In this document: positions 1 to 32,000 of the stretch, piece after piece
How the letters are laid out: every line of letters starts with the position of its first letter
How positions within the stretch are numbered: the first letter of the stretch is position 1
Source of the DNA: Chlamydiales bacterium
Lineage (GTDB): Bacteria > Chlamydiota > Chlamydiia > Chlamydiales > SM23-39
DNA: 32,000 nucleotides
Direction: 5' to 3'
Assembly (NCBI GenBank): GCA_965261025.1
Contig: OZ253438.1
Span: 1,080,001 to 1,112,000 of the forward strand
Notes under the pieces: model-generated
What the model was told of the DNA's origin: nothing
The model's input: only the letters and a program-made list of their open reading frames with translations
Database searches by the model: none
Program-made: the position numbers and the translations under genes

Positions 1-2
1 AA

Positions 3-680
3 ATTGCTTATCCTATTTTCATGGGAAATGTTCGCTACGGCTTTTATAACAAGTACCAAAAATACTATGATGCCCTTGCAGAAAAAGAAATCTTCTCTCA
101 GCTAAATCCTAATAATCCCACTCTTTTCTACGCCCCTACTTGGAGGGATATTGAAAAAAAAACCTCCTTTTTTAGCTTAACAAAACTTCTTTTAAAACAA
201 CTTCCTAAGAACTGGAATCTTCTTGTTAAACCTCATCCTTTATTAGAAGAGAGAGAGCCCGTCTTGTACTATCAAACCCTTTTGGAAGAAAGAAGAGGAA
301 ATCAGTTTTTTGTCGTAAGGGATTTCCCTTTGATTTATCCATTATTGCAAAGATCTACTGCTTATTTAGGGGATTTTTCCTCTATTGGCTACGACGCCCT
401 TTATCTAAAAAAACCCCTTTTCTTTTACGATCCTTATAGAACTCCCTCCTCTCACCCTAGCAAGGCTTTATATGCTTGTGGTCTTTGTTTAGAGTCAAAA
501 CATCTAAAAGATCTTTACCCCTTTTTGGAAGAAAAAATCGCTAACTACCCAAAAGAACTCCTCCTAAAACAGCAACAAAGAGCCCTTTATACCTTTGGAA
601 AAAAAGAAGCTCTGTATCAAATTAGAAAAAGAGTAACAAAAAAAATCCAGGTGGCGCTTAAGAAAATATCCCAAAACTAA
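3..680 (+). CDS. CDP-glycerol glycerophosphotransferase (TagB/TagF)-family protein, C-terminal part; 5' end lies outside the window
   Basis: The frame is open from nt 3 (IAYPIF precedes the first ATG at 21). TagF-type catalytic-domain motifs are present: LFYAPTWRD, LLVKPHP, YLGDFSSIGYDALYLKKPLFFYD. Confidence 0.6.
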   Translation: MAYPIFMGNVRYGFYNKYQKYYDALAEKEIFSQLNPNNPTLFYAPTWRDIEKKTSFFSLTKLLLKQLPKNWNLLVKPHPLLEEREPVLYYQTLLEERRGNQFFVVRDFPLIYPLLQRSTAYLGDFSSIGYDALYLKKPLFFYDPYRTPSSHPSKALYACGLCLESKHLKDLYPFLEEKIANYPKELLLKQQQRALYTFGKKEALYQIRKRVTKKIQVALKKISQN

Positions 681-687
681 AAACTTC

Positions 688-1740
688 TTATTCTGCTGAA
701 GAAAGCTCTAACGGAGGAATAATGTGTAAAAAAGAGAGGTCGTTCATAGAACTTAGGCAGGGGTAGGCTTCTATTTCATAGGTCAAGTCTCCCTCTTTTT
801 GAGCAAAGACTTTAGAAATAAAAGCTACCTTTAACCCAGCAGGAAAAACCCCGTCGAGCCCCGTAGTGATAAGAAGATCTCCTTTTTTCAAAGAAAGACT
901 CTCTACACCGGCTGAAAAATCAGCATCTCGAAACTGGTAGTTAAAACCACTTCCTTTTAAAAGAGGTCTTTTTTGTAAGCCTGTCAGATCAAAACTTCCT
1001 CTAAGCTCTCCCTTTAGTAGGTAAAAATCTTTGCCATTCTCCTGCTTCTCTTTTAGCTTTTCATAAAAGGAAAAGGCTTCTTTTTTCAAAAGATCTTCCC
1101 TATTTCCTAACCTTTCTGTAAGAGACTCTATCAAATAGGCAAGCTCTCTATCTTGAGAATCCCCTCTTAAGGCTCGAACGGAGATACTCATATGGCTATC
1201 TGTAATAAGCCGAATCCTACTTTTTTTCCTATCTACATAATCGACTACCCCTACCAAATAAGGACCACACAAAACAGGACTATTTTTTGCTATAATCAAG
1301 CGGCCCAAAGTTTCGTTTTCTCTCTCTCCTACATTCACCCAAAGAAACCGATTCCAGGAGGATATTTCTCTATAAATTACTCTTGCTAAAAGAGCCTGCA
1401 TTTGCCTTTCTAACAGCTTTTTTTCCTCTTCAGATCTTCTTTGAAAAAACTCTTTCCAATAAAGAACATTTTCTAACTCTTCCTTTTCTTTCAAACTACG
1501 TATTTTTTGCGTTTGCTCGTCAATACGGTTATCAAATAAAAGCCATTCATATAAAGCGCCTATTTTTTCTTGCAAAAGTTGATTTTCTAAAACAAGGCTC
1601 TGCTCTTTTTCTTCCCTTTCTTCGCAGATTGTTTCTGAAGGAATTACCATTTTCGCTCGGAAAGAATCTATCCAGCTTTTAGGAAGAGAGAAAACAAATA
1701 AAACAACTAAAACCAGTAAAAAATAGGAAAGGATTTTCAC
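688..1740 (-). CDS. mreC: Rod shape-determining protein MreC
   Basis: 350 aa with an N-terminal TM helix (ILSYFLLVLVVLFVF), a coiled-coil-like E/K/L-rich segment, and the C-terminal MreC signature LLITTGLDGVFPAGLKVAFISKV. GTG start overlaps the upstream stop (GTGA at 1737-1740). Sits downstream of aspC/tyrB, as I recall for Chlamydia. Confidence 0.8.
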   Translation of the reverse strand: MKILSYFLLVLVVLFVFSLPKSWIDSFRAKMVIPSETICEEREEKEQSLVLENQLLQEKIGALYEWLLFDNRIDEQTQKIRSLKEKEELENVLYWKEFFQRRSEEEKKLLERQMQALLARVIYREISSWNRFLWVNVGERENETLGRLIIAKNSPVLCGPYLVGVVDYVDRKKSRIRLITDSHMSISVRALRGDSQDRELAYLIESLTERLGNREDLLKKEAFSFYEKLKEKQENGKDFYLLKGELRGSFDLTGLQKRPLLKGSGFNYQFRDADFSAGVESLSLKKGDLLITTGLDGVFPAGLKVAFISKVFAQKEGDLTYEIEAYPCLSSMNDLSFLHIIPPLELSSAE

Positions 1741-2915
1741 TGCATTACTTTCTTTAAAGCTTGCAAAAGGTACTCTATATTTTTTTCACTAATTCCGCAA
1801 AAATTGATTCTCCCACTTTTCGGAAGATAAATACCGAATTCATTTACCAACTCAGAAACCATAGATTCTCTTAAAGGAAGCAAGGAAAAAAGCCCTTTTT
1901 GCTTTCGAATACTAGAAAATTTTTTTTCTCCGAGTCCCTCTACCAAAAGATCTCTTGCCTTTTGAATTCTAGCTCTCATAACAGAGAGATCTTCTTTCCA
2001 TCTTTGTTTTAAGGAAAAATCTTGGAGTATCTCTAAAACCAGTCTTGATCCATAAGAAGGAGGATTGGAATAGCTGGAACGAATCAAAAAGAGCATTTGA
2101 CTTTTTAGCTTTTCTTGCCAGATTTCTCTTTCAAGATAAGCCAAAAAAAGACCGGTCCTTTCCCTGTATAATCCAAAGTTTTTAGAACACGAATACGAAA
2201 CCATGCAAGAAACCTGCTGCCTAAAGAGCTCTTTTACCAAGAACGTGTCTTCTTCCACCCCTCTAGCAAGGCCATGATAGGCAAAATCTACTATAGGAAA
2301 GAGATTTTTCTCTTTTATTTTTGTGAGTAGCTCTTTTGCCTCCTCCCTAGAAAAATCCATTCCAGTTGGATTGTGGCATACTCCATGCAGTAAAATCAGG
2401 GAATTGCCAGGAATTTTTTCCAGAAAAGAAAGAAACTCTTTAAAAAGAATTTTTTGATTTACCTCATCAAAATAGGGGTAGTAGCTAGGAGTGAGTCCTT
2501 TATGAGAGAAGATATTTTTATGATTTGCCCAAGTGGGCTCCGGTAAAAAAATAGAGGTAAAGCCTTGCGTTCTCAAAAAATCAGCTGCTAGAAAAAGGGC
2601 TCCTGTAGCTCCTAGGGTTTGTGCTAGGAAGATTTTTTCTTTTTCCACAAGATAGGTTTCTTGAAGAATCAGCTTACCCATTTCTTCTTGAAAACCAAGA
2701 TCCCCATCAATAGGGAGATAATCTGCTACAAACCTCTTTTTTGCTTCTTTCTTTTTAGCCTCCTCTACAGAAGGTAGGGGCCAGTATTCTACGTTTTCAT
2801 CAAAATAGATTCCTATCCCCAAATTGATCTTTTCTTTTCTAGGATCTTGTAGATATCTCTTATAAAGACCAAAAATGGGATCTTCAGGAAAAGTGGATAG
2901 ATGCTCGTAGAACAT
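1737..2915 (-). CDS. aspC: Aspartate/aromatic-amino-acid aminotransferase (class I, AspC/TyrB type)
   Basis: 392 aa. Motifs: NLGIGIY near the N-terminus, HGVCHNPTG, and the PLP-lysine motif YSCSKNFGLYRERTG (compare the SKNFGLYNERVG motif recalled for E. coli AspC). Confidence 0.9.
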   Translation of the reverse strand: MFYEHLSTFPEDPIFGLYKRYLQDPRKEKINLGIGIYFDENVEYWPLPSVEEAKKKEAKKRFVADYLPIDGDLGFQEEMGKLILQETYLVEKEKIFLAQTLGATGALFLAADFLRTQGFTSIFLPEPTWANHKNIFSHKGLTPSYYPYFDEVNQKILFKEFLSFLEKIPGNSLILLHGVCHNPTGMDFSREEAKELLTKIKEKNLFPIVDFAYHGLARGVEEDTFLVKELFRQQVSCMVSYSCSKNFGLYRERTGLFLAYLEREIWQEKLKSQMLFLIRSSYSNPPSYGSRLVLEILQDFSLKQRWKEDLSVMRARIQKARDLLVEGLGEKKFSSIRKQKGLFSLLPLRESMVSELVNEFGIYLPKSGRINFCGISEKNIEYLLQALKKVMQ

Positions 2916-3079
2916 GAAAAACCCTTTCTCCCATTGTAAAGGAACTTTCTCTTTTTTTTAAAAAGGCTTCTTAAGAAAAGCCCCTTTTCCCATTGTTGCA
3001 TTCTTATCTAGAGGTAAAAAAGTATTTTACTTTTTGATTTTCAATAGGATAGAAGGTATTTTTTTCCCAAAGGTTTCTT

Positions 3080-3109
3080 TTGATAATAAATATATCCCTG
3101 GGGTATAAT
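3080..3109 (+). promoter_or_regulatory. Candidate sigma70-type promoter for the 3145-3999 ORF
   Basis: TTGATA (3080-3085), 18-nt spacer, TATAAT (3104-3109). AAGGAG (3129-3134) lies 10 nt upstream of the ATG at 3145. Confidence 0.45.
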
Positions 3110-3144
3110 TGGCGCGCTTTTTGATTTAAAGGAGCTGTGTATAA

Positions 3145-3999
3145 ATGAACGAAACCCAATTAGTCCCCCCTCCCTGCTATCGGCTTAAACCAGCCTTGCC
3201 CAGTTTTCTCCAAGAAAACCGCCGCCTTTTTTCTCAAGGTAAATTTAAACCCATAGGATATGCTTCAGGCGAGCTCCTTGCCTTTTCTGAAGAGAAAGGA
3301 TTTTATCTAAAAAAGATCTCTAATATTTTCTTTGCCATGTTGGAAAAATTAGCTCATTTCTTTGGATTTTTGCAACAGACTAGTAGGTCCTGTGTTCTTT
3401 CAAGGATAAATCGTGAAATTTCAGCAATGAACTACAAGTTCACCTCAGGAACTGGCAAAAACCAGAGAAGTTATATATTTCAAGCAGTCCCTGTTCGCTT
3501 CTCCTCTATTGGGGAAACGATTGCCTTTGCCAGCTCTTGTTTTGCTGTGCAAGATTTCCATAGAGAAATTCACTCCACAAAGGAGATTAACACAGCAGAT
3601 CTCGAAAAGAAGGCAAAGCGAGAGGCGATAAGAAAAAAAACCTCTTATATCCTCACCAAAGGAGAAAAAAAATTCTTGCTGTTTGCGAAGGATTCTAGAA
3701 AGAATTTTTTCGCTGTTCGGGTTCAAGAGCCGCAAATATCTGTTGTACCTGCTTCCGAAAATAACACTAGCGGTATTGCACTTAAACAGGACTTCAAGTA
3801 TTCCTTTTTTGCTGACGAAATAATTCGAATCAAAAGTGATTTTTCTATAGAGGAAGGCTCTTCTCTTTTAAACCTAAAGCAAAGTGCTATCACTTCATCT
3901 GAAAAGGCCCAAAAGATACTCGGTTCTCTTTACCTCATTGAAGAGCAGGATCTTTCCCCCTGTCTAAACCTTACCGAAAAAACCTACCAAGCCCTTTGA
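3145..3999 (+). CDS. Hypothetical protein (284 aa), no family recognised
   Basis: Long ORF with a consensus-like promoter and AAGGAG RBS. Ordinary amino-acid composition. No signal peptide, TM helix or motif that I can name. Confidence 0.6.
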   Translation: MNETQLVPPPCYRLKPALPSFLQENRRLFSQGKFKPIGYASGELLAFSEEKGFYLKKISNIFFAMLEKLAHFFGFLQQTSRSCVLSRINREISAMNYKFTSGTGKNQRSYIFQAVPVRFSSIGETIAFASSCFAVQDFHREIHSTKEINTADLEKKAKREAIRKKTSYILTKGEKKFLLFAKDSRKNFFAVRVQEPQISVVPASENNTSGIALKQDFKYSFFADEIIRIKSDFSIEEGSSLLNLKQSAITSSEKAQKILGSLYLIEEQDLSPCLNLTEKTYQAL

Positions 4000-4004
4000 T
4001 CTAA

Positions 4005-4025
4005 AGGGAAAGGCTTTCTTTCCCT
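4005..4025 (+). terminator. Weak terminator-like hairpin after the 3145-3999 ORF
   Basis: AGGGAAAG (4005-4012), GCTTT loop, CTTTCCCT (4018-4025): perfect 8-bp stem. The nearest T-run (TTTTT) is about 13 nt downstream, so the call is weak. Confidence 0.3.
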
Positions 4026-4043
4026 AAGCTCTAAGAGTTTTTC

Positions 4044-4073
4044 TTGTTGAAAAGCCTTCTAATCTTCTAGAAT
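4044..4073 (+). promoter_or_regulatory. Candidate promoter for tRNA-Ala
   Basis: TTGTTG (4044-4049), 18 nt, TAGAAT (4068-4073); alternatively TTGAAA (4047-4052) with a 15-nt spacer. The -10 ends 12 nt before the tRNA 5' end. Confidence 0.4.
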
Positions 4074-4085
4074 CTCCCGTATTGA

Positions 4086-4158
4086 GGGGCGTTAGCTCAG
4101 CTGGTAGAGCGCAACAATGGCATTGTTGAGGCCAACGGTTCGACTCCGTTACGCTCCA
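4086..4158 (+). tRNA. tRNA-Ala (anticodon GGC), 73 nt, CCA not encoded
   Basis: Hand-folded cloverleaf: acceptor GGGGCGT/ACGCTCC with the G3:U70 alanine identity pair; D arm GCTC-AGCTGGTA-GAGC; anticodon arm CAACA-ATGGCAT-TGTTG (GGC); variable loop AGGCC; T arm AACGG-TTCGACT-CCGTT; discriminator A. Confidence 0.93.
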
Positions 4159-4173
4159 AATTCGGAGGCTTTT

Positions 4174-5058
4174 TTGTCTTACCTAACAGGCTCTTTTGTT
4201 GCTTTAATTACCCCTTTTACAGAAAAAAATGAAGTCGATTTCTCTGCGTTAAAGAAGTTAATCGCTTGGCATATACGCTGTAACACAGATGGAATTGTTT
4301 GCCTAGGCACCACAGCAGAAAACCCTACCTTGAAGGAGGGAGAAAAATGGCAGATTGTAAAAACCTGCTCAGAGGAGATCAAAGGAAAGATTCCTTTCAT
4401 GGTAGGAACAGGTTCCAATGATACACAAAAAGCTGTTTTTTATACCAAAATGGCAAAAAAACTAGGGGCGCAAGCTGCTTTAGTGATTGTCCCCTATTAT
4501 AATCTTCCCTCTGAAAAAGGCTGCGAACTTCATTTTCAAAAAATAGCAGAAATAGGCCTTCCTCTTATCCTGTACTATCACCCCAAAAGAACAGGCATAA
4601 CCTTATCTCCTTCTTTTATCCTGAAGCTTTTTCAAAAAGGGTGGATTAAAGGAATCAAGGATGGCAGTGGGAGTCTTCTTTTTCAAAAACAGCTAAAACA
4701 ACTCGGTCCCATTCCCATTTTATCAGGGGACGACAAAACCACACTAGATACGTTAAAAAATACAGGATCGGGAAGCATTTCTGTAGTAGCGAATCTAATT
4801 CCTTCTGTGTGGAAAAAAATACACCAGCTTGTTTTTTTACAAAAAGAAAAAGAGGCAGAAAAACTTTTCCAAACCTATCTCCCTTTGATAAAAGCCATTT
4901 TTTCTGATGTCAATCCTCAGGGAATCAAATGCGCTTTGGCTTTACAAAAAAGATGCCAAAATTTTCTCAGACTTCCTCTTGTTCCCTCTGATTTTTCGGT
5001 AGAGAAAACCATCAAAGAAGAGCTTAAACAAGTATCTTCCCTGGCAGCATCTCTTTAA
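4174..5058 (+). CDS. dapA: 4-hydroxy-tetrahydrodipicolinate synthase (DapA)
   Basis: Motifs: GSFVALITPF, GIVCLGTTAE, GTGSNDT, YYNLP, and the Schiff-base lysine context IKGIKDGSG. The track ATG at 4117 lies inside the tRNA. A TTG at 4174 follows GGAGG (4164-4168) and gives a typical 294-aa DapA. Confidence 0.85.
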   Translation: MSYLTGSFVALITPFTEKNEVDFSALKKLIAWHIRCNTDGIVCLGTTAENPTLKEGEKWQIVKTCSEEIKGKIPFMVGTGSNDTQKAVFYTKMAKKLGAQAALVIVPYYNLPSEKGCELHFQKIAEIGLPLILYYHPKRTGITLSPSFILKLFQKGWIKGIKDGSGSLLFQKQLKQLGPIPILSGDDKTTLDTLKNTGSGSISVVANLIPSVWKKIHQLVFLQKEKEAEKLFQTYLPLIKAIFSDVNPQGIKCALALQKRCQNFLRLPLVPSDFSVEKTIKEELKQVSSLAASL

Positions 5059-5773
5059 GCTCTTCTAGAGAAGAAAGGATCTTTTCCTCTTCTGCAGAAG
5101 TGAATCCACCCTTTTTCAAAAGGGCCTTTATCTTGTCTAAAGACTGCAATACCTGAACTCCTACTCTAGGAAGCCTCTTATCTGTTTCTGGGATAGGGAA
5201 TTTTTTACGAATCTGCTCGAGTAAAAACCGCTTCGGTTCTTTGTAATACTCTTCTACGATTTTTTCTTTAACCTGCATTTCCCCAGATCTACTCGCTAAA
5301 GTGTAGACGGCCTGTCTTGGCATCTCATCTATTTTAGGGTGAAGAGAAGAAGGCATGGCCATGTAAAATTCGTAGTACTGTAAAAAGTTGTAGGGAGTTT
5401 GCCTATTTCCATAAGTGGTAATTAGCCACGCTGTAAAAGCTCCCTCTCTGTAGGACTTTAGAATCCTTTGCGCTTTTTTTATTCTTTCTCCATGCAACAT
5501 AACAGCTTGGTTGGTAATAGCCCTTACCTCAGAAGTGATTGTAAGCAAAGATTCTAGATCTTCTTTTATGCTATAATCATCACTTTCCCGAAAACTTTTT
5601 AACATACTCTCTAAAGTCTCTCTTTCTTCTTCTCTCAAAGGAGTAACTCGAAAAACTCCAGAGAAACTAGAGAGATCTCCACTATGAGATCTATCTGCCA
5701 AAGAGTTCATGTTCTTTTTTTGTGAATCTTTTGATTTTAAACGTAAACTTAAAAGTGTGTGAAATTTTGCCAT
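5024..5773 (-). CDS. Chlamydial plasmid protein pGP6-D family homologue (chromosomal copy)
   Basis: 249 aa. Resembles pGP6-D as I recall it: GERIKKAQRIL, TPYNFLQYYEFYMAMP, PRQAVYTLASRSGE. Lies directly downstream of parA with a GAAGGGAAG RBS. Confidence 0.75.
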   Translation of the reverse strand: MAKFHTLLSLRLKSKDSQKKNMNSLADRSHSGDLSSFSGVFRVTPLREEERETLESMLKSFRESDDYSIKEDLESLLTITSEVRAITNQAVMLHGERIKKAQRILKSYREGAFTAWLITTYGNRQTPYNFLQYYEFYMAMPSSLHPKIDEMPRQAVYTLASRSGEMQVKEKIVEEYYKEPKRFLLEQIRKKFPIPETDKRLPRVGVQVLQSLDKIKALLKKGGFTSAEEEKILSSLEELKEMLPGKILV

Positions 5774-5797
5774 GACTTCCCTTCATGTAAAGCTGTT

Positions 5798-6553
5798 TTA
5801 CATTCTCCCTACTAGCTCTTCTGCCAACTTTACATAGTCGGCGGCTCCTTTTGCATTAGGAGCCGTTTTAAATACAGGTGCCCCATAGATAGAAGCTTCT
5901 GAAATGCGGATATCTCTCCTCACTTTAGAAAATAAAAGTTTTCCTGGAAAGGTGTTTTCAATAACATTTAAAAAAGCATGATTACTTTTCCCCCGGGGGT
6001 TCCAAAAGGAAAGAGAAACCCCTAATACTTTTAGTTGGTGTCTTTCTCCTATATTATTCATAAAAATCGAAAGGCGTTGTAGTCCTTTCACACTATAAAA
6101 TTCAGGCGTAGCACAAACTAAGGCATAGTCCGCGGCTATCAAGGCCGATTCAGTAAGCCAGCAAAGGGAAGGAGGCGTATCTAAAAGAACATAGTCGTAC
6201 TCTAACGGATGTAAGATCTCTTTCAGTCTTTCGTGAGAATACCGATCTGCTGCTAAAGGACCGCTTACTTCAACCCTTTCGAGCCACGTATCTGCTGGAA
6301 TCAAAGATAGATTGGGAACTGAAGTATCTAAAATAACCTGCTCTATCTTTTTTTCTCCTTGTAAAACAGGGGCCATACTATCTTGTTCATCTGGATCAAA
6401 GCCCAAACCTGTAGTCAGATTCGCTTGAGCATCTAAATCTATTAAGAGCACTTTTGCTTTATGAAACTGAGTAAGAGCAGCTCCTAAATGAAGCGCTGTG
6501 GAAGTTTTTGCGGTCCCCCCTTTGAAACTACATACCGCTATTACTTTCTTCAT
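5798..6553 (-). CDS. parA: ParA/Soj/MinD-family partition ATPase (pGP5-D-like)
   Basis: Deviant Walker A in KVIAVCSFKGGTAKTS, then LLIDLDAQANLT and DYVLLDTPPSL. The track start (6559) is TTG; ATG at 6553 gives the usual MKKVIAV start and is preceded by G8. Confidence 0.9.
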   Translation of the reverse strand: MKKVIAVCSFKGGTAKTSTALHLGAALTQFHKAKVLLIDLDAQANLTTGLGFDPDEQDSMAPVLQGEKKIEQVILDTSVPNLSLIPADTWLERVEVSGPLAADRYSHERLKEILHPLEYDYVLLDTPPSLCWLTESALIAADYALVCATPEFYSVKGLQRLSIFMNNIGERHQLKVLGVSLSFWNPRGKSNHAFLNVIENTFPGKLLFSKVRRDIRISEASIYGAPVFKTAPNAKGAADYVKLAEELVGRM

Positions 6554-6561
6554 GGACAAAG

Positions 6562-6569
6562 CCCCCCCC
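6562..6569. repeat. C8/G8 homopolymer between the thrS stop and the parA start
   Basis: gCCCCCCCCt on the plus strand. On the coding (minus) strand it reads TAA-GGGGGGGG-CTTTGTCC-ATG. Confidence 0.9.
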
Positions 6570-8486
6570 TTATTCCTTTACTGCATAAGGTGACATTAAA
6601 GACTTTTCTTTTTTTTCCTTACCTATTTTTTCTAAAAAATCAGATAAAGATACCTTTCCATGCAGCGCATTATCCCTGGTTCTTACAGAGACTTCTTGAC
6701 TTTCTTCTTCTCTATCTCCCACAGTAAGCATGTAATTGGTGTGCAAAAGTTGTCTCCTACGCACCTTTTTGGAAATAGATTCTTGTGCTTCATCTATATC
6801 ACATAAAAACCCTTCTTCCTGCAAGATCTTTTGCACTTTTTTTGCATAAGGCACATGCCTATCTGCCACAGGCAAAATAGCAATAGGATAAGGACTCATC
6901 CAAAAGGGAAACTTTCCTGCAAAGTGCTCTACCAAAATGCCAAAAAATCTCTCAATAGAACCAAATAGGGCTCTATGGAGCATAATGGGCGCTTTAGAGC
7001 TTCCCTCCCTGGTTATATACTCTAGACTAAATCGCTTCGGAAGAGACATATCAAGCTGAACGGTTCCACATTGCCAGTGTCTTCCCAAGGCGTCCCTAAT
7101 GTGAATATCAATTTTGGGCCCGTAAAAAGCTCCTTCTCCTTCTTGAATCGTATAAGAGTGTCCCCAAATATCTAAAGCCTCTTTTAACCCTCTTGTAGTA
7201 ATCTCCCAATCTTCTTCGGTACCAATAAATTTTTCAGGACGAGTAGAAAGCTCTAATCTATACGATAATCCAAAAGTCATATAGATTTTATCAGCCAAAC
7301 GTAAAATCTCTAAAATCTCTTCCTTAATATCTTCTGGTTTCATAAAAATATGGGCGTCGTCTTGGTGAAAAGCTCTTACACGAAAAAGACCACTCAAAGC
7401 TCCAGATGCTTCGAATCTATGTACATGCCCAATCTCTGCTATTCTCAAGGGAAGCTCCCTATAGCTGTGTTTTTTCAAGCCGTAATAAAGCACACAACCT
7501 GGGCAATTCATAGGTTTTATAGCAAATTCTTTCCCTTCTATTTCAGAAAGATACATGTTCTCTCTATAATGATCCCAGTGGCCTGAGCGAATCCATAACT
7601 CTTTTGAAAGAAGCATAGGAGTTTTTATTTCCTCATATCCCGCTTGTCTCAGGCACTGTTTTAAAAACCCGAGTAAAGCATCCCACAAAACCATTCCTCT
7701 AGAGGAAATAAAAGGCATTCCAGGAGCTTCCTCTTTGAAAGAAAAAAGAGCCATGGACTGCCCTATGACTCTATGATCTCTTTTCTTTGCCTCTTCTAAA
7801 AGCTGAATAAACTCTTGCATCTGTTTTCTGTGAGGAAAAGAGATCCCATAAATGCGCGTAAGCATCTCTTTTTTTGCATCTCCTCTCCAATAAGCCCCGG
7901 AGGTTTTTAGCAGTTTGAACGCCTTGATTTTTGCCAATTTAGGAAGATGGGGTCCCCTACAAAGATCAAAAAACTCTCCTTGCCTATATCCTGAGATAAT
8001 TCCCTCTTCGAATCCTTCAATAAGCTCTTTTTTATAAGGGTTTTTACCAAAGGCTTCTAACGCTTCTTTTTTTCCTAAAAACTCTTCTCTTTCTGGTCTA
8101 TAGTTTTCTTGAAGAATTTTTTCTGCTTCTCTCTCAATTTTCTCAAAATCATGCTCTGAGATTTCCAATCCTGCAAAATCGTAATAAAACCCATTTTCAA
8201 TGGCTGGGCCTATCGTAGGCCTTGCTTCGGGCCAAAGTCTTAAAACAGCTTGAGCTAAAACGTGGGCAGAACTGTGCCAAAAAATTTCCTTACCTTGGCT
8301 ATCTTGAAAATCCCAAATATCCACCACATCTTTTTCAAATAAAGGTTGGTCAAAATCACACAATTTCCCGTTTACAGATACTGCGACAGCCTGCTCAGCG
8401 GAGGTAAGATTGAGTTTTTCTACCAATCGAAAAACATTGCTTCCTTCTGGAAGTTCTACTTTTTTCCCCTTTACTAAGACTTGCAT
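6570..8486 (-). CDS. thrS: Threonine--tRNA ligase
   Basis: TGS-like N-terminus (MQVLVKGKKVELPEGS), editing-domain HSSAHVLAQA, class II core (FRVRAFHQDDAHIF, GAFYGPKID), and an anticodon-binding C-terminus. The track start at 8522 is TTG; ATG at 8486 follows AGAGGGGGA. Confidence 0.95.
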   Translation of the reverse strand: MQVLVKGKKVELPEGSNVFRLVEKLNLTSAEQAVAVSVNGKLCDFDQPLFEKDVVDIWDFQDSQGKEIFWHSSAHVLAQAVLRLWPEARPTIGPAIENGFYYDFAGLEISEHDFEKIEREAEKILQENYRPEREEFLGKKEALEAFGKNPYKKELIEGFEEGIISGYRQGEFFDLCRGPHLPKLAKIKAFKLLKTSGAYWRGDAKKEMLTRIYGISFPHRKQMQEFIQLLEEAKKRDHRVIGQSMALFSFKEEAPGMPFISSRGMVLWDALLGFLKQCLRQAGYEEIKTPMLLSKELWIRSGHWDHYRENMYLSEIEGKEFAIKPMNCPGCVLYYGLKKHSYRELPLRIAEIGHVHRFEASGALSGLFRVRAFHQDDAHIFMKPEDIKEEILEILRLADKIYMTFGLSYRLELSTRPEKFIGTEEDWEITTRGLKEALDIWGHSYTIQEGEGAFYGPKIDIHIRDALGRHWQCGTVQLDMSLPKRFSLEYITREGSSKAPIMLHRALFGSIERFFGILVEHFAGKFPFWMSPYPIAILPVADRHVPYAKKVQKILQEEGFLCDIDEAQESISKKVRRRQLLHTNYMLTVGDREEESQEVSVRTRDNALHGKVSLSDFLEKIGKEKKEKSLMSPYAVKE

Positions 8487-8612
8487 ATCCCCCTCTAAAA
8501 TTTTCCCACTAAGACAGCCCAAAGTTTACCTGATTTTTGAAAGAAAAAAAATAAAAAGGTTTAACAGGACCCGCATTCAAAAATTTGCATTCATCTCACT
8601 TTCTCGTCAAAA

Positions 8613-8658
8613 AAAGAGGGGTTTTATCTATACTTCTTAAAATCCCTCTTTATTTTTT
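8613..8658. terminator. Bidirectional rho-independent-terminator-like hairpin in the thrS/OMP divergent intergenic region
   Basis: 13-14 bp stem: 8614-8626 AAGAGGGGTTTTA pairs with 8638-8650 TAAAATCCCTCTT (one G:U), with an 11-nt loop. T6 follows on the plus strand (8653-8658); an A7 tract (8609-8615; its last 2-3 nt form the base of the stem) supplies the trailing T-run on the minus strand. Confidence 0.5.
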
Positions 8659-8705
8659 ATAAAAATTCATGCAGCCTTCTCTCTTAAAATTTGGTTTGAT
8701 AGAAG

Positions 8706-9494
8706 ATGTTATCCCGGTTCTTTTTTTTTCTTTTTGTTCTGCCTACTCTATATGCTATTCCTGCGGGGAATCCCTCTTATCCAAAACTTTTGCAAAAGGG
8801 AATCTTTAGCGAGTGTTTCAACTCTTTTACCGTCTCAACGGGGGTACAAGGGGATTTTGTCACAGATAAGAGAATGAAACAATACAAAGAAGGCGCAGGA
8901 AGAGTGGATGACTTTGAAATTAATGCGGCTTTTTTCCCCTTAAGCTTCATTCTCTATGAGTTCTTCACTTTGCAGTTAAAATTGGGAACAGCGCAAATGA
9001 AAGCCAATTGGAGGGTCTCTTCTCCGAATCTTTTGAACTGGGTAAAGGCTAAATCTAACCACGGGTTTTTAATCACTCCAGGATTTTACCTGCTCCTTTA
9101 TGAGTGGAACAAAACAAGCCTAGGGATAGGCGGTAACTATGTAAAAGGAAACTTTCGGATAAACTCCTTGAGAATAGACGGCATTCAAGTCTTTCGCAAG
9201 GGAGGAGAATGGGATATCCGGTTTTGGCAGTTTCACTTGGGAATTTCTCATGGGATTGGTTTTTTTATCCCTTACCTTGGAATAAAATACAGCAAATCCA
9301 AATCTTTCATCAAAGCTCCTTCTGTAGCAGAAATTGCTCCAGGAGGTTCCGACAAAAACCACTTTAAAAACAGAGATCGTTTAGGCCTTTATTTGGGTAC
9401 TACCATCACAAAGCAAAAATACTTCTTCTTGCAAATAGAAGGCCGTCTATTCGACGAAGAAGCCGTTTCTCTAAGTGGAGAATTTCGGTTTTGA
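8706..9494 (+). CDS. Short MOMP/PorB-like outer-membrane beta-barrel protein (262 aa)
   Basis: Signal peptide MLSRFFFFLFVLPTLYA. The mature N-terminus IPAGNPSYPKLLQKGIF matches the (L/I)P(V/A)GNPxxPxLxxxGI motif of chlamydial MOMP/PorB. Alternating beta-strand pattern and a C-terminal ...GEFRF. Confidence 0.7.
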   Translation: MLSRFFFFLFVLPTLYAIPAGNPSYPKLLQKGIFSECFNSFTVSTGVQGDFVTDKRMKQYKEGAGRVDDFEINAAFFPLSFILYEFFTLQLKLGTAQMKANWRVSSPNLLNWVKAKSNHGFLITPGFYLLLYEWNKTSLGIGGNYVKGNFRINSLRIDGIQVFRKGGEWDIRFWQFHLGISHGIGFFIPYLGIKYSKSKSFIKAPSVAEIAPGGSDKNHFKNRDRLGLYLGTTITKQKYFFLQIEGRLFDEEAVSLSGEFRF

Positions 9495-9550
9495 ACTAGG
9501 TTACAAGGAAATCCCGTTGCTTTATCCGTAGATAAGTCTTAAAAATACAA

Positions 9551-9579
9551 TTGAACAAAAGGCTTTTTTCTTCTAGAAT
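9551..9579 (+). promoter_or_regulatory. Candidate sigma70-type promoter for the 412-aa OMP gene
   Basis: TTGAAC (9551-9556), 17-nt spacer, TAGAAT (9574-9579), 32 nt upstream of the ATG at 9612. Confidence 0.4.
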
Positions 9580-9611
9580 TTCCCTCTTTAACCTGGGGAT
9601 CATTCATAAAT

Positions 9612-10850
9612 ATGAAACGGCTACTCTCGCTTTTTTTCCTTCTTTTTTTCTTTCTGCCTTTTTCGGGATTTACCCAGGAAGAAGATGAGGCTACGAATAA
9701 AACAGAACAAGACGAAATGGACGCTCTCAGAAGATGGGTCCGGGATAAAAGGCTTATCACCTTGAAAGAATTAGGAGGATCTCTTTCTTTAAGCGGTGAG
9801 GTCCGTACCGAATTTCAAATGGCTGCCGAAAAAAAAGATGGGATTCGTCAAAGAGGCCACAATGCAGCAACTAATATTCCCTCCAGAGGGTTTGATTCAG
9901 AAGTAAACCTAATGCTTGACTACAGAACTGATAGGACTTGGGCTGCGATAAAGCTCGAGTTTGATAATAACATGGGAATAGATTCAGGTACTACAAACCG
10001 CATCTCTCTTGAAAAAGCCTATCTTGGAGGAAGAGCTATCTCCACAGACACCTTCACTTGGGATATAGAATTAGGGAGGAGATTTTTATTTAATGTGTTC
10101 GATTCCAAAATCGAGTTTGGCTCTTTATTTGATGGACTCTTATTCCGCTTTAGTAAAGCAGCAGAATCCCTGGGAGATTTTTATGCTAACTTAGCTACCC
10201 TAATCGTAGATGAAAGGAAAGATCATTTTGCCTATCTAACAGAGCTTGGTTTTTTACACATTTTGAATACGGGATTGCTCCTTAAGCTCTCTTACGTTAA
10301 CTGGGAAAAATCTTTCTCAAACAGCCTGCAAAACTTGCCGTTTCGCTTCCGGATTTCTCAAGTTCTACTCGGCTATCAGTTTCACTGCTCTTTTTTAGAG
10401 AAAAAACTGGTAAAGCTTTATGCAGCTGCTCTGTACAACGATGCTGCCAGAAAACTGGCTATTACTAACTTTCAAAGGCAAAACTGGGCCTGTTATGCAG
10501 GAGCTGCTGTGGGGCAAGTAAGAAAAAAGGGCGACTGGGCTGCTGAATTCAATTATCAGGTGGTTCAAGCACAATCGATTCCGACTTTCGATGTATCTGG
10601 AATTGGACGAGGAAATGCTGCGAAAGTGGGATTTTACACACAAAATCTAGATGGAACAGGAGCTGCTTCTAATAGACAAAATGCTGTGGGAAGAACAAAC
10701 TATCATGGGTGGTCTTTAGAGCTTCTATATGCCTTTACAAATAATCTCACTCTTCTAGAAAGCTTTGTAATGTCTTGGACTCTCGATAAGTCCATTGGAC
10801 CCAACCTAAAATACCGCCAATTTGAAACCGAAATTATTTATGCTTTTTAG
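9612..10850 (+). CDS. Putative outer-membrane beta-barrel porin (412 aa)
   Basis: Signal peptide MKRLLSLFFLLFFFLPFSGF. An acidic coiled segment is followed by amphipathic beta-strands (LSLSGEVRTEFQ, WAAIKLEFDN, WSLELLYAF). Aromatic C-terminus ...ETEIIYAF. Subfamily not recognised. Confidence 0.65.
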   Translation: MKRLLSLFFLLFFFLPFSGFTQEEDEATNKTEQDEMDALRRWVRDKRLITLKELGGSLSLSGEVRTEFQMAAEKKDGIRQRGHNAATNIPSRGFDSEVNLMLDYRTDRTWAAIKLEFDNNMGIDSGTTNRISLEKAYLGGRAISTDTFTWDIELGRRFLFNVFDSKIEFGSLFDGLLFRFSKAAESLGDFYANLATLIVDERKDHFAYLTELGFLHILNTGLLLKLSYVNWEKSFSNSLQNLPFRFRISQVLLGYQFHCSFLEKKLVKLYAAALYNDAARKLAITNFQRQNWACYAGAAVGQVRKKGDWAAEFNYQVVQAQSIPTFDVSGIGRGNAAKVGFYTQNLDGTGAASNRQNAVGRTNYHGWSLELLYAFTNNLTLLESFVMSWTLDKSIGPNLKYRQFETEIIYAF

Positions 10851-12556
10851 ATCTTGGTAAAAGAGATAAGAGCCTTCCTTCTTTTCAAAGGAGAAAAGAA
10901 GGTCTTTTTTTTCTTTTCTTTTTTTAAGTGAACGAAAAAAATTTCCCTCTTCTCTTGAGAAGAAAACATCTTATCATACAGAGTCCGAATCATTTCCTTA
11001 GAATAGTGGATAGGGAGGAAAAGCAGCACATACTCATCCCGCACATAGTTCTGTTTTAAAATAGGAAAAAGTTTTTCTAAACTTCTTTCAGGAGTCATGA
11101 AAGGGGAGACAATACGAATAGCACTAACTAATCCGTTTATCCAGGGGAATTTATGGAAAAATCGCATTAGATAAACAAGTTTAAGCTGTTTAAAAAGATA
11201 AAAAAGTAGGAGATGGTCTCGAAAGGAAGAAAAACGAACTATAAGAAAAGAAGGAGCTGAAGGCAGAGGAGAAAGGGTTTCTAGAGCGTATCTATGAATC
11301 CAAAAATTTTCTGCAATAAAGGGAAGAAAAAATTCAGAAGTCCTCCCCGAAACAATCAAGTTAAAAAGAAGCGTTAAAAATCCCACTATAGCAAAGCTTC
11401 CCGCAGGAGAGAACCCCCATTTTTCATTAAAAAGATAAAGACTCAAAGAAGCAAGAAGCACCCCAGTAAAGCTTAAAAAAGAAGAGGTGGCTATGAGCTG
11501 TCCTCTTCTTTTATCAGGGCTTGCCATCTGGATAAAGGTTTCAAAGGGAATTAAAAACATCCCTCCAAAAATCCCTAAGCTTACTAAACTAAAGATCACT
11601 ATGTAGAGATGAGAAGAAAAAAAACTGAGAAGAAAAAAAAGGAAAACGATAAAAAACCCGGAAAAGCAAGCAAGCCCTAAATGAATCCGATCTTTGGAAA
11701 GTCTTCCCGCTATTTTTGCACCTATAGCAATTCCTACTGCCGTTGCGAAGAATAAATACCCTCCTTGAATTTCCGAAAGATTTAAAGAATCCATGGCATA
11801 GGGAATGACATTGAGTTGAACATAGGCTCCTATAAAGAGAAAGAAAGAGCTTCCCAAAATAGCAGGGAAGAGATGAGCTCTTTTTAAGCTAAGCTGAATA
11901 GATTGATATACCTGATATAGAAAAAAAGGATGAATTTTTTTTGTAGATCCCTTTGCTTCAGTTTTTTCAATTCCCAAGCTTGCAATAAAACCTAAAACAG
12001 CGATAAAGACACAAATAAAAGAAACTAAGAGGTAGTTTCTAGAGCTAATTTCTGTTAGGAAAGAAGCCAAAACGGTCCCAAAAATGATTGCAAGATAGGT
12101 AAGTGAGGTAATCGTGGCATTTGCTTTGGAAAGTTTTTTGTTCTCTACAAGCTCTGGAATAATCCCATACTTGGAAGGACCAAATATAGCGCTTTGTGTG
12201 CCCATGAGAAATAAAAAGAAATACAGGCTTAACTCTGATCTATAAAAAATCCCCAAGGCCCCAAGCCCCATAACCACTACTTCTAAAGCTTTTGTGGAAA
12301 CAATGATTTTTCTTTTACTAATCCTATCCGCCAAAATGCCTGATGCAGAAGAAAATAAAAGAAAAGGAATAACAAAAACTCCCCCTGCTATAGCCACAAT
12401 AGTATTTGCAGATAAAGCCCCCTTGAGATAGATCAAAAAATAAATAATTAAGAGCTTAAAAATATTATCATTCAAAGCCCCTAAAAACTGGGTAACGGTT
12501 AGAAGAGTAAAAGAAGAAAAACGGGAAAGGAAATGCTTCATTTTTTCCGCTTCCAT
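10847..12556 (-). CDS. LplT-like MFS transporter with a ~140-170 aa cytoplasmic C-terminal extension (possible degenerate acyltransferase domain)
   Basis: The N-terminal ~400 aa form 12 predicted TM segments with the LplT-like FLGALNDNIFKLL, ADRISKRK and GPSKYGIIPELV motifs. The start is uncertain: TTG 12562, ATG 12556 or ATG 12541. Confidence 0.75.
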   Translation of the reverse strand: MEAEKMKHFLSRFSSFTLLTVTQFLGALNDNIFKLLIIYFLIYLKGALSANTIVAIAGGVFVIPFLLFSSASGILADRISKRKIIVSTKALEVVVMGLGALGIFYRSELSLYFFLFLMGTQSAIFGPSKYGIIPELVENKKLSKANATITSLTYLAIIFGTVLASFLTEISSRNYLLVSFICVFIAVLGFIASLGIEKTEAKGSTKKIHPFFLYQVYQSIQLSLKRAHLFPAILGSSFFLFIGAYVQLNVIPYAMDSLNLSEIQGGYLFFATAVGIAIGAKIAGRLSKDRIHLGLACFSGFFIVFLFFLLSFFSSHLYIVIFSLVSLGIFGGMFLIPFETFIQMASPDKRRGQLIATSSFLSFTGVLLASLSLYLFNEKWGFSPAGSFAIVGFLTLLFNLIVSGRTSEFFLPFIAENFWIHRYALETLSPLPSAPSFLIVRFSSFRDHLLLFYLFKQLKLVYLMRFFHKFPWINGLVSAIRIVSPFMTPERSLEKLFPILKQNYVRDEYVLLFLPIHYSKEMIRTLYDKMFSSQEKREIFFVHLKKEKKKKTFFSPLKRRKALISFTKI

Positions 12557-12608
12557 TGACAATTATTCATAATCCCAAGAACATCCCTACTTTTACGCTT
12601 TCTTTTTT

Positions 12609-15548
12609 ATGGCGACTCTTTTTTTTAGTGATCGAATTGAGCTTTTGGTGGAAAAACTCTCTACCCATCTTTTTTCTTACAAAGAAAATGGGTTCTCTCC
12701 AAAATATGTGATTCTCCCTCATCCTGCTTTTAAAGATTGGCTTTATCACCGCTTCGCCTTGCAAAGAGCCTGCGTCGGCCTACATTTTTTCTCCTTACAA
12801 GAAGCTCTATTCCATTTTCAAAAGAGAAAACAAAATTTCCCTCCTCTTTCTTCCCAAGAGCTTTTCTGGAGGCTTCTTGCTGAATTAAAAAATCCCCTTT
12901 CTCAGGAACAAATTTTTGAATATCTCCAAGGTTCTCCCCCAATAGGGGATTGTTCAAAAGAGAAAAAAGTGGCAGATTTGGCCTACTACACTGCCCAGCT
13001 CTTTACATTATACGGAATCTATGGAAAACCGGAAAGAAAGGGTTCTTGGCAAGATTTTTTTTGGGATAAAATTTTTTCTAAATCTTACGCCACTTCCCCT
13101 TTTGAACTGGCCAAACAACCTATTTACGAAGTAGATAGGGAAATACACCTCTTCCACTTTTCAGAAATCCCTCCTGTATTTCTAGAGTATTTTTCCCGTT
13201 TTTCCGAGAAAAATACCGTTTTTTTCTACTTTTTTTCCCCTTGCAAAGACTTCTGGGAAGAAGAGCTTTCTGATTTTGAACTAAAAAAAATCCAAAAAAC
13301 CCTTTCTCCGGATCTTTTCAAACAATATTTCTCACAAAGGCATCCTCTTTTAGCCAACTGGGGAAAATTAGGAAGAAATCTTTTAAAACAACTAGACCGA
13401 TATGATTGGGAGATTCAAGAGCATTATTCTAATAATCTTTATCCAAAAACCCTTTTGGAACAAATTCGAGAAGACTTTTTGCAAGGATTTCCTTCTCAAA
13501 AAAAACAGAAAAAAGATGATTCTCTTCACATCTATGCAGCTGGATCTTGCTATTTGAAAGAAATACAAATACTTCACCATCTAATTTGTAAGAAAGTAGA
13601 AAAAGAGAAAACCGATCCCTCCTCTATTCTCATTTTAGCACCTGATATGGATAAGTACGTGCCCTTCATTCATTTTGTGTTTGCTGATTCCTTCTTCGAC
13701 TACAAAATATTCTCTACCTCTTTTTTCTTTGAAAGTCTTCTTCTACAAGGGTTTTTTCTTTTACTACAGTTTTTACAAAAAAAAGGAGATCCCAGTTTTT
13801 TCTTCTCTCTTTTAGAAAACCCTCTCTTTTCAAAGAAGCATAGTTTAGGAGAAAAGGAAGTTTTACAAATAAAAAAATGGATAGAAGAAGGAGAAATTCG
13901 GGAAGGTTTTCAAGAAGGGAAAATACATGGATGGAAAAACGGCTTAGAAAGACTCCTCAAAGGAGCTACTTTTTACCTAGAAGATCCCTTTTTTTCTTCC
14001 CTAGATTTTAGCCAAATCGATCTTGTTACAAAATGGCTTGCGCTTTTGCAAAAACTGGAAAAAGAGGCACTTTTTCTGGTAGATCCCGAAAGAGAAGAGT
14101 TTCCTGCAAAATGGGCTATTTTTTGTGAAACCCTTTTGCAAAATTTCTTTTGTATAAAAGAAGAGGAAGCTTCTTTTTCCCTTTTTCAAAAGCTTTTGCT
14201 TCCCTTAAAAAAAGAAGAAGAAAAAAAGATCTCCTTTTACTTTGTTTTTTATTATCTCAAAAAATATCTAGAGAAAAAACCAGGGAGATACCATTCCTCT
14301 TACCTAGAATCACTTACCTTTTCTTCTCTTATTCCTTCCTCTTCTCTTTGGGCAAAACATATTTTTGTTCTTGGAATGGAAGAAGATTCTTTTTTACAAA
14401 AAGAGCTCTTTTCTTCTTCTTATGAACCTAAAATGGGTCTTTTCCCCAAAGAAGAAAAGGAAAGATACGCCTTTTTACAGCTTTTTTTCCAAGCAGAAGA
14501 AAGCCTTTATTTTCTCTATAAAAATCGAGAAGAAGAGGAAGGAGAAACGCTTTTTCCTTCCCTTGTTTTAGAAGAGCTTCTCTGTTACCTAGAAGAATTT
14601 TATTCTTTAAAAAAAGAAGAAATGATCTCTTCTTTTTCTCCCCTCTTTGAAAACACTCCTTCTCCATTGCGAAAAATAGATCGTTCTTTGACTCCCCGAA
14701 AAATTGCTTTTCAACCTCCTGCAAAGCAACAAGAAGCTTTCCCTTTTTCTGTTTCATTAAAAGAATTTACCACTCTTAGTAAAAACCCTTTCCGCTTTTT
14801 CTTTCAAAAAAAGAACCTTTATTTACCTCCTGAAAAGCAAGAAAAAGAATTTTTCTTCCCTCCTTGGAAACGTTCTGTTTTTCGCTCTAGTTTTTTTCAT
14901 CAAGATTTTGAAGAAAATATCTCTTATCTACAAAGGCAAGGGAAATTCCCTTCTGGAATTTTTGAGGATCTAGAAATAGAAAAAGCAAAAGAGGAAGAAA
15001 AATGCTTGGAAAGCGCTCTAAACCACTTCTCTTTAAAAAAAGAATCTATTTTTTCTCTTCCCCTACAAGATTGTTTTTTGTGCTATGAAAACCAAAAAAT
15101 CTTGTTAGAAGGAACTATTCCTTTTATCTGCGAAGAAGGAATTCTTTGTTTTGCGAAAGAAACTAGAGAAAACCTCTTTGCTTTTTGGCCCTATGTACTT
15201 CTTCTTCACCACCCTTTTTTGAAAGAAAAAGGAATAAGAAAACAGCTTCTTTTTACAAAGAGTGAGAGCATAAAAAAAATCTCCTTGGAAAATATAGAGC
15301 AAAAGTGGGAAAAGTGGCTTGAGTACTATCTTTTCGCTAGGAAAAACCCCTCTATTTTTTTTCCTCCTCTGCTGAAAGGAATCGTTTCTACTAAAGAAGT
15401 CTTTCTCTCCTTAGTAGAAAAAGAAAAAAATAAAAAAGGCTTTGTAGACCCTTATTTTTCCTGGTTTTTTCAGCAAGAGTATGAGCTCTTTGAATGGGAA
15501 AAATGGTCTTCTTATTTAACGCAACTTACCTTTTCAGATAAGGAATAG
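12609..15548 (+). CDS. recC: Exodeoxyribonuclease V gamma subunit (RecC)-like protein
   Basis: 979 aa. The N-terminus MATLFFSDRIELLVEKL...KYVILPHPAFKDWL parallels E. coli RecC (YHSNRLDVL...ILVQSTGMAQWL), and ADLAYYTAQLFTLYGIYG parallels ADLFDQYLVYRP. Very F/K/E-rich and strongly diverged. Confidence 0.75.
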   Translation: MATLFFSDRIELLVEKLSTHLFSYKENGFSPKYVILPHPAFKDWLYHRFALQRACVGLHFFSLQEALFHFQKRKQNFPPLSSQELFWRLLAELKNPLSQEQIFEYLQGSPPIGDCSKEKKVADLAYYTAQLFTLYGIYGKPERKGSWQDFFWDKIFSKSYATSPFELAKQPIYEVDREIHLFHFSEIPPVFLEYFSRFSEKNTVFFYFFSPCKDFWEEELSDFELKKIQKTLSPDLFKQYFSQRHPLLANWGKLGRNLLKQLDRYDWEIQEHYSNNLYPKTLLEQIREDFLQGFPSQKKQKKDDSLHIYAAGSCYLKEIQILHHLICKKVEKEKTDPSSILILAPDMDKYVPFIHFVFADSFFDYKIFSTSFFFESLLLQGFFLLLQFLQKKGDPSFFFSLLENPLFSKKHSLGEKEVLQIKKWIEEGEIREGFQEGKIHGWKNGLERLLKGATFYLEDPFFSSLDFSQIDLVTKWLALLQKLEKEALFLVDPEREEFPAKWAIFCETLLQNFFCIKEEEASFSLFQKLLLPLKKEEEKKISFYFVFYYLKKYLEKKPGRYHSSYLESLTFSSLIPSSSLWAKHIFVLGMEEDSFLQKELFSSSYEPKMGLFPKEEKERYAFLQLFFQAEESLYFLYKNREEEEGETLFPSLVLEELLCYLEEFYSLKKEEMISSFSPLFENTPSPLRKIDRSLTPRKIAFQPPAKQQEAFPFSVSLKEFTTLSKNPFRFFFQKKNLYLPPEKQEKEFFFPPWKRSVFRSSFFHQDFEENISYLQRQGKFPSGIFEDLEIEKAKEEEKCLESALNHFSLKKESIFSLPLQDCFLCYENQKILLEGTIPFICEEGILCFAKETRENLFAFWPYVLLLHHPFLKEKGIRKQLLFTKSESIKKISLENIEQKWEKWLEYYLFARKNPSIFFPPLLKGIVSTKEVFLSLVEKEKNKKGFVDPYFSWFFQQEYELFEWEKWSSYLTQLTFSDKE

Positions 15549-15801
15549 GGTATTTACAAAAAGGGAGTTGCTGCATGTTAAAGAAGGCCTTTAGCGCAAA
15601 ATCAATCGGCTTTATAGCTTAACCATCTCTTGCATGACTTAAAGGAAGCTTTTTCCTTAACTCTTTGCAAAAGAGCTTCAATCTTAACAAAAAGCAACCC
15701 TGTACGGATAATAGTAAAATTTTTGCTTTGCTTAATTCTTGATTATAAAATTTTAAATATAGTACGATCTCCGAAAATTTTGCTTCCCTGTGAGAGAGCG
15801 T

Positions 15802-17823
15802 ATGAATATATTAGGGATTTGTGGGGCTTTTGGCACTCCGGACGGCGATTTTGTCCCTGAAACTCCGATTTGGTTTTATCATGATGCTACGGCCTGCCTT
15901 ATCCAAGACGGAAAACTGATTGCAGCTTCTGAAGAAGAGCGTTTTAACCGGATAAAACATACTACGAAATTTCCCTTGAATGCTATTCGTTATTGTTTGG
16001 AAGAGGCGAATCTTAGTTTTGCACAAATTGATGGAGTAGCCTACTATTTTTCTCCTCCTTACGTGGATAAAGAGCTCTATTTAAAGTATATCTCTTTTCC
16101 AGAGAGCCCTGTGCGTGATTGCAAACAACTCCTATTAGAATTAATTACGGAAAATTTTGATCGGAACTTTGATTCCTCTAAGCTTGTTTTTGTTGAACAT
16201 CATCTTTGCCATGCCTACTCTGCTTTTTACCATTCTGGTTTTGAAAAGGCTTTAACTGTTGTCTTGGATGGGCAAGGGGAAAAATATGGCATCTCAGTTT
16301 ATCATACCAGCCTACAGGAAACACAACCTTTACAGTCTTATACCGGCTCTGACTCCCTCGGGCATTTTTTTGTAGAATCAATAAAAATCCTTGGATACAA
16401 ACTGTTTGATGAATATAAGGTAATGGGTCTAGCTCCCTATGGGGATCCTAGTATATTTCGCCCTTTGTTTGACAAGCTCTACCGCCTTTTACCAAATGGG
16501 AATTATAGCCTTAATATCCCCCTGAATCGGATCCGTTCATTTTTTCTCAAAAACGGGATACAACCCCGTCGGAGAGGCGAACCATTTAGCAAAATACAGG
16601 AAAACTTCGCTGCTTCACTGCAAGAGGCTCTTGAAAAGATTGCCTTTCACCTTATTTCCCATTGGCAAAAAAAGACGGGATTGAAAAATCTCTGTATGGC
16701 AGGAGGCGTAGCACATAATTGTACGTTAAATGGTAAGATTGCTTGTTCTTCTCTCTTTGATAAAATGTTTGTTCATCCCGCGGCCTTTGATGCGGGAGCT
16801 GCTATCGGGGCTGCTATGTATGTTTCTGAGCAAAAGGGAGCTCTGATCAAGCAAAGCGGCCCTATTCGATCTATTTATTGGGGTCCTCATATTGAGACTA
16901 AGGAAACAAATATCGAAGAGAAGCTCTCGAAGTGGTCTGACTTAATGAAGCTTGAGTATAAATCCGATATTGAAAAAGCAGGAGCAAAACTCCTAGCAGA
17001 GGGGAGTGTGATAGGTTGGGTTCAGGGCAAAATGGAATTTGGCCCAAGAGCTCTGGGAAATCGAAGTATTCTAGCAGATCCTAGACCGGGAGAAAATAAA
17101 TCACGAATCAACGCAATGATTAAAAAGCGGGAAGCTTATCGTCCTTTTGCTCCTTCGATCCTTGAAGAAGAAGTGTCCCATTTTTTTGAATTACCTAAGT
17201 GTGAAATTGACTTGTCCTTTATGACTTATAATCTCGAAGTAAGAAAAGAATACCAAAAACAGCTTGGCGCTATCACGCATGTGAATGGGACAGGAAGGAT
17301 ACAAACAGTTAGTAAAGAGCAGAATGAGAGATATTGGAAGCTGATATATTATTTTCAAAAGCTTACTGGGATTCCGCTTCTTTTGAATACTTCATTTAAC
17401 AACAATCACGAACCCATTGTGTGTACAATAGAAGACAGTATAGCTTGTTTTCTTACTACAGGTCTGGATTATTTAGTGGTAGGAAATTATCTATTAACAA
17501 AGAAGGATAACTTTATTGAAAATTTGCTTAATTTATCCGTATCCTTACCCCCTCATGTCAAATTGTGTAAACTCCATTCTTCTACTGGTTTGGTGAGATA
17601 TACAATTCGCTCGAGTGTATCCTCTCTTGCAGAAATTGAAGTAAGCGAAAACCTATACCACTTCCTTAGAGAAGACTTTTCCTTTATTTCTTCTCTAAGT
17701 TCTCAAAGGCAAGCTATCCTTGCCCAAGAGCTTTATGATTGCTGGTCGTATCGAATGTTTTCTTTTCAACCGGGTACCTTAAAAACTCCAAAACAAGAGA
17801 TCTATCAAACAGCTAATGTCTAG
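15802..17823 (+). CDS. Carbamoyltransferase A (NodU/CmcH/TobZ family)
   Basis: Kae1-like N-domain (MNILGICG, FYHDATACL, EEERFNR, HHLCHA, LDGQGEK). YrdC-like C-domain (GPRALGNRSILADPR, REAYRPFAPS, HVNGTGRIQTV, NTSFNNNHEPIV). The track start GTG 15790 is less likely than ATG 15802. Confidence 0.9.
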   Translation: MNILGICGAFGTPDGDFVPETPIWFYHDATACLIQDGKLIAASEEERFNRIKHTTKFPLNAIRYCLEEANLSFAQIDGVAYYFSPPYVDKELYLKYISFPESPVRDCKQLLLELITENFDRNFDSSKLVFVEHHLCHAYSAFYHSGFEKALTVVLDGQGEKYGISVYHTSLQETQPLQSYTGSDSLGHFFVESIKILGYKLFDEYKVMGLAPYGDPSIFRPLFDKLYRLLPNGNYSLNIPLNRIRSFFLKNGIQPRRRGEPFSKIQENFAASLQEALEKIAFHLISHWQKKTGLKNLCMAGGVAHNCTLNGKIACSSLFDKMFVHPAAFDAGAAIGAAMYVSEQKGALIKQSGPIRSIYWGPHIETKETNIEEKLSKWSDLMKLEYKSDIEKAGAKLLAEGSVIGWVQGKMEFGPRALGNRSILADPRPGENKSRINAMIKKREAYRPFAPSILEEEVSHFFELPKCEIDLSFMTYNLEVRKEYQKQLGAITHVNGTGRIQTVSKEQNERYWKLIYYFQKLTGIPLLLNTSFNNNHEPIVCTIEDSIACFLTTGLDYLVVGNYLLTKKDNFIENLLNLSVSLPPHVKLCKLHSSTGLVRYTIRSSVSSLAEIEVSENLYHFLREDFSFISSLSSQRQAILAQELYDCWSYRMFSFQPGTLKTPKQEIYQTANV

Positions 17824-18958
17824 TTTAACAAGGGAATATTCCCAAGCTACCCTCATTTTAGAAGATGGAACCTCCTTTTTAGGAAGAACTTCGAGCAATA
17901 TAAAAACAAAGCCCTGTGAAATCGTATTCAACACAGCAATGACGGGATATCAAGAGGTTATTACCGATCCTTCTTATCATGATCAGATTGTTGTATTTTC
18001 TTATCCTCATATAGGAAACATTGGGGTTAACCAAGAAGACCAAGAATCGAAATCTCCGAAAGTAGCTGGAGTGATCGTAAAAGAAATGTCTCGATGCACA
18101 AGTAACTGGAGAGCAGAAGATAGCCTAATTAAATACTTGGAAAAGCACGGGATACCCTGGATTGAAGGCATTGATACTAGAAAACTTGTTAAGCATCTTC
18201 GCACCCATATGAACATACAAGGTGTTATATGTCCAGGAAACGAGGTAGTAAACTACAAACTACAAGCGGCAAACTATGGCTCCCTAAAAGAGCCCTCATT
18301 GCAAAAAATTTCAGTTGACAAACCCGAAGACTGGGTACAACAGACGGTGAGAGAGCCTAGAAAAACTTTTCGAGTAGCTATCATTGACTTTGGAGTCAAG
18401 CACAGCATTCTGAAAACGCTCCATTCGCTAGGAGGGAATGGAAGGCTTTTTCCGCCTAATGTTGCCATTGAAACCATACTAGGCTGGAGCCCTGATGGAA
18501 TTATCTTATCAAACGGACCAGGAGATCCTAAAAATGCCGTGGGGTTTATTCCTACTCTGCTAGGATTAGCCGAAAAAAACTACCCTATTTTGGGCATTTG
18601 TTTCGGTTGTCAAATTATAGCATTAGCTTTTGGTGGTATGACAAGCAAGATGTTCGTGGGGCATCATGGAATCAATCATCCTGTGATTGATCTACGTACT
18701 AACAGAGTCTTTATTTCGAGTCAAAATCATAATTTTGTTGTGGAAGAGAGTCAGTTACCGAATGAACTTAAAATCACTCATCGCTCTCTTTTTGACGGAT
18801 CAATTCAAGGAATACGGCACACTATCTACCCTATTATGGCTCTTCAAGGACATCCCGAAGGAAATCCGGGACCACAAGATTTACACCTCTGTTTTCACGA
18901 ATTTTTGAGTCTGATTTTTTCTCATCAAAAAAAGATTTTGGAGAAAGCATGCCTTTAG
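17816..18958 (+). CDS. carA: Carbamoyl-phosphate synthase small (glutaminase) subunit
   Basis: Motifs: ATLILEDGTSFLG, FNTAMTGYQEVITDPSY, SNGPGDP, GICFGCQ (Cys nucleophile), LQGHPEGNPGPQD. Overlaps the upstream gene by 8 nt. Confidence 0.93.
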   Translation: MSSLTREYSQATLILEDGTSFLGRTSSNIKTKPCEIVFNTAMTGYQEVITDPSYHDQIVVFSYPHIGNIGVNQEDQESKSPKVAGVIVKEMSRCTSNWRAEDSLIKYLEKHGIPWIEGIDTRKLVKHLRTHMNIQGVICPGNEVVNYKLQAANYGSLKEPSLQKISVDKPEDWVQQTVREPRKTFRVAIIDFGVKHSILKTLHSLGGNGRLFPPNVAIETILGWSPDGIILSNGPGDPKNAVGFIPTLLGLAEKNYPILGICFGCQIIALAFGGMTSKMFVGHHGINHPVIDLRTNRVFISSQNHNFVVEESQLPNELKITHRSLFDGSIQGIRHTIYPIMALQGHPEGNPGPQDLHLCFHEFLSLIFSHQKKILEKACL

Positions 18959-21798
18959 ATAATTCGATAAAAAAAGTGCTAACTATAGGCTCTGGTCCGA
19001 TAGTGATAGGGCAAGCTTGTGAATTTGATTATTCGGGTACGCAAGCCTGTAAAGCCCTGCAAGAAGAGGGGGTAAAAGTTATTCTACTCAATTCTAATCC
19101 TGCCACTATCATGACAGACAAAGATATAGCAGATTCTGTTTACATTGAACCCATTACCCCTAGGGTAATAGAGCAAATCCTAAAAGAGCAAAAACCTGAT
19201 GCAATCCTTCCGATTATGGGGGGACAAACAGCCTTGAATGTAACTTTGGAGCTTGAAGAGCAAAAAGTATTTAACAAGTTTCCTACAAGACTTATAGGTC
19301 TCAGCACAGAGACCATTAAAGTAGCAGAAAATCGGCTTCTGTTTAAAAAAGCCTTAAATGAAATTGGATTAGCTACCCCTTGTTCTGTATATCTTCAGTC
19401 TTTGAAAGAATTACAAGAGGCAAAAAACAAACTTCACTTCCCCTTAATTGTGAGGAGCTCTTTTACTTTAGGTGGAGAATTTGGGGGAGTAGTTAACACA
19501 TTGGGTGAGCTGGAAATTCTTTGTAAGAAAGCTTTCTTCTCTGGTAAAGGCCTTTTAGTAGAAGAGTCACTAATTGGATGGAAAGAGATCGAACTAGAAG
19601 TTATGCGAGATCACGTAGGAAATTGTATAGTTGTGTGTGGAATAGAAAATCTAGATCCCATGGGAGTTCATACGGGTGATTCGATAACTGTAGCTCCTAT
19701 TCAGACTTTATCAGATAAAGAATACCAAGAAATCCGTTTGCAAGCCTTTCGAGTCATGGAAAAAGTAGGAATGACTTCGGGAGGATGTAATGTTCAGTTT
19801 GCAATTCATCCACAAAAGGGAAAAATCTATTGCATAGAGATGAATCCCAGGGTTTCACGCTCTTCTGCCTTGGCTTCAAAAGCTACCGGTTTTCCGATTG
19901 CGAAAATTGCAGCGAAAATTGCTCTCGGATACAACTTATATGAACTTCAAAATGGGCTTACTTCATCCAATATCCCTTCTTCCTTTGAACCTACTTTAGA
20001 CTATGTAGTTACAAAAATACCGAAATTTAATTTTGAGAAATTTCCTGATGTTAATGAAGAACTAACCACTCATATGAAATCCGTAGGAGAAGTAATTGCA
20101 ATTGGAAGGACCTTTAAAGAATCCTTCCAAAAAGCCTTGAAAAGTTTAGAGATACCCATCCCACATAAGGCGTACAATGGTGAACAAGATACTCTCAAGA
20201 AAAGAGATGCCAAAAAAATATATCGTGTTTTAGAAGCCCTTAGAGAAGGGATTTCAGTTCAAACTATGGCCCAACTGACAGGCTATGACCCTTGGTTTCT
20301 CGATCAGTTATCTCAAATCATTGAGACAGAATCAGAAATTCAAACTTATAGAGCTTCTTCTATTCAAAGAAATGCACTTTTACGATGGAAACAAAATGGG
20401 TTTTCTGACCAGGAAATTGCCCAGTTATTGCATTCTAATGCAAGCTTCATTGAATCCTTGAGAAAGCAATTTGAACTATCTACAGCCTATAAAAGAATTG
20501 ATACCTGTGCAGGAGAATTTCCCACCCAAACTGCTTATATGTACTCTACCTATGAACAAGAGTGTGAGAGTGCTCCAACCCGTTGTGAAAAAATATTAGT
20601 TCTTGGTGGTGGCTCAAATCGAATTGGACAAGGTATTGAGTTTGATTATTGCTGTGTCCATGCTCTGCAATCTATCAAAAAGATGGGATATGAAGCGATC
20701 ATGCTCAATTGCAATCCGTCCACAGTTTCTACAGATTACAATATGGCAGATCGTTTGTATTTAGAGCCTTTAGCAGCTGAGTATGTCATGGAAGTAGTAC
20801 AAAAAGAAAAACCCAAGGGGGTTATTATCCAATTTGGAGGACAAACTCCCATCCAAATTGCCAGGAGTCTTTCTCTGCAAGGCGTTCCCCTCTTAGGAAC
20901 TCCCTTTGACATGATTGAAAGATCAGAAGATCGCGATAAGTTCAAACAAGTCCTTATAGAGTTAGGCCTTTCCTACCCAAAAAGCTTTTCAGGGAATCAC
21001 CCTGAAGAAGTTCTTGAACCGATTTCTGAAGTAGATTTTCCCCTAATAGTACGCCCTTCTTTTGTAATTGGGGGCAATGGAATGCAAGTTCTGTATACAA
21101 AACGACAACTTGAAACCTATCTTGAAAAGATCGATTTTGAGCAGATTAAGCCTCTTTTAGTTGAGTCCTTTGTAGAAAATGCCCTTGAAATAGAGATCGA
21201 TGCTATTGGAGATAAAGAGCAAGTTACTATCTGCGGAGTTATAGAGCACCTTGATCGAGCTGGTATCCATTCAGGGGATTCGATAGCGTATCTCTTTCCC
21301 CATTCTCTAACTGAACAACAGGTCGAAAAATTGGAAAAAATAACTCGGATGATTGGATTAAGGATGGAAGTAATAGGCTGCTTCAATATTCAGTTTGTTG
21401 TATCAGCAGAGGAGATTTTTGTTATAGAGGTCAACCTACGAGCTTCTAGAACGGTTCCTTTACTTGCAAAGATTACAGGCTATCCCCTGGTCGAGATTGC
21501 TATGCATTGTATTCTGGGAAAATCTCTCAAAAGTTTAGCTATTCCAGAGAAAATCGCACCCCAACATCTAGCATTGAAAATTCCTGTATTTCCCTTTACA
21601 AGATTAGGGATTGAATCCCAAAACTTAGGTCCATACATGACCTCTACTGGTGAAGTAATGGCCGTTGCAAAAAATTTTCAAGATCTGCTGAAAAAGGCAA
21701 ACGAGTATTCTTTGAGTATCCGAATCTATAATGAGAAATTCAAAGAATTGATTGCCCCTTATGCAGGATTGAATCCCTCTGTTGTCGGAATCGTTTAG
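18949..21798 (+). CDS. carB: Carbamoyl-phosphate synthase large subunit, 949 aa, apparently without the C-terminal allosteric domain
   Basis: Motifs: GSGPIVIGQACEFDYSGTQACKAL, IEMNPRVSRSSALASKATGFPIAKIAAK, second half GGGSNRIGQGIEFDYCCVHA, VNLRASRTVP. Ends 45 aa after STGEVM. Overlaps carA by 10 nt. Confidence 0.93.
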   Translation: MPLDNSIKKVLTIGSGPIVIGQACEFDYSGTQACKALQEEGVKVILLNSNPATIMTDKDIADSVYIEPITPRVIEQILKEQKPDAILPIMGGQTALNVTLELEEQKVFNKFPTRLIGLSTETIKVAENRLLFKKALNEIGLATPCSVYLQSLKELQEAKNKLHFPLIVRSSFTLGGEFGGVVNTLGELEILCKKAFFSGKGLLVEESLIGWKEIELEVMRDHVGNCIVVCGIENLDPMGVHTGDSITVAPIQTLSDKEYQEIRLQAFRVMEKVGMTSGGCNVQFAIHPQKGKIYCIEMNPRVSRSSALASKATGFPIAKIAAKIALGYNLYELQNGLTSSNIPSSFEPTLDYVVTKIPKFNFEKFPDVNEELTTHMKSVGEVIAIGRTFKESFQKALKSLEIPIPHKAYNGEQDTLKKRDAKKIYRVLEALREGISVQTMAQLTGYDPWFLDQLSQIIETESEIQTYRASSIQRNALLRWKQNGFSDQEIAQLLHSNASFIESLRKQFELSTAYKRIDTCAGEFPTQTAYMYSTYEQECESAPTRCEKILVLGGGSNRIGQGIEFDYCCVHALQSIKKMGYEAIMLNCNPSTVSTDYNMADRLYLEPLAAEYVMEVVQKEKPKGVIIQFGGQTPIQIARSLSLQGVPLLGTPFDMIERSEDRDKFKQVLIELGLSYPKSFSGNHPEEVLEPISEVDFPLIVRPSFVIGGNGMQVLYTKRQLETYLEKIDFEQIKPLLVESFVENALEIEIDAIGDKEQVTICGVIEHLDRAGIHSGDSIAYLFPHSLTEQQVEKLEKITRMIGLRMEVIGCFNIQFVVSAEEIFVIEVNLRASRTVPLLAKITGYPLVEIAMHCILGKSLKSLAIPEKIAPQHLALKIPVFPFTRLGIESQNLGPYMTSTGEVMAVAKNFQDLLKKANEYSLSIRIYNEKFKELIAPYAGLNPSVVGIV

Positions 21799-21810
21799 TG
21801 GAGTAATTTT

Positions 21811-22953
21811 ATGAAAATAGCGGTTGTAGGTTGTGGGTATGTAGCGGGATTTTATATGGCAACTATGCCTAATTTTTCAAAACTCGAGGTAGTGGGAGCC
21901 TTTGATATCGACGAGGAGAGGCTAAATAGGTTCTGTAGGGAGCACCACGTTTATAAATATGCAAATTTTAACGAGCTTCTCCAGGATGAAAAAGTGGATA
22001 TTGTTTTAAATCTCACTTGGATTAAAAGCCATTATACAGTTATCAAGCAGGCTCTTTTAGCAGGAAAACATGTCTATAGTGAAAAACCTCTTACTTACAC
22101 TCTCTCTGAAGGGGAAGAGTTAGTGCACCTGGCAAATAAGAAAAATTTGCATCTTAATGTTGCTCCGTGCAATTTCCTCGGTGCTTCTGGACAAACTCTA
22201 TATCAGCTTATTAAGGATAGCGTCGTGGGAAAAACTCTTCTAGTTCACGCTTCATTACAAGACGGTCCTGTTTACTTAATGGGATATGAAAACTGGAAAA
22301 ATCCCTCAGGGCTTCCTTGGCCTTTTGAAGAAGAATTTACTATGGGATGTGTTTATGAACATGCTGGCTATTATCTGAGCTGGCTTATTCATCTCTTCGG
22401 CTCTGTTATTGAGGTTTCTGCTTTTTCCTCTCCAATTGTACAGGAAATACATGGTAGAGAAAAAAAACTTCAAGGAACCGATTTTTGCGTTGCAGGTCTC
22501 AGACATGAAAGTGGGGTCTGTGTTCATTTTGCTTGTAGCTCAATTTCCCCTTCAGATAATTCTCTAAAAATTATTGGAGAAAAAGGAATTGTACAAGTTG
22601 AAGACTGTTGGAATTGCAATAGTCCTATCTCAGTGCAGTTATTTAACAAAATCGAGCCAAACATAGGACAGAACTCTAAATTTGTTCTCTTAGAAAAAGA
22701 ATCCTGCCCTTTAGTTAAAGGGTTAAATTATCCCTATCACTACAAAGACTCCCACGATATGAATTTCGCAGCAGGGTTAGAAGAATTGAGACTGTCTATA
22801 GAAACGGGAAAAAAATCACGACTAAATAAAGAACTAGCTCTACATGTTCTTGAAATTATTTCTTTAATGGAAGAGCCTGGCGGGGCTCGGCCCCAGCCCT
22901 TTCGACCTAAAACGGCTTATCCTTTGGAGCCAGAATTAGTTCGGACATCTTAA
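21811..22953 (+). CDS. Gfo/Idh/MocA-family NAD(P)-dependent oxidoreductase (sugar/inositol dehydrogenase-like)
   Basis: N-terminal Rossmann motif MKIAVVGCGYVAG and the family motif GKHVYSEKPL. 380 aa. GGAG lies 8-11 nt upstream of the ATG. Confidence 0.85.
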   Translation: MKIAVVGCGYVAGFYMATMPNFSKLEVVGAFDIDEERLNRFCREHHVYKYANFNELLQDEKVDIVLNLTWIKSHYTVIKQALLAGKHVYSEKPLTYTLSEGEELVHLANKKNLHLNVAPCNFLGASGQTLYQLIKDSVVGKTLLVHASLQDGPVYLMGYENWKNPSGLPWPFEEEFTMGCVYEHAGYYLSWLIHLFGSVIEVSAFSSPIVQEIHGREKKLQGTDFCVAGLRHESGVCVHFACSSISPSDNSLKIIGEKGIVQVEDCWNCNSPISVQLFNKIEPNIGQNSKFVLLEKESCPLVKGLNYPYHYKDSHDMNFAAGLEELRLSIETGKKSRLNKELALHVLEIISLMEEPGGARPQPFRPKTAYPLEPELVRTS

Positions 22954-22979
22954 TTTAAAATTACAAAAGGAGGGGAAAT

Positions 22980-24314
22980 ATGTTTGCTATGAAAAGATCT
23001 GATAAGTTGGCCCTTCTGGGTGGAAATCCTCTTGATATCGATTACAAGGAGAGTATTTTCCAGTGGCCCATTATCACCAAAGAAGAAGAAGAGGCTGTTT
23101 TGGAAATTCTAAGAAAGCCCAACTTTAGTGATAGTGAAGTGGTGCCTGCTTTTGAAACCGAATTTGCCGAATGGAATCAAGCAAAATATGCCATAGCCCA
23201 TAGTAATGGAACGAGCGCTGTTCTAACGGCGATGTTTGCTTGCGGCGTAGGTAGAGGGGATGAAGTGATTGCTCCCAGTTTCACTTATTGGGCTACAGTT
23301 CAACAATGCTTTTCTTTGGGCGCAACCATGGTTTTTGCCGATATTGATCCGAAAACCTTATGTATATCTCCTGAAGATATTGAAAAAAAAATCACGAAAA
23401 AAACCAAGGCAATAATAGTAGTCCATTTTTCAGGGTATCCTTGTGAGATGGATTCAATAAATGCTCTTGCAAAAAAATATAATATTAAAGTGATCGAAGA
23501 TGCTTCCCATGCTCATGGAACGCTATATCGTGGAAAAAAAGTGGGTATTCTTGGAGATATTGCTGCCTTTTCTATGTGCGGCAAACCTATATCAATAGGT
23601 GAAGGGGCCATGTTAATTACCAATAGCACAGATCTATACGAAAGGAGTGTGGCATGGTGTGACAAATTTCGTTTTCATTCGGGAAATGTCTCAAATCCAG
23701 AATTGCTTAAATTTGCTGGATTGCCCCTTGGTAGCTGTACAACCCGGATGCACAACCTCAGTGCTGCTGTAGGACGCGTACAGCTCAGACACTACGACCT
23801 ACGCGTCCAAGAAATTGATGCAGCCATGAGCTATTTTTGGGATCTTCTAAGTGAGATTCCCGGTATACAAGCGCACCGTGTTAATAAAAATAGTGGTTCT
23901 ACGATGGGTGGCTGGTATTCTCCTCATGGGATTTATGATCCTGAGCTATTTTCTGGCCTTTCTGTATCCCGGTTTGCCGAAGCAGTCCGAAAAGAAGGGT
24001 TTTACACTTGTACACGCTCTTGTGTCAAAGAACCACTGCATACTCATCCTGTTTTGAATTCCTGCGATATCTACAATGATGGAAAACCTACCAGAATTGC
24101 CTTTTCAAATAGAGAGGTTCGGCAATTTAAAGGATCTCTGCCGGTAACGGAAAATATTAAGACATTTACTGTACCTGCCTTTAGAAAAAATGACCGAAAA
24201 GTCATAGAACAATTTGCAGAAATATTTCATAAAGTAGCTCGCAATCACTTGGAATTAATTCCCGGTGATAAAGGAGATCAAGCAGTCCAAATAGATGAAA
24301 GAGGAAATGGATAA
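22980..24314 (+). CDS. DegT/DnrJ/EryC1/StrS-family PLP aminotransferase (keto-sugar / inosose aminotransferase-like)
   Basis: Motifs: LALLGGNP, WP...EEEEAV, HSNGTSAV, GDEVIAPSFTYWAT, HAHG, and the lysine context AAFSMCGKPISIGEGAMLIT. At 444 aa it is nearer the size I recall for the aminoglycoside StsC/BtrS type than for ~370-aa sugar-nucleotide enzymes. Strong RBS AAGGAGGGG. Confidence 0.88.
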   Translation: MFAMKRSDKLALLGGNPLDIDYKESIFQWPIITKEEEEAVLEILRKPNFSDSEVVPAFETEFAEWNQAKYAIAHSNGTSAVLTAMFACGVGRGDEVIAPSFTYWATVQQCFSLGATMVFADIDPKTLCISPEDIEKKITKKTKAIIVVHFSGYPCEMDSINALAKKYNIKVIEDASHAHGTLYRGKKVGILGDIAAFSMCGKPISIGEGAMLITNSTDLYERSVAWCDKFRFHSGNVSNPELLKFAGLPLGSCTTRMHNLSAAVGRVQLRHYDLRVQEIDAAMSYFWDLLSEIPGIQAHRVNKNSGSTMGGWYSPHGIYDPELFSGLSVSRFAEAVRKEGFYTCTRSCVKEPLHTHPVLNSCDIYNDGKPTRIAFSNREVRQFKGSLPVTENIKTFTVPAFRKNDRKVIEQFAEIFHKVARNHLELIPGDKGDQAVQIDERGNG

Positions 24315-25362
24315 ACAGAATAGACAACTCTCCCAAGGAACTGAAAAAAAGATCCTCGTAGCTCCTCAAGAGCTTCGCCAATTGACAAGCGCTATTTTTT
24401 CACAGTTCTTAAAGGATGAGGAGATCATAAAATGCTTAGCAAATTCGTTTGTTTCGGCTGATTTAGTAGGGCACCACACTCACGGTGTTGCCTCAATCAG
24501 ACCTTACGTCGAAATGACCAAGGAAAAGAGGATTATTCCTAAGGCAAAACCCCGAATAATTGAGAACAATGCTGTAGGCACTTGGGTAGATGGACAGAAC
24601 GGTTATGGAAGATATGCAGCTCGTTGGTCTATGAATAAGTCAATTGAAATTGCAAAAAAGAAGGGAAAGTCGGTTCTATGGTTAAAAAACACCTCTAATA
24701 TTGGTCGTCTAGGTGAATATGCTGAGCAATGTGCAGAAGAAGGATGTATTGGTATAATCACTGTTGGCAGTGGGAATAACAACCAATCAATTGTAGCCCC
24801 TCCAGATTGCGTAAAGCGATTTTTTGGAACAAATCCGATTGCTTTTGCCTTTCCTTTATCAGAAAAAAATACTCCTTTTCTTATTGATCTCTCTCTTAGC
24901 AAAACTACCTATCACCAGGTAGAACAGCACCTTCACATGGATGAATCTCTTAAGGAAAAGTCCCTAATTGATAAAAGGGGAAAATTGACAGATAATCCAG
25001 CTACCCTTTTTGAAGAAGGGTCTATCGTTATGCCAGGGGGGCATAAAGGATTTTGTCTTTCTCTTTTCTTTACCATCTTTGCAGGATTAGCCAATTTAGA
25101 ATTTGAGCAAAAAGGATTAGGGGGAACTTGTTTTATAGTTCTTGATGGAAATCAGATAAAAGGTTTTGAGATTTATAAAGGGCAAGTAAAAGCCTTTCTA
25201 CATCAATGCCGTTTATTAAAAACCCTTGATGGCAAATCGTTGAGATTGCCAGGAGATCATTCTGAAAAATGTCGCGAAAAATATGCAAAGCTTGGTGTCC
25301 CTATTCCAATACAGGTCTGGGAAGATTTAAAAAAAATGTCTTCGGGAAGAGAGGAGCTTTAA
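24295..25362 (+). CDS. Ldh_2-family (malate/L-lactate/sulfolactate/ureidoglycolate dehydrogenase-type) oxidoreductase
   Basis: 355 aa. Family-typical ADLVGHHTHGV, GRLGEYAE, FGTNPIAFAFP and PGGHKGF motifs. Overlaps the upstream gene by 20 nt (an alternative ATG lies at 24307). Confidence 0.75.
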   Translation: MKEEMDKQNRQLSQGTEKKILVAPQELRQLTSAIFSQFLKDEEIIKCLANSFVSADLVGHHTHGVASIRPYVEMTKEKRIIPKAKPRIIENNAVGTWVDGQNGYGRYAARWSMNKSIEIAKKKGKSVLWLKNTSNIGRLGEYAEQCAEEGCIGIITVGSGNNNQSIVAPPDCVKRFFGTNPIAFAFPLSEKNTPFLIDLSLSKTTYHQVEQHLHMDESLKEKSLIDKRGKLTDNPATLFEEGSIVMPGGHKGFCLSLFFTIFAGLANLEFEQKGLGGTCFIVLDGNQIKGFEIYKGQVKAFLHQCRLLKTLDGKSLRLPGDHSEKCREKYAKLGVPIPIQVWEDLKKMSSGREEL

Positions 25363-25363
25363 T

Positions 25364-27223
25364 TTGGAAAAGATATTGACTAGTGTCTCTGTAAAAAATA
25401 AACCTCGCAAACACATAACCAGAACTTTGACTGAAGAAAATATTCATTACTTCAATCGTTCCCTTGAAAAATTTCATTTAGAAAAGTCTCGATATTTTGG
25501 GGTAAATCTCTTTCGGTTTCATATGAAGTACATCTTTGATGTCTTCTTGAGTGTTCATAAAGAAATTAACCCTTCCACGGGGCAGGAATTTGATTTTTTT
25601 CCTCTTCAAGGGAATTTAGATACAGGGGATCCTCATGGCAAACCATTTCCTCCTTTTTTTAATGCACTCCTTGACAAGCTAAGTGAACAAGAAGAGGTAA
25701 AACGCTACTACGGTGCGGCAGCACAAAAAGCGTTAAAAGATTCTATTTCTTCCTTTCTTCTTAAAATGGAAGTTCTCGAAAATCCCAAAGAAACCATGGA
25801 CTATGCTATTGGATCTGGAACTGTCCATTTATATGAATTAATCTGCCGACAACTCATTAAGAGGAAAGGAGATGCTATTCTTATTCCCACTCCAACCTAT
25901 GGCTTTTTTATTCCTCAAGTTTACCGAGCAGGAGGAATCCCTATCCTGTTAGAAACCGATGATCGGGGAATGATTGAAACAAGGCAGTTTGAAAATACAA
26001 TCAAAAAATATAACGAAAGACAGTTAGAGTCCTGGAAAAAACAGTTTCCCAATCTTATTCGTTTATTTGAATCTGACCTTAGAACGAACTGGAACATAGC
26101 CATAAGAGAAAGTTCTATCGAAGATATAAAGGAGCTAGAAAATCAATTATTCTTCGAAACAACCCGAAAAGACTGGGAAAAAGAGGTAGACGCATTTATT
26201 TTTTCTAAAATCCTTAAAAACCAAGAAGACCGTTTCTCCCAGATAAAAGAACAGCAGGAAATCGAATTTCCCTATCCTCCAAGAGTTGTTGGGGCTTTAT
26301 TTATTAATCCTACCGTATATGGGGCAGTTTTAACTAAAGAAGAGGTAGAGAGCTTGGCACAAATCATGGAATACTACCATGTTACAGCAATTGAGGATTT
26401 AGCCTATCTCTTTATTGATGTTAAACCCCATAAAAAACAGGGCTATTTCTTGAATTATAGCGCCCCTTACTTTTCTTTATTGGGAGTATCTAAACCTTTT
26501 GCCCTTTCAGGAATGCGCTTAGGAATGGCCATTTCAAGCAAAGAAAAAATAGAAGAGCTTCAAGGAAGAATTGAAAATTCTATTGGATTTATTTCCCCCA
26601 TTTTTCAAAAAGCTCTAATTGAGTTATTTGAGTCCCCTACTAACCAAATCCAGGAATTCTTTAAAAAGAACAATACCCATGATGAATGGGGCTATAGTTT
26701 AAAACGAAAGCTATCTATTTATTTACTAGAAGGGGCTTCTACTACAAAGCTTTCCGAAAAGGAAAAAAATCCGATCCGATTAATTATCTTCAAGGAGATA
26801 AAGTTGCTAGTAAAAAAATGGGAAGATTTAGGAGTTTCTTTTTCTGATACAGATTTAAAGAAACCCTTTGATAGACAACATAGGGTTTCTCTTGTGGATA
26901 GATTTATGGAAGAGGGATTATCTGATTTTTTTGATATCGTTAGAGATGCTGAAGCAGGATTTTTTTTCATTTTGAATTGTCAGAAGCTGATCAACAAGGG
27001 AAAAATTGGTCCTGTAAAGATTTGCTGTTCATTTGACGTATTTGCTCTGCTTTCCTATTTTTTTGGTCTAAAACTCTTTCCTTCAGAGGCAATGGGTCTA
27101 CAACATGGCTCAAATTGCAATCAACTTCGATACTCCTTTTCATCAGATGTTTCGCTCATTGTTTCCTTATTTTTTACAGCTTACCTAGGTATAAAACAAT
27201 TAGAAGAAATAAAAAATTCTTAA
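25364..27223 (+). CDS. Atypical class I/II PLP aminotransferase-like protein (619 aa, with large insertions)
   Basis: Motifs: PTPTYGFF, INPTVYGAVLTKEEVESL (degenerate NPxNPTG), the PLP-lysine motif LLGVSKPFALSGMRLG, and C-terminal LRYSFS. TTG start 7 nt after GAGAGGAG, 1 nt after the upstream stop. Confidence 0.7.
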   Translation: MEKILTSVSVKNKPRKHITRTLTEENIHYFNRSLEKFHLEKSRYFGVNLFRFHMKYIFDVFLSVHKEINPSTGQEFDFFPLQGNLDTGDPHGKPFPPFFNALLDKLSEQEEVKRYYGAAAQKALKDSISSFLLKMEVLENPKETMDYAIGSGTVHLYELICRQLIKRKGDAILIPTPTYGFFIPQVYRAGGIPILLETDDRGMIETRQFENTIKKYNERQLESWKKQFPNLIRLFESDLRTNWNIAIRESSIEDIKELENQLFFETTRKDWEKEVDAFIFSKILKNQEDRFSQIKEQQEIEFPYPPRVVGALFINPTVYGAVLTKEEVESLAQIMEYYHVTAIEDLAYLFIDVKPHKKQGYFLNYSAPYFSLLGVSKPFALSGMRLGMAISSKEKIEELQGRIENSIGFISPIFQKALIELFESPTNQIQEFFKKNNTHDEWGYSLKRKLSIYLLEGASTTKLSEKEKNPIRLIIFKEIKLLVKKWEDLGVSFSDTDLKKPFDRQHRVSLVDRFMEEGLSDFFDIVRDAEAGFFFILNCQKLINKGKIGPVKICCSFDVFALLSYFFGLKLFPSEAMGLQHGSNCNQLRYSFSSDVSLIVSLFFTAYLGIKQLEEIKNS

Positions 27224-27229
27224 AATTTA

Positions 27230-28540
27230 ATGAATAAAAAGTGGCAGAAAGTTTTAATCCCGTTGGTTTTGGCAAACGCCGGAATTTTATTTGGTTTTGA
27301 TACAGGAAATATTGCCGGTGCTCTTCCTCTGATACGAAGAACACTTCAAACAACCCTTTTTCAAGAGCAGTTTATTGTTTCCATTACCATTTTGGTAGCT
27401 TTCCTAAGTGCCACACTAACGGGTAGGATGGTAGATCGATTCGGCACTAAAAAAATGTTAATTGTCTCCGCTATCCTATACATATTTAGTGCTCTACAAA
27501 GTAGTTTTACCTACTCCCTTTTTGGCTTAATAGTGATCAGATCTATGATGGGGCTAGCTATTGGGATCTCTTCTTTTTCTGCTCCTATGTATATCGCTGA
27601 AATGACTCCTCCAAATCAAAGGGGACGCTATGTTCTTGTAAATGGTATTGCTATTACTTTCGGAGAGTTACTTGCCTTTTCCTGGAGTTATTTTCTAGCT
27701 GATCGAGAAACCTGGCAAGAGACATTTCTTTTAAGTATCCTTCCTGCGTTACTATTACTACTGGGAATGTTGGGTTTACCTTCTGGTAAACAACAAATTT
27801 TAGGCAGTCCCTTTGAAAGATCTTTTCCAGGCTTTTTTCAAAAATTAAAATTTCTAAAGCTTCTTTTTTCTAAAAATGAATTTAAATATCCCCTGACAAT
27901 TGGAATACTTTTGGGTGTCTTTCAGCAATTCTTTGGGATTAATAGCATTATGTATTATGGACCTATTATCTTTGAAGAAATGGGAATGGGTCTGTATAAA
28001 CAACAACTTATTGCTACCATGATGATGGGAGGCACAAATTTTATAGGAACCCTTATTGCAGTTTGCCTTATTGATTCAGTAGGAAGAAGAAAATTGCTGT
28101 TAATTGGCTCTATGATTTCCACTATTTCTTTACTAACGTTAGGACTTTTGATACAGATGAAAATTTCTATATTTCTTTCCCTAGTTGTAATGATGCTTTA
28201 CATTTTTGGATATTGTATCAGTGTTGGTTCTCTATTTTGGCTGGTTATCTCTGAGATTTTTCCTAGTTCCATTCGGGGGTTTTCTATGGGTATCGCAACG
28301 GGATGCCAATGGTTAAGCAATTTTCTCAATTCAAGTATCTTCCTTTCTGCAGTAAATATACTATCTCTACAGGGAGTTTTTTTAGGCTATGCAAGTGTTT
28401 GCGTTTTATGCTTCCTTTTTGTACACGCATTCATTCCTGAAACAAAAGGAATTGCTCTAGCGGAGCTAGAAACCTTTTGGAAAAACGTGAGCCAAAAAGG
28501 AAGGGAAAAAAACCAGGCTAAAAGCCCAAACGTAAGGTGA
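27230..28540 (+). CDS. MFS sugar-porter-family transporter (myo-inositol/hexose:H+ symporter-like)
   Basis: 436 aa with 12 predicted TM segments. Motifs: FGFDTGNIAGALP, GRMVDRFGTKK, QQFFGINSIMYYGPIIF, DSVGRRKLLLIGS, PETKG. Confidence 0.88.
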   Translation: MNKKWQKVLIPLVLANAGILFGFDTGNIAGALPLIRRTLQTTLFQEQFIVSITILVAFLSATLTGRMVDRFGTKKMLIVSAILYIFSALQSSFTYSLFGLIVIRSMMGLAIGISSFSAPMYIAEMTPPNQRGRYVLVNGIAITFGELLAFSWSYFLADRETWQETFLLSILPALLLLLGMLGLPSGKQQILGSPFERSFPGFFQKLKFLKLLFSKNEFKYPLTIGILLGVFQQFFGINSIMYYGPIIFEEMGMGLYKQQLIATMMMGGTNFIGTLIAVCLIDSVGRRKLLLIGSMISTISLLTLGLLIQMKISIFLSLVVMMLYIFGYCISVGSLFWLVISEIFPSSIRGFSMGIATGCQWLSNFLNSSIFLSAVNILSLQGVFLGYASVCVLCFLFVHAFIPETKGIALAELETFWKNVSQKGREKNQAKSPNVR

Positions 28541-28584
28541 GAAGAATCCGTTGTTAAACCCAAATACCACTCTAGATCTGAACT

Positions 28585-29157
28585 CTATTCATTCTCATAC
28601 CACCAAAATTCGTCTAGATGTCTCACTTTCTTCTTTAGTCTACGTCCCATATCATCAACAGCTGTTTTTACTCCGGGATAATCAGAATTACCGTAATCAT
28701 CCCCGCATAAGATAGCATCAGAATTTAAGTTTTTTAACCAATGTTGAATATCGTGCAATACTTCAACTTCCTCATGGCTTCCATCGATATAAATAAGATC
28801 TGCCTTTACCTCTAAGTATTTAGTAGCTTCTCGTGATGTCGCTCGAATAGGGATAATCTTACTAGACAAATTTTCATGAATCGCATTCGACAAAAATTGA
28901 TGGTATGTATCCAGCCCTGGAAAAGTCTCTTTAGATTCCGGCCAGGGATCAATACAAAAAATCCTTCCAGAACTGGGTAGCAATGAAGCAATTAGTCTAG
29001 CTGACTTTCCTAACCAAGATCCAACTTCGATAACCACATTTACGTCTGAGTTCTCAATAAATTTCCTCAACATTTTCTCGTTTGCTTCACGAAACCAGCC
29101 ATGATCATTATAGGCAAGCTTTGTAATCTGAGTATATGGCGTTTGTTCTATAATCAT
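28585..29157 (-). CDS. Class I SAM-dependent methyltransferase (Methyltransf_24-like)
   Basis: 190 aa. Motif I VVIEVGSWLGKSA, then FCIDPW, IYIDGSHEEVEV and LCGDDY. Start overlaps the carbamoyltransferase B stop (ATGA at 29154-29157). Confidence 0.75.
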   Translation of the reverse strand: MIIEQTPYTQITKLAYNDHGWFREANEKMLRKFIENSDVNVVIEVGSWLGKSARLIASLLPSSGRIFCIDPWPESKETFPGLDTYHQFLSNAIHENLSSKIIPIRATSREATKYLEVKADLIYIDGSHEEVEVLHDIQHWLKNLNSDAILCGDDYGNSDYPGVKTAVDDMGRRLKKKVRHLDEFWWYENE

Positions 29158-31142
29158 GTATTTCCTCCCTCTATATTTTCAAAAATCCCTGGATTCATTC
29201 GGATTAGCCGACGAGACCAGATATCGTATAGTTCTGAAATGAATTCATCACTTTCAGGCGCATTATCCAAATGGAGCAAGTATTGATACATTTCTTGAGA
29301 AATATCCTGCTTAAAATGCTTTTTTCCTACGTGTCGGATCTCATAAAAAACTTTTTTGTGTGAATCCATACATTCCACAAGAAAAGCCGATGTTACAAGA
29401 GAAGGAGATAAGCTCGCTACTCTTTGTAAAAACTGGGGTTTTTTTTCAATGATGTAATCGCCTATAACGAGGTAGTCTAAACCTGTTGTAAGAAAGCAAG
29501 TCATACTATCCTCAATAGAGCACACAATGGGCTCGTGATTATTATTGAATGATGTATTCAAAATAATAGGAATCCCCGTAAATTCTTGAAAAGAACGTAT
29601 CAATTTCCAATATCTTTCATTTTGCTCCTTACTAACTGTTTGGACTCTTCCGGTTCCATTTACATGAGTAATAGCTCCCAAATGTTTGCGATGCTCTTTT
29701 TTTACTTTAAGATTATAAGTCATAAAAGAGAGATCAATTTCACAATCTGAAAGTTCAAAGTAATTCCCTACTTCTTCCTCAAGAATCGAAGGAGCAAAAG
29801 GACGGTAAGCCTCTCTCTTTTTTATCATTGCATTGATGCGTGACTTGTTTTCTGCTGGTCTAGGATCAGCCAAAATACTTCGACTTCCTAGCGCCCTTGG
29901 GCCAAATTCCATTTCTCCTTGAACCCAACCCATAACATTGCCCTTTGCAATCAGCTCAGCAGCTAACTCTTCTATCCTAGAGCTATACTCAATCTTTACT
30001 AAATCTGACCAAGTATCCAGTTCTTGCTTAATACTTACCCCTTCTGTTTTAAGGCCAGGACCCCAATAAATGGATCGGATTGGTTTCTCTTTTTTGATGG
30101 CTAATCCTTTCTGTTTAGAGATGCACATACCAGCCCCAACAGCGGCTCCTGCATCGAAGGCTGCTGGATGAACAAACATTTTATCAAAAAGATTGGAACT
30201 TGCGATTTTACCATTTAACGTACAGTTATGTGCTACCCCTCCTGCCATGCAAAGATTTTTTAGCCCTGTTCTATACTTCCAATGAGAAATGAGATGAAAT
30301 ACTATATTTTCTAAAGCTTCTTGCAGTGCTGCAGCAAAGTCTTTATGAATTTTACTAAATGGCTCGTTTTTTCGACGTGGCTGAATCCCCTTTTTTAGAA
30401 AAAAAGATCGAAACTGCATTAAAGGAATGCTGAACGAATAAGCTCCGTCGGCCTCCAGGGTATAGAGCTTACTAAACAGGGGTTGAAACACGGAAGGATC
30501 TCCATAGGGAGCAAGCCCCATAACCTTGTACTCATCAAACATGTCATAGCCCAAAATCTTAATTGACTCTAGGTAAAAAGAACCCAGGGAAATATCGTAG
30601 TGGTAATCAGAAAGAAAATGCAAATTTCCCTCTTTTCCTTCAAAAATTGATGTGGATTCTTTTTCACCACGACCATCAATGATTACAGTGAGCGCAGAGT
30701 CAAATCCTGAATGGTAATAAGCAGAAAAAGCATGACAAAGATGATGAGGAAGAAACTGGATCCGATCCTCAGAAAAATTTTTGTCAAAAAACTCGGAAAA
30801 TAATCTTCCTAGCAACTGCTTAGACGATAAACAAGGAACATGTGGATGTGAGATATACTGCAAGTTGAGCTCATTATCCACAAAATCATCTTTGTAGTAA
30901 TATCCTATTGCCTCAATTTCCGAAAAAGAAATACCTGCTTTTTCCAGGCAAAAAGAGATACTATGATAAGGAAACATCGTAGTGTGTTTTTTACGATTCA
31001 GACGCTCTTCTTCCACTGCACAAAGGAGCTTACCTTCTTTGAAAAGAGCCGCAGCAGCATCATGATAAAACCACTTTGGAACATAGGGTAAAAATGTTCC
31101 TTCCTTCGTATAAAAACCACCTGAAATTCCTAAAACATACAT
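29154..31142 (-). CDS. Carbamoyltransferase B (NodU/CmcH/TobZ family), paralogue of 15802-17823
   Basis: Same motif set as copy A: MYVLGISGG, FYHDAAAAL, HHLCHA, IDGRGEK, GPRALGSRSILADPR, REAYRPFAPS, HVNGTGRVQTV, NTSFNNNHEPIV. The track start TTG 31157 is less likely than ATG 31142, which follows AGGAA. Confidence 0.9.
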   Translation of the reverse strand: MYVLGISGGFYTKEGTFLPYVPKWFYHDAAAALFKEGKLLCAVEEERLNRKKHTTMFPYHSISFCLEKAGISFSEIEAIGYYYKDDFVDNELNLQYISHPHVPCLSSKQLLGRLFSEFFDKNFSEDRIQFLPHHLCHAFSAYYHSGFDSALTVIIDGRGEKESTSIFEGKEGNLHFLSDYHYDISLGSFYLESIKILGYDMFDEYKVMGLAPYGDPSVFQPLFSKLYTLEADGAYSFSIPLMQFRSFFLKKGIQPRRKNEPFSKIHKDFAAALQEALENIVFHLISHWKYRTGLKNLCMAGGVAHNCTLNGKIASSNLFDKMFVHPAAFDAGAAVGAGMCISKQKGLAIKKEKPIRSIYWGPGLKTEGVSIKQELDTWSDLVKIEYSSRIEELAAELIAKGNVMGWVQGEMEFGPRALGSRSILADPRPAENKSRINAMIKKREAYRPFAPSILEEEVGNYFELSDCEIDLSFMTYNLKVKKEHRKHLGAITHVNGTGRVQTVSKEQNERYWKLIRSFQEFTGIPIILNTSFNNNHEPIVCSIEDSMTCFLTTGLDYLVIGDYIIEKKPQFLQRVASLSPSLVTSAFLVECMDSHKKVFYEIRHVGKKHFKQDISQEMYQYLLHLDNAPESDEFISELYDIWSRRLIRMNPGIFENIEGGNT

Positions 31143-31229
31143 GGAGAATTTCCTCAAAAATTGAATATTGTAAAAACAAGCAGGTACGTTACTATATAGA
31201 AAATATTTTTTACAAGTCTAGGTATACAA

Positions 31230-32000
31230 TTGGGTTTTCCTGTTTTCATTCTTACAACTTACTGCTCTGAAAAAAAAGATGTTACCTATTTCTCTGAAGC
31301 ACTAGATGCTATCCTTAACCAAACAGATCCCCATTTTCATCTTATCATTATTGATGACTGCTCTCCTTATCCGGATTTTAAGGAGTATCTTGCGATAGTA
31401 TCTAGGAAAGATAAAAGGATTTTCTATCATGTAAACCTTAAAAACTCTGGGGTTTCTCAATCAAGAAACTATGGGATTAAATGGGCTAAATCTCACAGAG
31501 CCCCTTTTGTTATGTTCCATGATGGTGATGATATATCTCCATTAGACAGACTGGAGAAAACAAAAAAACTATTTAACCATAAGGAGGTAGATCTAGTGTA
31601 TTCTACCTTCATCCCAATAGATGAGTTTTCCAACATTCGAGATTTTCATGAAATTGCTGAAGATGTACGTAATACAATTCATCAACTTAAAAAATCTGCA
31701 CCAGAGGGAATGAATGCCTGGCTCGACTTAACCTTAAAATTTGGCTATTGCAATCTTACTTCAGCCACTGCAGTCCGGACTGAAATAGCTATACAAACTC
31801 CATTTCCTCTTTATAGATTCTCTGAAGATGCCCATACCTGGTACAGGATGATGGCTTTGGCTAAAAATGTAGTCTTTGACCCCTCTTTTCCAACCTATTA
31901 TCGAATGCCTAATAATTCAACCTATGGAATTGCTTCTAAAGATAGATTGGGAAAATACTTCTTCTTAGAAAAAATTAAAGCCGATTTAAATGGATTTTTA
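31230..32000 (+). CDS. Family 2 glycosyltransferase (GT-A fold), 3' end outside the window; not in the supplied ORF track
   Basis: My own translation of the frame open from 31200 to the window end: (L)GFPVFILTTYCSEKKDVTYFSEALDAILNQTDPHFHLIIIDDCSPYPDF...NSGVSQSRNYGIKWA...FHDGDDIS (DxD)...FSEDAHTWYRM. There is no in-frame ATG near the 5' end; TTG 31230 is the best start candidate. Confidence 0.8.
   Translation, partial: MGFPVFILTTYCSEKKDVTYFSEALDAILNQTDPHFHLIIIDDCSPYPDFKEYLAIVSRKDKRIFYHVNLKNSGVSQSRNYGIKWAKSHRAPFVMFHDGDDISPLDRLEKTKKLFNHKEVDLVYSTFIPIDEFSNIRDFHEIAEDVRNTIHQLKKSAPEGMNAWLDLTLKFGYCNLTSATAVRTEIAIQTPFPLYRFSEDAHTWYRMMALAKNVVFDPSFPTYYRMPNNSTYGIASKDRLGKYFFLEKIKADLNGFL

Follow-up and report, generated by a model that had tools for sequence, protein, structure and literature searches.

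A probable biosynthetic locus for a carbamoylated amino-sugar or amino-cyclitol glycoside, built around a putatively mobile six-gene cassette, in a chlamydia-like bacterium

What might a chlamydia-like bacterium make with eleven closely packed genes that include two carbamoyltransferases and a carbamoyl-phosphate synthase of their own? The question is raised by a locus in the window, the 32,000-nucleotide stretch of DNA analysed here, to which an earlier note on the same DNA had assigned a biosynthetic and accessory character. The present analysis lends support to that view and suggests that the locus is probably a biosynthetic cluster whose product would be a small amino-sugar or amino-cyclitol glycoside, carbamoylated and exported, an aminoglycoside-like specialised metabolite, and that it is built around a mobile six-gene cassette. 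The cluster, versions of which also occur in free-living bacteria such as Streptomyces, is intact and uncharacterised. Both the sharing of its core with actinomycetes across phyla and the presence of exporters beside the cassette lay beyond the reach of the earlier note.

Results

The open reading frames of the locus (Table 1) were assigned by Pfam and NCBIfam profile searches, the scores being read against the model cutoffs, and both libraries agree with the families previously called for all eleven; the genes, junction distances and ATGA overlap described before were all reproduced as well. Eight genes follow one another with junctions, recomputed from the listing of reading frames, of -8 nt (CT_A/carA), -10 nt (carA/carB), +12 nt (from the carB stop to the start of the Gfo gene), +26 nt (Gfo/DegT), -20 nt (DegT/Ldh_2), +1 nt (Ldh_2/AT600) and +6 nt (AT600/MFS), a spacing that suggests their co-transcription. 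Convergent to this unit, the CT_B and methyltransferase genes overlap in an ATGA read as ...acATGAtt..., with GGAGG upstream. The most likely start of CT_A is the ATG at 15802, and that of CT_B is most likely the ATG at 31142, favoured by the alignment with CT_A over a possible TTG at 31157; the GT2 frame starts at about 31230 and continues past the window end. The promoter-like site 5' of the eight-gene unit is a candidate only, since such sites are no more numerous there than shuffling leads one to expect; promoter and terminator scans of the locus gave nothing above chance, and Rfam models detected neither a riboswitch nor a leader 5' of the unit. The flanks contain recC-like, lplT-like MFS, thrS and OMP genes, and upstream of the locus UPF0137/pGP6-D, a ParA-like protein and a Chlam_OMP match form a chlamydial signature. 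In GC content, the locus (0.382) does not differ from its flank (0.375) and thus bears no compositional trace of recent acquisition.

Table 1. Features of the locus, in window coordinates
Feature	Coordinates	Strand	Supporting match or remark
Promoter-like site (candidate), TTAACA-17-GATAAT	15684..15712	+	253-nt intergenic region 5' of the eight-gene unit; 10/12 positions match
Carbamoyltransferase A (CT_A), 673 aa, lineage-specific paralogue	15802..17823	+	Carbam_trans_N + Carbam_trans_C
carA, glutaminase subunit of carbamoyl-phosphate synthase	17816..18958	+	TIGR01368, 408 bits (cutoff 307)
carB, synthetase subunit, without C-terminal allosteric (MGS-like) domain	18949..21798	+	TIGR01369, 1247 bits (cutoff 1027)
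Gfo/Idh/MocA NAD(P)-dependent dehydrogenase (Gfo), core cassette	21811..22953	+	Pfam GFO_IDH_MocA
DegT/DnrJ/EryC1 PLP aminotransferase (DegT), core cassette	22980..24314	+	Pfam, 259 bits
Ldh_2-family (type-2 malate/L-lactate/sulfolactate/imino-acid) dehydrogenase, core cassette	24295..25362	+	PF02615, 247 bits
AT600, rare ~600-aa class-I aminotransferase-fold PLP enzyme, core cassette	25364..27223	+	split Aminotran_1_2 match
MFS sugar-porter transporter, chlamydial add-on	27230..28540	+	TIGR00879, 254 bits (cutoff 238)
Methyltransf_24 SAM-dependent methyltransferase, window-specific add-on	28585..29157	-	PF13578, 71 bits
Carbamoyltransferase B (CT_B), cassette-enzyme orthologue	29154..31142	-	Carbam_trans_N + Carbam_trans_C
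GT2 glycosyltransferase, core cassette, incomplete at window end	31230..32000	+	weak TuaG, EpsE, WcaA matches

Comparison of the encoded proteins with those of other loci (numbered L001 and onward) indicates that the core is a six-gene cassette that recurs across phyla and is made of GT2, Gfo, DegT, Ldh_2, AT600 and a NovN/GdmN-like carbamoyltransferase. The cassette was found in Saccharothrix syringae, three Streptomyces, a betaproteobacterial MAG, a Pyrinomonadaceae MAG (Acidobacteriota) and two Rhabdochlamydia MAGs, as well as on five metagenomic contigs. In an all-vs-all comparison, the CT, Ldh_2 and AT600 families occur in 10 of the 11 loci, Gfo and DegT in 9/11 and GT2 in 5/11, the comparison leaving out L018 and L020, which supply two further GT2 lineages; the Pyrinomonadaceae locus has no detectable Gfo, and its carbamoyltransferase falls in another subclade. 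The L001 orthologues (45-75% identical) have reading frames equal in length to those of the window, which indicates that the genes are maintained. Furthermore, the cassette appears to be horizontally mobile: in the betaproteobacterium its GC3 is ~0.5 vs 0.6-0.8 in the flanks and an IS110 transposase precedes it, the genomic neighbourhoods differ between the two chlamydial versions, and L002 adjoins TraD and DsbB.

The most distinctive element of this conserved core is formed by Ldh_2 and the ~600-aa aminotransferase, which the earlier note had left unintegrated. The DegT gene precedes that of Ldh_2 wherever both share a contig, the two mostly abutting or overlapping as they do here, and Ldh_2 has its top PDB matches in type-2 MDH, sulfolactate dehydrogenase and DpkA. 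AT600 is rare, with 7 word-index matches in 5.8e9 proteins and 62 representatives (E<1e-30) among 1.84e9; its relatives include fusions to PKS-NRPS or ATP-grasp proteins. In its AF2 model (pLDDT 74), the fold is that of a class-Ib aminotransferase into which helices are inserted at residues ~206-296, and S376-K377, D345/Y348 and R589 are invariant.

The Gfo protein retains the GCGYVA (Rossmann) and EKP motifs and resembles UDP-GlcNAc 3-dehydrogenase, IolG, glycoside 3-dehydrogenases and WlbA weakly and about equally, while K202, within an SMCGKP motif, is the putative PLP lysine of DegT. Both proteins score far under every NCBIfam equivalog cutoff. DegT shares 59-61% identity with its cassette counterparts in Saccharothrix and Streptomyces; in Clostridiaceae, members of its ~443-aa subfamily are also frequently encoded on their own among housekeeping genes, and DegT alone is therefore not diagnostic of secondary metabolism. 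The best reading of these enzymes still appears to be the one proposed earlier, in which a keto group of a sugar or cyclitol is turned into an amine and carbamoylation comes next.

Among PDB entries, NovN and GdmN match CT_A over its full length (E ~1e-167). CT_A and CT_B are 61% identical, keep the HHLCHA...DG(Q/R)GE motif and are sisters in an NJ tree whose outgroup is the L001 enzyme; this single carbamoyltransferase of L001 is itself 61% identical to CT_B and equal to it in position and orientation. No methyltransferase homologue occurs in any related locus. CT_A and the methyltransferase are thus additions particular to the lineage of the window, and the product with up to two carbamoyl groups and one methyl envisaged before would be plausible for this lineage.

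The carbamoyl donor would be supplied by a carAB pair whose identity had been recognized, the loss of the CarB allosteric domain having gone unnoticed. CarA contains the GICFGCQ nucleophile elbow and the HPE motif, and CarB, with 949 aa, covers positions 1-925 of the 1058 in the NF003671 model, Pfam giving no match to PF02142 (MGS-like domain). It falls in a clade whose CarB proteins (921-1008 aa) have no PF02142, and its nearest relatives are encoded 5' of HypF-containing [NiFe]-hydrogenase operons or of a carbamoyltransferase, a setting in which carAB resembles a portable carbamoyl-phosphate supply module. Within cassette loci, carAB was found only in the window and its closest relative (52-75% identical). 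The overlap of carAB with CT_A, the conservation of the linkage in that relative and the truncated kin beside other carbamoyl-phosphate users all bear out the suggestion that the locus has its own carbamoyl-phosphate supply. De novo pyrimidine synthesis is reported to be rare in Chlamydiota (PMC13229535).

GT2 homologues with 34-59% identity are encoded in L001, L005, L007/L008, L011, L018 and L020. The polysaccharide-type likeness of this enzyme (TuaG, EpsE, WcaA) was counted against a metabolite as product. The MFS porter, whose nearest solved structures are GlcP and XylE, has counterparts in the other two chlamydial versions (L001, L007/L008) and in no non-chlamydial cassette. No exporter or resistance gene was seen within the window. 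Elsewhere, the Streptomyces loci have an MFS_3 exporter between AT600 and CT, with TetR at the L009 edge, L004 and L006 have ABC exporters, and a MATE exporter follows GT2 in L001; these neighbours argue for a small secreted product. In L009 and L012, the cassette borders on a GT4 and on a BtrC-like 2-deoxy-scyllo-inosose synthase (DOIS; E 3e-62, vs no better than 3e-37 for DHQS), and in L018 a GT2-Gfo-DegT-DegT-CT sub-cassette abuts an NRPS. Together with the NovN/GdmN match and the PKS-NRPS fusions, the NRPS and DOIS point to an affinity with secondary metabolism. DOIS was found only in these two closely related Streptomyces, neither S. ruber nor the other cassette loci encoding it.

Discussion

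From these data, a pathway can be proposed for the predicted glycoside. The sugar porter would import a host hexose or myo-inositol, and GT2 may join a nucleotide-sugar-derived hexose to an acceptor. A ring hydroxyl would then be oxidized to a ketone by Gfo and converted into an amine by DegT, as their families and catalytic motifs suggest; the aminated ring is slightly more probably the hexose of the glycoside, a cyclitol being almost as probable. Ldh_2 and AT600 might turn alpha-hydroxy, alpha-keto and alpha-amino acid functions into one another, either building an amino-acid-like part or coupling an alpha-keto acid reductively to the new amine; this least certain step draws on family chemistry and on the retained alpha-carboxylate arginine. 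CarA and the CarB devoid of its allosteric domain would produce carbamoyl phosphate presumably free of pyrimidine/arginine feedback, from which CT_B, and here also CT_A, would transfer a carbamoyl via carbamoyl-AMP to one or two positions, the Methyltransf_24 enzyme probably adding a methyl. By analogy with L001, a MATE pump encoded past the window edge could export the product.

The leading idea of the earlier note was an aminocyclitol route. On such a route, the MFS would import host myo-inositol, Gfo would be an inositol dehydrogenase and DegT, possibly acting twice, an inosose aminotransferase; the resulting scyllo-inosamine/streptamine-type core would receive an O-carbamoyl group, such as bluensidine carries, and a methyl, and GT2 would glycosylate it. 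We consider this rather unlikely, albeit the most serious of the alternatives. The DOIS and GT4 adjoin the cassette in a locus where its DegT is the sole DegT-type aminotransferase, DegT is as long (~440 aa) as the 2-DOI/inosose aminotransferases and aligns further with these (to residue 339) than with nucleotide-sugar enzymes, IolG is among the top Gfo matches, and an importer confined to intracellular chlamydiae is consistent with a precursor that actinomycetes synthesize on their own. However, the IolG model scores 55 bits for a cutoff of 355, all the other cassette loci are devoid of DOIS, the NRPS-linked sub-cassette of L018, which has no cyclitol gene, fits the amination of a transferred sugar better, and PDB scores (145-176 bits) do not separate cyclitol from nucleotide-sugar aminotransferases.

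On the other hand, GT2 could place a carbamoylated, methylated amino sugar on LPS/LOS or another chlamydial surface glycan, an envelope decoration that we regard as improbable. The Gfo and DegT pair follows the logic of WbpB/WbpE and GnnA/GnnB, and the resemblance of GT2 to polysaccharide enzymes, WlbA among the Gfo PDB matches and the nearby OMP genes point in the same direction. Yet neither the window nor L001 has a flippase, polymerase, lipid-carrier transferase or sugar-activating nucleotidyltransferase, a free-sugar importer is unexpected in a nucleotide-sugar pathway, and the small-molecule exporters and TetR beside the cassette elsewhere, its NRPS and DOIS associations and the proximity of the carbamoyltransferases to NovN and GdmN all speak for another kind of product. 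A mixed neighbourhood, with carAB serving general pyrimidine/arginine metabolism, a host sugar or inositol being catabolized or salvaged by way of the MFS, Gfo and aminotransferases, and the carbamoyltransferase genes being no more than neighbours, is very improbable: although most bacteria have CarAB as housekeeping enzymes and MocA/IolG-type dehydrogenases with MFS importers are typical in catabolic operons, the genes overlap or are minimally spaced, the carAB-cassette arrangement is preserved in the closest relative, CarB lacks the domain linking CPS to pyrimidine/arginine pools, its truncated clade neighbours HypF or carbamoyltransferase rather than pyr/arg genes, and the five enzymes remain clustered in four phyla with no kinase, aldolase or isomerase among them.

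For the carbamoylated glycoside that we favour, the decoration of rhizobial Nod factors had been invoked as a parallel, and this analogy breaks down on every defining feature. Indeed, the carbamoyltransferases score 158 and 151 bits with the NodU equivalog, whose cutoff is 1000, the GT2 is TuaG/EpsE-like and not NodC-like, and the methyltransferase is a Methyltransf_24 enzyme.

Organization and genomic setting of the locus

The core of the locus is a cassette of six genes encoding a GT2 glycosyltransferase, a Gfo/Idh/MocA dehydrogenase (Gfo), a DegT aminotransferase, an Ldh_2 enzyme, a rare class-I aminotransferase-fold PLP enzyme of about 600 residues (AT600) and a NovN/GdmN-like carbamoyltransferase (CT). 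The ORF listing of the window places eight closely packed ORFs in one plus-strand unit, and these are completed by a convergent two-gene unit and a divergent GT2 ORF (see table). The recomputed junction distances within the eight-gene unit (-8, -10, +12, +26, -20, +1 and +6) are identical to those of the earlier note, the ATGA overlap that it described between the stop of carbamoyltransferase B (CT_B) and the start of the methyltransferase gene can be read in the sequence, and all its gene-family assignments were borne out by Pfam and NCBIfam. These comprise two NodU/CmcH-type carbamoyltransferases (CT_A and CT_B), CarA, CarB, Gfo/Idh/MocA, DegT, Ldh_2, a sugar-porter MFS protein and a Methyltransf_24 protein; AT600 has 619 aa and a split Aminotran_1_2 domain. 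Catalytic motifs are intact in CarA (GICFGCQ and HPE), Gfo (GCGYVA and EKP) and DegT (the SMCGKP lysine). The gene spacing argues for co-transcription of the eight genes; matches to promoter and terminator consensus around the unit were not above shuffled expectation, and an Rfam scan upstream of the operon returned no riboswitch or leader, hence no clue to a ligand.

On the 5' side lie genes for a UPF0137/pGP6-D homologue, a ParA-like protein, a Chlam_OMP-related protein, ThrS, a divergent RecC and an LplT-like MFS protein. The first three mark the genome as chlamydial, and the GC content of the locus does not differ from that of the flank (0.382 vs 0.375). The pGP6-D homologue (UPF0137, E 9e-78) adjoins the ParA-like ATPase gene, the contig being of 1.42 Mb in the protein database, and this pair suggests a plasmid partition module integrated in the chromosome. 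Two further features were noted in this region. The start called mechanically for a DapA-like ORF, at 4117, falls within a tRNA gene (Rfam, 64 bits), and the true start of the DapA-like gene must therefore lie further downstream. Near the left end of the window there is also a partial match to TagF-like CDP-glycerol:poly(glycerophosphate) glycerophosphotransferases (PF04464 positions 192-294 of 367), a family that is unexpected in a chlamydia.

Coordinates of features in the window and at related loci
Locus	Coordinates	Strand or orientation	Feature
Window	21-680	+	Partial TagF-like match
Window	4086-4158	+	tRNA gene
Window	4117-5058		DapA-like ORF (mechanical call)
Window	5024-6559	-	pGP6-D homologue and ParA-like ATPase, side by side
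Window	15802-28540	+	Eight-gene unit
Window	25364-27223	+	AT600
Window	29157-28585	convergent	Methyltransferase (two-gene unit)
Window	31142-29154	convergent	Carbamoyltransferase B (two-gene unit)
Window		divergent	GT2 ORF, incomplete, crossing the window end
L004 (Saccharothrix syringae)	7518-9959		GH3 glycosidase
L007 (Rhabdochlamydia MAG)	1-285, 6689-7660		DegT 3' end, DegT 5' part
L008 (Rhabdochlamydia MAG)	1-531, 6903-7871		DegT 3' end, DegT 5' part
L009, L012 (Streptomyces)	849-5732 (both)		DOIS neighbourhood of the cassette
L009	5884-6300		Small NTP_transf_2 protein
L010 (S. ruber)	5879-6295		Small NTP_transf_2 protein
L011 (betaproteobacterial MAG)	12701-13135		Small NTP_transf_2 protein
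L011	3759-15145		Cassette
L014 (Clostridiaceae metagenome contig)	9001-10332		Stand-alone DegT
L015 (chlamydia-like metagenome contig)	8875-22364		carA-carB and [NiFe]-hydrogenase genes
L016	234-7839		carA, carB, carbamoyltransferase, 513-aa protein
L017 (chlamydia-like metagenome contig)	4182-17904		carA-carB and [NiFe]-hydrogenase genes
L018 (metagenome contig)	7837-21326		Sub-cassette and NRPS

Conservation of the cassette across phyla

Of the six cassette genes, AT600 is the most diagnostic: a word-index search of 5.8 billion proteins gave 7 relatives, and an exhaustive profile search of 1.84 billion representatives gave 62 at E<1e-30. Each full-length AT600 that could be assigned to a contig has most of the cassette partners next to it, as far as the contig reaches. 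In the 52%-identical metagenomic relative (L001-L003), carA, carB (950 aa) and the Gfo, DegT, Ldh_2, AT600 and sugar-porter MFS genes are followed by a convergent carbamoyltransferase gene, then by a divergent GT2 gene and a MATE pump gene. Saccharothrix syringae carries AT600, CT, DegT, Ldh_2 and Gfo, and the same set occurs in varying order in three Streptomyces, a betaproteobacterial MAG, a Pyrinomonadaceae MAG, two Rhabdochlamydia MAGs and five further metagenome contigs. When 11 loci were compared all against all, the broadly shared families were CT, Ldh_2 and AT600 (10 loci each), Gfo and DegT (9 each) and GT2 (5), and no others; L018 and L020, which were left out of this comparison, add two further GT2 lineages. 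Chlamydial and actinomycete DegT copies are 59-61% identical.

The cassette of the betaproteobacterial MAG is preceded by an IS110-family transposase gene, and its GC3 (about 0.5) is lower than that of the flanks (0.6-0.8). The neighbourhoods of the two chlamydial versions are unrelated to each other, and one version adjoins genes for TraD and DsbB. Because of this compositional break, these neighbourhoods and the recurrence itself, the cassette is best regarded as an old, mobile unit under selection and not as a chance juxtaposition in this genome. A tblastn search with AT600 against 72,556 plasmids gave no match, hence carriage on plasmids is without support. The sugar-porter MFS gene is added in the chlamydial versions only (the window, L001 and L007/L008), and carAB is added in the window and L001. 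These additions fit one logic, in which a genome-reduced intracellular bacterium would have to bring precursor import and donor synthesis with the pathway, both of which free-living hosts have.

The two Rhabdochlamydia contigs are short, begin with the 3' end of DegT and finish with its 5' part (order DegT-Ldh2-Gfo-AT600-GT2-MFS-DegT, with no carbamoyltransferase gene on either contig). This split reflects a second copy of DegT or else an error of assembly; the idea of circular or tandem contigs gained no support, no exact terminal overlap having been found.

Ldh_2 and AT600

Ldh_2 matches PF02615 over its full length (246.7 bits vs 38.8; positions 2-333 of 333) and reaches no NCBIfam equivalog cutoff (best 160 bits vs 336). 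Wherever one contig shows both genes, it follows DegT, usually abutting or overlapping it. AT600 matches PF00155 in two pieces (59.6 bits vs 19.7), and residues S376-K377, D345, Y348 and R589 are invariant in six family members. By analogy with class-I aminotransferases, AT600 thus appears to keep the PLP lysine (SxK), the Asp and Tyr cofactor contacts and the arginine that binds the alpha-carboxylate. In its AF2 model, a class-Ib aminotransferase fold (Foldseek probability 1.0) carries a helical insertion about 90 residues long; model and Foldseek search gave this generic fold and nothing more specific.

The substrates of Ldh_2-family enzymes are alpha-hydroxy and alpha-keto acids, or else imino acids of the cyclic or N-alkyl type. 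Most simply, Ldh_2 and AT600 would interconvert alpha-hydroxy, alpha-keto and alpha-amino acid functions, and this is the least certain part of our interpretation. They could build an amino-acid-like part of the product, or couple an alpha-keto acid reductively to the amine made by DegT. Distant AT600-like domains were also seen in larger proteins (P0143, P0152, P0155 and P0164), either at the C-terminus of a 4383-aa PKS-NRPS (KS-AT-DH-KR-ACP-C-A-...-AT600) or fused to thioesterase, condensation or ATP-grasp domains. Such architectures hint that the AT600 family may supply or process non-proteinogenic amino acids.

Neighbours of the cassette in other genomes

The genes that accompany the cassette elsewhere include exporters: an MFS_3 pump gene lies between AT600 and CT in Streptomyces (with a TetR gene at the edge of L009), ABC exporters are found in Saccharothrix and at L006, and the MATE pump in L001. 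At L009 and L012, which come from two closely related Streptomyces, the cassette adjoins genes for a BtrC-like 2-deoxy-scyllo-inosose synthase (DOIS), a GT4, an MFS protein and a nucleotide-sugar dehydrogenase. The DOIS homologue is nearer to BtrC (2D2X; E 3e-62) than to dehydroquinate synthases (3e-37 or weaker) and scores below the aroB cutoff. These two loci may represent hybrid clusters of 2-deoxystreptamine type, and the DOIS/GT4 neighbourhood is not present in S. ruber (L010). On a 94.7-kb metagenome contig (L018, GC 0.63), a GT2-Gfo-DegT-DegT-CT sub-cassette, 38-57% identical to the window proteins and devoid of Ldh_2 and AT600, is preceded by a GH3 glycosidase gene and followed by a multi-module NRPS.

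The exporters, the DOIS, the NRPS, the AT600-like domains fused to PKS-NRPS proteins and the NovN/GdmN-like carbamoyltransferases together place the cassette most probably in the specialised metabolism of a small exported molecule. Synthesis of an envelope polysaccharide would not fit, and a catabolic operon was rejected on account of the cassette neighbours and the NovN/GdmN homology, which point to such an exported product.

Some neighbours are of less obvious meaning. A GH3 gene is found immediately upstream of AT600 in Saccharothrix too. Just 3' of Gfo, two Streptomyces loci and the betaproteobacterial MAG encode a protein of 139-144 aa of the NTP_transf_2/Pol-beta type, which shows 39% identity between Streptomyces and the betaproteobacterium, is absent from the chlamydial loci and could be a self-resistance enzyme, a tailoring enzyme or an MntA-like antitoxin. 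The betaproteobacterial GT2 (668 aa) carries a fused C-terminal PaaK/F390-synthetase-like adenylating domain.

Carbamoyltransferases and the carbamoyl-phosphate supply

CT_A and CT_B both have two domains, Carbam_trans_N (Kae1-like, 175-179 bits, cutoff 24) and Carbam_trans_C (YrdC-like, 227-229 bits, cutoff 27), and both keep HHLCHA and DG(Q/R)GE of the HxxxH...D motif in the Kae1-like domain, residues that we take to be the metal site of TobZ. Full-length matches in the PDB were to NovN (9s2t, E 4.6e-167, residues 2-657), GdmN (E about 1e-165) and TobZ (about 1e-81), and with 560 bits for NovN and GdmN against 277 for TobZ the carbamoyltransferases are nearer to the former. The two paralogues share 61-62% identity and are sisters in the tree, the single enzyme of L001 (57-61% identical), which matches CT_B in position and orientation, being the outgroup. 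The Methyltransf_24 gene has no homologue at any of the related loci compared. The second carbamoyltransferase and the methyltransferase are thus lineage-specific additions outside the core, and the product of the window is probably a twice carbamoylated, methylated derivative of the L001 compound.

CarA exceeds the TIGR01368 cutoff (408 bits vs 307) and contains the CPSase small-chain and class-I GATase domains with the GICFGCQ and GHPE motifs, and CarB exceeds that of TIGR01369 (1247 bits vs 1027) with CPSase_L_D1 and D2 twice each and D3 once. The pair thus resembles canonical bacterial CarAB, with the glutaminase triad and both ATP-grasp halves intact. In contrast to canonical CarAB, the window CarB ends without the MGS-like allosteric domain, which would take up about 130 aa at the C-terminus: the protein has 949 aa, its alignment covers model positions 1-925 of 1058, the next gene starts 12 nt past the stop, and PF02142, which holds the UMP, IMP and ornithine site and is present in full-length homologues, gave no match. 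This loss is not to be read as a lesion, because the nearest relatives, which make up about 17 clusters of proteins with 921-1008 aa, have no PF02142 either; one of these clusters is labelled "Chlamydiae bacterium". The next-best matches after this clade are full-length betaproteobacterial CarB proteins of about 51% identity.

HypF uses carbamoyl phosphate for the cyanide ligands of [NiFe]-hydrogenase. Three genomic contexts of the truncated clade could be read. Two of them, on chlamydia-like metagenome contigs (L015 and L017; CarB of 964 aa), have carA-carB directly 5' of a four-subunit [NiFe]-hydrogenase with HycI-HypA-HypF-HypC-HypD-HypE; in the third (L016), carA and carB (968 aa) are followed by a NodU-type carbamoyltransferase 36% identical to that of the window and a 513-aa protein without Pfam match, and no cassette gene is present. 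At L015 and L017, carAB looks like a carbamoyl-phosphate supply dedicated to HypF-dependent synthesis of cyanide ligands, in organisms that probably have no other use for this compound. Given these hydrogenase and carbamoyltransferase contexts, the truncated carAB seems to behave as a portable supply of carbamoyl phosphate that is joined to one or another enzyme in need of this donor. The central proposal of the earlier note, namely that the locus provides its own carbamoyl phosphate, gains support from this. Housekeeping carAB genes, the alternative, were rejected because the allosteric domain is absent and the relatives adjoin HypF/[NiFe]-hydrogenase or carbamoyltransferase genes. These observations suggest that CarAB without allosteric domain is a general portable supply module in genome-reduced bacteria devoid of pyrimidine and arginine synthesis. 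Rhabdochlamydiaceae are reported to possess type 3b [NiFe] hydrogenases (PMC8242063), and complete de novo pyrimidine synthesis has been described as rare among Chlamydiota (PMC13229535).

The putative aminated ring

Gfo belongs to the Gfo/Idh/MocA family by Pfam, and it does not reach equivalog level against inositol 2-dehydrogenase (TIGR04380, 55 bits vs 355, N-terminal domain only) or UDP-GlcNAc(A) 3-dehydrogenase (NF040723, 60 bits vs 450); against the WlbA structure 3q2i it scores 55 bits. Among PDB aminotransferases, DegT scores 145.6 bits with BtrS, 146 with other DOI aminotransferases and 149 with Gln:scyllo-inositol transaminase, and 125 with WbpE, 153 with perosamine synthase, 157 with KdnA and 176 with an uncharacterised DegT protein. 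Both proteins are thus far below all equivalog cutoffs and equally close to the cyclitol and the nucleotide-sugar/glycoside classes. We lean slightly towards a transferred hexose as the aminated ring, because of the universal GT2 and the NRPS-linked sub-cassette; a cyclitol is nearly as probable, given the neighbouring DOIS, the length of DegT and the importer. The window DegT has more than 2,600 protein matches at E<1e-60. A 53%-identical member of its subfamily (about 443 aa) stands alone on a Clostridiaceae metagenome contig among the housekeeping genes rpsR, rplI, dnaB, tilS and ftsH, a context that was uninformative as to function.

Proposed pathway and its significance

In the pathway that we propose, a host hexose or inositol would be imported and GT2 would transfer a glycosyl group; Gfo would oxidise a ring hydroxyl to a ketone, which DegT would transaminate. 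The NovN-like enzymes would draw on locally made carbamoyl phosphate to attach carbamoyl groups at one or two positions, and methylation and export would follow. A pathway of this kind could underlie defensive symbiosis or host manipulation. The earlier reading of the locus as a biosynthetic one, with a self-supplied carbamoyl donor and an amino sugar or cyclitol as product, holds in its main lines; it had not taken in that the cassette is shared between phyla, that Ldh_2 and AT600 are part of the core, that CarB is truncated and that exporters accompany the cassette, and its Nod-factor analogy was wrong. That an obligate intracellular chlamydia makes from host sugar or inositol a new class of aminoglycoside-like compound, bis-carbamoylated, methylated and shaped by DegT-coupled Ldh_2/AT600 chemistry, and exports it into the host cell, is a speculative proposal that we consider rather unlikely when taken as a whole. 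If it is true, the Ldh_2/AT600 chemistry could be, for example, an opine-type reductive N-alkylation of the amino sugar or a conversion of the alpha-hydroxyl of a sugar acid to an alpha-amino acid, and the compound could be a defensive or host-manipulating metabolite. The same scaffold in soil actinomycetes would then imply that an antibiotic pathway had crossed phyla and entered an endosymbiont, where it would have been made self-sufficient by an unregulated carbamoyl-phosphate synthase. Two carriers of the cassette, Saccharothrix syringae and Streptomyces ruber JCM 3131, are culturable, so that the product could be identified there and not in the uncultivable chlamydia.

Comparison with known systems

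The logic of the cassette appears closest to that of aminoglycoside tailoring, in which KanD2/KanS2, TobD2/TobS2 and GenD2/GenS2 are dehydrogenase-aminotransferase pairs and TobZ, which uses carbamoyl phosphate and ATP, is the 6''-O-carbamoyltransferase of nebramycin 5'. A glycosyltransferase, a dehydrogenase of a ring hydroxyl, a DegT-family aminotransferase and a TobZ/NovN-type carbamoyltransferase are clustered in both. Unlike these systems, the window has a GT2 and its own carAB and lacks DOIS and GT4; a BtrC-type synthase is found neither in the window nor in L001, and beside the cassette only in the Streptomyces loci L009 and L012. Ldh_2 and AT600 are extra core enzymes with no counterpart in the Kan, Tob or Gen pathways.

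The scyllo-inosamine/streptamine pathways also appear close. Gfo/Idh/MocA and DegT enzymes act on a cyclitol in streptomycin (StrI/StsC), spectinomycin (SpcB/SpcS2) and rhizopine (MosB) synthesis, bluensomycin contains a carbamoylated bluensidine, and O-methylation occurs in rhizopine. The enzyme pair, the carbamoylation and the DOIS neighbour in L009/L012 are points of likeness, but there is no equivalog match, genes for phosphorylation or an amidinotransferase are absent, and GT2, Ldh_2 and AT600 are left unexplained.

In the 3-amination of UDP-sugars, WbpB/WbpE (WlbA/WlbC) and GnnA/GnnB couple a Gfo-family 3-dehydrogenase to a DegT aminotransferase. The likeness that had been drawn to these pairs stands at family level, WlbA being among the Gfo matches and WbpE among those of DegT, but not at that of equivalogs, whose cutoffs are far from reached (60 bits vs 450). 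Moreover, the window differs in having no acetyltransferase, epimerase or polysaccharide-assembly genes, and in having an importer of free sugar and, at related loci, exporters of small molecules.

The analogy to Nod factors (NodC/NodS/NodU/NolO) was rejected: a GT2, a SAM methyltransferase and a pair of NodU-family carbamoyltransferases occur in both systems, but the latter reach 158.5 and 151.3 bits over a partial region against the NF041651 NodU cutoff of 1000, GT2 best matches TuaG, EpsE and WcaA (<=53 bits; L001 orthologue of 310 aa) and is no NodC-type chitin-oligomer synthase, the methyltransferase matches PF13578 (Methyltransf_24) only and not NodS, and both it and the second carbamoyltransferase lie outside the core.

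In the literature searched, this combination of genes was found described neither for Chlamydiae nor for other organisms. Secondary metabolism in Chlamydiota has been recognised only recently. The biosynthetic cluster types reported there are NRPS-like, RiPP-like, type III PKS, terpene and phosphonate (PMC9666466), to which the pathway proposed here would add a sugar-based, carbamoylated, aminoglycoside-like one that is not among them, built on a cassette of six genes, uncharacterised so far, one of which encodes a very rare PLP enzyme.

Follow-up and report, generated by a model that had tools for sequence, protein, structure and literature searches.

The carbamoyl-phosphate synthetase (CPS) of Escherichia coli has an allosteric domain at the C-terminal end of its large subunit CarB (residues 933-1073), to which UMP, IMP and ornithine bind and which also makes dimer contacts (PMC6245113). 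The product of such enzymes, carbamoyl phosphate (CP), easily decomposes and is consumed by both O-carbamoyltransferases and HypF via a carbamoyl-adenylate (PMC6022934; PMC4506123). A literature search for a dedicated neighbouring carAB pair for either of these consumers turned up none. In the organisms in which TobZ, NovN, GdmN and HypF have been characterised, the CP that they use is assumed to be drawn from a general pool made by the housekeeping CPS.

De novo synthesis of UMP is absent in most Chlamydiales (PMC4333871); pyrimidine synthesis has been kept in some chlamydiae, namely Waddlia, Criblamydia and some Sororchlamydiaceae. Here we describe a carAB pair located between a carbamoyltransferase gene and putative sugar-modification genes in a 32-kb stretch of chlamydial DNA (hereafter the window), and compare it with its relatives.

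Results

The large subunit gene carB (18949..21798, + strand) was identified by PRK05294, Pfam and alignment to E. coli CarB, and encodes 949 aa. A carboxyphosphate half is followed by an oligomerisation domain, a carbamoyl-phosphate half and a 30-residue tail, and the Pfam matches (PF25596 and PF02786, each twice, and PF02787) cover the two ATP-grasp halves as well as the oligomerisation domain. The protein scores above the curated equivalog cut-offs (1300 vs 599 bits for NF003671; 1247 vs 1027 bits for TIGR01369), and its match to PRK05294 in NCBIfam (1300 bits) covers profile positions 1-925 of 1058. The alignment to E. coli CarB extends over residues 1-933 of the latter. Both the profile match and this alignment thus end at the edge of the allosteric domain. 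The motif GPYMTSTGEVM is found at residues 894-904 and is followed by 45 residues, vs about 156 in canonical CarBs. No match to PF02142, the MGS-like domain, was obtained in the Pfam search of CarB, and an HMM custom-built from 102 canonical allosteric domains found no match in the six reading frames of the window or in the sequences P0001-P0018. In the AF2 model of CarB (pTM 0.85), residue 907 is followed by two short helices only. Foldseek matched the model to 1bxr with TMq 0.90 and TMt 0.80, and to E. coli CarB at 48% identity with TMq 0.89-0.90. The 30 residues that stand in place of E. coli CarB residues 934-1073 (residues 920-949, YSLSIRIYNEKFKELIAPYAGLNPSVVGIV; codons and stop codon at 21706..21798, + strand) form a low-confidence helix in the AF2 model and are poorly conserved across the clade of relatives described below.

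The allosteric (MGS-like) domain is absent from CarB, being neither fused, compacted nor split off. A preliminary description of the locus had noted the 949-aa length, the two ATP-grasp halves and the end of the reading frame 45 residues past the motif, all of which agree with the ORF and the Pfam matches. It had also proposed that the domain was missing, and on this point the E. coli alignment (1-933), Pfam, NCBIfam, the AF2 model and Foldseek concur; nor did the HMM detect the domain as a separate nearby ORF in any of the six frames of the 32-kb window. Since E. coli CPS binds UMP, IMP and ornithine in the domain that is missing here (PMC6245113), the chlamydial enzyme is expected to be insensitive to these ligands and, by analogy, we infer that feedback control of CarB has been lost.

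The small subunit, a glutamine amidotransferase, is encoded by carA (17816..18958, + strand; TIGR01368, PF00988, PF00117). It scores 408 bits against TIGR01368 (cut-off 307) and 297 bits against E. coli CarA. Alignment to the latter upholds the earlier remark that the Cys nucleophile and the HPE element are retained: the Cys-His-Glu triad is kept, with the equivalent of Cys269 in GICFGCQ and those of His353 and Glu355 in QGHPEGNPGP. Likewise, the window CarB is identical to E. coli CarB at all 14 aligned positions considered in its two halves (R129, R169, E215, H243, Q285, E299, N301 and R303 in one; R715, H788, Q829, E841, N843 and R845 in the other), which we take to be catalytic and ATP/Mg-binding residues. 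The same positions are invariant in 18/18 CarBs of the clade, where the invariant alignment columns across the 18 sequences number 300. Because these positions are invariant and the CarA triad is intact, the enzyme looks functional, as had been suggested, and would make CP from bicarbonate, glutamine and two ATP, an activity that we infer at the sequence level.

The two genes are part of a block of eight tightly packed or overlapping genes on the + strand (15790-28540), followed by a convergent pair (28585-31157). The overlaps reported previously were recovered in the ORF coordinates: carA shares 8 nt with the upstream ORF of carbamoyltransferase 1 (15790-17823) and 10 nt with carB. The eight genes likely form one operon and would then be co-transcribed. 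Its first gene encodes carbamoyltransferase 1 of the NodU/CmcH/TobZ type (15790..17823, + strand), and a paralogue with 61% identity, carbamoyltransferase 2 (29154..31157, - strand), lies convergent with the operon. Both have the full architecture of a Kae1-like N-terminal domain (PF02543, E 5e-51 and 2e-52, respectively) and a YrdC-like C-terminal domain (PF16861, positions 1-170 of 170; E 1e-67 for the first). They are members of the NodU/CmcH/TobZ family and not NodU orthologues; orthology to NodU was rejected at 158 and 151 bits against NF041651, the cut-off of which is 1000. The best solved relatives of carbamoyltransferase 1 are NovN (9s2t, E 5e-167) and GdmN (7vx0, E 6e-166), followed by TobZ. 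Its translation from the GTG at 15790 had no exact match in the protein collection, and the gene probably begins a few codons past this GTG, which leaves the 3' overlap with carA unaffected.

Downstream of carB, at a distance of 12 nt from its stop, starts the gene for a sugar/inositol dehydrogenase-like NAD(P) oxidoreductase of the GFO/IDH/MocA family (21811..22953, + strand; PF01408, PF22725), with weak and non-discriminating matches to UDP-GlcNAc 3-dehydrogenase and inositol 2-dehydrogenase. It is followed on the same strand by a PLP aminotransferase of the DegT/DnrJ/EryC1/StrS family (22980..24314; PF01041 E 7e-77) for a keto-sugar or inosose, whose PDB relatives include perosamine synthase, glutamine:scyllo-inosose aminotransferase and 2-deoxy-scyllo-inosose aminotransferases, and by an Ldh_2-family dehydrogenase of the type 2 malate/lactate/sulfolactate kind (24295..25362; PF02615 E 5e-73, with PDB relatives). 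A class I/II aminotransferase-like protein of 619 aa (25364..27223) matches PF00155 in two separate stretches around a large insertion and has weak PDB matches only. The last gene of the operon encodes an MFS transporter of the sugar-porter family (27230..28540; PF00083 E 1e-76; TIGR00879 254 bits, cut-off 238). On the opposite strand, carbamoyltransferase 2 is paired with a class I SAM-dependent methyltransferase (Methyltransf_24; 28585..29157; PF13578 E 2e-19, with a weak O-methyltransferase match to PF01596).

Dehydrogenase and DegT aminotransferase families are thus both present, with matches that do not separate nucleotide-sugar, hexose-phosphate and inositol substrates. No Pfam family of a cyclitol-forming enzyme (2-deoxy-scyllo-inosose synthase or myo-inositol-1-phosphate synthase) was found among the window ORFs, so that a cyclitol substrate would need to be imported via the MFS porter. 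Our guess would be a carbamoylated, methylated amino-sugar or cyclitol. The OTCase/ATCase and dihydroorotase families had no match among the window ORFs either, in accordance with the earlier statement that no pyrB, pyrC or argF gene is adjacent.

All 17 CarB relatives that were examined at about 51-63% identity to the window CarB lack PF02142 (17/17; 921-1008 aa). Counted from the first residue of GPxMxSTGE, these proteins continue for 36-67 residues to the C-terminus, vs 167 in canonical CarBs, and together with the window CarB they are monophyletic in NJ trees. With the same loss in 17 relatives that group as one clade, an artefact can be dismissed, and the absence at the domain level is common to the whole clade rather than a chance feature. 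The tail of the window's subclade differs from those of the other subclades; in the hydrogenase-linked subclade, most members carry a tail of the form LPxPxxSSxLEVYDIN. One further locus (L091) has a carB reduced to the C-terminal 619 residues, and no carA.

Nine gene neighbourhoods were informative, the window included, mostly on short metagenomic contigs of provisional taxonomy. In 9/9, a NodU/CmcH/TobZ-type carbamoyltransferase or HypF is encoded no more than a few genes away from carAB; pyrB, pyrC or argF was found beside carAB in 0/9. One locus (L001) has the same cluster as the window, with proteins 46-75% identical and an orthologue of carbamoyltransferase 2 in the same position. At L004, L008 and L005/L006, carAB is located beside one or two carbamoyltransferases. 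At L002, L003, L007 and L009, it flanks a four-subunit [NiFe]-hydrogenase with HycI and HypA/F/C/D/E, so that HypF is found next to the hydrogenase, and the HypF proteins in sister loci carry all HypF domains. Since the whole chlamydial clade shares the loss of the MGS domain, including the members in [NiFe]-hydrogenase/hyp operons, the loss is not an adaptation of the window's cluster. It predates this cluster, and the regulator-less CPS would also serve hydrogenase maturation. The neighbourhoods argue strongly that this CPS supplies CP to consumers outside pyrimidine and arginine synthesis.

Several observations bear on the host. The window encodes matches to UPF0137/pGP6-D (262 bits) and Chlam_OMP, and the named relatives of its ThrRS are all Chlamydiota MAGs except for two lower-ranked ones labelled Verrucomicrobia. 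One of the MGS-less CarB relatives (P0006) is named 'Chlamydiae bacterium'. The named members and the marker genes of the window place the MGS-less clade in the Chlamydiota. The pyrimidine and arginine pathways may be missing from this genome of 1.42 Mb; pyrB, argF or a second carAB may also lie outside the window.

A separate CarB family without PF02142, also of about 949 aa, is the norm in the Flavobacteriales and Rhodothermaceae (Owenweeksia, Schleiferiaceae, Cryomorphaceae and others). Like the window CarB, these proteins end soon after the motif, here GPxMKSTGE, with 35 residues from the motif start. In an NJ tree built on the shared core, however, canonical CarBs fall between their clade and the chlamydial one, and their highly conserved C-terminus, ...LYSERNYYLSK, is unrelated to the window tail. 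We therefore rejected the assignment of the window CarB to the Bacteroidota type, on account of the separate clade and a tail without LYSERNYYLSK. At the one Bacteroidota-type locus checked (L130), carB stands alone, with no carA, carbamoyltransferase or HypF beside it. Members of the Flavobacteriales and Rhodothermaceae are mostly free-living, and their MGS-less CarB presumably serves them as the general CPS. The loss of the MGS domain is for this reason compatible with a housekeeping role and, being standard in these groups, is by itself no proof of a dedicated one.

Discussion

We hypothesize that carAB encodes an active glutamine-dependent CPS lacking the C-terminal binding domain for UMP, IMP and ornithine, and that it acts as a built-in CP generator, probably co-transcribed with the adjoining carbamoyl-AMP-forming enzymes, which would pass the carbamoyl group on from CP. 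In the window, a sugar or cyclitol would be oxidised, transaminated, methylated and then carbamoylated once or twice with locally made CP. CP may be too labile for import, and in most chlamydiae nothing else would call for it. Where neither pyrimidine nor arginine synthesis competes for CP, operon expression rather than allostery would set the supply. We consider this explanation as a whole, including a clade of regulator-less carAB that is specific to the Chlamydiota, fairly probable. The proposal of a CPS dedicated to the two carbamoyltransferases, made in the preliminary description, can be kept in part. The survey of MGS-less carAB near NodU/CmcH genes that it suggested placed a NodU/CmcH-type gene or HypF in 9/9 neighbourhoods; the HypF loci share the domain loss, and this loss alone does not prove dedication.

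It could also be that carAB encodes a housekeeping CPS for pyrimidine or arginine synthesis, the position in the cluster being a mere convenience, or that it serves both primary metabolism and the cluster. We regard this as unlikely, while giving it some weight on the grounds that MGS-less CarBs of about 949 aa are standard in the Flavobacteriales and Rhodothermaceae, and that pyrimidine synthesis is retained in some chlamydial lineages. The consistent presence of HypF or a NodU/CmcH-type gene and the lack of pyrB, pyrC and argF in the nine informative neighbourhoods speak against it, as do the overlaps of carA and carB with their neighbours within one tightly packed gene block, the separation of the chlamydial and Bacteroidota MGS-less families into different clades, and the lack of UMP synthesis in most Chlamydiales.

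Another thought is that the enzyme is still regulated, or channels its product, because a regulatory domain acts in trans or has been replaced by docking of the carbamoyltransferase or HypF on the exposed surface of CarB. The overlap of carAB with the consumer gene in several loci would fit such an arrangement, and the partial conservation of tails within subclades, of which LPxPxxSSxLEVYDIN is an example, suggests a retained interaction surface. However, the tail of the window's subclade is unlike the others and an MGS-like domain was found neither in any frame of the 32-kb window nor in the called genes of related loci, which makes this explanation improbable in our view. We find it hardly credible that carB is a decaying or inactive relic in a reduced intracellular genome and that no CP is made: neither reading frame is interrupted and both subunits have their full length, CarB at 1300 bits is well over its curated cut-off, a total of 300 columns, with the residues aligned to catalytic positions among them, do not vary in 18 sequences that have only 53-62% identity to the window CarB, the truncation point is common to the whole clade, and the gene order with the consumers is kept between genomes. 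The remnant at L091, with 619 C-terminal residues and no carA, does indicate that decay occurs in the lineage, and large C-terminal truncations of E. coli CarB are reported to damage the overall reaction (Czerwinski et al. 1995).

The hypothesis of a built-in CP generator can be set against several known systems. The two carbamoyltransferases of the window have the Kae1-like and YrdC-like architecture in common with TobZ, NovN and GdmN. Precedent for one CPS per pathway, placed in the operon of that pathway, is provided by the arginine-specific CarAB and the pyrimidine-specific PyrAA/PyrAB of Bacillus and Lactobacillus; these duplicate enzymes, however, have not lost the allosteric domain and feed the classical pyrimidine and arginine pathways instead of carbamoyl-AMP-forming transferases. 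With E. coli CarAB (PDB 1JDB, 1BXR and others), the chlamydial enzyme shares the subunit organisation, the Cys-His-Glu triad of CarA and the two ATP-grasp halves with the oligomerisation domain, but has no counterpart to E. coli CarB residues 934-1073. Furthermore, the E. coli carAB operon is under pyrimidine and arginine control, whereas the window carAB shares its operon with genes for carbamoyl transfer and sugar modification. When the C-terminal region of E. coli CarB is removed by engineering, allosteric control is reportedly abolished (Czerwinski, Mareya and Raushel, 1995, cited in PMC6245113), and the chlamydial enzyme would therefore be expected to be feedback-insensitive. In the same work, large truncations are reported to impair CP synthesis, the largest deletions being poorly active, so that the E. 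coli enzyme gives no warrant for assuming activity without the MGS domain. These truncations are laboratory mutants, whereas the chlamydial clade has kept a natural truncated form at about 51-63% identity to the window CarB.

Domain architecture and catalytic residues of CarB

The large subunit of the carbamoyl-phosphate synthase (CPS) in the window, CarB, is encoded by an open reading frame of 949 residues at positions 18949-21798 (+). According to Pfam, it contains two pre-ATP-grasp domains (PF25596), two ATP-binding domains (PF02786) and the oligomerization domain (PF02787), and no match was obtained to the C-terminal MGS-like allosteric domain (PF02142). In E. coli CarB, the allosteric domain spans residues 933-1073 and binds UMP, IMP and ornithine alike (PMC6245113, review). 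A phmmer search against the PDB aligned residues 1-919 of the window's CarB to residues 1-933 of the E. coli protein. The NCBIfam matches were confined to profile positions 1-925 of 1058 in PRK05294 (1300 bits, cut-off 599) and 3-933 of 1052 in TIGR01369. The motif GPYMTSTGEVM is located at residues 894-904, with 45 residues remaining beyond it, and the next gene, for a GFO/IDH/MocA oxidoreductase (GFO), starts 12 nt past the carB stop.

A custom HMM made from the C-terminal domains of 102 canonical CarB proteins, which scored canonical proteins at 216-231 bits in positive controls, gave no match on the 18 proteins of the clade described below (P0001-P0018). In the six-frame translation of the whole 32-kb window it gave only noise (E > 3), so the window contains no separate open reading frame for the domain. 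In an AlphaFold2 model for which the clade alignment served as input (pTM 0.85, mean pLDDT 79), the last core strand (901-907) is followed solely by two helices (910-923 and 929-938). A Foldseek comparison with E. coli CarB aligned 932-936 columns, with a TM-score of 0.89-0.90 normalized by the query and 0.80 by the target, as expected if the target carries an additional domain. The preliminary description had recognized both ATP-grasp halves in a 949-residue protein ending 45 residues after the motif, which the coordinates and the Pfam matches bear out. It had also taken the allosteric domain to be missing, and here the alignment, the family models, the HMM and the structural comparisons all concur. 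A compact domain, or one encoded nearby, is ruled out by the six-frame search of the window and the structure prediction.

The window's CarB is identical to E. coli CarB at the positions equivalent to R129, R169, E215, H243, Q285, E299, N301, R303, R715, H788, Q829, E841, N843 and R845, which we take to be catalytic residues, and all 14 are invariant in 18/18 clade members, although identity to the window's CarB across these sequences is no higher than 53-62%. The small subunit CarA, encoded at 17816-18958 (+), scored 408 bits against its equivalog model (cut-off 307) and has kept the equivalents of Cys269, His353 and Glu355. As judged from these sequences, the CPS is predicted to be catalytically intact and active. 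We reject a sequencing artefact or a pseudogene because the truncation is common to 18 sequences in which the catalytic residues are invariant. The active-site motif of CarA (residues about 250-256) reads GICFGCQ, as compared to GICLGHQ in E. coli; the nucleophilic Cys is retained, whereas the His three residues downstream is replaced by Cys.

Two families of CarB proteins without the allosteric domain

The 17 best database relatives of the window's CarB (P0002-P0018; 51-63% identity, 921-1008 aa) all lack PF02142, whereas canonical proteins of 1068-1086 aa with the domain, betaproteobacterial where the source is named, appear from hit 19 on. Counted from the beginning of the GPxMxSTGE motif, the C-terminal end follows after 36-67 residues in every clade member, as compared to 167 residues in the canonical proteins, and the 18 sequences were monophyletic in our trees, all of the neighbor-joining type. 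One relative (P0006) derives from a MAG labelled "Chlamydiae bacterium," and another clade contig (L005) has a faint match to Chlam_OMP. The threonyl-tRNA synthetase in the window has a best match of 84% identity, and its named relatives are Chlamydiota MAGs except for two lower-ranked matches labelled Verrucomicrobia. Nine of the ten window proteins looked up were missing from the protein collection or were sole members of their 90% clusters, and a contig scan with 8-mers of the window's CarB recovered only canonical proteins (≤50% identity) and one domain-less CarB from a Rhodothermaceae MAG.

The window also contains a pair of homologs of chlamydial plasmid genes at 5024-6559 (-), a UPF0137/pGP6-D-family gene (262 bits) and a gene for a ParA-type ATPase, here located on the chromosome in a contig of 1.42 Mb. 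Adjacent genes at 8706-9494 and 9612-10850 (+) code for predicted outer-membrane proteins with signal-peptide-like N-termini; the former has a match (E 4e-8) to the C-terminal part of the Chlamydia major outer membrane protein family (Chlam_OMP), and the latter has no confident family match. With these markers, we assign the window to an uncultured chlamydia.

In a subclade linked to hydrogenase genes (P0003, P0008, P0009, P0011 and others), the short C-terminal tails share the motif LPxPxxSSxLEVYDIN, which ends similarly to betaproteobacterial CarB at its extreme C-terminus (ELHVYDLQGLH). Instead of a simple truncation, the loss of the domain might have been an internal deletion in which the final segment was retained. 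A metagenome scan with the C-terminal alignment of the clade recovered one more chlamydia-like sequence (L091), in which a carB remnant at 3524-5383 encodes the C-terminal 619 residues only; carA and the N-terminal half are missing. The remnant is flanked by genes for a UGP3-like UDP-sugar pyrophosphorylase and a MatE protein, as around the L001 cluster described below, and has the appearance of a cluster copy in decay.

The same scan identified approximately 45 loci (L125, L127-L168; e.g., L130:9062-11929 and L134) with a different, widespread CarB of about 949 aa, which lacks the MGS domain, reaches its end 35 residues from where the motif, here GPQMKSTGE, begins, and has the conserved ending LYSERNYYLSK. 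The Rhodothermaceae protein (L082) is of this form. The 120 best relatives of one member (948-969 aa) all lack PF02142 and are named Owenweeksia, Schleiferiaceae, Cryomorphaceae (Flavobacteriales) or Bacteroidota. In a neighbor-joining tree of the shared core, constructed without support values, the canonical proteins lie between the chlamydial clade and this family. The topology points to two independent losses of the domain, and on it we reject a single origin. Searching 1.84 billion cluster representatives with a profile gave another seven full-length CarB proteins of 915-947 aa among the best 150. These (P0371, P0373, P0374, P0381, P0384, P0409 and P0426) end soon after the motif and have a low-complexity composition, as in AT-rich genomes. 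The domain-less CarB is thus a sequence type with precedent. Our literature searches found no paper on natural CPSs of this kind, the Bacteroidota family included.

Gene neighborhoods of the clade members

Contigs were retrieved for nine clade members, most of them short metagenomic contigs of putatively chlamydial origin. In L001 (P0002), the window's cluster recurs and comprises carAB and genes for GFO, DegT, Ldh_2, an aminotransferase, an MFS transporter and, on the minus strand, a carbamoyltransferase, with proteins 46-75% identical to those of the window. In L004 (P0004), the carbamoyltransferase gene directly follows carAB; in L008 (P0006), carAB is followed by genes for a GDSL hydrolase, a carbamoyltransferase and two MFS proteins; and in L005/L006 (P0013), two carbamoyltransferase genes precede carAB. 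In L002 (P0008), L003 (P0018) and L007 (P0017), carAB immediately precedes the genes of a four-subunit [NiFe]-hydrogenase (Fer4_22, NAD_binding_1/DHODB_Fe-S, Oxidored_q6 and NiFeSe_Hases), followed by HycI, HypA, HypF, HypC and HypD, and in L002 also HypE. The gene order in L009 (P0016) is HypC, HypD, HypE, NicO, carA and carB. The contig of P0005 (L010) stops just after carB, and its neighborhood is uninformative. The stretches with hydrogenase- or hyp-linked carAB are L002:12937-22364, L003:11064-19901, L007:4821-13214 and L009:47-2416, and the hydrogenase is group-3b-like.

In 9/9 informative neighborhoods, the window included, a consumer of carbamoyl phosphate (CP) is encoded, namely HypF or a TobZ/NovN/GdmN-type O-carbamoyltransferase, whereas an OTCase or ATCase family gene is present in none of the nine. 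Both O-carbamoyltransferases and HypF use CP via a carbamoyl-adenylate intermediate (PMC6022934). Type 3b [NiFe]-hydrogenases have been reported in Rhabdochlamydiaceae and SM23-39 (Köstlbacher et al., 2021, PMC8242063), and a term search of that article gave no mention of a linked carAB. Our literature searches likewise yielded no report of chlamydial carAB, nor of a linkage between carAB and hyp genes.

The putative biosynthetic cluster in the window

In the window, carbamoyltransferase 1 (15790-17823, +) overlaps with carA by 8 nt and carA with carB by 10 nt, confirming the overlaps noted previously. Continuing on the plus strand, carB and GFO are separated by 12 nt, GFO and DegT by 26 nt, Ldh_2 and the aminotransferase-like gene by 1 nt, and the latter and the MFS gene by 6 nt, while DegT and Ldh_2 overlap by 20 nt. 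This tight spacing fits a single predicted operon from carbamoyltransferase 1 to the MFS gene; a promoter and terminator scan gave counts at or below the shuffle expectation. On the minus strand, the methyltransferase gene (28585-29157) overlaps by 4 nt with carbamoyltransferase 2 (29154-31157), a paralog of the first.

Carbamoyltransferase 1 matches NovN and GdmN (E about 1e-166). DegT is about equally similar to perosamine synthase, glutamine:scyllo-inosose aminotransferase and 2-deoxy-scyllo-inosose aminotransferases, and GFO has weak matches to UDP-GlcNAc 3-dehydrogenase and inositol 2-dehydrogenase. GFO, DegT, Ldh_2 and the 619-aa aminotransferase-like protein have generic PDB and NCBIfam matches that name no product, and the cluster contains no cyclitol synthase gene. 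Our best guess is that the product would be an imported sugar or cyclitol that is oxidized, transaminated, methylated and carbamoylated. In the aminotransferase-like protein (25364-27223, +), which is 52% identical to its L001 counterpart, a large insertion divides the PF00155 match into two stretches (about 84-220 and about 315-440). The L001 cluster is flanked by genes (4279-6534, -; 21806-22738, +; 22746-22853, +) without counterparts in the window, including a UGP3-like UDP-sugar pyrophosphorylase, an EamA transporter, a family-2 glycosyltransferase and a MatE exporter; because of these flanks, the cluster product may be glycosylated or exported.

Discussion

Alongside the observed architecture, conservation and gene linkage, we propose that the domain-less CPSs of the chlamydial clade, the window's among them, would act as local suppliers of CP to carbamoyl-AMP-forming enzymes. 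CP decomposes easily (PMC6022934) and would therefore have to be made within the bacterium. Most Chlamydiales cannot synthesize UMP, although Waddlia and Criblamydia do (PMC4333871). Where a carbamoyltransferase or HypF is the sole reason for a lineage to make CP, it would have no use for the sensing of UMP or ornithine, and the supply could be controlled by co-expressing carAB with the consumer gene. The carAB genes of the window fit such a picture, and the enzyme is predicted to be insensitive to feedback.

The preliminary description had proposed a CPS dedicated to the two carbamoyltransferases. The presence of a CP consumer beside carAB in every informative neighborhood speaks for dedication, but the domain-less CarB proteins found elsewhere mean that the loss of the domain alone is not proof of it. 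We regard the proposal as supported in part and in need of broadening: supply to carbamoyltransferases would hold for the loci that encode them, and is too narrow for a clade that also includes the HypF and hydrogenase loci. The Bacteroidota precedent further lends an appreciable probability to the explanation that the window's enzyme is a housekeeping CPS, against which the recurrent linkage to CP consumers has to be weighed. A bolder extension of the local-supply hypothesis, which we consider rather unlikely in its entirety, is that chlamydiae, most of which gave up making pyrimidines and arginine, retained a pared-down CPS in the form of a portable "CP cassette" that was re-used at least twice, for [NiFe]-hydrogenase maturation via HypF and for a carbamoylated amino-sugar or aminocyclitol natural product, and that the partner forming carbamoyl-AMP may dock on the CarB surface freed when the domain was lost, for direct hand-over of the labile CP. 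If true, the window cluster would represent the first description, in an obligate intracellular bacterium, of a pathway to an aminoglycoside-like metabolite that is carbamoylated twice.

Local supply would explain from where the precursor of the cyanide ligands could come in chlamydiae that carry type 3b [NiFe]-hydrogenases, and it flags a conserved, uncharacterized pathway for a carbamoylated metabolite in environmental chlamydiae. For annotation, pyrimidine or arginine synthesis should not be concluded from the presence of carAB in a chlamydial genome. The two natural domain-less families, in chlamydiae and Bacteroidota, could be used to test the role of the domain in catalysis, oligomerization and control. 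CPS is a classic case of a branch-point enzyme kept in balance by allostery, and the CPS of the window is this known enzyme in a variant form without the allosteric domain. The clade may represent what remains once the branch point goes, with the catalytic machine kept, the sensor dropped and the genes relocated beside the remaining CP user.
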